A DNA stretch of 63,679 bases, taken from NCBI GenBank assembly GCA_905331295.1, contig CAJNYD010000052.1:62001-125679 (forward strand). Reading direction: 5' to 3'. How positions within the stretch are numbered: position 1 is the stretch's first letter; each line of letters opens with the position of its first letter. Source of the DNA: Rotaria socialis. Lineage: Eukaryota. A program made the translations under genes and the position numbers. Below are positions 1 to 63,679 of this stretch, in pieces. A model generated the notes under the pieces. The model searched no databases. It was given only the letters and a program-made list of their open reading frames with translations, and was not told where the DNA came from.

Positions 1-599
1 TGATGAGTATATGAAAATCACTGTTCTCTTGTATTCAATCGATCACTTAAGAGAATATACCGAATAATCTCCAATTTTCAGTTTTTAAAGCTTATTAAAA
101 GTCTTCATTTTTCAAGTGTTAGAATAAAGTTATATGAGACAATCTCACTAAACCAAATGATTCATTTTAGGGCAGCCTAATCCTGCAGACCTAGGACCGT
201 TTGAATCGATTATTGATCATGTTTGGGATGAAGGCTGTCAACCGTTATCTCAGCATTGCATGATGGAATGGATCGTCATACCCGAAAATCCGACAATGTT
301 TGGATTTTTTCAATTCGTTTATTTGACAAATCGATCGACAAGTGAATTTCAAGCAAGTCCTGCACCTGATTTTATTTGTTTCGATGCACAACGATGTCCT
401 GTATTATTGGCTACGATCACCTCCATTAATATAGTTAATGGTCTTACATGTTGCCATATTTCTAATCTAATAGAATATGTCGAATATATGGACTTTTATC
501 AATTACTATCAACGTTCCTGAATTTTGGTCGTAAATGTTTGAAGACAAGTGTAGAGAAATCATGTATTAATGCATCTTATTTTCACTGTAATGAATCTT
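1..599 (+). repeat. Inverted copy of 2362-3000 (fold-back duplication arm carrying part of the LDLa gene)
   Basis: Bases 1-60 are the reverse complement of 2941-3000 and the match runs to ~599 versus 2362. There are scattered substitutions and a ~40 bp deletion near 150. ORF 260..631 repeats the MDFYQLLSTF..CINASYFHCNES peptide of ORF 1793..2473. Confidence 0.93.
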
Positions 600-3500
600 A
601 TTGTACTGAAAACAATACTTATTTTGATTAATTGAAATATTTGTTTTTATATGATAACCAAGAATAGGATCAAGAGAAAAAAGAAAACCTTTTGTTGAAA
701 ATTGGCATTTAGCACCATAATAACAATCTTGACAAACACATGTCGATTTCGTTGGGCATGTTTCATTATTTTGAAAGCATTGTCCATCATTTTCACAATA
801 GTTATGTCCTTGACAATCATAATTCATTGTATGATTAAATGAGAAACAATTGGAAAATCGTTCGAGATCACATATACAAATAAGATCATTATCATAGAAG
901 CACATCATTGTTCTATTTTGTCGACATAAAAGTGGATAATATTTCGTTCGATTCAAATATCCAGAATTGATAATTGTATTATTAAGAAGCGTCGAAATAG
1001 GTAAACAGCGTTGCTGTGATTTTATTTCAGTATGAATATGTTCAGAAGGTATGGATGTTTCTCGAAGTATTCCTAAATAATAAGATCCATTTGGTATTTG
1101 CAAAAGAAGAATATTAAACGGTTGCGAAACATAAAGTGTGAGACCATGTCGATTATAAGGAACTTTTTTCAAAAGTGTTGTACGTTGATGTTCAGCATTT
1201 TTGAAAGCAGTAATAAAATGTACGAACAGTAAAGAGCTTTCTTGTATTCTTGTATCAACTAAATATATGGGTGTGGGGTGTGGGTGTGGGTGTGGGTCCT
1301 TCCTTAACTCACGCACCCACACACCCACACCCCACGCCAAATGAATTGAAGCGTTAAGCTAACATGTTGATTTTGCCATTGGCATTGAGCTCCAAAATAA
1401 TTCGGTGGACAAAGACATACTTTTGTTTCATTCATACCATGTAATACAACAATACCACGATGGGAATAGGAAACAAGAGTAGGATTAATCGTTGGAGTGA
1501 TTTCAGTTTTTGGATTCTGTTTGAAAATAATCGGTATCGAGCGATTATTCATTATTAGTGGGAAATAACCGAATCGGGCGCATGTGAGAAATACACCAGT
1601 AACCATTTTATAACCCATGTTCACGTCAAGATAACATATGGGTTCAATATGCTCGAAAAAGTGAACAGGCGTCGTCAAAGTCTCACCTACTTGATTACAT
1701 TCATGAACGTACAAATCCGACTGTGCTCGTAGCATTGATGTATTGATAGCACTTCGACAGATTTCCTCTAAAATATTACATTTACTCTTGTTTCACGACA
1801 TGTAGTCATTACTGATATCCTTCGTTCCATTATAGAAAATAACTTGACGAGAAGTTGATGGATTGCTGCAATCATCGAGATATTTATCAAATAAATGAGC
1901 ACGAGGAAAACAATACGAGATTTCGAAAGAGAAGTCACCACACACATACTCGTTTGACGAGCATAGACTATTTGGGCAATTTAACTCGTCAATACCATTT
2001 GAACAATGCCAAAATTCGTCACAACGGGTATATGGATTGTTGCATGGCCACAATTCACAATTGGTTTCATCGGTTTCTAGGACGTTCACCGAATAATCTT
2101 TATTATCATTATTACCATTACAGATATCTGGAAATGTTACTAATTTTACTAGGTCAAATGTATATGTATATGCTTCATCCTCTCCTGAAGGGCAATCATT
2201 CATTCCATTACCGGCTACAACAAGTGATAGACATTTATTTGGATCTGATGTGCAAATAAATCGATTTGAATCGTTTAACTGGCATGTATTAAAATCTTCA
2301 TCTTCAAAATAGAAACAATCGGCTACTCCATCTCCAACACGATAATATGGAATACATTTCAAAGATTCATTACAGTGAAAATAAGATGCATTAATACATG
2401 ATTTCTCTACACTTGTCTTCAAACATTTACGACCAAAATTCACGAACGTTGATAGCAATTGATAAAAGTCCATATATTCGACATATTCTATTAGATTAGA
2501 AATATGGCAACGTGTAAGACCATTAACTATATTAATGGAGGTGACCGTAGCTAATAATACAGGACATCATTGTGCATCGAAACAAATAAAATCAGTTGCA
2601 GGACTTGCTTGAAATTCACTTGTCGATCGATTTGTCAAATAAACGAATTGAAAAAATTCAAACATTGTCGGATTTTCAGGTATGACGATCCATTCCATCA
2701 TGCAATGCTGAGATAACGGTTGACAACTTTCATTCCAAACATGATCAATAATCGATTCAAACGTTCCTATGTCTGCAGGACTAGGCTGCCCTAAAATGAA
2801 TAATTTAGTTTTTACAAGTAGAGACTGAGGGACATGTGTATCAAGACTTTCAGTGCGATTGTCTCATATAACTTTATTCTAATACTTGAAAAATTAAGAC
2901 TTTAAATAAGCTTTAAAAACTGAAAATTGGAGATTATTCGGTATATTCTCTTAAGTGATCGATTGAATACAAGAGAACAGTGATTTTCATATACTTATCA
3001 GTTTTATTTTCTTTCTCTAAATATATTCTTACCTGTATTTTGTGTTCGATTGGAGTACAAAGGATGATAAATATTGACCATCACCACATGAGAACGAGAA
3101 AGGGTATCGAGTAGTACGTTCCTGACATTGAAATGTTTGAATATTCGTACACTGGGGATTGATCAACCAACTAAATTGAAAACGCTCCTCTTGCTCATCG
3201 CTACCATCTAGACAATCAATACTTATTCTGCTGGAATACATTGACCACCATAATGACATCGATATTCATGATCGCTGCATTTAGTCATATCTAATTCTCC
3301 ATTCGAAAAGTCAGTTTTCCCATCACAAATTTCTCGCCAATCGAGACACCGAGGCCATAATTCTTGGTTGCAATTATCTAAGAATCGATAGCAAGAACCT
3401 GTAGTAACATTTTTAATGATTTCCGAATAATTGTTAAAAGTAGCTTCAACAATATCACTGAACGATATCGATACACTATGGCCGAATTTATATTGACACA

Positions 3501-3928
3501 TAGGACCAAACCATGGTGATTTACATTGATAAAAAAAGATCTGAACTATCATTATTCATTTCATATTTTTCTGCAACATCAATTGGTGCAAACCATGCGA
3601 GTAATTGTTCACTTGTGACATTTCGTTTTCTCAATTCATCAAAACTTATCCGTTGCGCTATATTCTCATGGTTAAGGTGAGATTCTTGTTCCAATTCTTT
3701 ATCATTATCAGGACATCTACAGTATAGAATTAAATGATAACTACGAATATAACTTCCACCTATTTCTCTGCCACCATCAACTAAATAAGCATATAAACAA
3801 TCGAATGTTAGATAGGACAGTTGACTAATATTAGTATGAAATAATGAATAATCACTATGAATTGAAGTACAAGAGATGAAAGCTAACGATGTACGCAGTA
3901 ACAGCATAACTTTAAAAGTTTGAATCAA
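600..3928 (-). pseudogene. LDL-receptor class A/EGF-repeat receptor-family gene (bdelloid LDLa-EGF-GPCR type), frameshifted and truncated
   Basis: Signal-peptide-like start at 3928. LDLa motifs (CLDWREICDG, DCLDGSDE, CDEFWHCSNGIDE) and EGF motifs (CLCPPNYFGAQCQ, CVCQDCYYGAKCQF) are split over several frames. The gene ends at the inversion junction at ~600, before any complete transmembrane region. Confidence 0.8.
1268..1334. repeat. Head-to-head telomere-like repeats (TGTGGG)n..(CCCACA)n, site A
   Basis: tgggtgtggggtgtgggtgtgggtgtggg, a short spacer, then cacgcacccacacacccacacccac. Confidence 0.9.
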
Positions 3929-5411
3929 TGATTAAATATTTCTCAGTTACAAGATTAAGTTCCTGAGTTTTTTCTCCGTTGTTCTTACTTTCCTGTGTGC
4001 ACAGAACAAATAAATTTCTTCTTGAAAAGGAAGAGAAACATATGAATAAATTAATATTTTCCAGTAACGAACTTAGATAGATGGATCAAGTCACCGGTAA
4101 AATACTACCCCCTGTTATTATTACGAATAACTTACTGCCTACTTGATCTGTGTAGCAAAATGGAAAGTTGGAGAGTGCTGGCTTTATTATTGTGCGTATG
4201 TGAACCTACGGAAATAGCTACTCTTTTTAATGTGAATAGAAAACTATGCGAGTTTCAAGAGCTAAGAAAAACAAATGATTTTTTTGTAGTTAAAACAGAT
4301 TCTCACCTTCTGCTATTGTTAACAACAGAACAAAGTCAACAGTACACCATTATTTGATAAAAATGCTTCGCTTAATTAAAATTAAATTCTTACGAAGAAT
4401 ATATTTTAGTATCCCTTACTCGCACATATCAATACATTCACATTTTATAGACTTTTCATTTGATTTTCGGTGCTCATGTTTCGAAATGGCAGTAAAATAG
4501 TTTTTAAAATAGATCCTAATCTCATGTTTGATAGAATAGGAATGCCGATTCTGAGAGAAACATAGCTGTTCTATTATGACCAGCAAACACCATGAATGCG
4601 AACAAGCACATACCTATTAGGGTTGGCGATTAATAGCTATCAACATAGAAGAATTATTTGCATAAGTCAGAAAAAGTAAAGATCCCTTGTTCAATGTTTA
4701 CAGTTAAAATTTATCACAACAAATAATTAATTTAACTATTGCTACCAAGTCAAATCAGGACAAGATAAGTTTTCCAAACTAAGTGTGACAAACATGAGGT
4801 GCTACGAAATTTCATAAATTATCTCGTGTACTTACGATATAGTTTTTGTTGAATAGATATCACCATTGGTTTTGAAGAAACAACTACAATAATAGATGAT
4901 GGGATTATAATTTATTACTACAGTCATATGAATGCAATTAGGATCGAAGAAAAGATGATTATTCGAAAAAGAGCTAGTTTTCGTAAGATAATTTTATAGA
5001 ATAAATAAGAAATTTAGTAGGATATATATACCTACAAGTTTTATGTTCATATATCTTGACGATGAGGATGATGATGAATTGAATCATCTGAATAGTTATC
5101 GAAACAAAATCACCTATAAATACGCTCACACTCATTATACCGTAATGATAATTTCACACGACACACGGTTAACTGTTGCACATGTACTTTAATGTTAAAG
5201 TTACATCGATATTCTCTAGTTGAATTTCATATTTTTTCAATAAATTCTAAAAAAATTAAAATTTAATCGTCTTAAGGACATAACATGCATCATTGAAAAA
5301 AACCTTTCCCTCGTATATCCTTTATTAAATCTAAGAGCAATTATATTGATAATCTCCAAGTAATAGTTGTTAATCATCAATTAAATGATTAAATAAAACA
5401 AAAGAGAACGT

Positions 5412-7321
5412 TCACTTTGGCAATGGTAATGCTGGGATGATCTTTCCAGTACATTGTCCAAAACCAATTTTAAAACCATCGCCTTGATAAAAACCTAGAA
5501 AATGATTATGATTGTAAAAACAGGTCAATTCATTTGGTTTGTATTTTATGTTTTACCCGTCATTGTTATTGTATCGCCATCGTCAATAAATTTTCTTGTT
5601 AAATTTTCATCTAATTCTAAAGGTTTTGTTCCACGCCATGACAATTCAAGCATGGACCCATATGACTCAGGTGTGGGACCACTAATTGTGCCTGTTGCAA
5701 ATAAATCTCCAGGTCGTAAATTACATCCAGTTACTGTGTGATGAACGAGCATTTGTTTTAAACTCCAATAAACGTACTATTGACATAAACAAGTCGAAAA
5801 ATAGTAACGAATTGAAAATTGTTTTCTTGTTCCTACTTTTAAATTTGACTTGCAAATTATATAGTCTTTGGAAGAATTATTCGCTAAATGAATTTTCAAA
5901 AAAATATTCAAAAGCAACAAAATTGAAAGCTTTCTTACGTTTCAATGTAACTTGTAAATCAATATTGAATGTACTTGGTTCTTGTCGAGTTAAATAAGAT
6001 AATGGCTTTGGATCCTTGAAAAAAAAGTTTTTTTTTAAAAATTGAATCTTCATTTATCAAATGAAAAAAATCTTCACTTGTATTGGTCCATCACATAAAG
6101 AACTTTCTAATGCATCCATTGTTACAACCCATGGTGAAAGTGTTGTACCGAAATTTTTTGCATTAAATGGACCTAATGGGACATATTCCCATTTTTGTAT
6201 GTCACGTGCCGACCAGTCGTTCATGATTACAACACCAAACATGTATTCATCAGCTGTATCCATTGTAATTGGTTCTCCTTGTTGATTACCTGGCCCACCA
6301 ATAAAACAAGCCATTTCAAGTTCAAAATCAAGTAATTTACAATTGCCAAATGTTGGCGGTTTACCTATAGTATGAGAAAAACATATTGTCTAGTGGAAAA
6401 AATAAACTTAAATAATACTTTCATCAGGACATGTTTGTCCGTTGGGTCGACGAATATCTGTTCCGGTTATAACTATGGATGAAGCTCGTCCATGATAGCC
6501 AACTGGTAGATGTAACCAATTTGGATTGAGAGCATTATCTTTTCCGCGAAACATCGTTCCAACATTCATTGCATGCTCTTTTGAACAATAAAAATCCGTA
6601 TAATCACCTGAGACAAAAACAAAAATCTCAATAAATATTATAAACGAAAGAATTAAATGCAATTAAGAAGACTTTTTAAATGAATCTAATCAAGCAGCTT
6701 AGATCAATTAAGTTCACCTATTTGTGCAGGTAGATGCATTTTAGCCTCGTTTTGTTCGACGAAAGCTCTAGATATTATTCATTAGATATATTCATGAACA
6801 GTTAAGAAAAAAAAGTGCGAGTTAATTTGATAACGTACTTTTTACGTAATCCATCATTATCTTTTAACGTTGTACAACTATCAGATAAAAGTTCTTGTAA
6901 TCGTTGTCGAGCTTCTTTCCATGCTGGTTTACCAAGTGACATAAATTTATTGAGTGTTGCCTAAGTAAAAATATAAAATTAGCCTTTTCCATGTCATAGA
7001 ACGATGAAAACAGCACAGTACGCGATTAATCTTTTTCAATCAATAAATCTAAAAATCTAAAGCTGAACTTATAATTTACCTCTTCAAATACATTTTGATT
7101 TTCATGTAAATGGGGTCCATCAAATAAATGTTTAATAACAGACAAATCCAATATTTTCGTTCCGATCGCAACACCAATTCTTGGTTGTGCCTATAGTATT
7201 TATTTTGTATGTAGGATTTAAAAGAAAACATATAACTTACATTATCGTTTGTTGAAAATGTCCCGTAGGGTAAATTTTGAAGAGGGAAATGAGAATCACT
7301 ACTAACTTCAATAAAAGACAT
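5412..7321 (-). CDS. FAH: Fumarylacetoacetase (multi-exon)
   Basis: Motifs [51 protein letters not shown] and [18 protein letters not shown] introns separate the exons; TGA stop at 5412-5414. Confidence 0.96.
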
Positions 7322-8651
7322 CTAAAAATGAAAATTAACAATGCTGTACTCTCTTCTGTTTTCTTGTATTTTAAATAAAATTGACGTTTTGATTTAGTGA
7401 AATCTCAACGTCAGAAATTGGATAGACGTAATATATAATAGTAAACAAATATTATATTGAGTTGAACCAATTTCTGAAAAATAAATATCTTTCTATTAGC
7501 AATAGCGGCTTTAAACATTAGAAAATAAAAACTTTTCTTTTTTGCCATATTTTAGATTTCACACAACCCAACAGATAATAAAAATGATTGGCTCGTACTA
7601 GATTTGTTTCGAGCAGCCTATCATGTTGTTTTAAAGGATAAAATGAAAAAAATGACTAGCTTGATAAATCTATAAAATCATGACTCACATCTATTGGGAG
7701 CTTTCAGAAAATTTCTGAAGATCTTTTCTAGATACGCAAACATTGGTTTAACAAAATATAAACCATATGTCGAAAATCGATTACAATAGTGTTAAATTTC
7801 TTTTGCTCGACTCATTAAAACCTAAAATAAATAAAGTTCGTATACTTGCTGTAAGCTACAGGCATAAGTGGACAGAACAAGTAATAAATAAGTGCACATT
7901 ACCCAGATATGCCCCCTAAAAAAGAAAAACTATGCGCTACCTTACTGTTATCGTTTTCTTATCTAAGAGTGAAATAAGCCCAAAAAGAAACAAATGGACC
8001 AATAATTTTTGAATCCATAAAATATAATCTGGATGGTAAAAAAAAGTATTCTGGTCGCTTGGTATCTGTCGACAAAAAATTTAATTTAGCCTTTTAAACT
8101 TTGAGATATTGTTCAGTATCTTACTGCAGGATTTGGATGTAATACGACAAATCCACACAGCACAGAGGGTGTGCCAAAAGCGGGACACTTCCTCCAATAA
8201 TGGAAAATGAATGAGGCACTGAAACTGGGCAGCCTTTTTTATCCGATATGCAAAAATTGTCTTTAAGAGTCTAAATCTTAAATTTTTAGTTCAATTGCCA
8301 TATTAGGAAAGTTTTAATTTTCGAAATAGTGTGATCACTTTAAGAGATAAATACATTTTAACAATATCTCGAGATTCAACGGCACTTCTTAAAATGTATT
8401 CTATTTTCATAGAGTGCTAATCAATTACTATTGAATCAGCAAATAATACATTGTAAATATTGATGCCAAGCACGTCACAAATTGAAATATGACCTCGAGA
8501 ATCAACAGAGAAGCCGTATGTTTGTGTCGAAATCAAATATTATTCCAAAAAATATAGGCGAGAGTGCCGTACTCCATAATGATTTAAATAATTGATAGAT
8601 GAGTCTTCAGTCATCATTGTACAGATATATGGATTGATAAAAAAAACAACA

Positions 8652-8787
8652 CCCCTAGTCAACTCTCCCGAGAAGAATCCTCAGGGAGTCCCATGAAGAA
8701 TCCCCGGGGACTCACGACAGGGAGTCCCTAGGGATTTCGTTCTTTTGCGGGAACTCCCAGGGGAGTCGTTGGGGGAGTGGATTAGGA
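8652..8787. mobile_element. Small GC-rich MITE with imperfect TIRs
   Basis: Ends ccctagtcaactctccc / gggggagtggattagga, internal gggagtccc repeats, possible CA/CA flanks. Confidence 0.55.
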
Positions 8788-8852
8788 CATCATTCTTTTT
8801 TCATCCATTTTATTGACTCATATAGGCAATTCTTGCATAAGAATTACAAAGA

Positions 8853-9376
8853 ATGAATATAATCCTTCTATCATATCTGAACTTATTAGGTAAGTCATTC
8901 GTTTCTATTCAGATGATGTATGTATAAATAAACTGTACTCTTTTCAGGATTGATTTCAGTAGCAAAAGGATTGCATTGTATAATATGTTCGACCGCTACG
9001 AATTATGCTTGCGAAGATTCGTTCAAGGGAGATACATCATTATCGAGTAGTTTAACACAAGCAGGTTACGTTTCTTGTCATGTGAGTAACAATCTCTCAC
9101 TAAGTTTTCGCCATTGAATTTTCGTTGATAAACTAGAAAATAATATATTGGTCAAATTATGGTACAAGTACACATACAAATACAGCGATTCGAATAGTAC
9201 GTGACGGTTCACAGGCTATCTGCAGTGCAAGTCAGACTACTGGGTCATCCGGTACAGTTTATTGTTGTTCGAATAAAGACAACTGCAATGGTGCAACAAT
9301 ACAGCGTGCCTTTGTTTTCATTACCATGTCACTCCTGGCCGTCTCATGGGTTGTCAAACGAGTACTTCTATGTTGA
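8853..9376 (+). CDS. Ly6/uPAR three-finger-type, probably GPI-anchored protein (3 exons: 8853-8889, 8948-9081, 9137-9376)
   Basis: Hand-spliced product MNIILLSYLNLLGLISVAKGLHCIICSTATNYAC...VSCHK...AIC...VYCCSNKDNCNGATIQRAFVFITMSLLAVSWVVKRVLLC*. It has a signal peptide, LxCxxC, CC-x5-CN and a hydrophobic tail; splice phases are consistent. Confidence 0.82.
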
Positions 9377-9558
9377 ACGATCAGCTATGCAATTTACTCG
9401 GACAACAGGTGTGCCGATATTGATGGCACGCTTTGATGATTCTCCTTCCTCCTGCTTCTGCTCTCTTTCCATTGTCCTAATCTCTCTCTCTCTCTCTCTC
9501 CTATATATACGTGTGTTATGCATGAAGTTGTTACACTCTGAATATGTGAAGAAGCGAA

Positions 9559-9668
9559 CCCATGTCGCACAAACCGATCGAAAACCGTCGGTTAACCGCG
9601 GTCCATTTTTATAAAAATCGGTTAACCGCGGTTAACCGACGGTTTTCGATCGGTTTGTGTGACATGGG
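9559..9668. mobile_element. Palindromic MITE (CCCATG termini), internally deleted relative of 34097-34377
   Basis: cccatgtcgcacaaaccgatcgaaaaccgtcggttaaccgcggt ... accgcggttaaccgacggttttcgatcggtttgtgtgacatggg, flanked by AA/AA. Confidence 0.88.
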
Positions 9669-10329
9669 AATAAACATCATTGCCGTGAGTGGCGGTAAGC
9701 TACTCCACCTCTATCCCTTTTGTCTTAATACGTTAATTAGCAAGAGTCCTATTTATCGTTACAACAGGCTCTAAATCATTCAAGCTTCGTTAGCTCGGCA
9801 AGTAATGTTCATCGAATTTTGATTCACTTGTCCTTAGACTAAGAGGCGATGAAATGTGATGTGACCAGATATGCAAATGCGACTATCAAAGGGTACATCT
9901 CTGAATGAAATCAAAAGATGTACTACAAGAGAAAAGTCGAGTGTTTTTAAACTTCATAATTAGAAATCAGTTCAAAATAAAAACAATTTAAAGTTCAAAA
10001 GTCGAAACTACAAAGCACAGAAATATAAATATCTAAAAGTTGTAAAAAAAAAAGAAATAATATTCATCGAATGCATATTTACTTTACCGTAGACTGCTAA
10101 TGTTGAATATATTTGAATGAAAGAACTGGAGATTTTGAAACAAGAAATTTAAAAAGAACGAATTACTAAGCTTTCGTAGCTCTGTTTTTGGCACTGATGG
10201 CATTCACGGAAACAATGAAGTCTTTCTACCGTTCATAGTTAGGATATTATTAAGTAACCAACTGAAAAGGAAATTAGATTTAAATACGGAGATGTTCCGT
10301 CTTTATGTTAGAACAACTTAAAAATATTA

Positions 10330-11330
10330 ACCAACGTCAATTTTATATACAGTACAAAAATTATTCTTCATCCAAAACATTATCTAGAGAGTATAAGCAA
10401 CTCAATGTAGACCGAGGCGTAGCATTGCTTCGTAAAGAGGTCTGGCAGCCACGGCACACAACTGTCAATCCAGTTGTCGTATCGATCCTACATCGTCCTA
10501 ACAGTGCTCCATTCACGAAAACATCGAAACCAAAGCAAGTTTCGAACATTCGCCGAACATGGCCTATTTTGAGTTAGAAAACGTTTCAAAATGATGATTT
10601 ACGATCAATAAAGATCCTTACTAGTAAGTCGTGAAAAATTAATTTTCAAAGCATAATCCGATATCTCGTCGCTTTGAGGGCGAAGAAGATGCAGGTTCGG
10701 AAACGATCTGATAGTTAATTGTGACCAATTTTGAGTCAGGATTTTATAGCCGCATACAGCCCACTTTCGGTCAGCTGCCATATTTGAATTCTTTTTTGCA
10801 CATGTTTTCGCCCTATGAGTCAAAAAGAAAGGAATGCTTGGTAAAAAAAAACAAAGAAACTACGAGTCTTACCGATGTTAATCACAATCACGCTATAATC
10901 TAGTATTTCGCTCCACATCAGTCTCGTGCGCTCGTAAGTTGTGTCGGCGGCTTATTTCTTTCTCACGTTTGACTGTAAGACGTTCTTCTTTCTCCTTTGC
11001 GTTTTCTTTTGCACATTTATCGGCTAGACGTTTCACTTCGTATTGGCTACGAGATATAAGATGCGTTTGCTTCTCTTCATCTGTTTTTGACACAAAAATC
11101 GATCAATCGCCGTTTTCTGTATTGCCTGCCAACATCCAGGCGACTCTCTTTTTGTTCAGCAGTCTCAACGAGAGCACGACGAACACGAAAAGCTCGCATT
11201 CGGTTGGTAGAAGCCGACAAGCGGATATTCATTTTCATATAATCGTGAATGCTACTGGAAGAATTAAGATCAACGGGCGATGAGTTGGCACCGTTATTTT
11301 GCGATAACATTGTATTCAAAGTACACAAAC
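10330..11330 (-). mobile_element. Degenerate Helitron RepHel N-terminal remnant
   Basis: Fragments ETAEQKESRL and ETDVERNTRL resemble STPR repeats. WAVCG...FPNLHLLRP and VCRGCQTSL..TPRS parallel, in order, SVCGIC...IPSIELLK and VCTECWSAL..IPKFS of the Helitron at 46-48 kb. Confidence 0.6.
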
Positions 11331-11762
11331 TCAGAGAAAATAAAACTATTTATGATGAGATACTCGAGAGTGAAATTAAGAAAAAAGCGCAATAAAACAC
11401 GAAAACTGAAATCAGATCAGGGAAGACGGATATTTAAAAAACAGAAAAAGCTTGCGATATTTTTGAAAATTAACTAGCAAAAAATAGAATCGCATATGCA
11501 GCTAGAAAATCCACCGGAAGACTGAATTTACCTCGAAGATTAGATCAAAATACACAAACAACATATGCGACCGACTCAAACATAAACGTCACCGATCCAA
11601 ACACAGATGTCACCATTCCAAACGCAGAAAATTTAGGTTTCTAGACCCTATCCTTTCAGTCTAGAGAACGTACAAATAAATTGCGTTTTGGCTAATCAAG
11701 TGTAGTCACATATTTTTCTTTTGCGAATACTAAACACTTTAAACGATTCAGAATTATAAGCA

Positions 11763-11829
11763 GGGTGTGGGTGTGGTTGAATAAAAAATACAGTCACAGT
11801 CACACCGACACCCACTCACATCCACACCC
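11763..11829. repeat. Head-to-head telomere-like repeats, site B
   Basis: gggtgtgggtgtgg ... cagtcacagtcacaccgacacccactcacatccacaccc. Confidence 0.75.
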
Positions 11830-12228
11830 TTCGTATGTTCATTTAAATATTTTTTAGATTATTTCTCGATTAATAATTAGTCGATAGAATGCCTATCGTG
11901 GTCATTGATTGAGGTAGGACTACCCGAAAATGGTTTGGTAAAAACCGAACCTACTCGAGACTGGGCAGATCTCAAGATCTGGCCTGTTTGAGTTTTCAGA
12001 AATGAAACTGTTCAATAGACCAAAATCGAAAAAATTATCATGATCTTTTTGATCAAAATAAAAAAAATTCTGGCTAGTGGATTCAAAGCAAAGTTTCAGA
12101 ATGTGTCACATGTGTCGTACAAAATGTGTTGTGCCATTCCATCGCTGAAGATAATATGTCACAACGAGCACCTGATGTCGCATTCGAATGTGTCGCACAT
12201 TGTGTCGCAAATCACGACGCATGCGATA

Positions 12229-12512
12229 CATTTAAACTTAGTGTGAAGCTGCTGGTAACGATGCAGCAGCAAGCAAAAGCGCTCTCCCTCTTACTGTGAC
12301 AATATTTTGATTCTTTCGCATCAAAAGTTGTTCTTTTTTTTTAGAGTAAAAAGGAAATTTTACTCTGCTCACATTTAAACTTAGTATAAGGCTTCGAGTA
12401 ACGATGCAGCAGCAAGCAAAAGCGCTCTCCCTCTTACTGTGACAATATTTTCATTCTTTTGCACCAAAATTGTTCTTTTCTTGAGAATGAAAAAGAAATT
12501 TTGCTCTGCTCA
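12229..12512. repeat. Tandem duplication, two ~143 bp units
   Basis: catttaaacttagt...gtaacgatgcagcagcaagcaaaagcgctctccctcttactgtgacaatatttt occurs at ~12229 and ~12372. Confidence 0.9.
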
Positions 12513-12750
12513 GATTTAAAAAAAAATCCATGTGCATCTTTGTTGCACGGAGAAAGTTTTTTGCATGGCGTCATTTCTTTTTTTCTTTGCCACATCCCTG
12601 GCTTCGTATGAGACTTGAAAGAATGATGCCATACCTCTCTTTTCTTTATTTTGTAATTTCCGCTTCTTTGAAATATTGTTTAACTAATACTAAAATTAAA
12701 AAGATCTTATAATTTTTTCATTTACAGAACTGATTCGTAGTTATTACGTC

Positions 12751-14643
12751 ATGTTTAACTCTTGCACATCATCCGCTGTAATGAAATCGATTCGAACACG
12801 AATAAAATATATTCGTCTAGAAACTATTGGTTTAATTATTTTTATCAGTCTTTTGTTTAATATTTATTCTGTTAATTATATTTTTCAATGTGCATCATCG
12901 ACCAGTCACGACAAATCACTATTATCCTTTTCGAATTCGAAAAATGCGAATAATGACCCAATCAGCACCATTGAAAGGTCTAGAAGAGCCCTTGAAACTC
13001 TTAAAGCATTGTTGGATAGTACATTAACTTCAAATGATCAACCATGGATTTGGTTACCAACAGAAGAATATCCGTCTGTACCTTATCAGCCAACACCATT
13101 ATCGAATCAACATATTCCGAAAGCGATACGCGATTATAAAATACTACCAAACGCCGTAAACAATGAAATCAATCGTGTATGCGAACGATTGACTGCTTCT
13201 AATAAATCGGGTGGAGAAATTTGGTGTAAATTATTTACAAAATCCTATGCAGATACAATAGGTACAACAACAACTTTACTCGATGATGGTACAACTTATA
13301 TGATAACTGGTGATATTGATCTTATGTGGTTACGTGATAGTAGGTGAGAGTGCAAAGTAAAACGAGAAGAAAAGAATAAATTGAATAATTAAAGTAATAC
13401 TTTTTTTTTTTTGAAAAATCTTCAAGTGCTCAAGTTCATCAATATATGTCGATCTCGAATGACAAGGAAATTCAACGTATAATTGAAGGTCTTATTCGTC
13501 GTCAAATAGAATTTATTTTTTGTAATCCTTATGGTAGTTCATTTCGCTTAACTCTTCGGCCGAAACCGCCATCGGACGATTCCCTAGAACCAGTTCATGT
13601 TAAAAAAGGTCGAAATATTCATGTTGCTATGCATAATTATGAATTAGATAGTTTATGTTATCATTTACGTTTAAGTTATACATGGTGGAAAAAAACTCGG
13701 CAAACAAATGTATTTAACGAACGATGGTTAACTGCTGTTCGAATTATCATACAAGTGATGATTATTGAGCAGCATCATTCAGAAATTTCACCTTACCGTT
13801 ATACAGAATTAAAAAATGATTATCAAGGTTCACGTGTTGCATATACAGGCATGACATGGAGCGCATTTCGACCGAGTGATGATCAAACTGGATTCGGTTA
13901 TCTTATTCCGAGTAATATGATGGCAAGCGTAGCTTTAAAAGAGTTAGGTCAAATGATTAGAAAATTATTTCCCAAAGAAATTGAACTATTAAAACAGGTA
14001 TTAATATTTAATAAAGAAGCTTTAAAAAAAACTTTTCTGATATAGATTAATCAGCTACGTGCAGATATTCTCTCAGGTATCCATACATATGGAGTAGTTC
14101 ATCATGATAAACATGGTCAAATTTATGCATATGAAACAGATGGTTTCTCTCAGACGTTACTCCTTGACGATGCCAATGTACCGTCACTTCTTTCAGCATC
14201 GTATCTTGACTTTAAAACACCTTATGATCCACAAGATCAATTGATTGCATCAACGCGTAATTTTATTTTATCACCAGATAATCGATTATTTTTTCAAGGT
14301 AAACATGCTCATGGTATTGGTAGCCATCATACGCCACCAGGATTTGTTTGGCCGATGTCAATTATAATGGAAGGATTAACAAATGATTCTGAGAAAAATC
14401 TTGATAGTGTTTGGCAACGACTAGAAGCAAGTCATGCTGAAACATTTGCCATGCATGAAAGCTTCAATACTAACAATTCAAAAGAATTCACTCGTCCATG
14501 GTAAATAAAATCTATGTCATGCTTCGTTCTTATTTTAATTTTATTGTGCTCAATTTAGGTTTGCTTGGGTGAATTCGCTTTTTGCTGAATTAATTTTAGT
14601 TCGCTTGAACGAATTAGAACATTGGCTGCAATATCGTCGTTAA
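12751..14643 (+). CDS. Glycoside hydrolase family 125 (exo-alpha-1,6-mannosidase-like) with N-terminal membrane anchor; exons 12751-13343, 13427-13997, 14046-14500, 14559-14643
   Basis: Motifs ITGDIDLMWLRDS, YELDSL, WSAFRPSDD, YAYETDG, DDANVPSLL, GIGSHHT, MHESF and FTRPWFAWVNSLFAE; canonical introns. Confidence 0.92.
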
Positions 14644-14775
14644 GGTTCATAGATGAAGTTTATTTTCCAAGGTTTTATGTTTGTTGAAAATAAAAAGTAA
14701 AACAACTAAAAGCTAACTAAAATGATGGTTAGGATAAATCAGTATTCCATGTGTTCTACTATGATTTGATTGATT

Positions 14776-15401
14776 CTATTCATAAATCCATTGTTCCGCT
14801 GTATGTGTCCATTGACTGATTTCGTCAGGTTTAAACCATAAGGCAATTTCACGTTGTGCAGATGTTTCTGAATCACTACCATGAACAATATTACTAAAAT
14901 TTGGAAAGAATAAAATATTGGATTAAAAAATGAATAGTTTCTTACCGTCCTGTAACAATGCCGAAATCACCACGAATAGTACCAGGTTCAGATTTTGCTG
15001 GATCAGTAGCGCCGAGCATTTTACGACCAACGGACACAGCATTTAAGCCTTCCCATACCATAGCAACAACAGGTCCACTGCCGATATATGCTAATAGTAT
15101 TTCATAGAATTTCTTGCCTAAAAAATCAATTTACATTATATGATAAGCTTGTTTACTGTTTTGTTTTTTAACCTTTATGTTCTTCATAATGACTTTCGAG
15201 TAAAGCTCTCGGTGCCTAAAATAAGAAATAACATTTAGAGAGAAAAAAATTATATTTTTCGAATAAAACCTGAAGCATTTTAAGTGCGACTAGTTTATAA
15301 CCACGTTGTTCAAATCGATGAATAACATCTCCAACAACACCACGTTGCACACCATCGGGTTTTACCATAATAAAAGTACGTTCATTTTTAGTGCTGGCCA
15401 T
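14776..15401 (-). CDS. NME: Nucleoside diphosphate kinase (group I NME, multi-exon)
   Basis: Motifs [42 protein letters not shown] and WIYE*. Confidence 0.96.
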
Positions 15402-16344
15402 GTTTGATGATAATAAACCTCGACGAGTACTATTCGCAATAATATTTTTCTACGTTTACTTGCCGATGACGACTGTTCTTTACTTCTATCGGCATGGTAT
15501 CTCGTATCCAACCATTAAATTACGAAGAGAAAAGAAAAGAAAAACAGCAAAAATATGGTGGCATTCATCAGCCATAAAAGCAATAGACTAGCGAAAAGTA
15601 AGAGAGGAAGAAAAAGAATCTCAACTCAACCAACTACAATTGTACACAATGACGTTTACTCTAATGAGGTCGCATCCATCGATTGTTTGCTTTTTTACTA
15701 ATAATTCTGTACAGAAAACTGCATGTATGATTCACTTATTGATCATTGTTCTTTACTTGAACATTCATTTCTCTGTTGATATCAATGAAATTACGTATGT
15801 TTCTGTGCTTACGTTAGAAAAAGCTTAAAATCCCCTGAAGAAAAATTCATTTTTTTTTATGAAGAATAGCTCGAAGCTGGCATAAGTACATAAGAGGATT
15901 GCTTCGTATTTGATGTTTTATAAATGAGGAGACTTCTTTTCATTTAGAATTAAATTTTTCCTTTAAAAATGATTCCGTAGATCTAAAATTTGAAAGAAAC
16001 TTCATTGTAGTCGATAATTATTTTGTTTAAAGTGGAACAAGGCTTGGCGAACTTCAAATAAATTATCTTATCCAACAAGCTGCAAACATGAATTCTTCAT
16101 TAATCACTTTAAATAAAGATTTTTCTTTTGCTCCCCGCATCTTTTGTACTTTAAAATTGCTCATCAGACAAAAATTTAAGAAAATCATGTAAAAGCTTGC
16201 CATTATCACAATTCTACAAGAGATACCCACTGGCGAAATAAGGCAAGACTAAATAAAGCAGATAGCTATTTGTATCATAATACTAATTACGTTCATATGC
16301 ACATCTTCACTAAATTCTCTTTCATTGTATTAGTCCATGATTGA

Positions 16345-17844
16345 TTACTCTATTACATAGACGTATGTCCAATGAAAACAGTCAACGCTATAGCTGCAAC
16401 GAAGATGGGTATTTATTCCGCTGCTTGTCACATTTATGAAAATCAATTTCAGATATTTTAATTGATATGAACCATTGTATTGATTATTAATCTGATTAAA
16501 ATAGTACGAATTTAGTTGATAAAATTTAATAATGTACATGATACATGCGTGAAAATTATACTAAATTTTTTGTTTCACCTGGATTTTTGTTACTCAATGT
16601 TCCATCGAAATAAGTGTATTTAAAATTATTAAAAGTCATACGGTCGTTTACTTAATAATAACAAACTATTTTATTTTTGCAAAAGGAAAATAATCTTGTA
16701 TCTCTTTAGGATATTGTATTTCGTTGTATAAATTCAGTTGCTTGATTTTGATGCAATTGTTTCTTGTATCTTCTCTTGTAAAGCTATGTGTTACTCTTTG
16801 TAATGATTTATAATCGATATCAAGAGTAATATTATTTTCGAAATATATTTTTGTATTCAATAGAAATTCTTCGATATAATCATCATGAACAGGTCGCATT
16901 GAAAGTCTAGTAAGATAACAATAGTTAACCATTGATAAATTATGATTATCATTCATTGATGCAACAGGTTGCTTTTGATTTTGGGAGTGACGATTATTCA
17001 CCGATAAATTCTCCATAAATGGAAATGATTGAATAATTTGAATAAAAATTTCATGTTCAAATGGGCGTGTATCGCGTAATGATACTACACGAACTTATTG
17101 ATATAATCCGCCTGGAAAATTGTTTGTTATATCTTTGTAATATTGCATCAGGAATGGATATGAATAAGTGTGATACTGACCCCAGTTTTCTTCTAGAAAA
17201 TAATCAATACGAGTTGTTATTTGTGTACATGGAAAATTTCTAAATGCTTGTTGAATATCTTCTTTTAATGGTAAACGTATTAGATTATTAATCGATGCAA
17301 TGGAATGAAGATCAAATGAAAATATGTTTAATTTTGGCATATGATTAAGAATATCTTTCTTCAGATTATTTCCATCAATAAATGTTGCATTAACATGGAT
17401 TGTAAGATGTAAGCCGAGTTTTTCTAAATTCGACATTCGATGAACAAGCGGTGGAATTAATGAATCGCAATCGTACGTTGGCAAAACACACGATAGAACG
17501 AAACACTTGAGATTTGGGATTTCCGCCTAGAAAAGCAAAACATAACTTTAAAATAAAATTTATTTTCTTAGAAATTTTACTTGACTTTTAATAATTGCTT
17601 CTGGAGAACCAAGATTAGTCAAGTGAATATGGAGTGTGTGAAGCTGATTGAAACGACCATCGAGAATAAAAAGGCAGTGATGAAAGCATTGAACGCTGAT
17701 TCTTAATACCAAAAGAGTTGATGAAGAGATTCGGCGAGATGGAATATAAAATAACAATCGAACAGTATGTTCATATGATGACTCATAAAATATTAAATGA
17801 GTTAATTGAATAAACACAGTAAAAATATGATGGCTCATTCTCAA
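16345..17844 (-). pseudogene. 3' portion of a bdelloid-type F-box/LRR gene, lacking its N-terminus
   Basis: Motifs CLFILDGRFNQLHTL, RMSNLEKLGLHL..FIDGNNLKKDILNHMPKL, YSYPF..ITNNFPGG and RPFEHEFFIQIIQSFPFMENL, with internal stops. Confidence 0.75.
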
Positions 17845-20800
17845 AAGAGAGACTTTTTTTTACTATAGTCTGCTGCATTTTCCTGAGCATAACTACTTAA
17901 TAGTTTCGTATAGCTACCGAATGAATCAATCTACTTAATCAATTGCATAGCTACTGAATGAATATCATTATATTGTTTTTAAGGGAAAATTCAAACAAAA
18001 CATTTTGTATTCACAATGCGAATGTATACAGAGTTCATGAGAATAATCAAATATTTATGATACCGATATTATTAACGATATAAAGCAACACAGATGGTTG
18101 GCAGAGGTGTGTGAAAGAAAAAGTGAAAATTTTAATAGTTGTAATATTTAGTTGACGACAAAATAATAGAAATGCTTGAAATTTGAATTTCTATTAGATT
18201 TCTGGTTACATTCAAATGTTCACGATTTGATCTTGTTTTTTATTATTGAGGTTCATCATAGTGTTTCTATAAGAGAAATTTAAAAGAAAAACATTTGTAT
18301 TCATAATTTGAATCTGTATATGATATCGGTGGTATTAATGATATAAAAGAGAACGAGGTAAGTTACGTTGCAGAATTTTTTGGAAAAATGTGTGAAAACA
18401 TATTAATAAGGTTTGTCTCTGGTTTGCAATATGGCTGAGATGGTTTTTTTCATTGATGCAGAAACTTTAAAGAGGTACAGGAACTTTCAATAAATACATG
18501 ACCTTTGAATAACTACTACAGTTGAAAGCAGCTGTACAATAATTAAATAGCTATGAAATCATTAATTAGCTATTGCTTTTTTTAAGTATCTTTTTTGAGA
18601 AGCTACCGTCGTGGAGGTATATAGGCCTTTGCATTTGGTTGCTTACAGTTTTCTCCTAGTAGATGTGAAAGAATCTGACGTTTCATATGTACTACAGTGA
18701 ATTACAAATAACTTCGAGATTTTCTAAATACGTTAAAAATCGAATATGCAAAGGCTTATATTCAGTACGATTAAAATCAAGCGAAGAATGACGGATAGGT
18801 TGCCCTTCAGGAATTATCTTACATAAACTTATGGTCTTCATACATATAAATTGTGATACATGAGACATTAAAGTTCCGTGTTTTGATCCGTAATTATTAT
18901 GAATGTATACACATAAGACACAACTGCTCCATTAAAGAATATTATCTATCAAGCATATAATCACAAATAGCTTCGAAATCTTAATTATTCCATTTTTGCT
19001 GTCTTATAAAAACATGAACTCACAAGGCACATACCCGGTCTATCCTAGTAAATAAACTATTACGATGATTATAATTTACCATTGGCTCATATACTGATGT
19101 AATCGAAAGTAAAACGATGTCAATCAATATTCAAAACATTTTCAAAAAAAGTGTTTATACAGCAGTTCTAGTTGTCACCTCATTCAATGACAAAAGAACT
19201 CTGAATCTACAATTCTGCTATCGGTAAAGCGACTTTACATAAATTCTATACATTTACACTTAACATCAATGAATTGATAGTTATCCATAATATACTGACT
19301 TCTGCGTAAGACTCTTCATAATAGATTATTTTCGCTACTTTTGAGCCTTTCTTCATACGTCTCTATTGATCTAGTTTCTAGAGCGGTAGCTCAGTAAGAC
19401 CTACAATAGAAGCTTAATTTATGTAGCTCTAATATTACACATATAAGCAAAGCTTTCATCACCGTTCAAATTTATGAAAGAGATTCATATATTAAATTGA
19501 TCAAAATCGTAAACGTAACTTCCTTGATTATTTGAAAACAATGTGTCCACTACTGACTTAGGCACGCTCGATAAAGTAAGGGGAAGGTTAAACGCTTTTC
19601 CATACAAATATTTTAGAAATTTCACGTCTAGTTTTTCAGGAAGTTTCACATTTGACCAGTTCAGACTAGCAAAATCGCGAAAATGCATCATAGGCTACTA
19701 GTTATACGGCAATGACATCAATTGTTTACTACAATAGATCGATAAATTGGGACAGGTCTACCTTTTTCGTAGTAATTTTAATGACTCTTGATGGTTTTAA
19801 TATTGAATTTTACTTTTGATTGAAAAGAAAACAGAGACATCTCGAAACAGAGGCGCACAAAGGTGTTCAAAGCTGGGGGAGCACAAATACTTGAATCTGA
19901 AAAGAAAGAGGGCCGCAATATGTTCTTTTATATCGATTCAGCGGCTAAATCTCCTTAGAAAAGCCCTTTTATCTGTTGTGATATTCAAAACAAACAAAAT
20001 TTCCAAAATCATTGGGACGAAGCGGGGAATGGGCTCACGTGCTCTCAGTGATAGGTCTCTGTCACAAGCATGACGGACATGAGATTAGTATATTTTAGAA
20101 GCAGGAGAGAACGTTACACTCCTGCCTCAAAATATTGAAAACAAACATATAGTCAATTACACACGTAATAACTGAATATCGCTCAGTACTCAATTTATCA
20201 GTCTACCTAGCTCGGCTTTAGAAAATTGAAAATTAATGTCTCATATATCATTCGATTGAGAATTGAACAGTCGATAAGATGATGTATAATTTGTTTTGCC
20301 ATTCATCTTTTGATACGGATCATTCATCAAAATACTGGGGAAAAAATTACATTATGTCAAAGAATACAGTATTTTGACTTCAATATCAAGACTGAGGAGA
20401 AATGTCATATATACTTTTTTGTAGAGCAAATCAAGCTCTATCGACTGGTATATGACTCAATTTCAATAGTAAAATAATTGCGAGCAAAAATTCACAGAAA
20501 TTAAAAGTTGAATTTTTTTCCATTTGGTGATGGTATTTTTAGGGTGTCATAGGTCGGCTAGTCCTAGCGGACCATAGGTAAATCTTTAGACCGTAATATT
20601 TTGGATTCATATATTGTAGACTAAGGCCTACATTTATATATGGTCAGATTCAAAATCGGTTGACCCTAATGTTTTCGGCATTTTGATATTTTCATGGAAC
20701 GTCTCGTACGATTCTACGAATCATACTATCCCAACAATGTGTTTTTCTGTAGAATCTGAACCGTATGGCCCTTGAAAATTTTCGAGCGCAGCATATTTTC

Positions 20801-23342
20801 CTTTACATTTTGTAGCTCTTGAAAAGTTCTATCTCCCCTGAAAATATGAGACTGATTTGGCAAACTAATGCGGTTAATCAGTGAGGGTGGGTTCCGATAT
20901 TGATAATGCTTCTGTCCTAGATAGGCATGTCAAGAACAGGTCTCGAAACATGGTCTGAAAGAGGCCCAGATGCTTTATTCTTACTTAGAGGAAGATGAAA
21001 TTCAATTTTATAAAGTGTTCTGAGATGATTTTTATTTGGGGTCGTTTTACATGCAAACCCGCCTCTCCCCTCCTTTAATAAATGATGTGAAATGAAAACG
21101 TTTAATTAAGAATTTTTTCTATGAAAGAAAAACAAATAATCTTATTTTGTATTTTCGAGCAATATCAATGAAGTCTGTATTATATGCACGTTCAAATACA
21201 ATATAACAAGTATTTCTAACATGTTTTTAAACTAAATATTCTCCATAAAGTAAAATTAGATGGATAAGTGACACAGGCACTGAACGTTATATATATGTGT
21301 AGATTATCTATCGGAAGTGTAACATTCCGAGATTGTAGATATGTGGACACATCTACTGGATAGATGCTCAAAATTTTGTCAATCAAAGGAGCATAGCTAC
21401 TGCACAGGTATTTGCAATGATTTTAGTTTATAACATAATTTTTTGTTTGACGAATAAAAAGAGATTCGTCAGATCGAAGAAGATTCTAATTGTAAGACTA
21501 GATCAATTTTATTTTATGGAAACAAGTTCTTTGTATCATATGCTGCAGTACGATTCAATGTATAGTTTTGTCCTATATTTCGATTGATTTCTCTATTTAG
21601 CTGTATTTTGCGAAAGCATAAGCAATTCTTAGATTTTTGTTCCAATTCGATTTTACTCTTTGATGTGCAAATATAGGTCAAAATTTCTTGCATCAGTTTT
21701 TTCATATAACGTTGAGGTGAAATGTTCTGACGAATTAATTTTTTTAGAAAGAGGAGCGTTTTAGTACAAAAGAATATGATTGAAAGTGGTTTTTTTAAAG
21801 CCTACAAAAATGTTAGAAGGGAAGACGTCGGAAAACTCAATCGAAACGTTTTTAACGTAGAAAAAGTTTTACATAATTAGGCAGATTATCCTTTTACTCC
21901 TCTCGTTTTGGTTTTTACAATTTTAGGACAGAGAATTGCTATATGAGCAACTGTTCATTTGTGTTTGTAGCAATCGAAAAACCAAATTCTGATCCGACAG
22001 AGAGAGATTATGAGCAGTTATACATGTTGTATGAAAAAGAAAGTTTATGATATTATTTGAAATAGGACAACGCTTCTCTATGAGAGATTCCGATAAAAAT
22101 TTTGTTTTTGCTTTGTAAACACCAAGTTAAGTAACAATAGACAACTTTAGAAAGAAAAAGATTATTTAATAAAGAAAATAGAATGGTATAACAAATATCA
22201 TTTATTTGTTAAATGCAGTTGTAATACTTGAGTTTTCTAAACGTACACTTATTTCTATTGATTCTTGTTCATGATCTCTGATTTAATGTTTGTTTTAAAC
22301 AAATAAATATTTTTATTCTATCATTTGTTATTTATTTATATTAAAATGCAAATGTATTTTCTATGTTTTCAATTGATACTATATCAATTTATAAATGGTT
22401 TTGTATAGAAGATGACCAAATTAAACATAGTTAGTGGTCAAAAATTCTGTATATTAATTTTATACATTAGGAGTAAATGTAATATATTGGATGTTGTTCT
22501 GTTTACTGAGTGTACTTCAAAGAAAAGATAAATTAAGCAAACGATTTACTTTTTCACACAATATTGCAATACTATATGTAGCGATAATCTTCACTTCAGT
22601 TATTTTATTTTATATGAAGTAAAAGTTTATTGGCTTTTTTAATGGGCGTCAGTATAGACTGCTCGATTACGAATACAGTTTCACGTTTTATCTACCTCCA
22701 GAAACACAGTCAGCTCATTTACTTGAGGTATAGTAAAGATCTCTAATTGTGAACACCTTTAATAAAGGAAAAATATAAATACATTTATGGAATAGAAATA
22801 AATAAACTGGTAACTCTCTGACTATTGTGTCCATGAATTTTTTTCGACTACAAAATTTACCTTATCTAACATATTTTACAAAAGAAAATATAAGGTATAA
22901 ATTTAAGTGAGTATTCATTTTACTCTCAATGTGTTTAAGATAGAAGAAAACTGAAAATTCTGTTCAGTATGAGAGTAAAACAAAAAATTTAACGTCTAAA
23001 AAGTTAGTTTTCCCATGAAAATGATCTCATTTCTGACGCAACACTATCATTACTTCATAATAAAATTATCTCAAAATTTTAATTGTGAAGGAAACTATTA
23101 ATATCAATCGAAACAAACTGCATACTTTTATTGTTAACGGCCAAATCAAAATGATCCTGCTCTCCTCTTATTTGTGAGTGGCCACGGTCCATCGATATTG
23201 TCTCGTTCTTTTCGGTCGGAAAGAAAATAAAATTGTTTTTTCTTCGTTCATAAAGACATTCACGTCTACCCAACGCTTACATATATCGAGGCAGTTATAT
23301 TTTTCATTTGTATCATCGTTGAAATTTTAACCTTTCATTACG

Positions 23343-26283
23343 ATGCTGCAATTTGAACACATGCCAAACGAGGTTATTCTTTGTATTTGGGATCAATTAT
23401 CATCTGCTGATGTCATCTACAGCTTTTTAAATCTTAACACTCGTATGAATTCTCTGTTATTAGAATTTCATGGACTTTACCAACAACTGGATTTACGTTA
23501 CTGTTCATTATCAGCTTGTCGTTTCCTGTGTCGTCAAGTGCCAACTATGTTTGAATGGCGTCTTGGTCTTACTGTTCTTAAACTAGGTAGTCCTGTTCGA
23601 TGTTCTCAAATGGATTTATTTGTAGATGAGGTGGCAAAGTCAGTTGTCGCAAATCATTATGAAAGACAAGGAAAATCAGCTGATAAGATATCAAAAGATA
23701 TCTGTCTTATTTTAATAGCATACAAACACATACAACCGATATTTCCTCAACTCGTTTCTTTGCATATTTTTCTAACTACATCAGCCAACGAAGATACCAT
23801 CAATACACTGTTATTGGCTATAGCTGGTGGATCAGCGATGCGTACATTTGCGTTGAGTTCTTGTGCCAATCAAACTCACCATTCACGAGCTTTCTTCGAT
23901 TGGTTATTTCGATGTTCAGTCAATCTCATTCAATATAAGCTGCAGTCTTCGATAGCTGAAGATGGTTTTGAAATTATGTACGAACATACAATTGTTAATA
24001 CTTATGTTCCACATTACTCTCTTGTCCATCTCAAAATCAATATTCTCAATTTAAACACACTCTATGTACTTCTTCATTATCTTCCTGAGCTTGAACATTT
24101 AGGTAAGAATTAGTATTCTATATCATAAAAATATTTGTAGCATACGAAAGTTCTGTAAATGTCTTATGTTTCTAGAAGATATTTCGAAGAAATCATAACT
24201 GATTTCATGATCTAAAACTCATCAAATTCATTTTTACTTCTTTCGGTTCGAATGATATCATAAAGATAAAGCCTTTTCCACTTGTATGCGTGACGAGGAA
24301 ATCGCATTTGAGAAATATTTTAATTAGAGATAAGACTTCATTTAATAATAGTGAATGTTGACTAATCTGATTGTTTTATCTAAGTGTTCTTATCAAGCAT
24401 CATTTTTGACTATGAAATTGGTAATAAACGTTGAACGTGTATTTATTTTATTTATAGATGCAAATATCAGCGGTATTATTGGCCAAATCAATACTATTGA
24501 TCAAAATCTAAGAACAAAATTCAATTGCCCGAAAAAAATTTGTGTATTGATTTTAAGGTAAAATACATTTCTATTCTGAGTATTGTTTTATTGATATCTA
24601 CTTTTTTCGAAGAAACTTGAAAATTGTGGGACCCAATTGTAGTTATCTGGAGCAATTACTTGATGAATTCAACAATACACTGCAAGAATTTTCTTTGTTT
24701 TTAACTCATTACTGTAATGGCGAACTTGATATATGCTTTGATGGTCATCGTCTTGCTGCTCTTTGTAGTAGATTATCTCATTTGCGATCACTCCATTTTG
24801 CCATCCAACTGCAATTCATAGAGTCACCAAGTAGACAAATATTGTATGACTTTATTGAAGCTTTTCGTACACCTTTCTGGCTGGATGGACCATTGGGTCG
24901 CATACGAGTGTGCGTGAATTATCACCAAGTATTTGACTATGTACAAATATTCTCTCTTCCATACACATTTTTCGACAATACTGTATATCGTACAATCGAT
25001 CTAATCGATGCACTATTCAATACTAGTGAGAAAGGACAAGAAATATCAAATGATCTATCTATAACACTTAGAAGTTTCTGGTGTGGTATAAGATGTTTGT
25101 TTATCTCTTTGGTTGAAAAGCAAAAAATACCAGTTTCATTTCTATACGCACTTCAATGTCCCCCCAGTCAGAGTAAGTTATTAATATTATCGTTGAAAAA
25201 AAATTTGTCTTGACCTATTTAATTCTATCGTTGTTGCAGACAAAACATTAGTAATATCGCACGCAAGAGGAATATTACCGGATGATATTGATGATCGTAT
25301 ACAGCTTACGCATTTCGCCACACTCCAACTAATGTGTACATCTGACACCATGACTAATTATGATCTTCAACGTATGTTCAGATTTGTTTAACTTGACATT
25401 GGATATTCTATTGAATTACACGGATCTTCATTGATAGAACTAATAGGATTCTCGACCGAGAGTGAAAGGCACAAGCTCGGTTCATCTCCTGTCATTAAAC
25501 TCACACAGAATAGAAATTCATAAGAGGAGGTGGGGGATGCCTTAGTTGCACGAGCTACAACTATGAAAATATACTTCGATTGAGGTTAGTCACTCATCTA
25601 ATTAATAGAAGAATGCATGTTCTTGCACTTTTAATCAATTTGGACCCATCTTGGACAAAGTGAACCGTTTTTTTTTGGCACGAAATTAATAATCTTAGAG
25701 ATGGACTTTTATTCTGTACGGAAGTTTAATTGAATTTTGTCGTGAAACTTATCTATGAATTTTACTGTCATTTTTTTCCGTTGCAGAATTAACTGGCTGG
25801 CTGCGTTTGTTACCAAATACAAAATGTTTGTTTGTTAGTACAAATGAATTGAATTATTGGATTACTAATAGTCGTGACAATGAATATCTTGATGCTTTTC
25901 TTCAGCGTCTTGATCGACTACATATAGAATGCTCGTCTATAATAAATAAACATTTGAATGAAGAAGTGATGATTCCACTTCTTTCTTTCGTTATTAATAA
26001 ACGCCATTTGCCTCGATTAGAATGCCTACGTTTCCATGAGTGTAAAAATATCTCATCAGCATGGTGCAGCATTGATAAATGGATTGATTTCATTTTCACT
26101 CATATTAATGAACATCAACTCAAATATTTACGTTTTAGTTTTATCGAAAACGAACAGCTAGTGACTGATATGCAGACGGGTGATGAAACAATTACATTGA
26201 CTGACCAACCATGCATTGTTGATATTCATCGACTTGTATTAGAAAATCGCATCTCATTTTGGATCGAAAGAAAATATAAATAA
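23343..26283 (+). CDS. F-box/LRR-like protein (bdelloid expanded family), about 5 exons
   Basis: N-terminal FEHMPNEVILCIWDQLSSADVIYSFLNLNTRMN F-box-like motif. Later ORFs at 24617-25213 (FRTPFW, FSLPY) and 25807-26283 are linked by GT-AG introns. Confidence 0.78.
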
Positions 26284-26817
26284 CTCCTGTACACAAGCAA
26301 TTTCTTATGTTTCTTTAATAGTGTTTTTGTATTATTGCATCAGAAAGTGTAAATTGTTTTTGTGCCATTATGCGGAGAAAGAAAATAAATTCTATCTGCA
26401 AACGTATGAAACAACGCTTTAATTCAAATTCGCGCTGATAGTAAGATAAGAAATTTATATGAACGAGCTTCATTATGTATATGACAAATAAATGCGACGT
26501 ATTTTGAAAGCCTTTGCGACTCTAAAATACAATGACACAAGGAGCTGACAAATATCTGATTTTGAAGGAACACACATCCTTTACTTAAATCTGTTCTATT
26601 TCTACTTTATATATCCTAGCCAAAATAATGAGCTCAGATAGTATTTTCTGGCCATTTGGCTTGGTCAATAAAGCTTCATTTTTCGAAAAGTTCACAAGGA
26701 CCTCTCCTGTCTATCATTATGACTTTCTAGCTAGAATAACTTCGTCTCGATATAAAGAAGAAATATAGTCCATAATTATCTTATAATATACACCATTATT
26801 GCAAATATCGCGTCCAA

Positions 26818-27195
26818 TGTGGGTGTGGGTGTGGGTGGTTGACTCTCTCAGGTCGAGCAATCCGAGAGTAGGCACCTATCGGAATCCATCCGATCCGACT
26901 AGAATCCAATAGGATTTTATCGGATCCTGTCAGATCTTACAGAATTATCGTTGGATTCCAGGTCGAAGAATCGATGTCGGATCCTCAGTGTTGGATTCCT
27001 ATGAATTCTAACGAAAAACCGTTGGATGTCATCGGAAGTTCCTGGGATTCCGGCACTGAGGATCCGACATCGATTCCTCGACCCGAAACCCAATAGAATT
27101 GTATCAGATTGTAGAATATTTCCAGGCTCCTATCCGATCCAATATCGGATCAGTCGACCTGGGCTGTTTTCAACAATCAAACTGACACCCACACC
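26818..27195. repeat. Head-to-head telomere-like repeats, site C, with a MITE in the spacer
   Basis: tgtgggtgtgggtgtgggtgg at 26818-26838 and gacacccacacc at 27184-27195. Confidence 0.75.
26847..27163. mobile_element. MITE with C(T/C)CAGGTCGA TIRs and 2-bp CT target duplication
   Basis: ct|ctcaggtcgagcaatccga ... tcggatcagtcgacctggg|ct, with internal ggatcc/ggattc repeats. Confidence 0.8.
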
Positions 27196-27472
27196 ATCAA
27201 TTCATTTGATTTTCATAGAAATTTTAGGTAAAATTTGTAAAAAGAATCGATCATGCATGATATTAGAAGAGTATTTATTGATAAATTTATTGGATGGCCA
27301 TTTGAGAAAGTTCAAATGACTTGTAATTAAATGTTGGATCATGTGTAATTTGATTCAATCGTTCATTGGCACCTTGCAGAGAATAAAGTACTTCAATATT
27401 GTTCAGTTTTCTGAAAATAATTAGAAAAATCTCATCGGGTAAATCATTCAATTCAACACATGAAGAGTTCAT
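27196..27472 (-). pseudogene. 5' fragment of an F-box gene, ending at telomere-like repeats
   Basis: MNSSCVELNDLPDEIFLIIFRKLNNIEVLYSL, a frameshift, then ...DRFFLQILPKISMKIK*ID running directly into GGTGTGGGTGTC on the minus strand. Confidence 0.8.
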
Positions 27473-28523
27473 ATTTATGGCGTTGCTTTCGAAAGGGCGA
27501 CATTTATATATTCATTTTGTTCTATTTGACCGACATCGTCAACAAGAACAATAATAACGAATTGTTCAATGATTTGATCAGTTTATAATTGGAAGAATGC
27601 TGTTATTTCTCTTTCTCCTCTTTGTTTAATATGCCATATGATGAAGAGAATGGTGTTGAATTGGGCAAACATGTGGCAATGCCGTCATAAGGGTTATTTT
27701 AAAATTTCCGATCAGGGATTGAAAGATATTTTATTGGATACAGATAAATAAGAGACGTATTATTACACCAACAAGAAACAATATGTGTAAAGTAGTCAAG
27801 AACTAGTGGTAGATTCGCAACAGATGAGGTGGATGTGGCCACCTCTTTCCCTTTTCGAACTGATTTTAGCGATTTCTCTGTGAAACTTCGTTTCTTGATC
27901 ATGTTCGTCACTCTCTGTCAACAACTCTCCCCCTCATGTTATAGACGATAAAAACTATTTAACTGAAAATGCTATAGTTGTGTCAGCTTCAATTAGTATT
28001 TCATATTATGATTAGTGAAATTGCCAAGAATAGTACTGGTAAGAAAAATCAGAGATGTAATGATTTATTTTGCTTGAATGTGAAACAATTTGATCACTTT
28101 TTATGTCTCAAATTGTACTTTTACGATAGATCATATGTTTATGGTTGAAGTCCCCTACAACATTTTTTCTTCAATACATGTGAAACATATATCACTAGAG
28201 AGATAACTTCCTCAATTACGAACGGTATATGATAGTTTAGAATTAACTCAAATCTTGGTTTTTGAACTTGATTAAACTGTGTCAAATAAAATGTCCTGAA
28301 GTTTTAACAAGAGAAATAGGATACCTATGTGAATATAGCAGTAAAGAGCAAATATAAAATCGCATCAGCAACAAACAGACAGGTATTACTGAAAAGCAAT
28401 TTAAATTCTAGAATCCTTCGATTTATATTCCTTTATTTTCGTTTATTTGAAAAAAATAAAAGAAATGAATGAGTGTAACAAGTTTCGAAGTTCTTCGGAA
28501 TGCGTGTATAGATCGCAAATGAA

Positions 28524-28742
28524 TTAGTCGCAGTCACAACCCGTAGGTCTGTTACATGAAGTAAGATATGCATATCGGCGAAGACATCTGTCCCATTTAT
28601 TGCATTCTGTTGAACATCGTAGACTAATGTCTCGTTTATTCACCAACATATCGTTGTCACCATCGTCTGTTGGAGCAGCCTGAACTACAGCAATCAAAAT
28701 CAGAGCAACCAAAAAAATAGTAGCGAATATATGTAGACGCAT
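28524..28742 (-). CDS. Secreted cysteine-rich peptide precursor (signal peptide, acidic propeptide, KR site, 6-Cys mature peptide)
   Basis: MRLHIFATIFLVALILIAVVQA|APTDDGDNDMLVNKR|DISLRCSTECNKWDRCLRRYAYLTSCNRPTGCDCD. Confidence 0.82.
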   Translation of the reverse strand: MRLHIFATIFLVALILIAVVQAAPTDDGDNDMLVNKRDISLRCSTECNKWDRCLRRYAYLTSCNRPTGCDCD

Positions 28743-30601
28743 AGTATTGAGTTTGCAATTATTCCGAAATAACTGTTAGAACGTTTATGTTTGGATTGAA
28801 GAGAATACCTACGAGTGGATCATAAATATAAAGCTGTTGTTTTTAATATTCTACGGCTTTCTCTGTATTGATTATATTTATTTGATGCTCGTTTTTTTTC
28901 CGCTTACATAATTTTTTTTATGCACCAAATATTTATTCATCCATTATTAGCAAAATCATATTATTAAATAAATTATTTTCTCTCGAATTGATTGAAGGCG
29001 CGTCAAAACAGGCTCGAACTACGCATGCTTTTCTTCCCGTCCTGTTCTCCTATTTGAAAACAGAGACATATAGGAATAATTATTTCGACTCCTTCAACAG
29101 AAGCAAACCTAGCAGAATAACACTGTCAATACATACAGATATCCTCTTAAAGATTCAATAGCCATTTCAAAAATATTTTATATTAAGCGGACGATAAAAA
29201 ACGCAGTTATGACCAATTTTTATGTTTGCAAATTATCTAAATATTGTTTTTATAATTTGCCATGCAAATTAGTTATTTATTAAATGCCGTGCTTATCAAA
29301 GGTTTATTTAGATATAGAAATTACGAAAAGGTTTTCTCCGATTAAAAAATGCTATTTGCCATTTTTAAACACTTTTTCTCAAAAAATTGAATATAATAAC
29401 CTACAGAATATTATCATTTTCACAAATTAAACGGATGGCTTTACCAGAAGAATAATAGATGTGTAACGAACGCCAGTCGTCAGTGTATCATTATGGTTGG
29501 ATAGCAATGATTTCAATATGAGATATCTATAGGACAAACTCTTCTCTGTCTTGATGAATTTCGACTTAGAAACTCTTAGATTTCTGTTAATTATGCCAGA
29601 CACAAATCAACACTGATAGTTCAATTGAGAATAATTTTTCTAGATGATAATTTTTCTGTTGAATCTTCGATAGCTAAGAAATGTGTTAATGAGCAAACGT
29701 ATTGAAGGAACTTCATGCGAACTTTGCCATGTTCAGCACAAACTGGGATCTTAACCGGTCACGGCAACATTCTTATTCAAGAAATTCGATACCCAATACT
29801 TCATTTATCAATTAAAAACTAATTTTTCGGAAGGTCCAGTCGAATACTATGAAACAAAACCCCATCGAAAGGCGCCTCTGAGAGATTCATGCACTATCTT
29901 AGTTACATTTTAACTGAGTCAAGTTGAACTTTCTGACATTCGTATCGTAACTTTAGAAGACACTATAGCAGATTGTAGTGAAAATTCGGTAAAACTAGTC
30001 ATTTGCATACAGTGTAGTCTAGTTTCATGAATTCTATATCGGAAGAACGAACAAAGAAAACATTGAAAGCATTCGATCTTTTAATAAAGCAAATTCAAAT
30101 AACATTAATTAAAAGTATGCCATGGAAATAATAGAACTATCCATTTTAATCAATCAGTTTGAAAACTATCGTTGTATTTTGTAATATACTTTCATGAATT
30201 TCATTTAGCATTATGAAATATAGAGATTATGATGGTTAGTGCTTGTAGATTTACACATGTTTGAATGGAAACAACTATTTTCAAAATAAATATTAGTAAA
30301 TATATTGCATTAAATTTTTGATTTCAAGTAATTAACTCTGCTTTTCTATAGCCTATTCTAACTAAGAATATTAATTTTCTGTTAGAATTTACAGATGTTG
30401 ACTGCAAATAGGAAAACTACATCTTTAGCCTGTTATAGCTCTTGATAAATAACTTGTAATGGAAATCAAATGTAGCAATCATGATAAACATGCTATAGGA
30501 TGATTTCTAAGTCAGGTGAAAACTAGTCTCAAAGAACTATGCAGAAAAGGATTTGATTAGAAATTCTTAAATTCTCAAATAATAAGAGAAATCTATAAGT
30601 T

Positions 30602-31696
30602 CTAGTGAAAATCAGGAATTACATCAATTGTAAAATTAGCAGTATAATTCATATATTTCACATTGCCATCCCAATCAAATGACAGAGGCGACCAGTAGGT
30701 AAAATCATGTCCTTTGTCACCATCTGGAGAACTTTGCCATTTGTTACCTTGCCATAAGTATCCATAACCATCGGTTGTAGTAGTTTTAAATTGTAATACA
30801 TTGTACAGTTGTGCATGACCTTCGTTTCCTAGGTTATTCCTTGTTTCAAACGGGCCAAGAGGAGACAAGGAAGTATACACAGTCGTTGAAGCACCTTCTG
30901 CGCAGTAACAGCAACACTGACCAAATACTGCACTGTAAGTTCCATTATGTTTAAACATGGCGCCACCTTCGACAAAGGTCTGACCGAAGAATCCACTATT
31001 AAATTTCATGCCTAGTGAACTTAGATAATCATTGGATAGTTTCTCCACAGACATCAAGTGATCCGGTTTGTAAATACTACCATCAATATGTGAGTTATAG
31101 ATAATATAAGCATCTCCATTATCGTCTTGAAAGAGATTCAAATCGCCTGTATTTTCCCATGCAAGAGTAGTAACCTTTTCAGTAACGAGTTGAAAAGGAC
31201 CTTCTGGTCCGTCTGATATTGCGACAGCACACTGAGATTGAGAAACCCCAGTACCTGTAGCTGGTAGGAAATTAAACCACATGACCCACTTCTTTGTTTT
31301 TGGGTTCGGTAAAACACGAGGACCAAACATGATTCCTTGAGTCTTCATTGAAGACATTTGAAAAACGTATCCACGAAATTTCCACTCGGAAAGATCAGTC
31401 GAAGTATAAAGACTAACATTATGATTCAATTGAAAACCACAGCCACCCGTATGCCATACGGTACAACCTGATGGGCCTGGAGGTTCTTTGCATAAGCCGT
31501 AACTTGCACCATAATAATAGTAGAGACCTTCATGTAGAAAGACATTACCATCATGAGCATCCATTATATTTCCATCTGTATCTCGACGAGGAATGACATT
31601 ACTGATGGTAACCTGGCGGCATGTGATACTGTTAACTATTGCAGCCACAAGTATAATGATGACAACGAGCTTTGAGACCATTATTATGCTGCTCAA
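30602..31696 (-). CDS. Secreted glycoside hydrolase family 43 (five-bladed propeller, exo-beta-1,3-galactanase-like group), intronless
   Basis: Signal peptide; motifs DTDGNIMDAHDG..YYYYG, YTSTDLSEW, GDLNLFQDDNGDAYIIY and EGGAMFKHNGTY. Confidence 0.88.
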   Translation of the reverse strand: MSSIIMVSKLVVIIILVAAIVNSITCRQVTISNVIPRRDTDGNIMDAHDGNVFLHEGLYYYYGASYGLCKEPPGPSGCTVWHTGGCGFQLNHNVSLYTSTDLSEWKFRGYVFQMSSMKTQGIMFGPRVLPNPKTKKWVMWFNFLPATGTGVSQSQCAVAISDGPEGPFQLVTEKVTTLAWENTGDLNLFQDDNGDAYIIYNSHIDGSIYKPDHLMSVEKLSNDYLSSLGMKFNSGFFGQTFVEGGAMFKHNGTYSAVFGQCCCYCAEGASTTVYTSLSPLGPFETRNNLGNEGHAQLYNVLQFKTTTTDGYGYLWQGNKWQSSPDGDKGHDFTYWSPLSFDWDGNVKYMNYTANFTIDVIPDFH

Positions 31697-32913
31697 CTTG
31701 ATAAATATAAAAAATAAAATAATTATTCCTTATGATGAGATCAATGAATTCTTTCTGCATTGTTATTTAGTGGGATATACAATATGATCAAAGCATTGAT
31801 AAAATTGTGGCCTATTTTTTATCTCATGAACCAAAAGACTTCTAATTTAGAGCGAATCATTTGAGATGAGTTTTTTCTTACTTGTTCTCGTTTGCTAATT
31901 CAATAATAGGTCGTGTTCAATATGAGAATAATGTGTTTCAAGCTTTGATATACTCGGCAATGATGATAAATATGAAGATAATTTTCTTCTACCTCTTATT
32001 GCATTTTTGACTTTTCTCTTCAAGTTATCATTCGTCTGTTATCACGATAAACAAAAGTGAAAGTCAATTTATTACCTAACTGAATACCCAAAGAAAGAAA
32101 ACTGATAAGAATATAAAATAAGTCTCTATGCTTGTAATCGAAATTATAAGACTTTCTATCAAGACAATTTCTTTAAAGGAAAAGAACTAATTAATTTTAT
32201 TGTCTCATATATTCTGATCATTTACACATATTTCTATTGACGATTTCGAATATTTTGCTGATCGCTTACATGGTAATCCTGATTTTCTCTATGCTCAATA
32301 AATATTCTCACTAGCCAGGTCACCATCAAAGAAAAACAGTAACTCGCTGATATATTAAAGAAGAGCAGGTTGATTCTCACTCTTCCTAATATCTTTGATA
32401 TTTATCGTTGCTTATTTTGATAGAAAATGACTGATGTTAACAAGCAATGCCGTAATTCTCTATTCAAAGACTGTTTCCGATTAGTGGCTAGGATTTCAAA
32501 TAGTTCTTTTGATCGGTATGGATGTGAGTTCAGATTTTATTATTCCTACATCATTCGCCGAGCCATATAAATCCTAAAATAAGGACAAATTTTCAAAGTA
32601 TCATGCGTAATTGTGCTTTATTTTATTGTATAGATGAAAACTATTTATTTAACAATTCAACTATTAAATAAAGTTATTGCTCGTATGATTCATTCATTTT
32701 CTATTGGCATCATCAGCATATTGTGGAGAGATAGGTAGAGGTCCTTGTTCAAGCGGAGCATGCATAAGAACCGGAGGAAAATCGCTGATATGATATATAA
32801 CTTGTAACTGACTACTATTATCACTATTGTATTTTTTCCATTTTATACGGCTGATCAACACATGAATAAGAGCTATTACCGCATATTTGGTTGTCATATA
32901 ATAGATGATTCTT

Positions 32914-33017
32914 ATGTGGGTGAAGAACTGGGTTGAGTGTTAGCGTAAGGCGTCGCTATACGTGCAGAGGATGAAATGAGTTCATCCTTCATCGATACCT
33001 CACATCCACACCTACAT
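32914..33017. repeat. Degenerate head-to-head telomere-like repeats, site D
   Basis: tgtgggtgaagaactgggttgagtg ... cctcacatccacacctacat. Confidence 0.45.
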
Positions 33018-33399
33018 CTTTGAAATAGGTTTTATTATAACTCATCATCCGTTTACTTCTTCAAAAACAAAAACACATACACATTTGTACACAACATGCA
33101 TACGGTTTGCTTGAAGCATTCTCTCTCTTGAATTCTATGACATACCGATGGTTTCTTGTGAACAAATGCACGCGAGGAGTAGACAGGAGAAAAGAAAAAA
33201 AGAAAAATCAAATACATTACAAAACACACGAGTAGATCAAACAGAGCACTATACACGGTTCCATAAGTAAGAAAAGCATAAGCAAATATCTACAGATGTA
33301 TTATGACTAATGACCACGACAAGTTTATTTAAAAAATGAATGAAATTTGATATAACCCGTTCATACAGAAATGCAATGGTGATACAAGAATAAGTCGAG

Positions 33400-33996
33400 C
33401 TACGTGTCATGTCTTGCATGAAAAATACCGAAAAAACATCGAACACAACATTGTATAGCCCAAAGCACAATGATAATAATCAAATAGATAAAAGTAAACA
33501 TATACAATGTCTCATCACAATATTTTCTCCAACGACGTGGATTCGTATATTCAACATCATTATAAATACTGAATGTCCATACACTGCCGATGATTACCCA
33601 AATGAACAGGAAAATCTGTATGAGCATCGTAATCATGGCCAGGACAGTAGCCGGAACTAGAATCTTGAACGATCGAGTATAGTAGAGAAACATAGTGATT
33701 AGTGATAAAACGATACTAAGCACAAAATATCCAAGTGTTACACCACCACCAACAGTAAGAAATAGACTAATACGAGGCTCGATTGGACAAAAGTGTCGAT
33801 GTTGATAACGAACGCCAATGACAAGCATGCTCACAGGTATACCGAGAAGAAGAAATAGAATAATGAGACCGATGACCGATGTTACGGCATTAGTAGCCAA
33901 CAGAGCATTCAACCATCGATTCGGCGGTTTTTCCGGGTTGATATTTTCTCGTTCAGGTTTTGTTGACACCCGATCGGGATACATTTCTTCATTCAT
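33400..33996 (-). CDS. TMEM272-like four-transmembrane protein
   Basis: Motifs IPVSMLVIG...CPIEPRISLFLTVGG, WVIIGSVWTF and YCDETLYMFTF; four hydrophobic segments. Confidence 0.8.
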   Translation of the reverse strand: MNEEMYPDRVSTKPERENINPEKPPNRWLNALLATNAVTSVIGLIILFLLLGIPVSMLVIGVRYQHRHFCPIEPRISLFLTVGGGVTLGYFVLSIVLSLITMFLYYTRSFKILVPATVLAMITMLIQIFLFIWVIIGSVWTFSIYNDVEYTNPRRWRKYCDETLYMFTFIYLIIIIVLWAIQCCVRCFFGIFHARHDT

Positions 33997-34096
33997 TTCA
34001 ATACTCTATCATAGAGCTGACCGTAAATGTTATGAATGTAATTTTTGCAAGGTAAGAAATAGAGAAGGAGAAAAAAATCAAGCATAAGTGAGGGTA

Positions 34097-34377
34097 CCCA
34101 TGTCATACAAACCGATTGAAAACCATCGGTTAACCGCGGTTCATTTTTATAAAAATCGGTTAACCGCAGTTATGCAAGCCATTTTAGAGACTATACAGTG
34201 TAAAAACCGACGGTTAACCGGATAAACAGCCGGTTCGCCCTCAATTAACCGGTTATTTATCCGGTTAACCAGGCGCTTAACCACGGTTAACCGTCGGTTT
34301 TTACACTGTAAAGTCACTAAAATGGCTTGCATAACCGCGGTTAACCGATGGTTTTCGATCGGTTTGAGCGACATGGG
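34097..34377. mobile_element. Palindromic MITE (CCCATG termini, TA/TA flanks) with a nested inner palindrome
   Basis: Same TIRs as 9559-9668; inner tacagtgtaaaaaccgacggttaacc ... ggttaaccgtcggtttttacactgta. Confidence 0.88.
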
Positions 34378-35642
34378 TAATGCATGCAATGGTAAATGAC
34401 ATATGTATAGCGAACTCAATAATGCAAAAGAAATATATGTTGTATAGTATTTAAGTAGTGCAAGAACGAAAAGGTTTGAGATTGTTTCCTCCATCATCTA
34501 TTGAAAATCGGAACCAGCACCTTATTTTTTCTTTTCATTCTTCAAGTGAAAGTTGAAGGAGTAATAATGCATCAATCGGTTGTTTATTCGAAAATATATA
34601 CACTAGACGTTTCATATTCTATGCTAAAGAAAGAATTGTAATTTTGTGTAGATGTTAGTCAATCTTCGAACTTTTTCAGTATGTTCTCCGATATATTCGA
34701 GAAGGACAGTTACCTACATCAAAAAGGTAGTCTGTGGATATATAATTGTGTTCGTATTTGCCGAGTCAAGTTTGCGAAATCTTGTGAGGCAAAAACATTC
34801 ATATATCTAATCCGAAAATGTGTTAATGAAGGTTACTTTTAGACAGGGGCTGTATTCTCAGGTGCTTGTGGTGTTCACAAAAGGAAAAAGCTACACTGAA
34901 AAAAAAAAGGTGTCACACGAAACCCTTGAGGTTTCGTCGAGTTTTACGATACCATATAAGTATCCGTAGAATCATACGAAACCAGTATGAGGTTTCGCGA
35001 AATCCAAGGTTCTGTAAAAGACTTCAAAGAGTTTTAAAATGTAAAAAGGTCTGGTCTGGAACCCTTCGAATTGTGTCTTACCCCAGAGGTTTGGTCAAAA
35101 ACCCTTTCGAGTTTCGTATTCAGAAAGGTTTCGTAATAAACCTTGTGTACAATTCGTTCATCAGTACATTACCATTCAAAATAAGAACTTCTATTTTCTA
35201 CTGTTCAGAATTTTCGAAGAACCCCATTCACACACAACGAGAACATCAGTTTCCGAGCTTTTCCCAATTTGTAAGAGGATCCCACAGTATAAAAGCTTTT
35301 GACCGCTACACAAGGAGACCATCATGTCAGTTCAATATATTTCTGAAGAACGTTTTCGCCCACCACATTGCACCGATCAAAAGTTCAATTGCTGCCACAA
35401 TAAGATTTTTTATTACAACTCCGGGCAAAATTGTCAAATAACTTTGTAATAGTTTATCGAGGTCCACCAACCCGGATATGTAGTCAGTTTTTCGCGTCGA
35501 GTCCCCATTGGTCAGAAAATCGACCCCTGTCTAAGTCAAAAACTGTAAAGGTAGATTTTTTATTTCAACTCCGAGATAAATTCTGAGGCAACTTTGCAAT
35601 AGGTTATTGAGGTCCAGCAACCCGAATATGATTTTTATTGAG

Positions 35643-36050
35643 ATCAAGCGTCATTTGATCAAATAATAATGGTAAGTTCTACTTTAAAACTTAAGACATG
35701 GTGAAATATTTGTTTCGATTTAGCGCAAGGGTCACTTGAACAAATGATAAGGGTGAGTTCGGATTTGAAAGTTACAAGCTGATGAATTTTTTTTTCTGTT
35801 TAGATCCAGGCTCAGCTCTACAAATACTAATGGTAAGTTCCATTTTTATAAGTTACAACCTGATGAAATATTTTATTTATATTTAGATCCACCCTCAGAT
35901 GAAAAAGTACTAATGATGAGTTCGATTTTGAAAGTTACCACCTGATGAATCATTTTATTTCTTCTTAGATCGATTCTCAGATGAACCAATATTTAATGGT
36001 GAGTTCCATTTAGAAAGTTAAAAGCTGATGAATTAATGTTTTTTTTTTAG
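35643..36050 (+). repeat. Five ~81 bp tandem units, each a 29-30 nt exon-like block plus a 51-54 nt intron-like block
   Basis: Units read ...AA(T/G)G|GTRAGTTC...(C)TGATGAA...TTAG|; blocks start at 35643, 35724, 35804, 35887 and 35969. Confidence 0.75.
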
Positions 36051-36097
36051 ATGAAACATCCCACACCAATCGCTTCACCCACCGGAACCTGGAGGAA

Positions 36098-36357
36098 CTG
36101 GCAGGAAAGATGCCTGAAAGTCCCCGTAATCTGTAGGGGAACACGTGGTGTCGGTGGAACATGGAAACAGTATCCCGGTCGCAAACCTTCCTGATTTTTC
36201 TAGTGAGTTCCGACCAACTTGCGATGCCTTTCGGCAAGTTGCGCCGGAAATCATTGAAAACAATTTGCGAAAGTTGGCGGTCGGAATACTGCTTCCATGT
36301 TCCAGCGATATCCTGTGTTCTCCTACAGAATACGGCGACTTTCAGACATCTTTCCTG
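36098..36357. repeat. Long imperfect inverted repeat (nested MITE-like)
   Basis: aggaaagatgcctgaaagtccccgtaatctgtagg...ggaacatggaaacagtat pairs with atactgcttccatgttcc...cctacagaatacggcgactttcagacatctttcct. Confidence 0.75.
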
Positions 36358-38900
36358 GTGGTTTCTACAGAACCCGGTTCTTTTTTAGAGAATGGGTGTG
36401 TTTTGCAGTGAATAGTGGTGGAAAACTACTTCCATAATGGAGCATAGCACCCGGCGGATCCTTCATTCAATATTGCGCGGTGAATTATACAGAACCCCAA
36501 ATACGAAACCCCTGTTATCAGCTATTAAAATTAAGGCTTTTTACGAAACCCAATTTCTACGAAACCTCAAAGGATTTCGATTTGGTTGCAAAGATCGGAT
36601 ACCTTTGGGGTTTCGTATGGTACCTTTTTTCTTCAGTGTCGAGAACTTTTATTATCAGATTTTACATTGCCCTTTACTCTAGATAATAAAATATGTTTGT
36701 CTTGCATTTATTGAAAAAAATGTTGAACATAGCGATCGGCTTTATTATGCTTGGTTGTGTACTTTCATTTGTCGTCTGCAGCTAAGTTAGATCATAACGA
36801 CACCAAGAAATATGCTTGATTATGGGAAACCGCAGACTTCTGCTTCCAGTTTGTCAAAGGAAAAAGGAAAATCGAAAAATAAATTTTTTATTACGAATCC
36901 TGCTTATTTTGTACGTTTTAAGTGAAGTTGATATTAGATTATCCTCCGATGATTGAGCTCATTTAAAAAAATAATTTTCTGAATGTAGGCTTAATCCTAT
37001 GAAACTAACTAACTAATTATCGTGTTAATCACGTCACTTTGTCGATTGTAAATGAGGCCTAGGATATTTGTAACACTGTTTAAAATCATTCTTTGAATTA
37101 CTAGTTGAATTTGAATATTATATGACGATTGTAGCATTATACTTTCTCTAAACTATTTTTTCTCTAAAACATATATCATTAAATATTGTCTGCTATTTAG
37201 TCAATTGAAATGAACACCCATACTATGGTCTATATCACTCTTCTCGTCGCTAATAATCAGCTACCACCGGAAACTCTTCGTATATGACTGTTCAGCTCAC
37301 AAACATGCGAATCTATGTTTCGAACCGCTCAGTCTATGTCAGGAACTTTCTCATCAGTTGTCAATTTTTCTGTGACTGAATCTTTACGACGTGTAGAGAA
37401 ATTGTCCGTTCTTTCAAACAATCAAGAGTGAAGCAGAATCTAATCCTGATTTTCCGTTTCATTTTCCTCGCCATCAGAAAAAATCAAAACTACAGAATTT
37501 CACATCTACTGCGCGAATTTCTAATTCTTTATCCACCGATGAAATTGAACGAATAGTTCAAAATGCGTTTGCTGATGCACGTGAACTTGTAGCATCGCTG
37601 AATATCAATATTTTAAACAAAATTGGTAATTCAATAACAATTGATGAAGTGAGTCTTATCGTCGAAAATCATTTAGAAAAAACAGCAAAAATCAGTGGTT
37701 CAAGTCAAACAGAATCTTCCGATTTTGACTCGGAATCTGATGATGAGGAAAACCACTACCAAGCTGCACATGATTCAATGTCATCAGACCTTGACAGTGA
37801 CCAAGGCATAGCTGACTCAGAGTGTTTCTCGAACGTTAGCAACTGCTTGTTTCGTGGTGTGCGTATTTATGACAACGTTAAACCTTCTCTTTTTCAATCA
37901 TATTTTAAAGTAATAGTCAATGGGCAAACAAAATTCTTACATAAGCAAACAGCATGCTGGCTGTTAATGCATGATAAGTCATCATTGTCATCGGATCGCT
38001 CGAGGCGTGTAATGAACAAATGATACTGTGAATTTTCTTTTGTTTTTCAAAAGAAAGAAAAATAAAGATTTAGCCAATTGTATTGTTTCATTCTTCTTAT
38101 TGTAGCTAGCACCATACGAGTACCCAATTCTGCAGATGAAAACTACCGTGATTTACCTAACCTGTCCAGAACTCTAGGGAAACACTCAAAAGAGAACAAT
38201 ATCTGTACTGAATATGATTCAAAACACCTTCCTAGAAAGCATACTAATACCAAAAATTCTAGGCTCATTGTAATAATAACTGATTTTACTGGTTTACCGG
38301 TAGCCTAACCGATGCCAGAAAGTCGAGAAAAACCAGTTTGGATGTTTAATAATTGTCAAACTGATCTTATTAAAATATTCAGACTTGAAAAGACCTTTAA
38401 CAAAAGACGTTGAAGCACCCAAAAAACGAAATAAATAAAATCTAAATAAAATCTAGAAAAAAAATTGTAAAAAAATCTGATTTTAGCTGTTTCCCCCTTG
38501 CTTCAACGTAATATAAATCACTTAAATGCATGCTGAAAATATTTAGAACACATTTTTTTAAAATGAATTCTCTCCTGTTTCTCTTTTATTTTGACAAATT
38601 GAATTTGTCTACTAATATCTTATTGCTTCTCTTTTTATTTTCTCTGTTAACCTCCAAAGTACCGAATACTCTACTTCTCATAACGGGTACACAACATGCG
38701 CATGCAACTCGTATGGTATATAAACGGCGACAAAATATGCATTAAAGTCAGAAGGAGAAAGAAACGTTTTTTTTATGAAGGTCGTTTTTCTTATATAAAA
38801 GTTATGTAGTACGTTTAATTGTATTTATCATTGTAGATAAGACATTTTGTGCCATTTTTCGTTTCTACGATAAAACTATCCTGCAAACAAATCCTAAACA

Positions 38901-39897
38901 ATGGTCAAACATATTTTAAGACAAGTATGAATCAAACACACCTCTTTTTTCTACCATCAAATGTCCTTTCTTATTTTTGAAAAGCTCTTCGAAAATCAAT
39001 CATCAACCTACACGTATCTATTAGCTGATTCAACGACAAAAGAAGCTTTAATTATCGACCCTGTAATTGATACTGTTGAACGTGATGCAAAACTTATTCA
39101 ACAACTTGGACTCAATTTACGATATGCAGGTACTTGAAAGTTCACTTCTGAAAAATGATTAAACCGTCTTTGTTTTAGTCAATACACATGTTCATGCCGA
39201 TCACATAACAGGAAGTGGAAAACTGAAAGCATTATTTCCAGGATGTCAAAGTGTTCTTTCGAATTTAAGTGGAGCTAATGCAGATATCTATCTAAAAGAT
39301 GGTGAATTCATCAAAATTGGTGAATCAGGTAAAACACCATTGGTGCTTGAATGCCGAACAACACCTGGTCACACAAATGGTGAGTAGGAATTCAAAAAGA
39401 ATTCAATCGAATGAGACAACAAAATGATTTCAGGTTGTATGAGTTTCGTTTGGCATGATTATGGAGCAGTGTTTACAGGTGATGCTCTTCTCATTCGTGG
39501 TTGCGGTCGAACTGATTTTCAACAAGGAAGTGCCGATATTCTTTTTACATCAGTACATTCGAAACTATTTTCACTACCCGATCATTATCTTGTATATCCA
39601 GCACATGATTATACGGGTATTTTATTGATTTGATGTTCTCATCGAAAATTGTTTAGACTCAATTTGTTTATGTATTTAGGACAAACATGTTCAAGTATTT
39701 TGGAAGAGAAAACTCTAAATCCACGCTTAACTAAATCACGTGAAGAATTCATTCAAATAATGGCAAATCTTAATCTTAGTTATCCAAAACAAATCGGTAA
39801 AAATTGTTTATTATTTCTAATTCATATCGATTTTGTTTTTCATCTAGATAAAGCTCTTCCTGCAAATTTACTTTGTGGACTACAAGGGGATCTATAA
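38901..39897 (+). CDS. ETHE1: Persulfide dioxygenase (metallo-beta-lactamase fold), multi-exon
   Basis: Motifs [66 protein letters not shown] and NPRLT. Confidence 0.95.
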
Positions 39898-40760
39898 TCT
39901 TCTACATTTGTGAAAGTATTCTTCGTGTACACTGTGGTCTAATGAAATTAATTGTTGTCATAAGCGTGAACTCATTTTAAAGGCTTGACTAACGTATTTA
40001 CTATTTTTCATTTTAAATATTAATAAACTCTCGTATTTCAACTATGATTCATGAATAGAAGTAAAAATAGAATCAAATTACTGATATGTTTCGTTTACTC
40101 CTATAAGTAAACCATATATTACAAAGTTATTCATAAAAAGCGAAGTAAATACCTAATGAGGATATGAAAATGCAAATTCATCGTTCATTACTATTTGATG
40201 TCTAGTTGCCAATACCACAGACTCCGAAATTAATTAAAAAATCAGTTACATAGACTTACTATATTATATTTTCATCATACTACGTACATAATTTCGAGAA
40301 ATAGTAATCCGACTAATGTAAAAAGTATTTCGCACTTGAATGCAATTGAGAATTTATTGAAAACATACAATTTCATGAAAGTATATTTCTTTTCTTGTTT
40401 ATTTTGAACCTGGAAATCAACAAGAAAAGAAATGACTCGCCTCCAGCATCATGAATTCAACTCAATTGTAAAACTTCTATAATTTCGTGAATTTCTCTGA
40501 TAAAAATATTAATGAAAATTCAAATATTTCAATATGATTTCATTCTTGTTGATACGCTGCAATTTAAAAAGTATACTAATTACGATTACGTGAAATCTAG
40601 TGACATCTTATGTTTAAACGTAACATACATAAATGAAATGATGAATTTCAGTTAAAGTCTGCCAATCAAAACATTATTTATTTCAAAAAGGAGTGAATTG
40701 TATTGTGTGTTACCATCATTCTTCCTAAATTCCCATGTGCTTAAAAGTTTTATTTTTCAG

Positions 40761-42571
40761 ATGAGTAACTTATTGTTTAAACTATGTTCTATATGTGTGG
40801 AAGAGAACCTGCAGAAACCAAAAATGGGTATTCATTCATTCATGTCATGGTTGTCAAGTGTCATTTTGTTTGGCACATCTCACCAACCATAGAGCAGAAC
40901 TTTTAGAAAAACTTGATTCAGTTATTATTCGACGAGATGAATTCTTCGAATCAATATTTACAAATATGAACAAGAATAATGAAAATATTGAAAAAGTGCT
41001 ACAAATAGTTGATGAGTGGGAAACAAAAATGCATGAATCTGTGTGAGTATACTGAAGGTAATTTAATTTTTACTTAGAAAATAGTTTTAAAAACAGTAGA
41101 GTATTTCGATGAATCTTATTTTTATAAAATTATAATTACGCTTTATTTGAATAGCTTGGAATGATAATGATTTCTTATTTCATATTGAAATAATTCATAA
41201 GTAGCTTAGCTATCAAAGACATGACAATAAAAAAGCGAATAGATGTTAATTTAGTACATCAATACAATTATTTCTCGATGATTGATCTAATAAAACTCGA
41301 TGTGGATGCAATAGTAAAAATTCATCTATAGAGAATAGGCTCACGATTTGTTTACTAAGCATAAGAAATATGAGTGGCATTTTAGAAAGAGTCTAAGATT
41401 AAATTTTTTCATAATCTGTTTTCTTATGAACATAAATCAAGTTGCTGAACAGAATCGTGGTAATATTCGTTTGGAATTTACTAGACAATTGAATGAAATA
41501 AAAATGCAATATGACGAATTTACAAAAGAATTGACAGAAACACGTGAAAATGATCAATTTTTTGAGAATGATGTCGAACAATTATCAGCTAAGCTAGAAC
41601 AATTCAAGAAAGAAATTCATCAAATCAACATTCATCTTCAATTGACTTCAGACGATCCTATGGATTGGTCTCGATCAGTTCGCGTTGAAAAACCTGTAGT
41701 ATCCCATCTGAATAATTCCCAATTATTGTTCGAACGACAAGTCATTTCATTACATGATAGAAATTGTTTTTTCTTGTCTGCATCCGATACATATATATTA
41801 GCTTACATATTAAGCATTAATAGAAATGAAAATCGTCTCGTTCTCTATAATATTTCTGATGGCAGTGAACTTTGTTATCATGAACTTGATGTTCGATTTG
41901 GTAATGTCTGTGATATGATCTATACTGAAAAGTTGAATTGTTGTTTTCTTGTTGTATGTCGACAAGTGATTCTTATTTATAATCCTCAACGAAAGATGCT
42001 TACTATTCTATCAGAAATAAAACCAATTGATGAACATCCATTTTGGTCAATAACTGTTTCATCAAATACAAATGATGCGTTCGTTAGCTTGGATAGTAAT
42101 GGTTACATTGAACGATGGTCAACAGAGACACATCCAAATTGGAAATTAATTAAGCGTTGGAATACTAAAGATATTATCAAAAATTCTGATGAAGGTATTC
42201 GAATGGTTCGAATGTTTGCCAATAAAAATCAATTAACTATTATTATACTTCAACAAGATAAACATTGGCGTTTTGATTCATTTGATCTTAATTTGCAGTT
42301 AATTATTCGTGGTCAAAAATGAAATATTTCATGTGAAATAGACAAACCAGGTTTTGGTAGTCGTCTAGTAGGTTTACCTGGTGATAATGATGATGCATGG
42401 CTATTGACAGAAAGAACAACTAGTTCATTATGGTATGTCAATGGTTCAACATCGAAACAAATTGATAAATATGTTCATAGTGCATGCTTAATAATCAATG
42501 ACAATCAACAAGGAAAAATTGCTGTTAGCTATAATAATGAACCGAAAAGGATCGAAACATTTAATCTCTAG
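40761..42571 (+). pseudogene. B-box-like Zn finger + coiled coil + propeller-like protein with a frameshift and a premature stop
   Basis: CSIC..GIHS/CHGCQVSFCLAHLTNHR is broken by an ATTC repeat at ~40830. An in-frame TGA at 42320 is followed by open coding-like sequence to TAG at 42571. Confidence 0.7.
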
Positions 42572-45205
42572 ATTTTACATCTTATCGAAATCTATTTAAA
42601 GCGAAATTTATCTGATATTTTATTTTCTCAAATATTTTTTAGACGATAAAAATCTAAACAATGAAGCATTCATCTTCAGATATTCATCTACAATCGCCGA
42701 ATAATGATGACAAATTATATCAAGCATCAAATGCAAAAATTGCTCGCCGCTTGTCGCCTCAATCTGAACATGATCACGAAGAAAAAAACAATTATTCTAA
42801 ATAAACAACAGCACCGGATTCGTGCGTTGTACGGCAAGCTTTGCTCTGCTTTTTGGATGGTATTTTTTCTCTATAATCCGAGAAATTTTCTTTATAAAAA
42901 TCAAATCTAGTAAACAAAAGAAATTGAACAGTTAATGCTTAGACCTCTATTTTTATCTTAGCTTTATAAAAATGAAACTAAGTGAAAATATCCATCATTT
43001 TTTTTACTTGAGAGTATTGAAAAATCATATCTGTATAAGAGTGAATTCAACGTGATTCTTTAGTTAAGATTAAAATCTTTCTGTTTTCATGGAAAAAAAA
43101 GATCTCAGAAAAGTATAATCAGGTAGAACCTAGCATATATTTTCTCATAGGCTATGAAAGGAACATTAGAAATAGTCTGATTATAGATTTTACAATATAC
43201 CTCGATATGATAGACAAATTGCTCTCGTCTGAAATTGTTTCACGGATTCATTATCAATAGATTCGAAAATCGAATTACTTAGAATGTTCAGTTTCTTTTT
43301 TTGATACGTCGCCATTGAAAGAATTTGTTTTGACCATAAAATAGGTTATCCCATCAAACCAATGTATGCAAAAAAAGTAAATTTCCTTCTTTATTCTCTT
43401 GAATCTTCATCATTCAGAAATAAATTAATGATATTTCACAAAATCATCATGACAAGATATTTTCCTCAGTTCAATTAATAATATTGTATGAATATTAAAC
43501 AAATAAACTGACATGTTCGATTGTTATTTTAGGAAGATCAGACATCGTATTGTTCGCCGGCTAAGTCATCAGTGCTCGGTTCATTTTCTGAACCACCAAC
43601 ATACGTAGTACATTTTCTTGATTCACATTTAACATTTCAACAAAGTTTTCAAATTTGTTCATTATTTGGTCGAGTTCGTATTCATGGATGTCATATTCGT
43701 CCTGCAACATTCTATTCAGTGTGAAACTATCGTACAAACAGCCCACTTGCCATCGAACTAATTACTTCTACGACAATGATTTCTTTGTCAGATATAAAAT
43801 CATTTATTTCCGATGCTCAATTAGCTGAAAATGCTCTTATTAATATCCAACAAAAAGGGGGTGATATACTTTTATTACGAAAAGAACCGAATAATGATTC
43901 ACTATTTATTCAAACTATACGGGAACATCAATCTTATCGAATTTTTTTTCCGAAGAATATAAATTGCCTGGAATAAACAAATGGATGCAACTAGAACAAG
44001 ATCTTTATATTCGTTTAATTGAAACGACAGATCAAACTGCTGTTATTACCCGTGAAGAATTTATTTCAACTACTGATAAAATTATTAAGCGATGGTTAAA
44101 TGAAGCTAACGAAGGTAAACTAATTTTTATTTAATTTTTTATGAACTGTATCTTTGATGGTTTTCTTTTTCTAGATGTTCCATTTGTAGTTTTAACTTGT
44201 GGTGAAAAAGATATGGGTAAATCTATATTTACTCGTTATCTGATTAATCGTGCTCTTGATCATATTAATTCGACATTTGGCTTAACATATTTTGATTGTG
44301 ACATTGGTCAATGTGAATTTACTATTGGTGACTGTTTATCTTACACTGATATTGAAACACCATTATTAGGTCCACCATGCTCCCATATAAAATCAAATGC
44401 AAAATCTGACCGTCTTCTTTATTATGGCTTTGTTTCGCCACAGCCCGCACCTGTTCGTTATTTACAATATGTTAATAGATTAAGACAATTGTGGAATATC
44501 GATCATAAGAATGCAAATAAAAAACGATCGATGATTGTAGTCAATACTATGGGCTGGGTAACCGGTAAATATGAAAAATAGACAGCTGATAACTTAGATC
44601 GCATAGAAATACACTCTACATATAAGTGAGAATTGAATTTTGATTGACTGAACAATCTTATTCGATAATATTTAAAAAATTCTACATAGTTGCGGTACGA
44701 ATCACTCAAACTGACTCAGTAGTTGTCGTATTATTACTCTTACGATGTAGTCAAATTACAAAAAGAATGTATAAAAATAGTTCCATACCATTAGCTGAAT
44801 TTTAGTTGAAGTTTTTGAATATTTGAAATTGTTTTCAAAGTTTTATTTATAATTGAATTCAAGTTTATGATGATATGTTTACTAAAGAATAGCTGATCAC
44901 CGTAAAATGCTACTATTCTTTATACTATTGAAATGATATTTTGGATGTATGTGAACGATAAGAGTTCATAATTGCAAGCATAAAAGTTTTCGTCATTTAT
45001 TTCTCTATTTATACTACTTGAAAATGCATTCTCCTTTTTACCTATCTGATCCGAATTTCATGAGAACGTTTTCAGATCTATAAAACTGAATGAAATCGAT
45101 TTAGTNNNNNNNNNNNNNNNNNNNNNNNNNNNNNNNNNNNNNNNNNNNNNNNNNNNNNNNNNNNNNNNNNNNNNNNNNNNNNNNNNNNNNNNNNNNNNNN
45201 NNNNN

Positions 45206-48200
45206 TCTTTTACAACATCTTCTAAATATTTCAATAAATTGTCACGAAAATCTTGATTTTGAATGTTTTCTTTCAACTGTGCTGGAGTGTATTCATGCTT
45301 GAGCCAAATAAGGAGATGTAAATGAAGCGATCCTCTGCCTTGACTCTCTACAGTGCCAAAATATGCTTTTGTTGGACCAAGTACACCTCCGAGCACGAGG
45401 CATTTCAAGATACTCTTTATCAAACAGTTGAAAAATTTTGCGGTGGCAACAGGATGTGTTGCGATAATTTGAGCACGTTCATAACTTGTGCGCAATACTT
45501 CTAGCAGAACCCGATCAAGATCTAGATCAATACCTGCAAAATAGAGTGCTACTGGACTATGTATGTCGGCTGGATTGATTGTTACGAAAAGGCTCGGAAG
45601 ACCGAGACTAAAACAAAGCGAGTGAATTTTTGTACGAAGAGCCGATCGTGAATGAGCAGAACCCATAACATGCCCACCAACAACTTTAATGTGCTTCATA
45701 AGCGTATTAATTCTTTCGTCGGAAACCTTTGAATAAGACGCTTTGGATATATTCAACAGAGCTGTTGCTACATCTTCAGAACTTAATGTTTCAAGAAGCT
45801 GTGCGGATTGTTGAAAATATGGTCTTGATGTCATTAGTTGGGCATGGAAGCATGCGGTACGGCGTTGTAAAATATTGAAGAGAACGAATATGAATGAGTA
45901 GTGCTCTTCAAAACGACGATCTCCGTACGAAAGAAGATATCGCACATGCTCACAAAAATTGATTTGAACTGGTCGAGAGCTGTCTTCAAGTGCACCACAT
46001 CCATAAGGAAAAAGCGTGGGAAAGACACCCAATAAAAGATTTGGATTAGAATATTCATTGGCCGGTTTGTTACCACGAGGAATCATGTATACGGGATCTT
46101 GTTCCGCACCTTCATCGGATTGGCTTTCGAGCGTTTTGTCTGACATCCGTACCTTCATTTGTCCTAAAAGGTGCTCAGCAACGTCATCAGACGAAACTGT
46201 AGTACCGTTAACATCTAAAACAGCACTAAAACACAAACAAGGGTACTTGAAAATATTAATATATCCATTTATTTTACCTAGCAGTTATTGGTACTGTTGT
46301 TGTAGTGTTGGATTCATATGCATTGGTCAAAGGATCAGGAATATAACTTGACCTTTCACTCTCAGCCGCTTCCGTATTGTTTGAAATTTCCATTGTTGCC
46401 CACAAGCACTCTGGCACATCATCATCAGGTAATTTATCGATTGTTGACTGATTAATTGTAATATATCGATACAGTGGATTGTTTTGATTAAGCCATTGGA
46501 GTGCATCATAAATTTTCTTTTTTCGAACAGTCAAAATATGTTTTAGTTGGCTTCTCTGTGGCATGCGAGATCCGACAAAAATAATTTTTAGAGAGTCACA
46601 TAAATCATCTAATTCCAATGGTAAAGTAGTAGCTATGTTAATAACATCTTGCGGAAAACTTATGCAGTTTCCTTTTAAAGCTGACTGAGCTGTGCTGGTC
46701 GAATGAAAAGGGGACTGTAATTTCACAATGCAACTGTTGTGTCGGTAAAGAGCAATAAGTCTCTGTTCAGGAATGGTTAGTCCTTGTAGTTGTTTTGGTA
46801 TATCTCCCATCCATAATTTATTGGTAGCTGAAAACTTGGGTATTTTTTCTTTCGTCAATGCTGACCAGCACTCCGTGCAAACGTCACAATGAATCAAGGA
46901 GCGTTTCTTTCTATCAACAGTTTTATATAATCCTGCTTCATAGAAAAACATACCATTTATACAAGTAAATGATTGATTATTCGTTGACGATTGAACATTG
47001 CTGTCTGAAATGAAAAAAATATCTTATCAATGCTGTAAGTTGGCGTCACGAAAAAATTAATCTACGTTTCTCTCGTCTTGATTCGCAGGGAAGTCGATAT
47101 CACCATTGCTATGAAACTTACCGTTTGAATTGAAGCTGTTAATCTCCTGAATTTTTGGAATTATGTTGTGAAGATCGGGATGTATCTTGAGTAATTCAAT
47201 CGATGGAATTTCACTTAAAGGTACATGACGAAGCTCACGCTTATAGCGACGAATATTACAGATGCCACATACACTCTCCGCTAGAGAATCCATGGACATG
47301 TGCTGTATGAAGTTCTTCAAACAGTTAACTTTGCAGTCCATATCAACTGGCTTTGGCCAATCAACGTTGGCATCTTGATTTGGTTTTCTTTTCATTACTG
47401 TTTGCTTCTGCTTGACAGTTTTCTGAAGACGCGTTGTCTTGTAAGCTACAGTTTGTTGTTGCTTGGCTTCTTCTGACACACGGGCAGCTCTTCTGGTGGC
47501 AGTTCTCTCGCGAGCTAGTACTCGTTGTTCTTCAGCTTCTATCGGCGTCGCAGTAGCTCGTTTAGCCATGCTTCTGTCAATGGCAAGTGCCCGTTGTTGT
47601 TCAACCTCTTTTGGTGTTAAGGCGGCTCTTCGTGCTGCATGTATTTCCCGATCAATAGATCGCTGTTGTTCAACTTCTTCTGATGTTAGCAGAGCTCGTC
47701 TAGCTGCACTTCTATCACGGGCAAGAGTGCGTTGTTTTTCGGCTTTCTCCTGCGTTAAGGCAGTTCTTCGTGCTGCACTTCTTTCCCTCGCAAGTGTCCG
47801 TTATCTCTCAGCTTCCTCTGGTGTAGCTGCAGCTCTCTTAGCAGCCATTATTTCACGGGCTTGTATACGTTCGTGTTCAACAATTGTGCTTTCGACGCTG
47901 GCACAAGCCTCTGCTAATTCCAGTCGACGCTTGGTGCGAGGAGTTGTAATTTCGTTGGTTGTCTTGATATCTGTTGATGGCACTTGAAATGATCGATTAT
48001 CATCATCTTCCTGATTAAATTGAGGGATTCCTACTTGAGTCAGCGAGTTATTGTTCGTTGTTGCTTTAGTTTGTGTCTGTAAGTGAAATTGTTTATTTTG
48101 TGTCTAAGGTGTTTTGCTATAAACTAGAACTTGCCGAGCCTGAGTCAGAGATTTTCGGTTGAGCTAGGTGATTTTGACTCTGAGAATTGTCTGATGGAAG

Positions 48201-49044
48201 CAAAAGTGGTACAAAATGATTAGGCGACCAGTTACCAGCATTACTACTACGTGCATCGATGTCGCTTTCGGTATGTGTCCAAAATAGACAAATTGCTTTG
48301 AACATAATGTTGCACTGAGCATGTTCAAAAGTACTACTCATGATGTGTAAATGAGGTCGATAATCAATTATGGGATATATACTTCGTATATTGCATTTGA
48401 GAACATTGCTCAATGCTGCAATTTCATAAAGCTCTGAAAATGCAAAATTGTGAGCAATGTTTTTCATGACTTCATTCAGTGGCCCAACAATATGCATAAA
48501 ACGATTGCTGTAGAAAATTTCATTCTTGACGAGTTCAATTAAAGTTCGTACTAAAAGGAACGCTGTAAAATAATTGAATGTTAACGTTGCCAGTACTTAC
48601 CTCTCAGTTCGCTAGGCGTTGATGCTGTATTTCCACTCAAGCATATGATGGAATTATAGAGGCAATTGCCATCTGCAGCTACCTCGATTGGAATCATATT
48701 TTGAACATCCAAAGATGCTTGTTGAAGATATAATTTAGCATCTTGATCTACTCTATGAATTTTTAGGTCAAAATGAGTGACGGGCGTGAACTGAATCGGT
48801 GTCAAAAGCCACTCCAACTAAATCGTCAGAATAGAATATATAAGTTAGAACATATTGTTAGTAAACTTACGGTCTCAATCTGGTGACAAATAACTTTGAT
48901 TTGATCATAGTAATTACCGACGATGGATGCTTTACCCAGTAATGTTAAAAGAGTCTCGAACATTGTAGATTGGTCTATCGTACGACAGCCTAAACAGCAA
49001 GCTGTGGTTGTCCGTTGTGCACAAAATAGGCATCGATTGTTCAT
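45206..49044 (-). mobile_element. Helitron/Helentron RepHel gene (OTU protease, 23-aa STPR-like repeats, DUF6570-like region, HUH Rep); helicase not visible, runs into gap
   Basis: OTU motifs ADGNCLYNS and NHFVPLL; repeats of the TPEEAERxRTLARERSAARR type; FPTLFPYG, LFVTINPAD and the Rep motif GTVESQGRGSLHLHLLIW. Spliceosomal introns are present, with an in-frame TAA at 47801-47803. Confidence 0.92.
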
Positions 49045-49409
49045 ATTGCTGTGTTATATACTTGATATAAAGCTAATAATATCTTCGATTTTTCGATAAT
49101 TGTATAGTATCGAATTCGAATATAACAGGTTGAATGAGTGAAAAGAGTCTAGAAGGAAATCATAGAAAAAACAGATTTGAAAATATATGATTAAGTAGAT
49201 TTTATTTAAATGGAAGTATATAATTATGGTAATTTGAAATAGTTATTAAAATGATTGTGAATTAGTTTCTAATCTAAGCGGCAAATATTGCACAAACGTA
49301 AAAGCATTCAATAAATTCAAAAAAAAACCATTATATATTGCGATCAGAGTCTGTTGCAATGCATAGCTGTGTGCAGTTTCATAGTATTTTTAACAGGCCA
49401 CATTCAATT

Positions 49410-50548
49410 TTAGTGTTTCGTGATCATGCCTGTCAAATACCACCACTGTCTGCCGTTTCCGTTGTACAAATTGCAATCATTATCGTTACAATCACATATA
49501 AGACTCGAACTAAGAGCTCTTAGCGGTGCTTGAATTTTTTCACAATGATAAGATTCTTCACTTTGCTCTAAAGATAAATTAACAAATATGCGCAAAAGAG
49601 TCAATGACGATTCCAACAGACAGATCCATCGTTGGTTAACGACAAAACCGTCAGAGTCTACGAGGCCACTCAGTTTCAGCTTTGCGAGGCATGGTATTTT
49701 TGCCACTAGTTGAATAATCCAGTTGAATGATACTTCAAGTAATCCAAGGCTGAGAGTGTGAATCATCTGGAAAATGAACGAAACTATTGATTTTTGACAA
49801 CGATCAATCAAACCGATACTGAGTAAACGAATACAGCCAAACGCCGGTAGGGAACTTGACAAGTCATTCCAGTCAACTGTAGAGCCTGAATCTATGATGA
49901 ATTGTTTTATTTCACTTTGTGCTGCGCGTAACGTGGAGACTGGGAAACTCTTTGCTAATTCATCAGTATGAATTTCTAGTCGACGCAATGAGGAAACAGA
50001 TAGAACAGTAGTCAACAGTTCTGGTAGAGATCTAATGGTAGGAGTAATAACAGTAAGTTTGTTCAATTTCGTGTTTGTTTGAGGAATATTTCTAACAATG
50101 TCTGTGACCCATTGAATTACACCAATTAACTTTAACGATCGAAGTTCTATGCAATGTTCGATAATGTTGAGACAAAAAGTGTCGTGCAGTGTAAGGGAAA
50201 TGATACTATTGAGAGGAATATGTTTTGGAAGATCTTTAATATCAACACCGAGCGTCAGTCCTCGTAAAAAGAAACGATTGTTGTCATTAAACAATACTTG
50301 ATCAGCTGCGATTGTGACAGATGCGAACGTAATAAATAAGTCTGTGATTTCAAAATACTCAAATATTTCCCTCCAAATATCACAATACAAATCGTGAATC
50401 GTGCTATATCTTTCTATAAGTAAAAAGAAGGTTATATAACGAAAAATTGTGAAAAATGTTTACCTTCAAATAGTATTTTGACTCCAGGAATCTCACAACT
50501 TCCACTGTATCTATTAACTCGCACGCATTTCGGCTGATAATCATCCAT
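49410..50548 (-). CDS. F-box/LRR-like protein immediately upstream of and co-oriented with RepHel (2 exons)
   Basis: Exon 1 MDDYQPKC..LFE|gtaaac; exon 2 STIHDLYCDIWREIFEYFEITDLF (F-box-like) followed by LRSLKL and LRRLEI leucine-rich repeats. Confidence 0.7.
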
Positions 50549-51392
50549 TTCATTAAATAATAAATATTGAATAGTCTAGTGAAAATAAAGATGACAAGTC
50601 AACAGATTTATCTGAAAACCAATAACATTATTGTTATTTTACAATGGATCAACTATCATGTAACTACAAATACAGATATACTATAAAACACAATATATTT
50701 CAGTTTTTGATAGGTTTTCAAAGTTGACTATCTAATCCCATCAGGATATATACTAACTTGTACGGGCTATACAAATTTATCGTGATGATGTAAAGCTTCT
50801 TTATATCATATTTTTATTTCGATCAGTTCATTTAGCGGCACAGGTTAGTCTATTTTTCTTCGAAATAGAGTGTGACATATGGTAAACTCATTTTCTTAAG
50901 TGTACTTGAGACATGAAAAAGTTAAAATAGATAAAAAGAGCTTATTTAAGTACAACGAAACATGATAATCCATTAAACAGTGGGCAAATCAAATTATGAT
51001 GATGATGATGATAAAAAGAACATTCACTCTGTTCAACATAACTAAAGGATTAATGCACTGTCAATTCATGAGCCAGAATATCGACAATGAGACTACACAT
51101 AGAACATGTTGATAAGTGAAACATTTCGAAAGCCATAGTGAACAGTCTTCGAAACATACATATGGATGCTTCTCCGAAAGGATACATCGGAATGTGAAGT
51201 TGAAGAGTTTGTGAAAGAGTAAATCAATATTGATGTTTCTAAATAATAATCTACAGTTTAAGACAAAAAGCAATCGTATTACATGAGAACAGTAAGTCAC
51301 AATGCATAAAATGAACGTCAATGTTTAATTATATGGTTTTCTAAGAAATAGAACAACTGCAATAACACAATAATGCATTTAAAGGTTGGTCT

Positions 51393-52510
51393 CTATTTTA
51401 TTCTTTGTCTACTTTTTCTCGAATATTGGCAATTTATTGCGGTTGCTGCTGCTGCTGCTTTTTCAAACATCAATGCCATTTCAAGCAATTCCTCATCAGA
51501 TATTTCTGGTATTGCATCGTTGCTCATGTTTGTTGAGACGACCGTGGTAGCTGCGCTTACATATTGGCACTTGTCTTTCGAAGTTTCATGATTTGCCATG
51601 GCCTTTTTTGCTTGGGTTGAAATTTCACCCGAAATACTCCGTTTGATTGTTTCAGTCAATAGTTTAGGCGTTGCCTATGATATCGATAATATAGATTTTT
51701 ATGATAACATAGATTCCTACCTTATGTTGAGAAGATGTCATATTCGAGTCAGTACCGTCGGTAGTGCTAATTGTCGATTCTAACAAATATGAGAAACCTC
51801 AAGATGTAATTAAGACGACCTTGCCTATCTCACTACTCACTTGACGGATGTGACATTTTGTATTGACGAAAAGTATCGAGATGAGTCGAGCAAGGAGTAA
51901 AGGAAATCTGCAATCAAAACGAATTATTTCATAACATTCATCTCATTTGATTTTTTTATGGTTCTGCTACTATTCGCATAAAATATTTCTGAAGCACCCT
52001 TCTGATTGTGATTGGCCCAGAAATTCTATGGAATCAATCATGCATACAATCAAACTGAACGTTGTACTAAATGAATTTCTACGACACAAAACATCTACAG
52101 TCACACAGAAGCACATCAAAAGATTAGTCTTTATTTTATTTATTGTTTCATGTCATCGATAATGATGATAGTTTATTCTTTTTGCTGCTGCTTTTCCAGC
52201 ATCAATGCCATTTCAAGCAATTCCTCATCAGATATTTCTGGTATTGCATCGTTAGTCGTGTTTTTCGAGACGAAGATGGCAGCTGCGCTCACAGATTTCA
52301 TTGGGGATGATGTTGCAGTGTCGCATAGACTCATCTTCTTTGAATTGTCATGTTGAACCATGAACGTTTTCGCTTCCATCTGTATCTCACCAGAAATACT
52401 TCGTTTAATTATTCTAGGCGATAATTCAGGTGTGACCTATGATAAAAACAGCATATATATATCATATGAGAACAAATGCGATTGTCTACCTTATCTTGGG
52501 AAGATGCCAT
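51393..52510 (-). repeat. Two diverged copies of a small ORF ending in NDAIPEISDEELLEMALM(F/L)EK
   Basis: ORFs 51393..51659 and 52173..52379 share the catcaatgccatttcaagcaattcctcatcagatatttctggtattgcatcgtt block and similar upstream sequence. Confidence 0.8.
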
Positions 52511-52859
52511 GGTGTTAGGTCCGTCGCCTTCGTTTATTTCTTTCAATCCTTCCTTTATACAAAAAACAAAAAATACAACTGAATTCAAAAACAAAAAGCA
52601 ACAAAATATGTGCTTTTTCTTTCTCTCTCTCTTCCACCAGTCGGTTCCATCTCATAACTATGATAGAGGGATAAAGATGGCCGTCTTATGTCAGGAGATG
52701 TCTCTACTGACATAACACTTCCCCCCTCCAAAAATAATTACAAAGGAACGATAAAATACGAGATAAACAATATAACAGAAGATTAATACGAAATAAAGCG
52801 TGTGAGTATGTGATGCGAGTAGATGAATTTCACGAAAGAAAAAAAACATTGTATCACGT

Positions 52860-55800
52860 TTAGGATGATGACCGAGAATATACACGTCTGATATTGTTTG
52901 AATGCACTTGAAATTGTTGTAAATGTTCATCTTCAACTATAAATGATACTGGTGAGAGAATTCGAATGATTCGAGCAGGACCAGTGTATCGAGCTTTAAG
53001 TTTATGTCGTCCAACGAAAATTTTCATCCATACAAGGTCACCTAGAACGAAAGTCGGGTGCGACCGATTTTTATCAAAACGAATTTTTGATAGTTCTTGT
53101 TGATGCATAATGTGTTGTTTTGCTTGTTTTAAAGCTGTATTTCTATATTGTATCACTTGGGCCCAATAATCATGTGGTTTACTGAAAACGAATGTAGTTG
53201 CAGGAGGGCTAAATGGGTGACGTTGTCGTCGTCCGAATGCTAATTGATATGGGCTAATTCCAGTTGAGCTATGTATCCCATTATTGTAAGCATAAACGAT
53301 AGATGGTAAAATAGTGTCCCAATTGTTTAGATCAGTGTTGCAATATTTGGCGATTTGTGTGACAAATGTCGAATTCCATGGTTCAGTTTGTTCATTTGTT
53401 TGTGGATGATATGGTGTCGAAAAAATGTGTTTACAACCTATTAAATTTGAAATAGCTTGCAACAGTTCGTTCTTGAAGTGTGTTCCTTGATCAGTAATAA
53501 TTGTCAGGTGAGCCATGAACTAAGATAATTTCTTCCATTAATATACGAGCAGTATCCTGAGCTGTATTTGTAGGTGAGGCTTTAGCAACAACATAACCAG
53601 ATAAGCGATCAGTTATAACTAAGACATATCGATTTCCAGAAAGCGAAGTGGTGGTGGGTCCCCACCAATCCATACCTAGTACTTGAAAAACTTCATTAGG
53701 TGGCTGAATAGGCTGTAAAAATCCTGGAGGTTTATGCCGATCCACATGGAATTGTGAGCATTTATCACATGATTTGATATGAGATGTGATTGTTTCTTTC
53801 ATACGTGGCCAATAATATGTGTTTCGTAACATAGACCATGTACGTCCAGTACCAAAATGACCACTTAATGGATGATCATGATAAGCGGCCATTATTTCTG
53901 GAATTAATTTCGAAGGTGCATAAACAAGTTTAATAGTAGCATCATTGCGATAAGCTAATTTATATAAAATGCCTTGTTGAATAGTAAACGATTCATAACG
54001 ACGATTATTTCGAATTTGCTGAAGTATTTGTTGAATAATTACGTCCTGTGCTTGTTCGGAACGTATACGTGATAAACTAAAATCATGTAATGGAGTAGCC
54101 ATCGGTGGAGAAGAACACCTAGATTGAGATATTGTTGATGTAGATGATGTATTTGCTGAAGATGAACGTGGTTGAGCTTGAAGTTTTGATTGTGCTCTTG
54201 TTGTAACGGCATTAATTTGTGCATTGATACTCGCATTATGAATACAAGTGTGTTTTAAAATAGATGGTTCAGTGTATTGTATACACTGTGGCTTGGGTAC
54301 GTGTTCATCCCAATGTTCAGTACCAATTGGCCGATCAGCATGTGTTACATTTATTGTAGATGGATTAATATTGGGAGATGTTGATGGTGGAAAATGTCGT
54401 GAAATATAATCAGCAGCTGCATTATGTGCACCTGGTCGATGCTTAACGGCAATAATTTGTGGTAAAATATCTTGTAATTTAAAAAGCCAATTCATCACTC
54501 GTTTATTATTGATTTGTTTCTTATGGAAATTTTCAAGTGGTTTATGATCAGTTTCGACAATAAAATCAGAATCACCTATATATGATCGAAGCTCAGATAT
54601 GCACCAAAAAATAGCTAGTGCTTCTTGTTCAATTGTATCATATTTACGTTCAGTATCATCTAAAACACGTGATTTAAAATAATTAATTTTGGTACCACTC
54701 GGTGTATCTTGTCGTAAAATTCCACCTATGCCAATACCCGAGGCATCAGTTGTTAAAACAAATGGAGTTGATGAATCTGGATATTCTAAAAATAAAGGAT
54801 ATGTTGTTAAAATACGTTTAAATTCATCAAATGAATGTTGTTGATCAGGTCCCCATTTAAATTCATGTCGATGATGTTTTGTTTTATTCGTAACTTTGTG
54901 TAATGGTGCAGCTATATGCGCAAAATTAGGAATAAACTTTCGATACCAATTGATTTTTCCTAAAAATTCATTTGCTTCTTTGAGTGTGTGTGGAGCTGGT
55001 AAATCGATAATAGCTTTAATTTTATCACCATTAGGTTTAATTCCTTGTTCATTGATTGTATGACTTAAAAACTCGATTTCTTGAACAGCAACGGAACATT
55101 TATCAGGATTCACTTGGAAGTTGGCTTTAGCTAATATTGATAAAATTTCATTTAAATGTTGCTGATGTTCATTGAGACTACGTGAAAATATTAGGATATC
55201 ATCTAAATAAACCATAACATAATCCCAGCGGCCATAACCAAGAAGATTATGCATAGTTCTTTGAAACGTTGGGGGTCCATTCATGATACCTTGTGGAAGA
55301 ACGTTGAACTCCCATAAACCATCTTGCGTGATAAAAGCTGTTTTTTCTTTTTCTGTTTCGTGTATTGGAAGCTGAAAGTAACCTGATTTAAGATCTAATT
55401 TTGTATAAAAACGATGACCGCCTAATCGATGCAATAATTCTTCAGTTGTTGGTTGAGGAAAACAATCTTTTTTGGTCACCGAATTTAATTTTCTATAATC
55501 CACTAAAAATCTAATACCACCATCCTTTTTCTTGTGAATAATAACTGGAGACGACCAAGGTGAATTTGATGGACGAATTTGATTAGTCTGTGTCATTTTT
55601 TGGATTTCAGCTTGAAGTTCACGTCTTTGTTCGATTGTTCTTGGATATGGTCGTGAACTAATCGGAAGGCTATCACCGGTGTTAATAGTGTGTTGAATAT
55701 GCGTGTTCGCTTGTGTAACTTGCGAAATATCAAAAATTTTCATGTGCTGTTGCAATATTGAACGTAATTTTTGTTTATGTTGAACATTTTTAATATGAGT

Positions 55801-56832
55801 AATTAATTTATCAATTGTATGGGATGTTGCAGAAGGCTTTTGTTCGAGGTCAATTGCATTAAGAATATGACGTTGAGATGATAACGACGAGTATTCGCGA
55901 GATGTATCGGATAATAAACATGAATGCATTTGATACGGTATGTGTGTTATTCTACCTAGAAGAGTATTCATTGGTAATGTATATGTATAATCATGAGGAT
56001 TATATACTTCTAAATATGTAGTATAATTATTTATGTGTAACAACGATGGTGACATGACACTAGATTTTTTTGATTGTATAGCATCGACAGGCGAGAAGTA
56101 GACCGTATCAGCTGATGATAATTCTACTTTGGCTTGAACAGTATATGATTCGCGTGGAGGTATATGAATAACATTAATTGATTTGACATCTAAAGTTAAA
56201 CACTCAATGCTTTTGTGATATGAAATAAATGTACGACCACGTGAAGAACGTATAGACACTTGATTTTTTTCATAATCAATTTTTGCTGCATTTTTTGTAC
56301 ACCAATCACTGCCAAGTATAAAATCTGTATTCATTGTTTTGACGACGAGAACATTTAAAGGTATAAAAACTTTATTAAATTGCAATAATAGTTGAACTTC
56401 ACCCACTATTTTAAGCATAGTTTGACCATCACCTAATTGAGCTATGCAATCACATGATGGGACTACTGAATGATATAATGTGCTCAATGCCCGTTGAGTA
56501 ATAAATGAATGTGTTGCGCCAGTATCAATCATGGCACGTAGACGTGATCCATTGACGAGAGTATTGATAAAAATTAATGACGGGTTGGATTTTTTAATAT
56601 TTTGATTTACGGCATGATGTTGTTCGATGGATTTAACGAGATCTGGTCGAGAGTTGTTAATTGTTGGATATTTTAGCATGTTGTGATTGATATAAGAACG
56701 AGAAAACGGAACGAAGCGATGATATATATTTGGTTTTTGTACAGAATAAGTATTATGTATTGATGAATAAAATACTGATGGTCGCGATGGGTGGGAGTCA
56801 CTACCATCATTTGACCCCCTTAATAGTTTTTT
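52860..56832 (-). CDS. pol: Pol (protease DTG, RT YLDD, RNase H, integrase), with a frameshift lesion near 53505
   Basis: Motifs MIDTGAT, LDLKSGYFQ, YLDDILIF, TDASG, HDHPLSGH..CDKC and TDQGTHF. Integrase is split between ORFs 53491..56679 and 52860..53516. Confidence 0.93.
56786..56832 (-). promoter_or_regulatory. -1 programmed ribosomal frameshift signal (A AAA AAC + predicted H-type pseudoknot)
   Basis: Slippery heptamer in the gag frame, 6-nt spacer, stem 1 GGGGGTCA/TGACTCCC, stem 2 GATGG/CCATC; the -1 frame is open into pol. Confidence 0.85.
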
Positions 56833-57791
56833 GCAGATCTACAATCACGAGCAAAATGACCCACCTTCTGACATAGATAACATCGTAAAGGACGTGATTG
56901 ATACCGTAATGCATTGAACGAAGATTGTGGAACTTGAGGTGGAGAACGTGACGACGATGGATCATGAAATCGATTGTACACTGGGCGCGGCGAATATACG
57001 TTTGCATAATAGCCTTTAGAATACATATTTGAGGAATTTTGGTAGTGAATGGCTCCAGCAGATTGTGGAGATCTATATACTGAGTTGTTTGAGTAATTTG
57101 TGGCTTGTGTATCATTATCATTGGTGTGTTGAGCAGCGGTAGTAACGAGACGATCCAAATTTTCTTCGTGACGTGCTTTGTCTAAAAATGCTGCCGGAGT
57201 TGCTGGAGCTTCACGTAATACGTCTTTCATTAAAGATGATTTTAATCCATGATATAAATGATCGAGTTTGGACGCATCAGTCATATGAGGGTCAACTAAT
57301 TTGCATAATTTCATAATATCTGTATAATATTCGATAACAGCTTCATCATGGCGTTGTTGACGAGTTCTTAAGCGGTTAGACGCTAATTGTTTTGATGATG
57401 GTGATGAAAATGTATGAAGAAATTGAGCTTTAAATCCACTCCAGGATTCGAACATTGTAATATTGTCATTAAACCATTGCTTCGGATGTCCTTCCAAAAA
57501 TGTGAATATTATTTTTAATCCTTGTGGTTCTGTAATATCAGCCATACGAAATGTAGCAGTTAAATCCTTCATCCATTCATCGGCGTCTTGATCTGGTTTA
57601 CCAGAAAATTTAGGTGTTTGTTCCAAAGTTTTACTTAAAAGTGTTGCGACGGTTTTCTCTGCCATGATTGATTCTGCTGGACGATAAACTATTGGAGCTA
57701 CTGTTGTACGATCAGCAAAAGTAATATCAATATCGGATAATCGTTGAAATTCAGCTTCAAGGAGTCGTTTTGCACCTTGTCGTTTTAACAC
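56820..57791 (-). CDS. gag: Gag with CCHC zinc knuckle
   Basis: Motifs PKFSGKPDQDADEW, Q..EAVIEYY and CYLCQKVGHFARDC. Confidence 0.93.
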   Translation of the reverse strand: MLKRQGAKRLLEAEFQRLSDIDITFADRTTVAPIVYRPAESIMAEKTVATLLSKTLEQTPKFSGKPDQDADEWMKDLTATFRMADITEPQGLKIIFTFLEGHPKQWFNDNITMFESWSGFKAQFLHTFSSPSSKQLASNRLRTRQQRHDEAVIEYYTDIMKLCKLVDPHMTDASKLDHLYHGLKSSLMKDVLREAPATPAAFLDKARHEENLDRLVTTAAQHTNDNDTQATNYSNNSVYRSPQSAGAIHYQNSSNMYSKGYYANVYSPRPVYNRFHDPSSSRSPPQVPQSSFNALRYQSRPLRCYLCQKVGHFARDCRSAKNY

Positions 57792-58451
57792 ACACTAATT
57801 ATATGAATAATAATCAACCCCGGCTTGTGCACCAAATTGTTAGGTCCGTCGCCTTCGTTTATTTCTTTCAATCCTTCCTTTATACAAAAAACAAAAAACA
57901 CAACTAAATTCAAAAACAAAAAGCAACAAAATATGTGCTTTTTCTTTCTCTCTCTCTTCCACCAGTCGGTTCTATCTCATAACTATGATAGAGGGATAAA
58001 GATGGCCGTCTTATGTCAGGAGATGTCTCTACTGACATAACAAAAATGACATCTTTTCTCAAAATCTATCTATCAATGGATTCAGTAAAAAGTTTTACAT
58101 GAATAGTCTCTATAAGTACCTAGACTAAAATTAATGTTTAGACAACGAAGTTTTCATAGCATGGTTTATTCAATTTTGAAAATTTCTAGGTCTTGGTCTT
58201 GAACTACTGAAAGAGAAAATATGTATGTTTTCTCCAAATGTTGTCATTCAATTACGAAATACGTTAGTTTCACATCAAGATCGCAATAAAATGCCTGATT
58301 TGACACTTGAGTGGTTATTACGACAACCGGTTTTTGCACCATATAGAGTAAGCATATTATTAAACTATTAGTCTGTTTTATTTCTTAGTATATTCTACTT
58401 AGGATAAAATAAAAATGAATAATAAACGACAACAAGATTATGATGGTCAAT

Positions 58452-58517
58452 TGAGTTATGAATATATTAAAGTACAATCTGCAGCAGTATCAGATCCAAT
58501 TCATAGGTAACAAACTT
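58452..58517 (+). repeat. 66 bp NOL9 exon/intron segment repeated at 62525-62590 (after gap)
   Basis: tgagttatgaatatattaaa(g/a)tacaatctgcagcagtatcagatccaattcataggtaacaaactt, one mismatch. Confidence 0.93.
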
Positions 58518-58548
58518 GAGTGTGTGGGTGTGGGTGTGGGTGAGGTGG
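58518..58548 (+). repeat. Telomere-like tract, site E
   Basis: gagtgtgtgggtgtgggtgtgggtgaggtgg. Confidence 0.88.
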
Positions 58549-59510
58549 CCACGGTGTTCTCAAAACAGGCAACGTTACTAAAATAATTAGAAAGTCTTCT
58601 TCGTAAGTTCTAAACTACTTTTCGTTTATTATGCATGCCTAATTTATTTGCCCGAATCACTATTTTCCTCTAATATTAACATGATAATGCAATTAGTGCT
58701 AGTTTCAGCTTTACACTACAAAGTTCGGGCTGCTTTAAAAAAAACTTTTGTTCTTCAATTACAAAATTTTCGACCAATTTTCGTAGACCCGTCTTTAACC
58801 TCTGAATACAAGCTTGAATGTTAAAGTTCGATGACTCATAGTTTGTCCACCATGAAATTGTTATAAAGTCAATAATAAAAGTTTGATAAAGATTTCAATA
58901 ATACATATTTTGTGAAAATAAAACAAATTTTATTTTCACTTCACTAATAAATATTTTTATGTTAACAATAAATAATTTCAAAATAACTCAAATATTTTTT
59001 TACATTTGAATCATGAATATTTTACGAAAATAACAAATTTTCATTTAAATAACACAAATTTTCTTTGCATTTAAATCATAAAATTTGTAAAAATAATACG
59101 AATATTTTTTTTCACTCTACTAATAAATTATTTTCTTTTACTACCAAATATTTTTCATTTTACTAATAAATATTCTCAAAAAAAGCAAATTTGTTTTTCA
59201 TATCAATAATAAATATTTGTAAAAATAATGCAAATTTTATTTTTGATTGTAATAATAAATATTTTCAAAAACGACATAATTTATTTTTCACTTTAATAAT
59301 TAATATTTTTTCCGAAAAAAAACAAATTCTTTTATTTTCATTCAAAAAATAAATAAAAGAAGAAGAAGAGAAGAAACATATGCCGTAATTTTATATTTTA
59401 GCTTTTTTCTTTTCTTTGAAGCAAAAGAGTAAAATAAAATTTCTTTTTTTTGCTCATTTATTTCAAAGTATAGAAAAAGAAACGAACAAAGAAAAAACAA
59501 TTCACAAGTC

Positions 59511-60419
59511 TTACTCGATAGAAAATCGTTGAACACGATTATTAATCTCATCGACGACATAGAGATTACCATGTCGATCGAAAGACAAACCCCAGGGGTA
59601 GTTGAACTGATTTGCTCCTGCTCCATAACCATTTCCACCCACAACTACAGTGCCTTGTTTTTTGTCTCCTTGAGTCCAACGCATTACACGATTATTGAAC
59701 GAGTCTGCTATATAGAGTGTACCCAACGTATCAACGAAGATTCCTTGAGGATAATACAATTGTGTCAGAGCATTCCCTTCACCTTGTCCTCCAGCGACCA
59801 CAGTACCTTCTTTTGCACCTTTATTCCATTTCATTACACGATGATTGTTGTCGTCTGATACGTAGACACTCTGTTGTCGATCGACAAAGAGATATTTCGG
59901 CACATTGAGTTGATTAAGACCATCACCTTTACCATTACCACCAGCTACGAGAGTGCCATTCTTCTCACCCATTTGATATCGTCTTACTTCATCTTTTACG
60001 TTATCAGAAACGTAGAGATGTCTCTGCTCATCCATAGCTAATCCCCAACAGGCGATGTTGTCCATGAGTATTTCACCTTGTGTTGTACCACTACGACGAG
60101 ACCATCGTACAACTCGGCTGCCTTCACAAATAATGAGATTATCCGTCTCTTTGTCAATTAATACATCAGTTGGACGATTCAATTGATGTAATCCATTTCC
60201 TTCGCCATTACCACCAGCAACAACTTGTCCATTCGTTGTATCACCGTTCTTCCATTGCATGATACGATGATTCAAGTTGTCAGCAATAACCACTGTTTGA
60301 TCATCATCAACGAAGAGACCATGAGGCCAGTTGAGTTGATTAGTGGCACCCCCATACCCGCTACCTCCAGCAATAGTCACTCCGTTCTGTGCCCATTTAG
60401 CATTAGCAGGAATATTAAC
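59511..60419 (-). CDS. NHL-repeat six-bladed propeller, terminal exon; upstream exon not found
   Basis: NIPANAKWAQNGVTIAGG, then repeated VVAGGNG.G....QLN.P.GLFVD and NHRVMKW; splice acceptor at ~60420. Confidence 0.88.
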   Translation of the reverse strand, partial: VNIPANAKWAQNGVTIAGGSGYGGATNQLNWPHGLFVDDDQTVVIADNLNHRIMQWKNGDTTNGQVVAGGNGEGNGLHQLNRPTDVLIDKETDNLIICEGSRVVRWSRRSGTTQGEILMDNIACWGLAMDEQRHLYVSDNVKDEVRRYQMGEKNGTLVAGGNGKGDGLNQLNVPKYLFVDRQQSVYVSDDNNHRVMKWNKGAKEGTVVAGGQGEGNALTQLYYPQGIFVDTLGTLYIADSFNNRVMRWTQGDKKQGTVVVGGNGYGAGANQFNYPWGLSFDRHGNLYVVDEINNRVQRFSIE

Positions 60420-61299
60420 TAGAAGAGAAAGAGTAAGAATAAAAGGAGATATTTCTCTTTCTCGAGTATAGCTAGTATATTAAATAATTTCGAAAGTATC
60501 GAGTAAAATTCTTTGAATAGATCATTCTTTTTTCTAGAAATTCCTCAGAATAAGTTTTTTCTATATACTGGAAGATTATTCTATAGAAACAATATAGCAT
60601 ATCGTTCTCTCTGAAGCGTATTTAAATTCTATATTTTTGTAGAAAATCAAACTTAAATAATTACGTCTTGCTAACCCAAGCAGACATTAAAAAGCCATCC
60701 AATCGGAGTTTCAAGTGATGAACTCTATTTATTTTTTCTTTTGAGAAAATTATATAAGAGTGATGTTTGCAAATTAGAACATATCTAATATTAAAAAGCG
60801 ATCAAAATGAAGAACGAATATTGCATTATGAACGTATGTCAAAAATATTAAAATTATTTGTTAAATGAACGTGTCAATTTTGTATCTGCAGACACATAAT
60901 ATACACTGTAATTTGTCTTTTTTTAAATTCTATAAATTGGAAAATTCACAACAAATTATTTGAAAATGAGAAAAGGGGATTTTATTTCCTCCAAGATTGT
61001 CGAAACAAAAACCGTCAATTAGTCATTGTTCTGTCTTAGCATATAAGTCAGCAGGTATAATGTTAAACCTTCATTATATTTTCTTCAACTCGCTATTAGG
61101 GGTTGTTAAATCTTTCTTTTTCCATTTTATTTTTTGGCTATCATTTAAGCGATCAGTAGAATAAACGAATGATCAGTACGTTATTTGTGTGGTCAGTTAT
61201 TAGTATACTTCGATTTATTGATATATTATTTAATAAATGTGGAAACTTCGGATTTCATCCGAGAGTTATGTGTACTACAAAAAGTGCATGGGACATATG

Positions 61300-61745
61300 A
61301 GCCATTCTTGAATGTTTGAACACCAAAATTATCATGAGAAACTAGGCAATTTGATTTCTGGATACAGTTTTTTGTTCATTTTGAGACGTTTTTCAGGCGA
61401 TTTTTTGTTAGAAAGCTACGATTTAGTTCAAAACTAATATCAGATTCGGAATCAGCGTTAAAAGCTGAGTCGATTTATATCTGTTGTGAATAATTCTGAG
61501 AAAGATTTATTTTTTGAAAAAAATTCCCTGTACTCCTCCTCAGGGATGGTCTAGTCAAAAATGACAATTTTTTCGATGACTCAATCATTTCTTGAGGGAT
61601 TCTTCTCATCTTCGAACTCGACCGAGATATTGATGAGACAATTCTGTGCACAAAATTTCAGTTCAATCGAATGTAATTGTGAAGAGTTATCGAATAAACG
61701 GCCGGACACACTGACCGATTTTAGTAGTGTACTCACTTTTTGAGT
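61300..61745. repeat. Probable non-autonomous DNA transposon remnant
   Basis: Contains tcagattcggaatcagcg and aaatttcagttcaatcg motifs of the kind seen in TIR-element subtermini; boundaries not resolved. Confidence 0.35.
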
Positions 61746-62040
61746 ACACAAAAGTCAGTAAATTAGATTAAAGGATCAGTATAAAAATTGAAATGTGTTA
61801 TAAAGTGATTTACTTTTTTTTCATGTTTGTTCTTTTGGTCTCTATATATCGTACAGCTGATATAAGTACAACATATATAAATGTACTCGTAAGCTCCTTT
61901 CGTTCTCATTCAGCTTAGTCTCAACAAATAAAAAAGATGGAAGTTGTACAAGTTGCTCAATATGAAAGTGATATATCAGAAAAAGAGGTTCTGGAAGGAA
62001 ATGATGGAATAAATGGAAATCAAAGAATTCAAAAAAATGA

Positions 62041-62081
62041 TGTGGGGTAGTGTAGATGAGCAGAAGAATCACACCCACACC
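62041..62081. repeat. Short head-to-head telomere-like repeats, site F
   Basis: tgtggggtagtgtagatgag ... cacacccacacc. Confidence 0.6.
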
Positions 62082-63679
62082 AAAATTTCTATGTTTTACT
62101 CATCATTTCATTTATTTTACTGATCAAATATAATGTTTACTTATTTTTTTACTGCTTATTTTATGTTAACCATTGTTCTATTTTAGCTTTCATTTTATTT
62201 GTTTATGTTGTATTTGATTTTATTTCTATCATCAAGTATAAATGTTTCGCGATGACGAGAAAATCAAATATTCGATTTTCTAGTTTTTAGAATATATTCC
62301 AATTGCTCTATTGCATCTAACATTCTAGGGATGCATCTATATGAATTCACTCTCGATTTTCTAATTAAAAAATCGAATTTCATATTTTTAATGTTTTGAA
62401 TATCATATTTTTAAGAATTTAGAANNNNNNNNNNNNNNNNNNNNNNNNNNNNNNNNNNNNNNNNNNNNNNNNNNNNNNNNNNNNNNNNNNNNNNNNNNNN
62501 NNNNNNNNNNNNNNNNNNNNNNNNTGAGTTATGAATATATTAAAATACAATCTGCAGCAGTATCAGATCCAATTCATAGGTAACAAACTTATTAATTTTA
62601 TGAAAAAACCTTCTGGACATGAATATTTTAGTCATAGACCAAAATTATACGGACGCGATCATCGACTTCTTGCGACTTGGTCATACTTTTTCACTTCACC
62701 AGATCTTTCATCTATTCATCTTCCATGGTCACAACTTCTTCACGTATTTCTACTTAATAAAACGAATAAGTATTCGGATGTAATACCTAATACTCTTGAA
62801 CGTTCAATTGTTGCTCTGTGTTCAAGTGAAAAATTTGATCAAGTAATATAAAAGCTATTTTTATTATCAAATTATATCCGTTGAATTTCAGTTACAAAAA
62901 TCGGCAATGAATGTCAATGGAATATATCGGTTATTGAATTATGAAGATGAACTATTCGATTGTTTAGGTTTTGGTAAGTCAATAACAATCTTGTTTTGTT
63001 GTTATTTTCGATCGGTTTTGTTTCTTTTAAGGTTGGGTCGAACATTGTAGCAATGACACACAGACTTATGAAATTTATACTCCAGTTAAATCTCTTTCCA
63101 ATATCAACCTTTTGGCTTGCGGTGTTTTTGATACACCCGATGAGTTTCAATACATGTTCAATCGTGAGAAACTAAAATAAATTATCTGATACTTTTTGTT
63201 ATGAAAATAAGCAAACAATTAACATGAGTTTTTATTTATTGCCTTAACCATATTATTCGCAAACAGCATATTTTTCTGATCAATTTTAACACGATTTAGA
63301 ATAAGATCGATTGCATTTATTTTTTTCAAATTTATAACATATTTATTTATTACAAATAATTTTCAACTCTGTTGCAACTTTTAGTATGGTCGAAGAATCT
63401 ACTCTATTAGCTCTAGACTAATTGATATATTGATATTTCACTTTCATCTTAATGTTTAGTTTTTTGGCTACAGCTTGATTGCGGACATTTTATTCCTCCA
63501 ATTAAGAGAAAACGTCCGCAAAGTAGAAACCGAGGGAGAGAAACAAAAATAGTCGCAGAGTGGAAAATGTCCACAAAGCAGAATCGGGGCGAGAGGAGAG
63601 AAAAAAATGTCAGCATTATGGAATCAAGACAAGATTTATTAGGTGAAAAAAAATACAGAAAAATTATTTATGAAGAATA

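Follow-up and report, generated by a model that had tools for sequence, protein, structure and literature searches.

Facing telomere-repeat tracts recur in one stretch of the Rotaria socialis genome and probably mark broken ends that were extended and then joined

The window, meaning the whole stretch of DNA analysed, is 63,679 nucleotides in length. Its features include an LDL-receptor-A/EGF-repeat gene, the first part of an F-box-like gene, a NOL9/Grc3 polynucleotide kinase gene, and the 5' end of a multi-copy ORF. The first-pass annotation listed six TGTGGG-type tracts. The motif is present at all six coordinates (sites 1 to 6, at 1268, 11763, 26818, 32915, 58518, and 62041), but two of them are weak (32915, with a perfect match of 8 nucleotides only, and 62041, a single hexamer), and the one at 62041 is native coding DNA. 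Using a phase-aware score of at least 10, the window contains four strong G-tracts (1268, 11763, 26818, and 58522) and five strong C-tracts (1314, 11801, 27185, 33001, and 62070), while across 25 dinucleotide shuffles each type averaged 0.12, with a maximum of 1. Five G/C pairs had been described; three have two strong arms, one has a weak left arm, and one is without an added left arm. The arms are 10-40 nucleotides (1-5 repeat units) long, a tract site occurs about every 10-13 kb, and head-to-head is the arrangement seen most often. The tract observation as first described is partly confirmed.

The order of the tracts was described as always G-tract left and C-tract right, and this holds. 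The start of a G-type motif lies 29-367 bp to the left of all five strong C-tracts (5/5), and there are no strong C-then-G pairs. Taken alone, five against zero gives a two-sided p of 0.06 by arithmetic. At a looser score of 8, the window has 9 G-tracts and 10 C-tracts, with 4 G-then-C pairs versus 1 C-then-G pair within 500 bp; the latter (36060/36393) is composed of 8-mers at chance level. Four or more G-then-C pairs at this score have a p of 0.003 by permutation of positions in the window. The excess and the single polarity are absent from non-bdelloid controls, with 2 versus 1 of 125 viral loci and 6 versus 14 of 106 metagenome loci. The metagenome control was a scan for AT-flanked tracts and returned 118 loci, of which 106 were distinct. 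None of these looked bdelloid: blastn gave 0 matches to the window, and tblastx gave one, to an LTR element. A search for loci based on NHL found nothing in viral contigs; it did return five loci in contigs whose titles name bacterial genomes.

The repeats decay inward, as had been claimed. Matches per hexamer average 5.7, 5.2, 4.6, 4.3, and 3.1 moving inward, over a background of 2.3. Inward exceeds outward decay in 8 of 11 arms, is lower in one, and is tied in two (one-sided Wilcoxon p = 0.02), where the 11 arms include that of 62041, since found to be native.

The site 1 scar (1269-1335) is composed of a G-arm (1269-1297), a 16-nucleotide filler, and a C-arm (1314-1335), and it replaces approximately 670 bp of coding DNA. 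The gene that it cuts and frameshifts is the LDL-receptor-A/EGF-repeat gene (599-3907, minus strand), identified by tblastn (P0001-P0007) and by the Pfam EGF and Ldl_recept_a domains on P0007. Both flanks are colinear with one intact R. socialis protein, P0037, matching at 146/150 and 91/100 residues. The sequence lost between them amounts to 209 residues by P0037, 223 residues (669 nucleotides) by P0007, and 671 nucleotides by contig comparison (X5 record 17); the first contig comparison was swamped by repeats, skips 1265-1338, and is without a base-level junction at sites 1 and 2. Relative to the intact homologs, both arms are non-native, and no direct repeat is present. Judged from the homolog's codon, one T is in register at the left junction. 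The deletion, the filler, and the base in register are hallmarks of end joining.

Eighteen R. socialis proteins were compared at site 1. Five have the native continuation, two run into the scar (the separate records P0001 and P0050), eight have both flanks without the middle, and three are partial. Since intact and scarred versions both occur among them, the scar is not a feature of a single assembly. Site 1 fits capping followed by joining, as first proposed: both arms are non-native, the flanks are the ordered parts of one gene, about 670 bp are gone, and there is no target duplication. Site 1 is the only verified two-ended event. The same gene also provides a control junction without telomere repeats (590-610), where self-BLAST and the junction sequence place an inverted paralog piece (1-599) against it. 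Approximately 2 nucleotides are shared at this junction.

The site 2 scar (11763-11829) contains a G-arm, a filler, and a long degenerate C-arm, and has repeated DNA on both sides, as judged by high contig depth. No empty allele of it was seen in the contig comparison, which was swamped by repeats. The site 3 scar (26818-27195) has a G-arm at 26818-26837, a C-arm at 27185-27195, and a filler interrupted by a palindromic MITE-like element (26849-27161) with inverted ends and an internal palindrome. This element is likely a later insertion. The C-arm cuts the F-box-like gene (27196-27472, minus strand; Pfam PF12937, E = 7e-5), of which only the first 90 or so codons remain. Longer relatives match this piece in 75 of 76 cases, and 0 continue on the same strand to the left of the G-arm. 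The site 4 scar (32915-33016) is composed of a weak G-arm, a G-rich filler that contains a hairpin (32967-32990), and a degenerate C-arm.

Site 5 is a one-armed G-tract (58518-58549, plus strand) located 12 nucleotides into an intron of NOL9; the earlier claim that one site lacks a C-tract applies here, as the C-arm is absent. A transposon block of 13.6 kb interrupts the 5' part of NOL9 (42661-58504, plus strand), which is cut at site 5. The 3' exons are found uninterrupted beyond an assembly gap (62525-63177, plus strand) and constitute an empty version of the site. A duplicate within the window (58452-58517 = 62525-62590) stops at site 5; a target duplication of at least 66 bp and two alleles that the assembler set one after the other were both considered as its source. 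Contigs of X4 and X5, two of the three samples compared, join 58517 to 62588 and represent an empty allele, which indicates that the G-arm was added at the cut. Six of nine NOL9 proteins are intact, and one (P0060, truncated) ends at the scarred intron. Directly behind the G-arm lies a high-copy sequence (58550-58890, plus strand) with contig depth in the thousands. No inverted partner for its first 23 nucleotides was found in the window, and the G-tract with the same high-copy end is also present at another locus (X5 record 17). Contig depth near the site is uneven in X1, with 76 on the left and 21-26 on the right, and an assembly gap is present.

At site 6, the apparent G-tract at 62041 consists of the native N-G-V-G-V-V codons of the multi-copy ORF (P0033 family; 5' end at 61937-62052, plus strand). 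Variants seen in contigs, namely 62040 A>G and one extra A after 62046, fit the intact frame of this ORF. Unlike the arms of sites 1 and 5, the left arm of site 6 is thus not absent from native sequence. The remainder of the site (62053-62081) is a 17-nucleotide filler and a C-arm (62070-62081), and this part also occurs behind other G-arms, at joints 58545-62050 and 58539-62057 (X4 and X5). The contig joints rest on short sides, 20 letters in the case of 58545-62050.

Direct repeats abutting the five pairs are 0, 0, 4, 4, and 5 nucleotides long, and about 20% of 2000 random junction pairs have one of at least 4 nucleotides. The claim that no target duplication is visible survives in the main, with direct repeats near chance and none at site 1, but one of 3-4 bp is possible at 32915. 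The scars do sit at gene breakpoints, with tracts that coincide exactly with the breakpoints of homology; genes are truncated at four sites (1268, 27195, 58518, and 62052), not three. Among the pairs in the window, the five fillers are mutually different and the interiors are unrelated, and nearby matches that could have templated a filler are no longer than 10-12-mers. Variants common between loci are limited to one of 14 nucleotides and one of 8-9 nucleotides. The former is present in the arms of sites 2 and 4 (13 of 400 simulations reach at least 14) and weakly hints at a common donor. The scar hairpins fold with z of -1.5 to -3.9; this follows from the inverted arms and hence was not read as function. 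A fold-back origin was ruled out because the flanks are not inverted copies. In an Rfam search of the window, no structured RNA passed a family threshold, and the only matches were four weak ones to miRNAs.

The best explanation, to which we give a probability of about 60%, is that telomere repeats were added to broken ends, that these ends were then end-joined, and that some of the scars were copied again. A telomere-repeat-adding reverse transcriptase would likely place one to five TGTGGG units on a broken 3' end. An error-prone polymerase would likely continue with G-rich filler, and end joining would likely seal the two extended ends. Joining of two 3'-extended ends fixes the G-left, C-right order. 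If only one end were extended, a one-armed junction would result, and an end with a telomere-like tip could anneal to an older scar and copy what lies behind it, giving a junction with a shared arm. These two routes may account for 58518 and 62041, where the copying step is suggested by the short contig joints. The repeats would be synthesized de novo rather than copied, and the steps would presumably follow in the order given here. Candidate enzymes are telomerase or an Athena-type enzyme, and polymerase theta or lambda.

Capping then fusion as an overall account is partly supported. The two-ended event at site 1 fits it, but 58518 is one-armed, and the left arm of 62041 is native while its right part also turns up at other loci, a combination that independent capping events do not predict. 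Also against extension and joining are the single arm of site 5, abutting a high-copy end, the break at 599 without repeats, and the order of perfect followed by degenerate repeats, which processive telomerase alone would not give. A further point against it is that TERT did not turn up in a survey of Adineta vaga (PMC5405514). The proposal that this is a routine repair route is not sustained by one repeat-rich window that includes the 599 break, and no end-joining footprints were reported from more than 1 Mb of gene-rich A. vaga DNA (PMC2861651). Nor is the link to desiccation supported, R. socialis being an obligately aquatic, non-desiccating bdelloid (PMC7943196).

The arms may instead have been copied, with broken ends annealing to telomeric or interstitial repeats by templated insertion or break-induced replication, and the scars spread within segmental duplications. 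This is unlikely as the whole explanation, although several observations favor it: the filler and C-arm of site 6 behind different G-arms, with native telomere-like DNA on the left; the second locus with the G-tract of site 5 and its following sequence; and the 14-nucleotide variant of sites 2 and 4. Telomere capture by microhomology is also the favored reading in tumors (10.1101/157560). Copying alone leaves unexplained why both ends of the site 1 deletion have arms oriented as 3' extensions, and why the arms decay inward, and its contig joints rest on 20-letter sides. We regard as improbable that the tracts are the ends of mobile elements, whether of a MITE whose terminal repeats resemble telomeres or of capped Athena/Terminon retroelements. 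Sites 2, 5, and 6 have high-copy DNA next to them, three of the five pairs have direct repeats of 4-5 nucleotides, and Terminons attach via telomeric repeats and are capped by them (PMC6431247). Site 1 contradicts this origin, being a deletion without a direct repeat and not an insertion. The direct repeats are also close to chance, and the interiors of the five window pairs are unrelated, though contigs show the site 6 filler at other loci as well. Head-to-tail Terminon arrays would give tracts of a single orientation, neither Rfam nor a simple core pattern found a hammerhead-plus-repeat motif, and the sole reverse transcriptase recognized among the window ORFs is that of an LTR element.

If the window were a chain of separate pieces that had each been a mini-chromosome with two capped ends before they fused, the same G-then-C order would be expected, and the unrelated genes joined at sites 3, 5, and 6 would fit; broken A. 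vaga fragments last for generations (PMC13564844). This scenario is quite improbable, since site 1 rejoins one gene in order and the arms have 1-5 units, versus hundreds of base pairs in fused functional telomeres (PMC11293586). Chance microsatellites or assembly artefacts are the least credible source. Of the six tracts first named, two are weak, one of them native coding DNA, and among the contig pieces listed none is shown to span a scar, but the strong tracts are far above shuffles, lie exactly at homology breakpoints, and are read through in two separate protein records.

Extension of broken ends followed by joining would bear on the resealing of broken chromosomes in bdelloids and on the turnover of their large gene families. 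If true, in one animal group the addition of telomere repeats to a break is a prelude to joining and does not create a chromosome end. A bolder and tentative possibility is that bdelloids have a germ-line route of end joining in which priming of both break ends by a repeat-making reverse transcriptase, possibly not a canonical telomerase, is a normal step, and that the scars act as landing pads from which new breaks copy multi-copy gene blocks (NHL, F-box, and receptor families), so that gene families would turn over in these asexual animals even when they do not desiccate. A short, polar, countable scar would register past breaks and lost sequence across the genome, could be compared between desiccating and aquatic species in existing assemblies, and would be a readout toward the enzyme making bdelloid telomere repeats.

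No description of recurrent short head-to-head scars in bdelloids was found in the literature searched, which was mostly papers available without subscription. In A. vaga, end-joining genes are expanded (PMC6264785), and lines of this species have telomeric repeats at deletion breakpoints (neotelomeres) and break-induced homologous extension repair (PMC13564844). Those neotelomeres share with the scars the addition of TGTGGG at broken ends, and their authors expect scars; there the capped ends persist, whereas here they appear joined, in a host that does not desiccate. Athena/Terminon caps have the same repeat, prime at telomeres or breaks, and capture host genes, but their head-to-tail arrays, reverse transcriptase, and hammerheads were not seen at the window sites (PMC6431247, PMC3846280). 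Tumor telomere insertions and neotelomere fusions likewise have repeats at rearrangement breakpoints, microhomology, and a neotelomere followed by fusion. They are 98% one-sided, somatic, and hundreds of bases long, whereas the scars are heritable, polymorphic in the species, and 10-40 nucleotides per arm (10.1101/157560, PMC11293586).

The human 2q13 fusion ITS has the same head-to-head G-then-C order, but is one fusion of true chromosome ends, while site 1 is a local deletion within a gene (PMC7215372). The long arrays and the subtelomeres of two chromosomes that distinguish a fusion ITS are not seen here, where arms have 1-5 units and both flanks of site 1 come from the same gene. Vertebrate short ITS and TERC-ITS are similar in having telomere runs at breaks, deletion, filler, and 1-2 bases in register (PMC7215372, PMC8537989). 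An empty allele, the mark of those vertebrate ITS that arose by break repair, was found at site 1 (proteins and contig) and at site 5 (X4 and X5 contigs). Head-to-head loci are 3 of 41 in vertebrates, where a second telomerase has been proposed, while they are the commonest form here and decay inward (PMC8537989). TERC-ITS loci are flanked by a piece copied from telomerase RNA that recurs among them; at the five pairs of the window the fillers differ, and the variants in common are those of 14 and 8-9 nucleotides. Published work on vertebrates and tumors describes two-sided telomere addition as rare (PMC8537989, 10.1101/157560). Facing telomere-repeat joins, rare in the vertebrate surveys and recurrent in this stretch, are likely the product of broken ends that were extended and then joined.

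The hexamer TGTGGG, the bdelloid telomere repeat according to excerpts of PMC7943196 and PMC8494291, was confirmed at all six annotated coordinates (1268, 11763, 26818, 32914, 58518, and 62041, here sites 1 to 6). The tracts at 32915 and 62041 are both weak. When tracts are scored by phase-aware match to the telomere repeat, the window contains four G-tracts (TGTGGG-type) and five C-tracts (inverted, CCCACA-type) scoring at least 10, against an average of 0.12 of each in 25 shuffles. The scar tracts are a genuine feature of the window. A G-type motif lies to the left of every strong C-tract in the window (5/5), and no C-then-G pair was found there at this score. Lowering the cut-off to 8 gives four G-then-C pairs (permutation p = 0.003) versus one C-then-G pair. 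Non-bdelloid loci with TGTGGG show no such order, with counts of 2 versus 1 in 125 loci and 6 versus 14 in 106. A tandem repeat at 35631-36032 (83-bp unit, 4.9 copies) adjoins the weak C-then-G pair at 36060/36393. The inward decay described earlier is borne out: over five hexamers the match drops from 5.7 to 3.1 of 6 (background 2.3), and for 8 of the 11 arms inward is above outward (p = 0.02). Across the five pairs, no conserved spacer was found.

The site 1 scar (1269-1335) lies in a minus-strand LDL-receptor-A/EGF gene. Both arms are added sequence, since intact relatives carry different residues there on either side of the junction. P0037, an intact R. socialis protein, matches both flanks (146/150 and 91/100), which places them, by sequence, in one gene or very near paralogs and in the correct order. 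The loss amounts to 223 residues (669 nt) by the related predicted protein P0007, 671 nt by an intact contig from sequencing run X5, and 148-209 residues by other predicted proteins. Among 18 R. socialis proteins, one possibly derived from the window's own source, five are native at the junction, two read into the scar, eight have matches to both flanks but lack the middle, and three are partial. Comparison with the intact version, the check that had been suggested, identifies site 1 as a deletion junction with two arms and not an insertion. No direct repeat was found beside the scar. Two-ended deletion is proven at this one site. A breakpoint at 599, 670 bp away, has no telomere repeats.

NOL9 extends from 42661 to 58504 and again from 62630. 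The segment 58452-58517 is repeated at 62525-62590, and the segment stops exactly where the site 5 G-arm starts. Position 58517 is joined directly to 62588 in contigs of two of the three runs compared, while those of the third break at that point. Of nine NOL9 proteins, six are intact, and one stops at the scarred intron. Given these scar-free joins and the intact and truncated proteins, the arm is added and polymorphic, and one-ended addition is proven at this one site. Site 5 has no C-arm. The DNA behind the arm is high-copy, and in one contig, from another locus, a G-tract precedes that same end. Owing to a gap there, 58518-62424 could either be a separate allele or have been inserted along with a long duplication. 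The high-copy sequence starts at 58550 with a heptamer that we take to resemble Transib/RAG-type transposon ends; no partner end was found in the window.

A 13.6-kb block also interrupts the NOL9/Grc3 gene (42661-63177), between about residue 380 and residue 390, before site 5 cuts it. Within this block are Helitron-like ORFs carrying DUF6570, a 349-aa ORF without annotation, and an LTR retrotransposon whose two LTRs (52513-52717 and 57838-58042) are 98.5% identical. Intact alleles are present in other records.

At site 6, the intact relative P0033 reads N-G-V-G-V-V and the contig variants agree with its frame. For this reason the motif at 62041, annotated as a G-tract, is native DNA resembling the repeat by chance. 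To its right are a 17-nt filler (DNA between arms) and a C-arm, which in contigs of runs X4 and X5 also stand behind other, more perfect G-arms (in the one joint listed in full, the short side is 20 letters). Site 6 fits an older scar or a capped repeated end having been reused, rather than a fresh two-ended event.

At site 3, an F-box-like gene is cut short about 90 codons in, and a MITE lies within the filler. Of 76 longer relatives, 75 match there, and none gave a continuation beyond the scar. In the site 4 filler a G-rich part gives way to a C-rich one, and a small hairpin marks the changeover. A 14-nt variant of the repeat is common to sites 2 and 4, a length reached in 13 of 400 simulations. 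The F-box-family piece at site 3 (27196-27472), N-terminal and without its C-terminus, and a C-terminal piece without its own N-terminus (16672-17859) share a strand and are in order, with 9.3 kb between them, and may be halves of one gene; the junction near 17860 carries no telomere tract.

Among Rotaria socialis records, the window's proteins have matches of 93-99%, which places the DNA in R. socialis or a form very near to it; the species is non-desiccating and obligately aquatic (PMC7943196, excerpt). The window may be unrepresentative of the genome because it is rich in broken genes and MITEs and carries a Helitron-like block and an LTR element. Palindromic MITE-like elements occur at 9559-9668, 34095-34379 (these two related), 36081-36378, and 26849-27161. 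In contigs, a high-copy element at 61232-61750 follows many differing left flanks, and empty-site joints also occur. Summed contig depth over an NHL-repeat gene (59511-60479) is very high and differs several-fold between runs, and is not a copy number. A single-exon glycoside hydrolase family 43 gene (30602-31675) is a possible horizontal acquisition.

The favored reading, with a probability of about 0.6, is that telomerase or an Athena-type reverse transcriptase would add a few repeats to an end, that error-prone, G-rich extension would follow, and that the extended ends would then be joined. If both 3' ends of a break were extended, each would gain G-strand repeats, leaving the left arm G-rich and the right arm C-rich, which is the order observed. 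According to partial texts, POLQ and an expanded set of end-joining genes are present in A. vaga (PMC6264785), Penelope-like elements without endonuclease are able to prime at breaks (PMC3846280), and TERT was not found in one survey (PMC5405514).

The main rival, that the arms were copied from existing repeats, is rather unlikely as a full account; at sites 5 and 6, copying is probably involved as a second step. A transposon origin fits less well and is improbable. Fusion of capped fragments also fits less well and is marginally less probable again. Chance fits less well and is very improbable.

Repeat addition, extension, and joining are individually known. Within the portions of the sources available, telomere repeats are established at repaired vertebrate breaks (PMC7215372), neotelomere fusions are known (PMC11293586), and repeats are reported at A. 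vaga deletion breakpoints (PMC13564844); PMC8034613 and PMC5718144 add nothing specific. Against a routine repair route stands the absence of end-joining footprints from gene-rich A. vaga DNA totalling over 1 Mb (PMC2861651, excerpt). No description of recurrent short head-to-head scars in bdelloids was found in the literature, of which coverage was incomplete; within the texts available, their frequency and their two-armed, inward-decaying form in a germ line are not described. From the partial texts, two-sided addition is proposed for 3 of 41 vertebrate loci (PMC8537989) and makes up 2% of tumor insertions (10.1101/157560).
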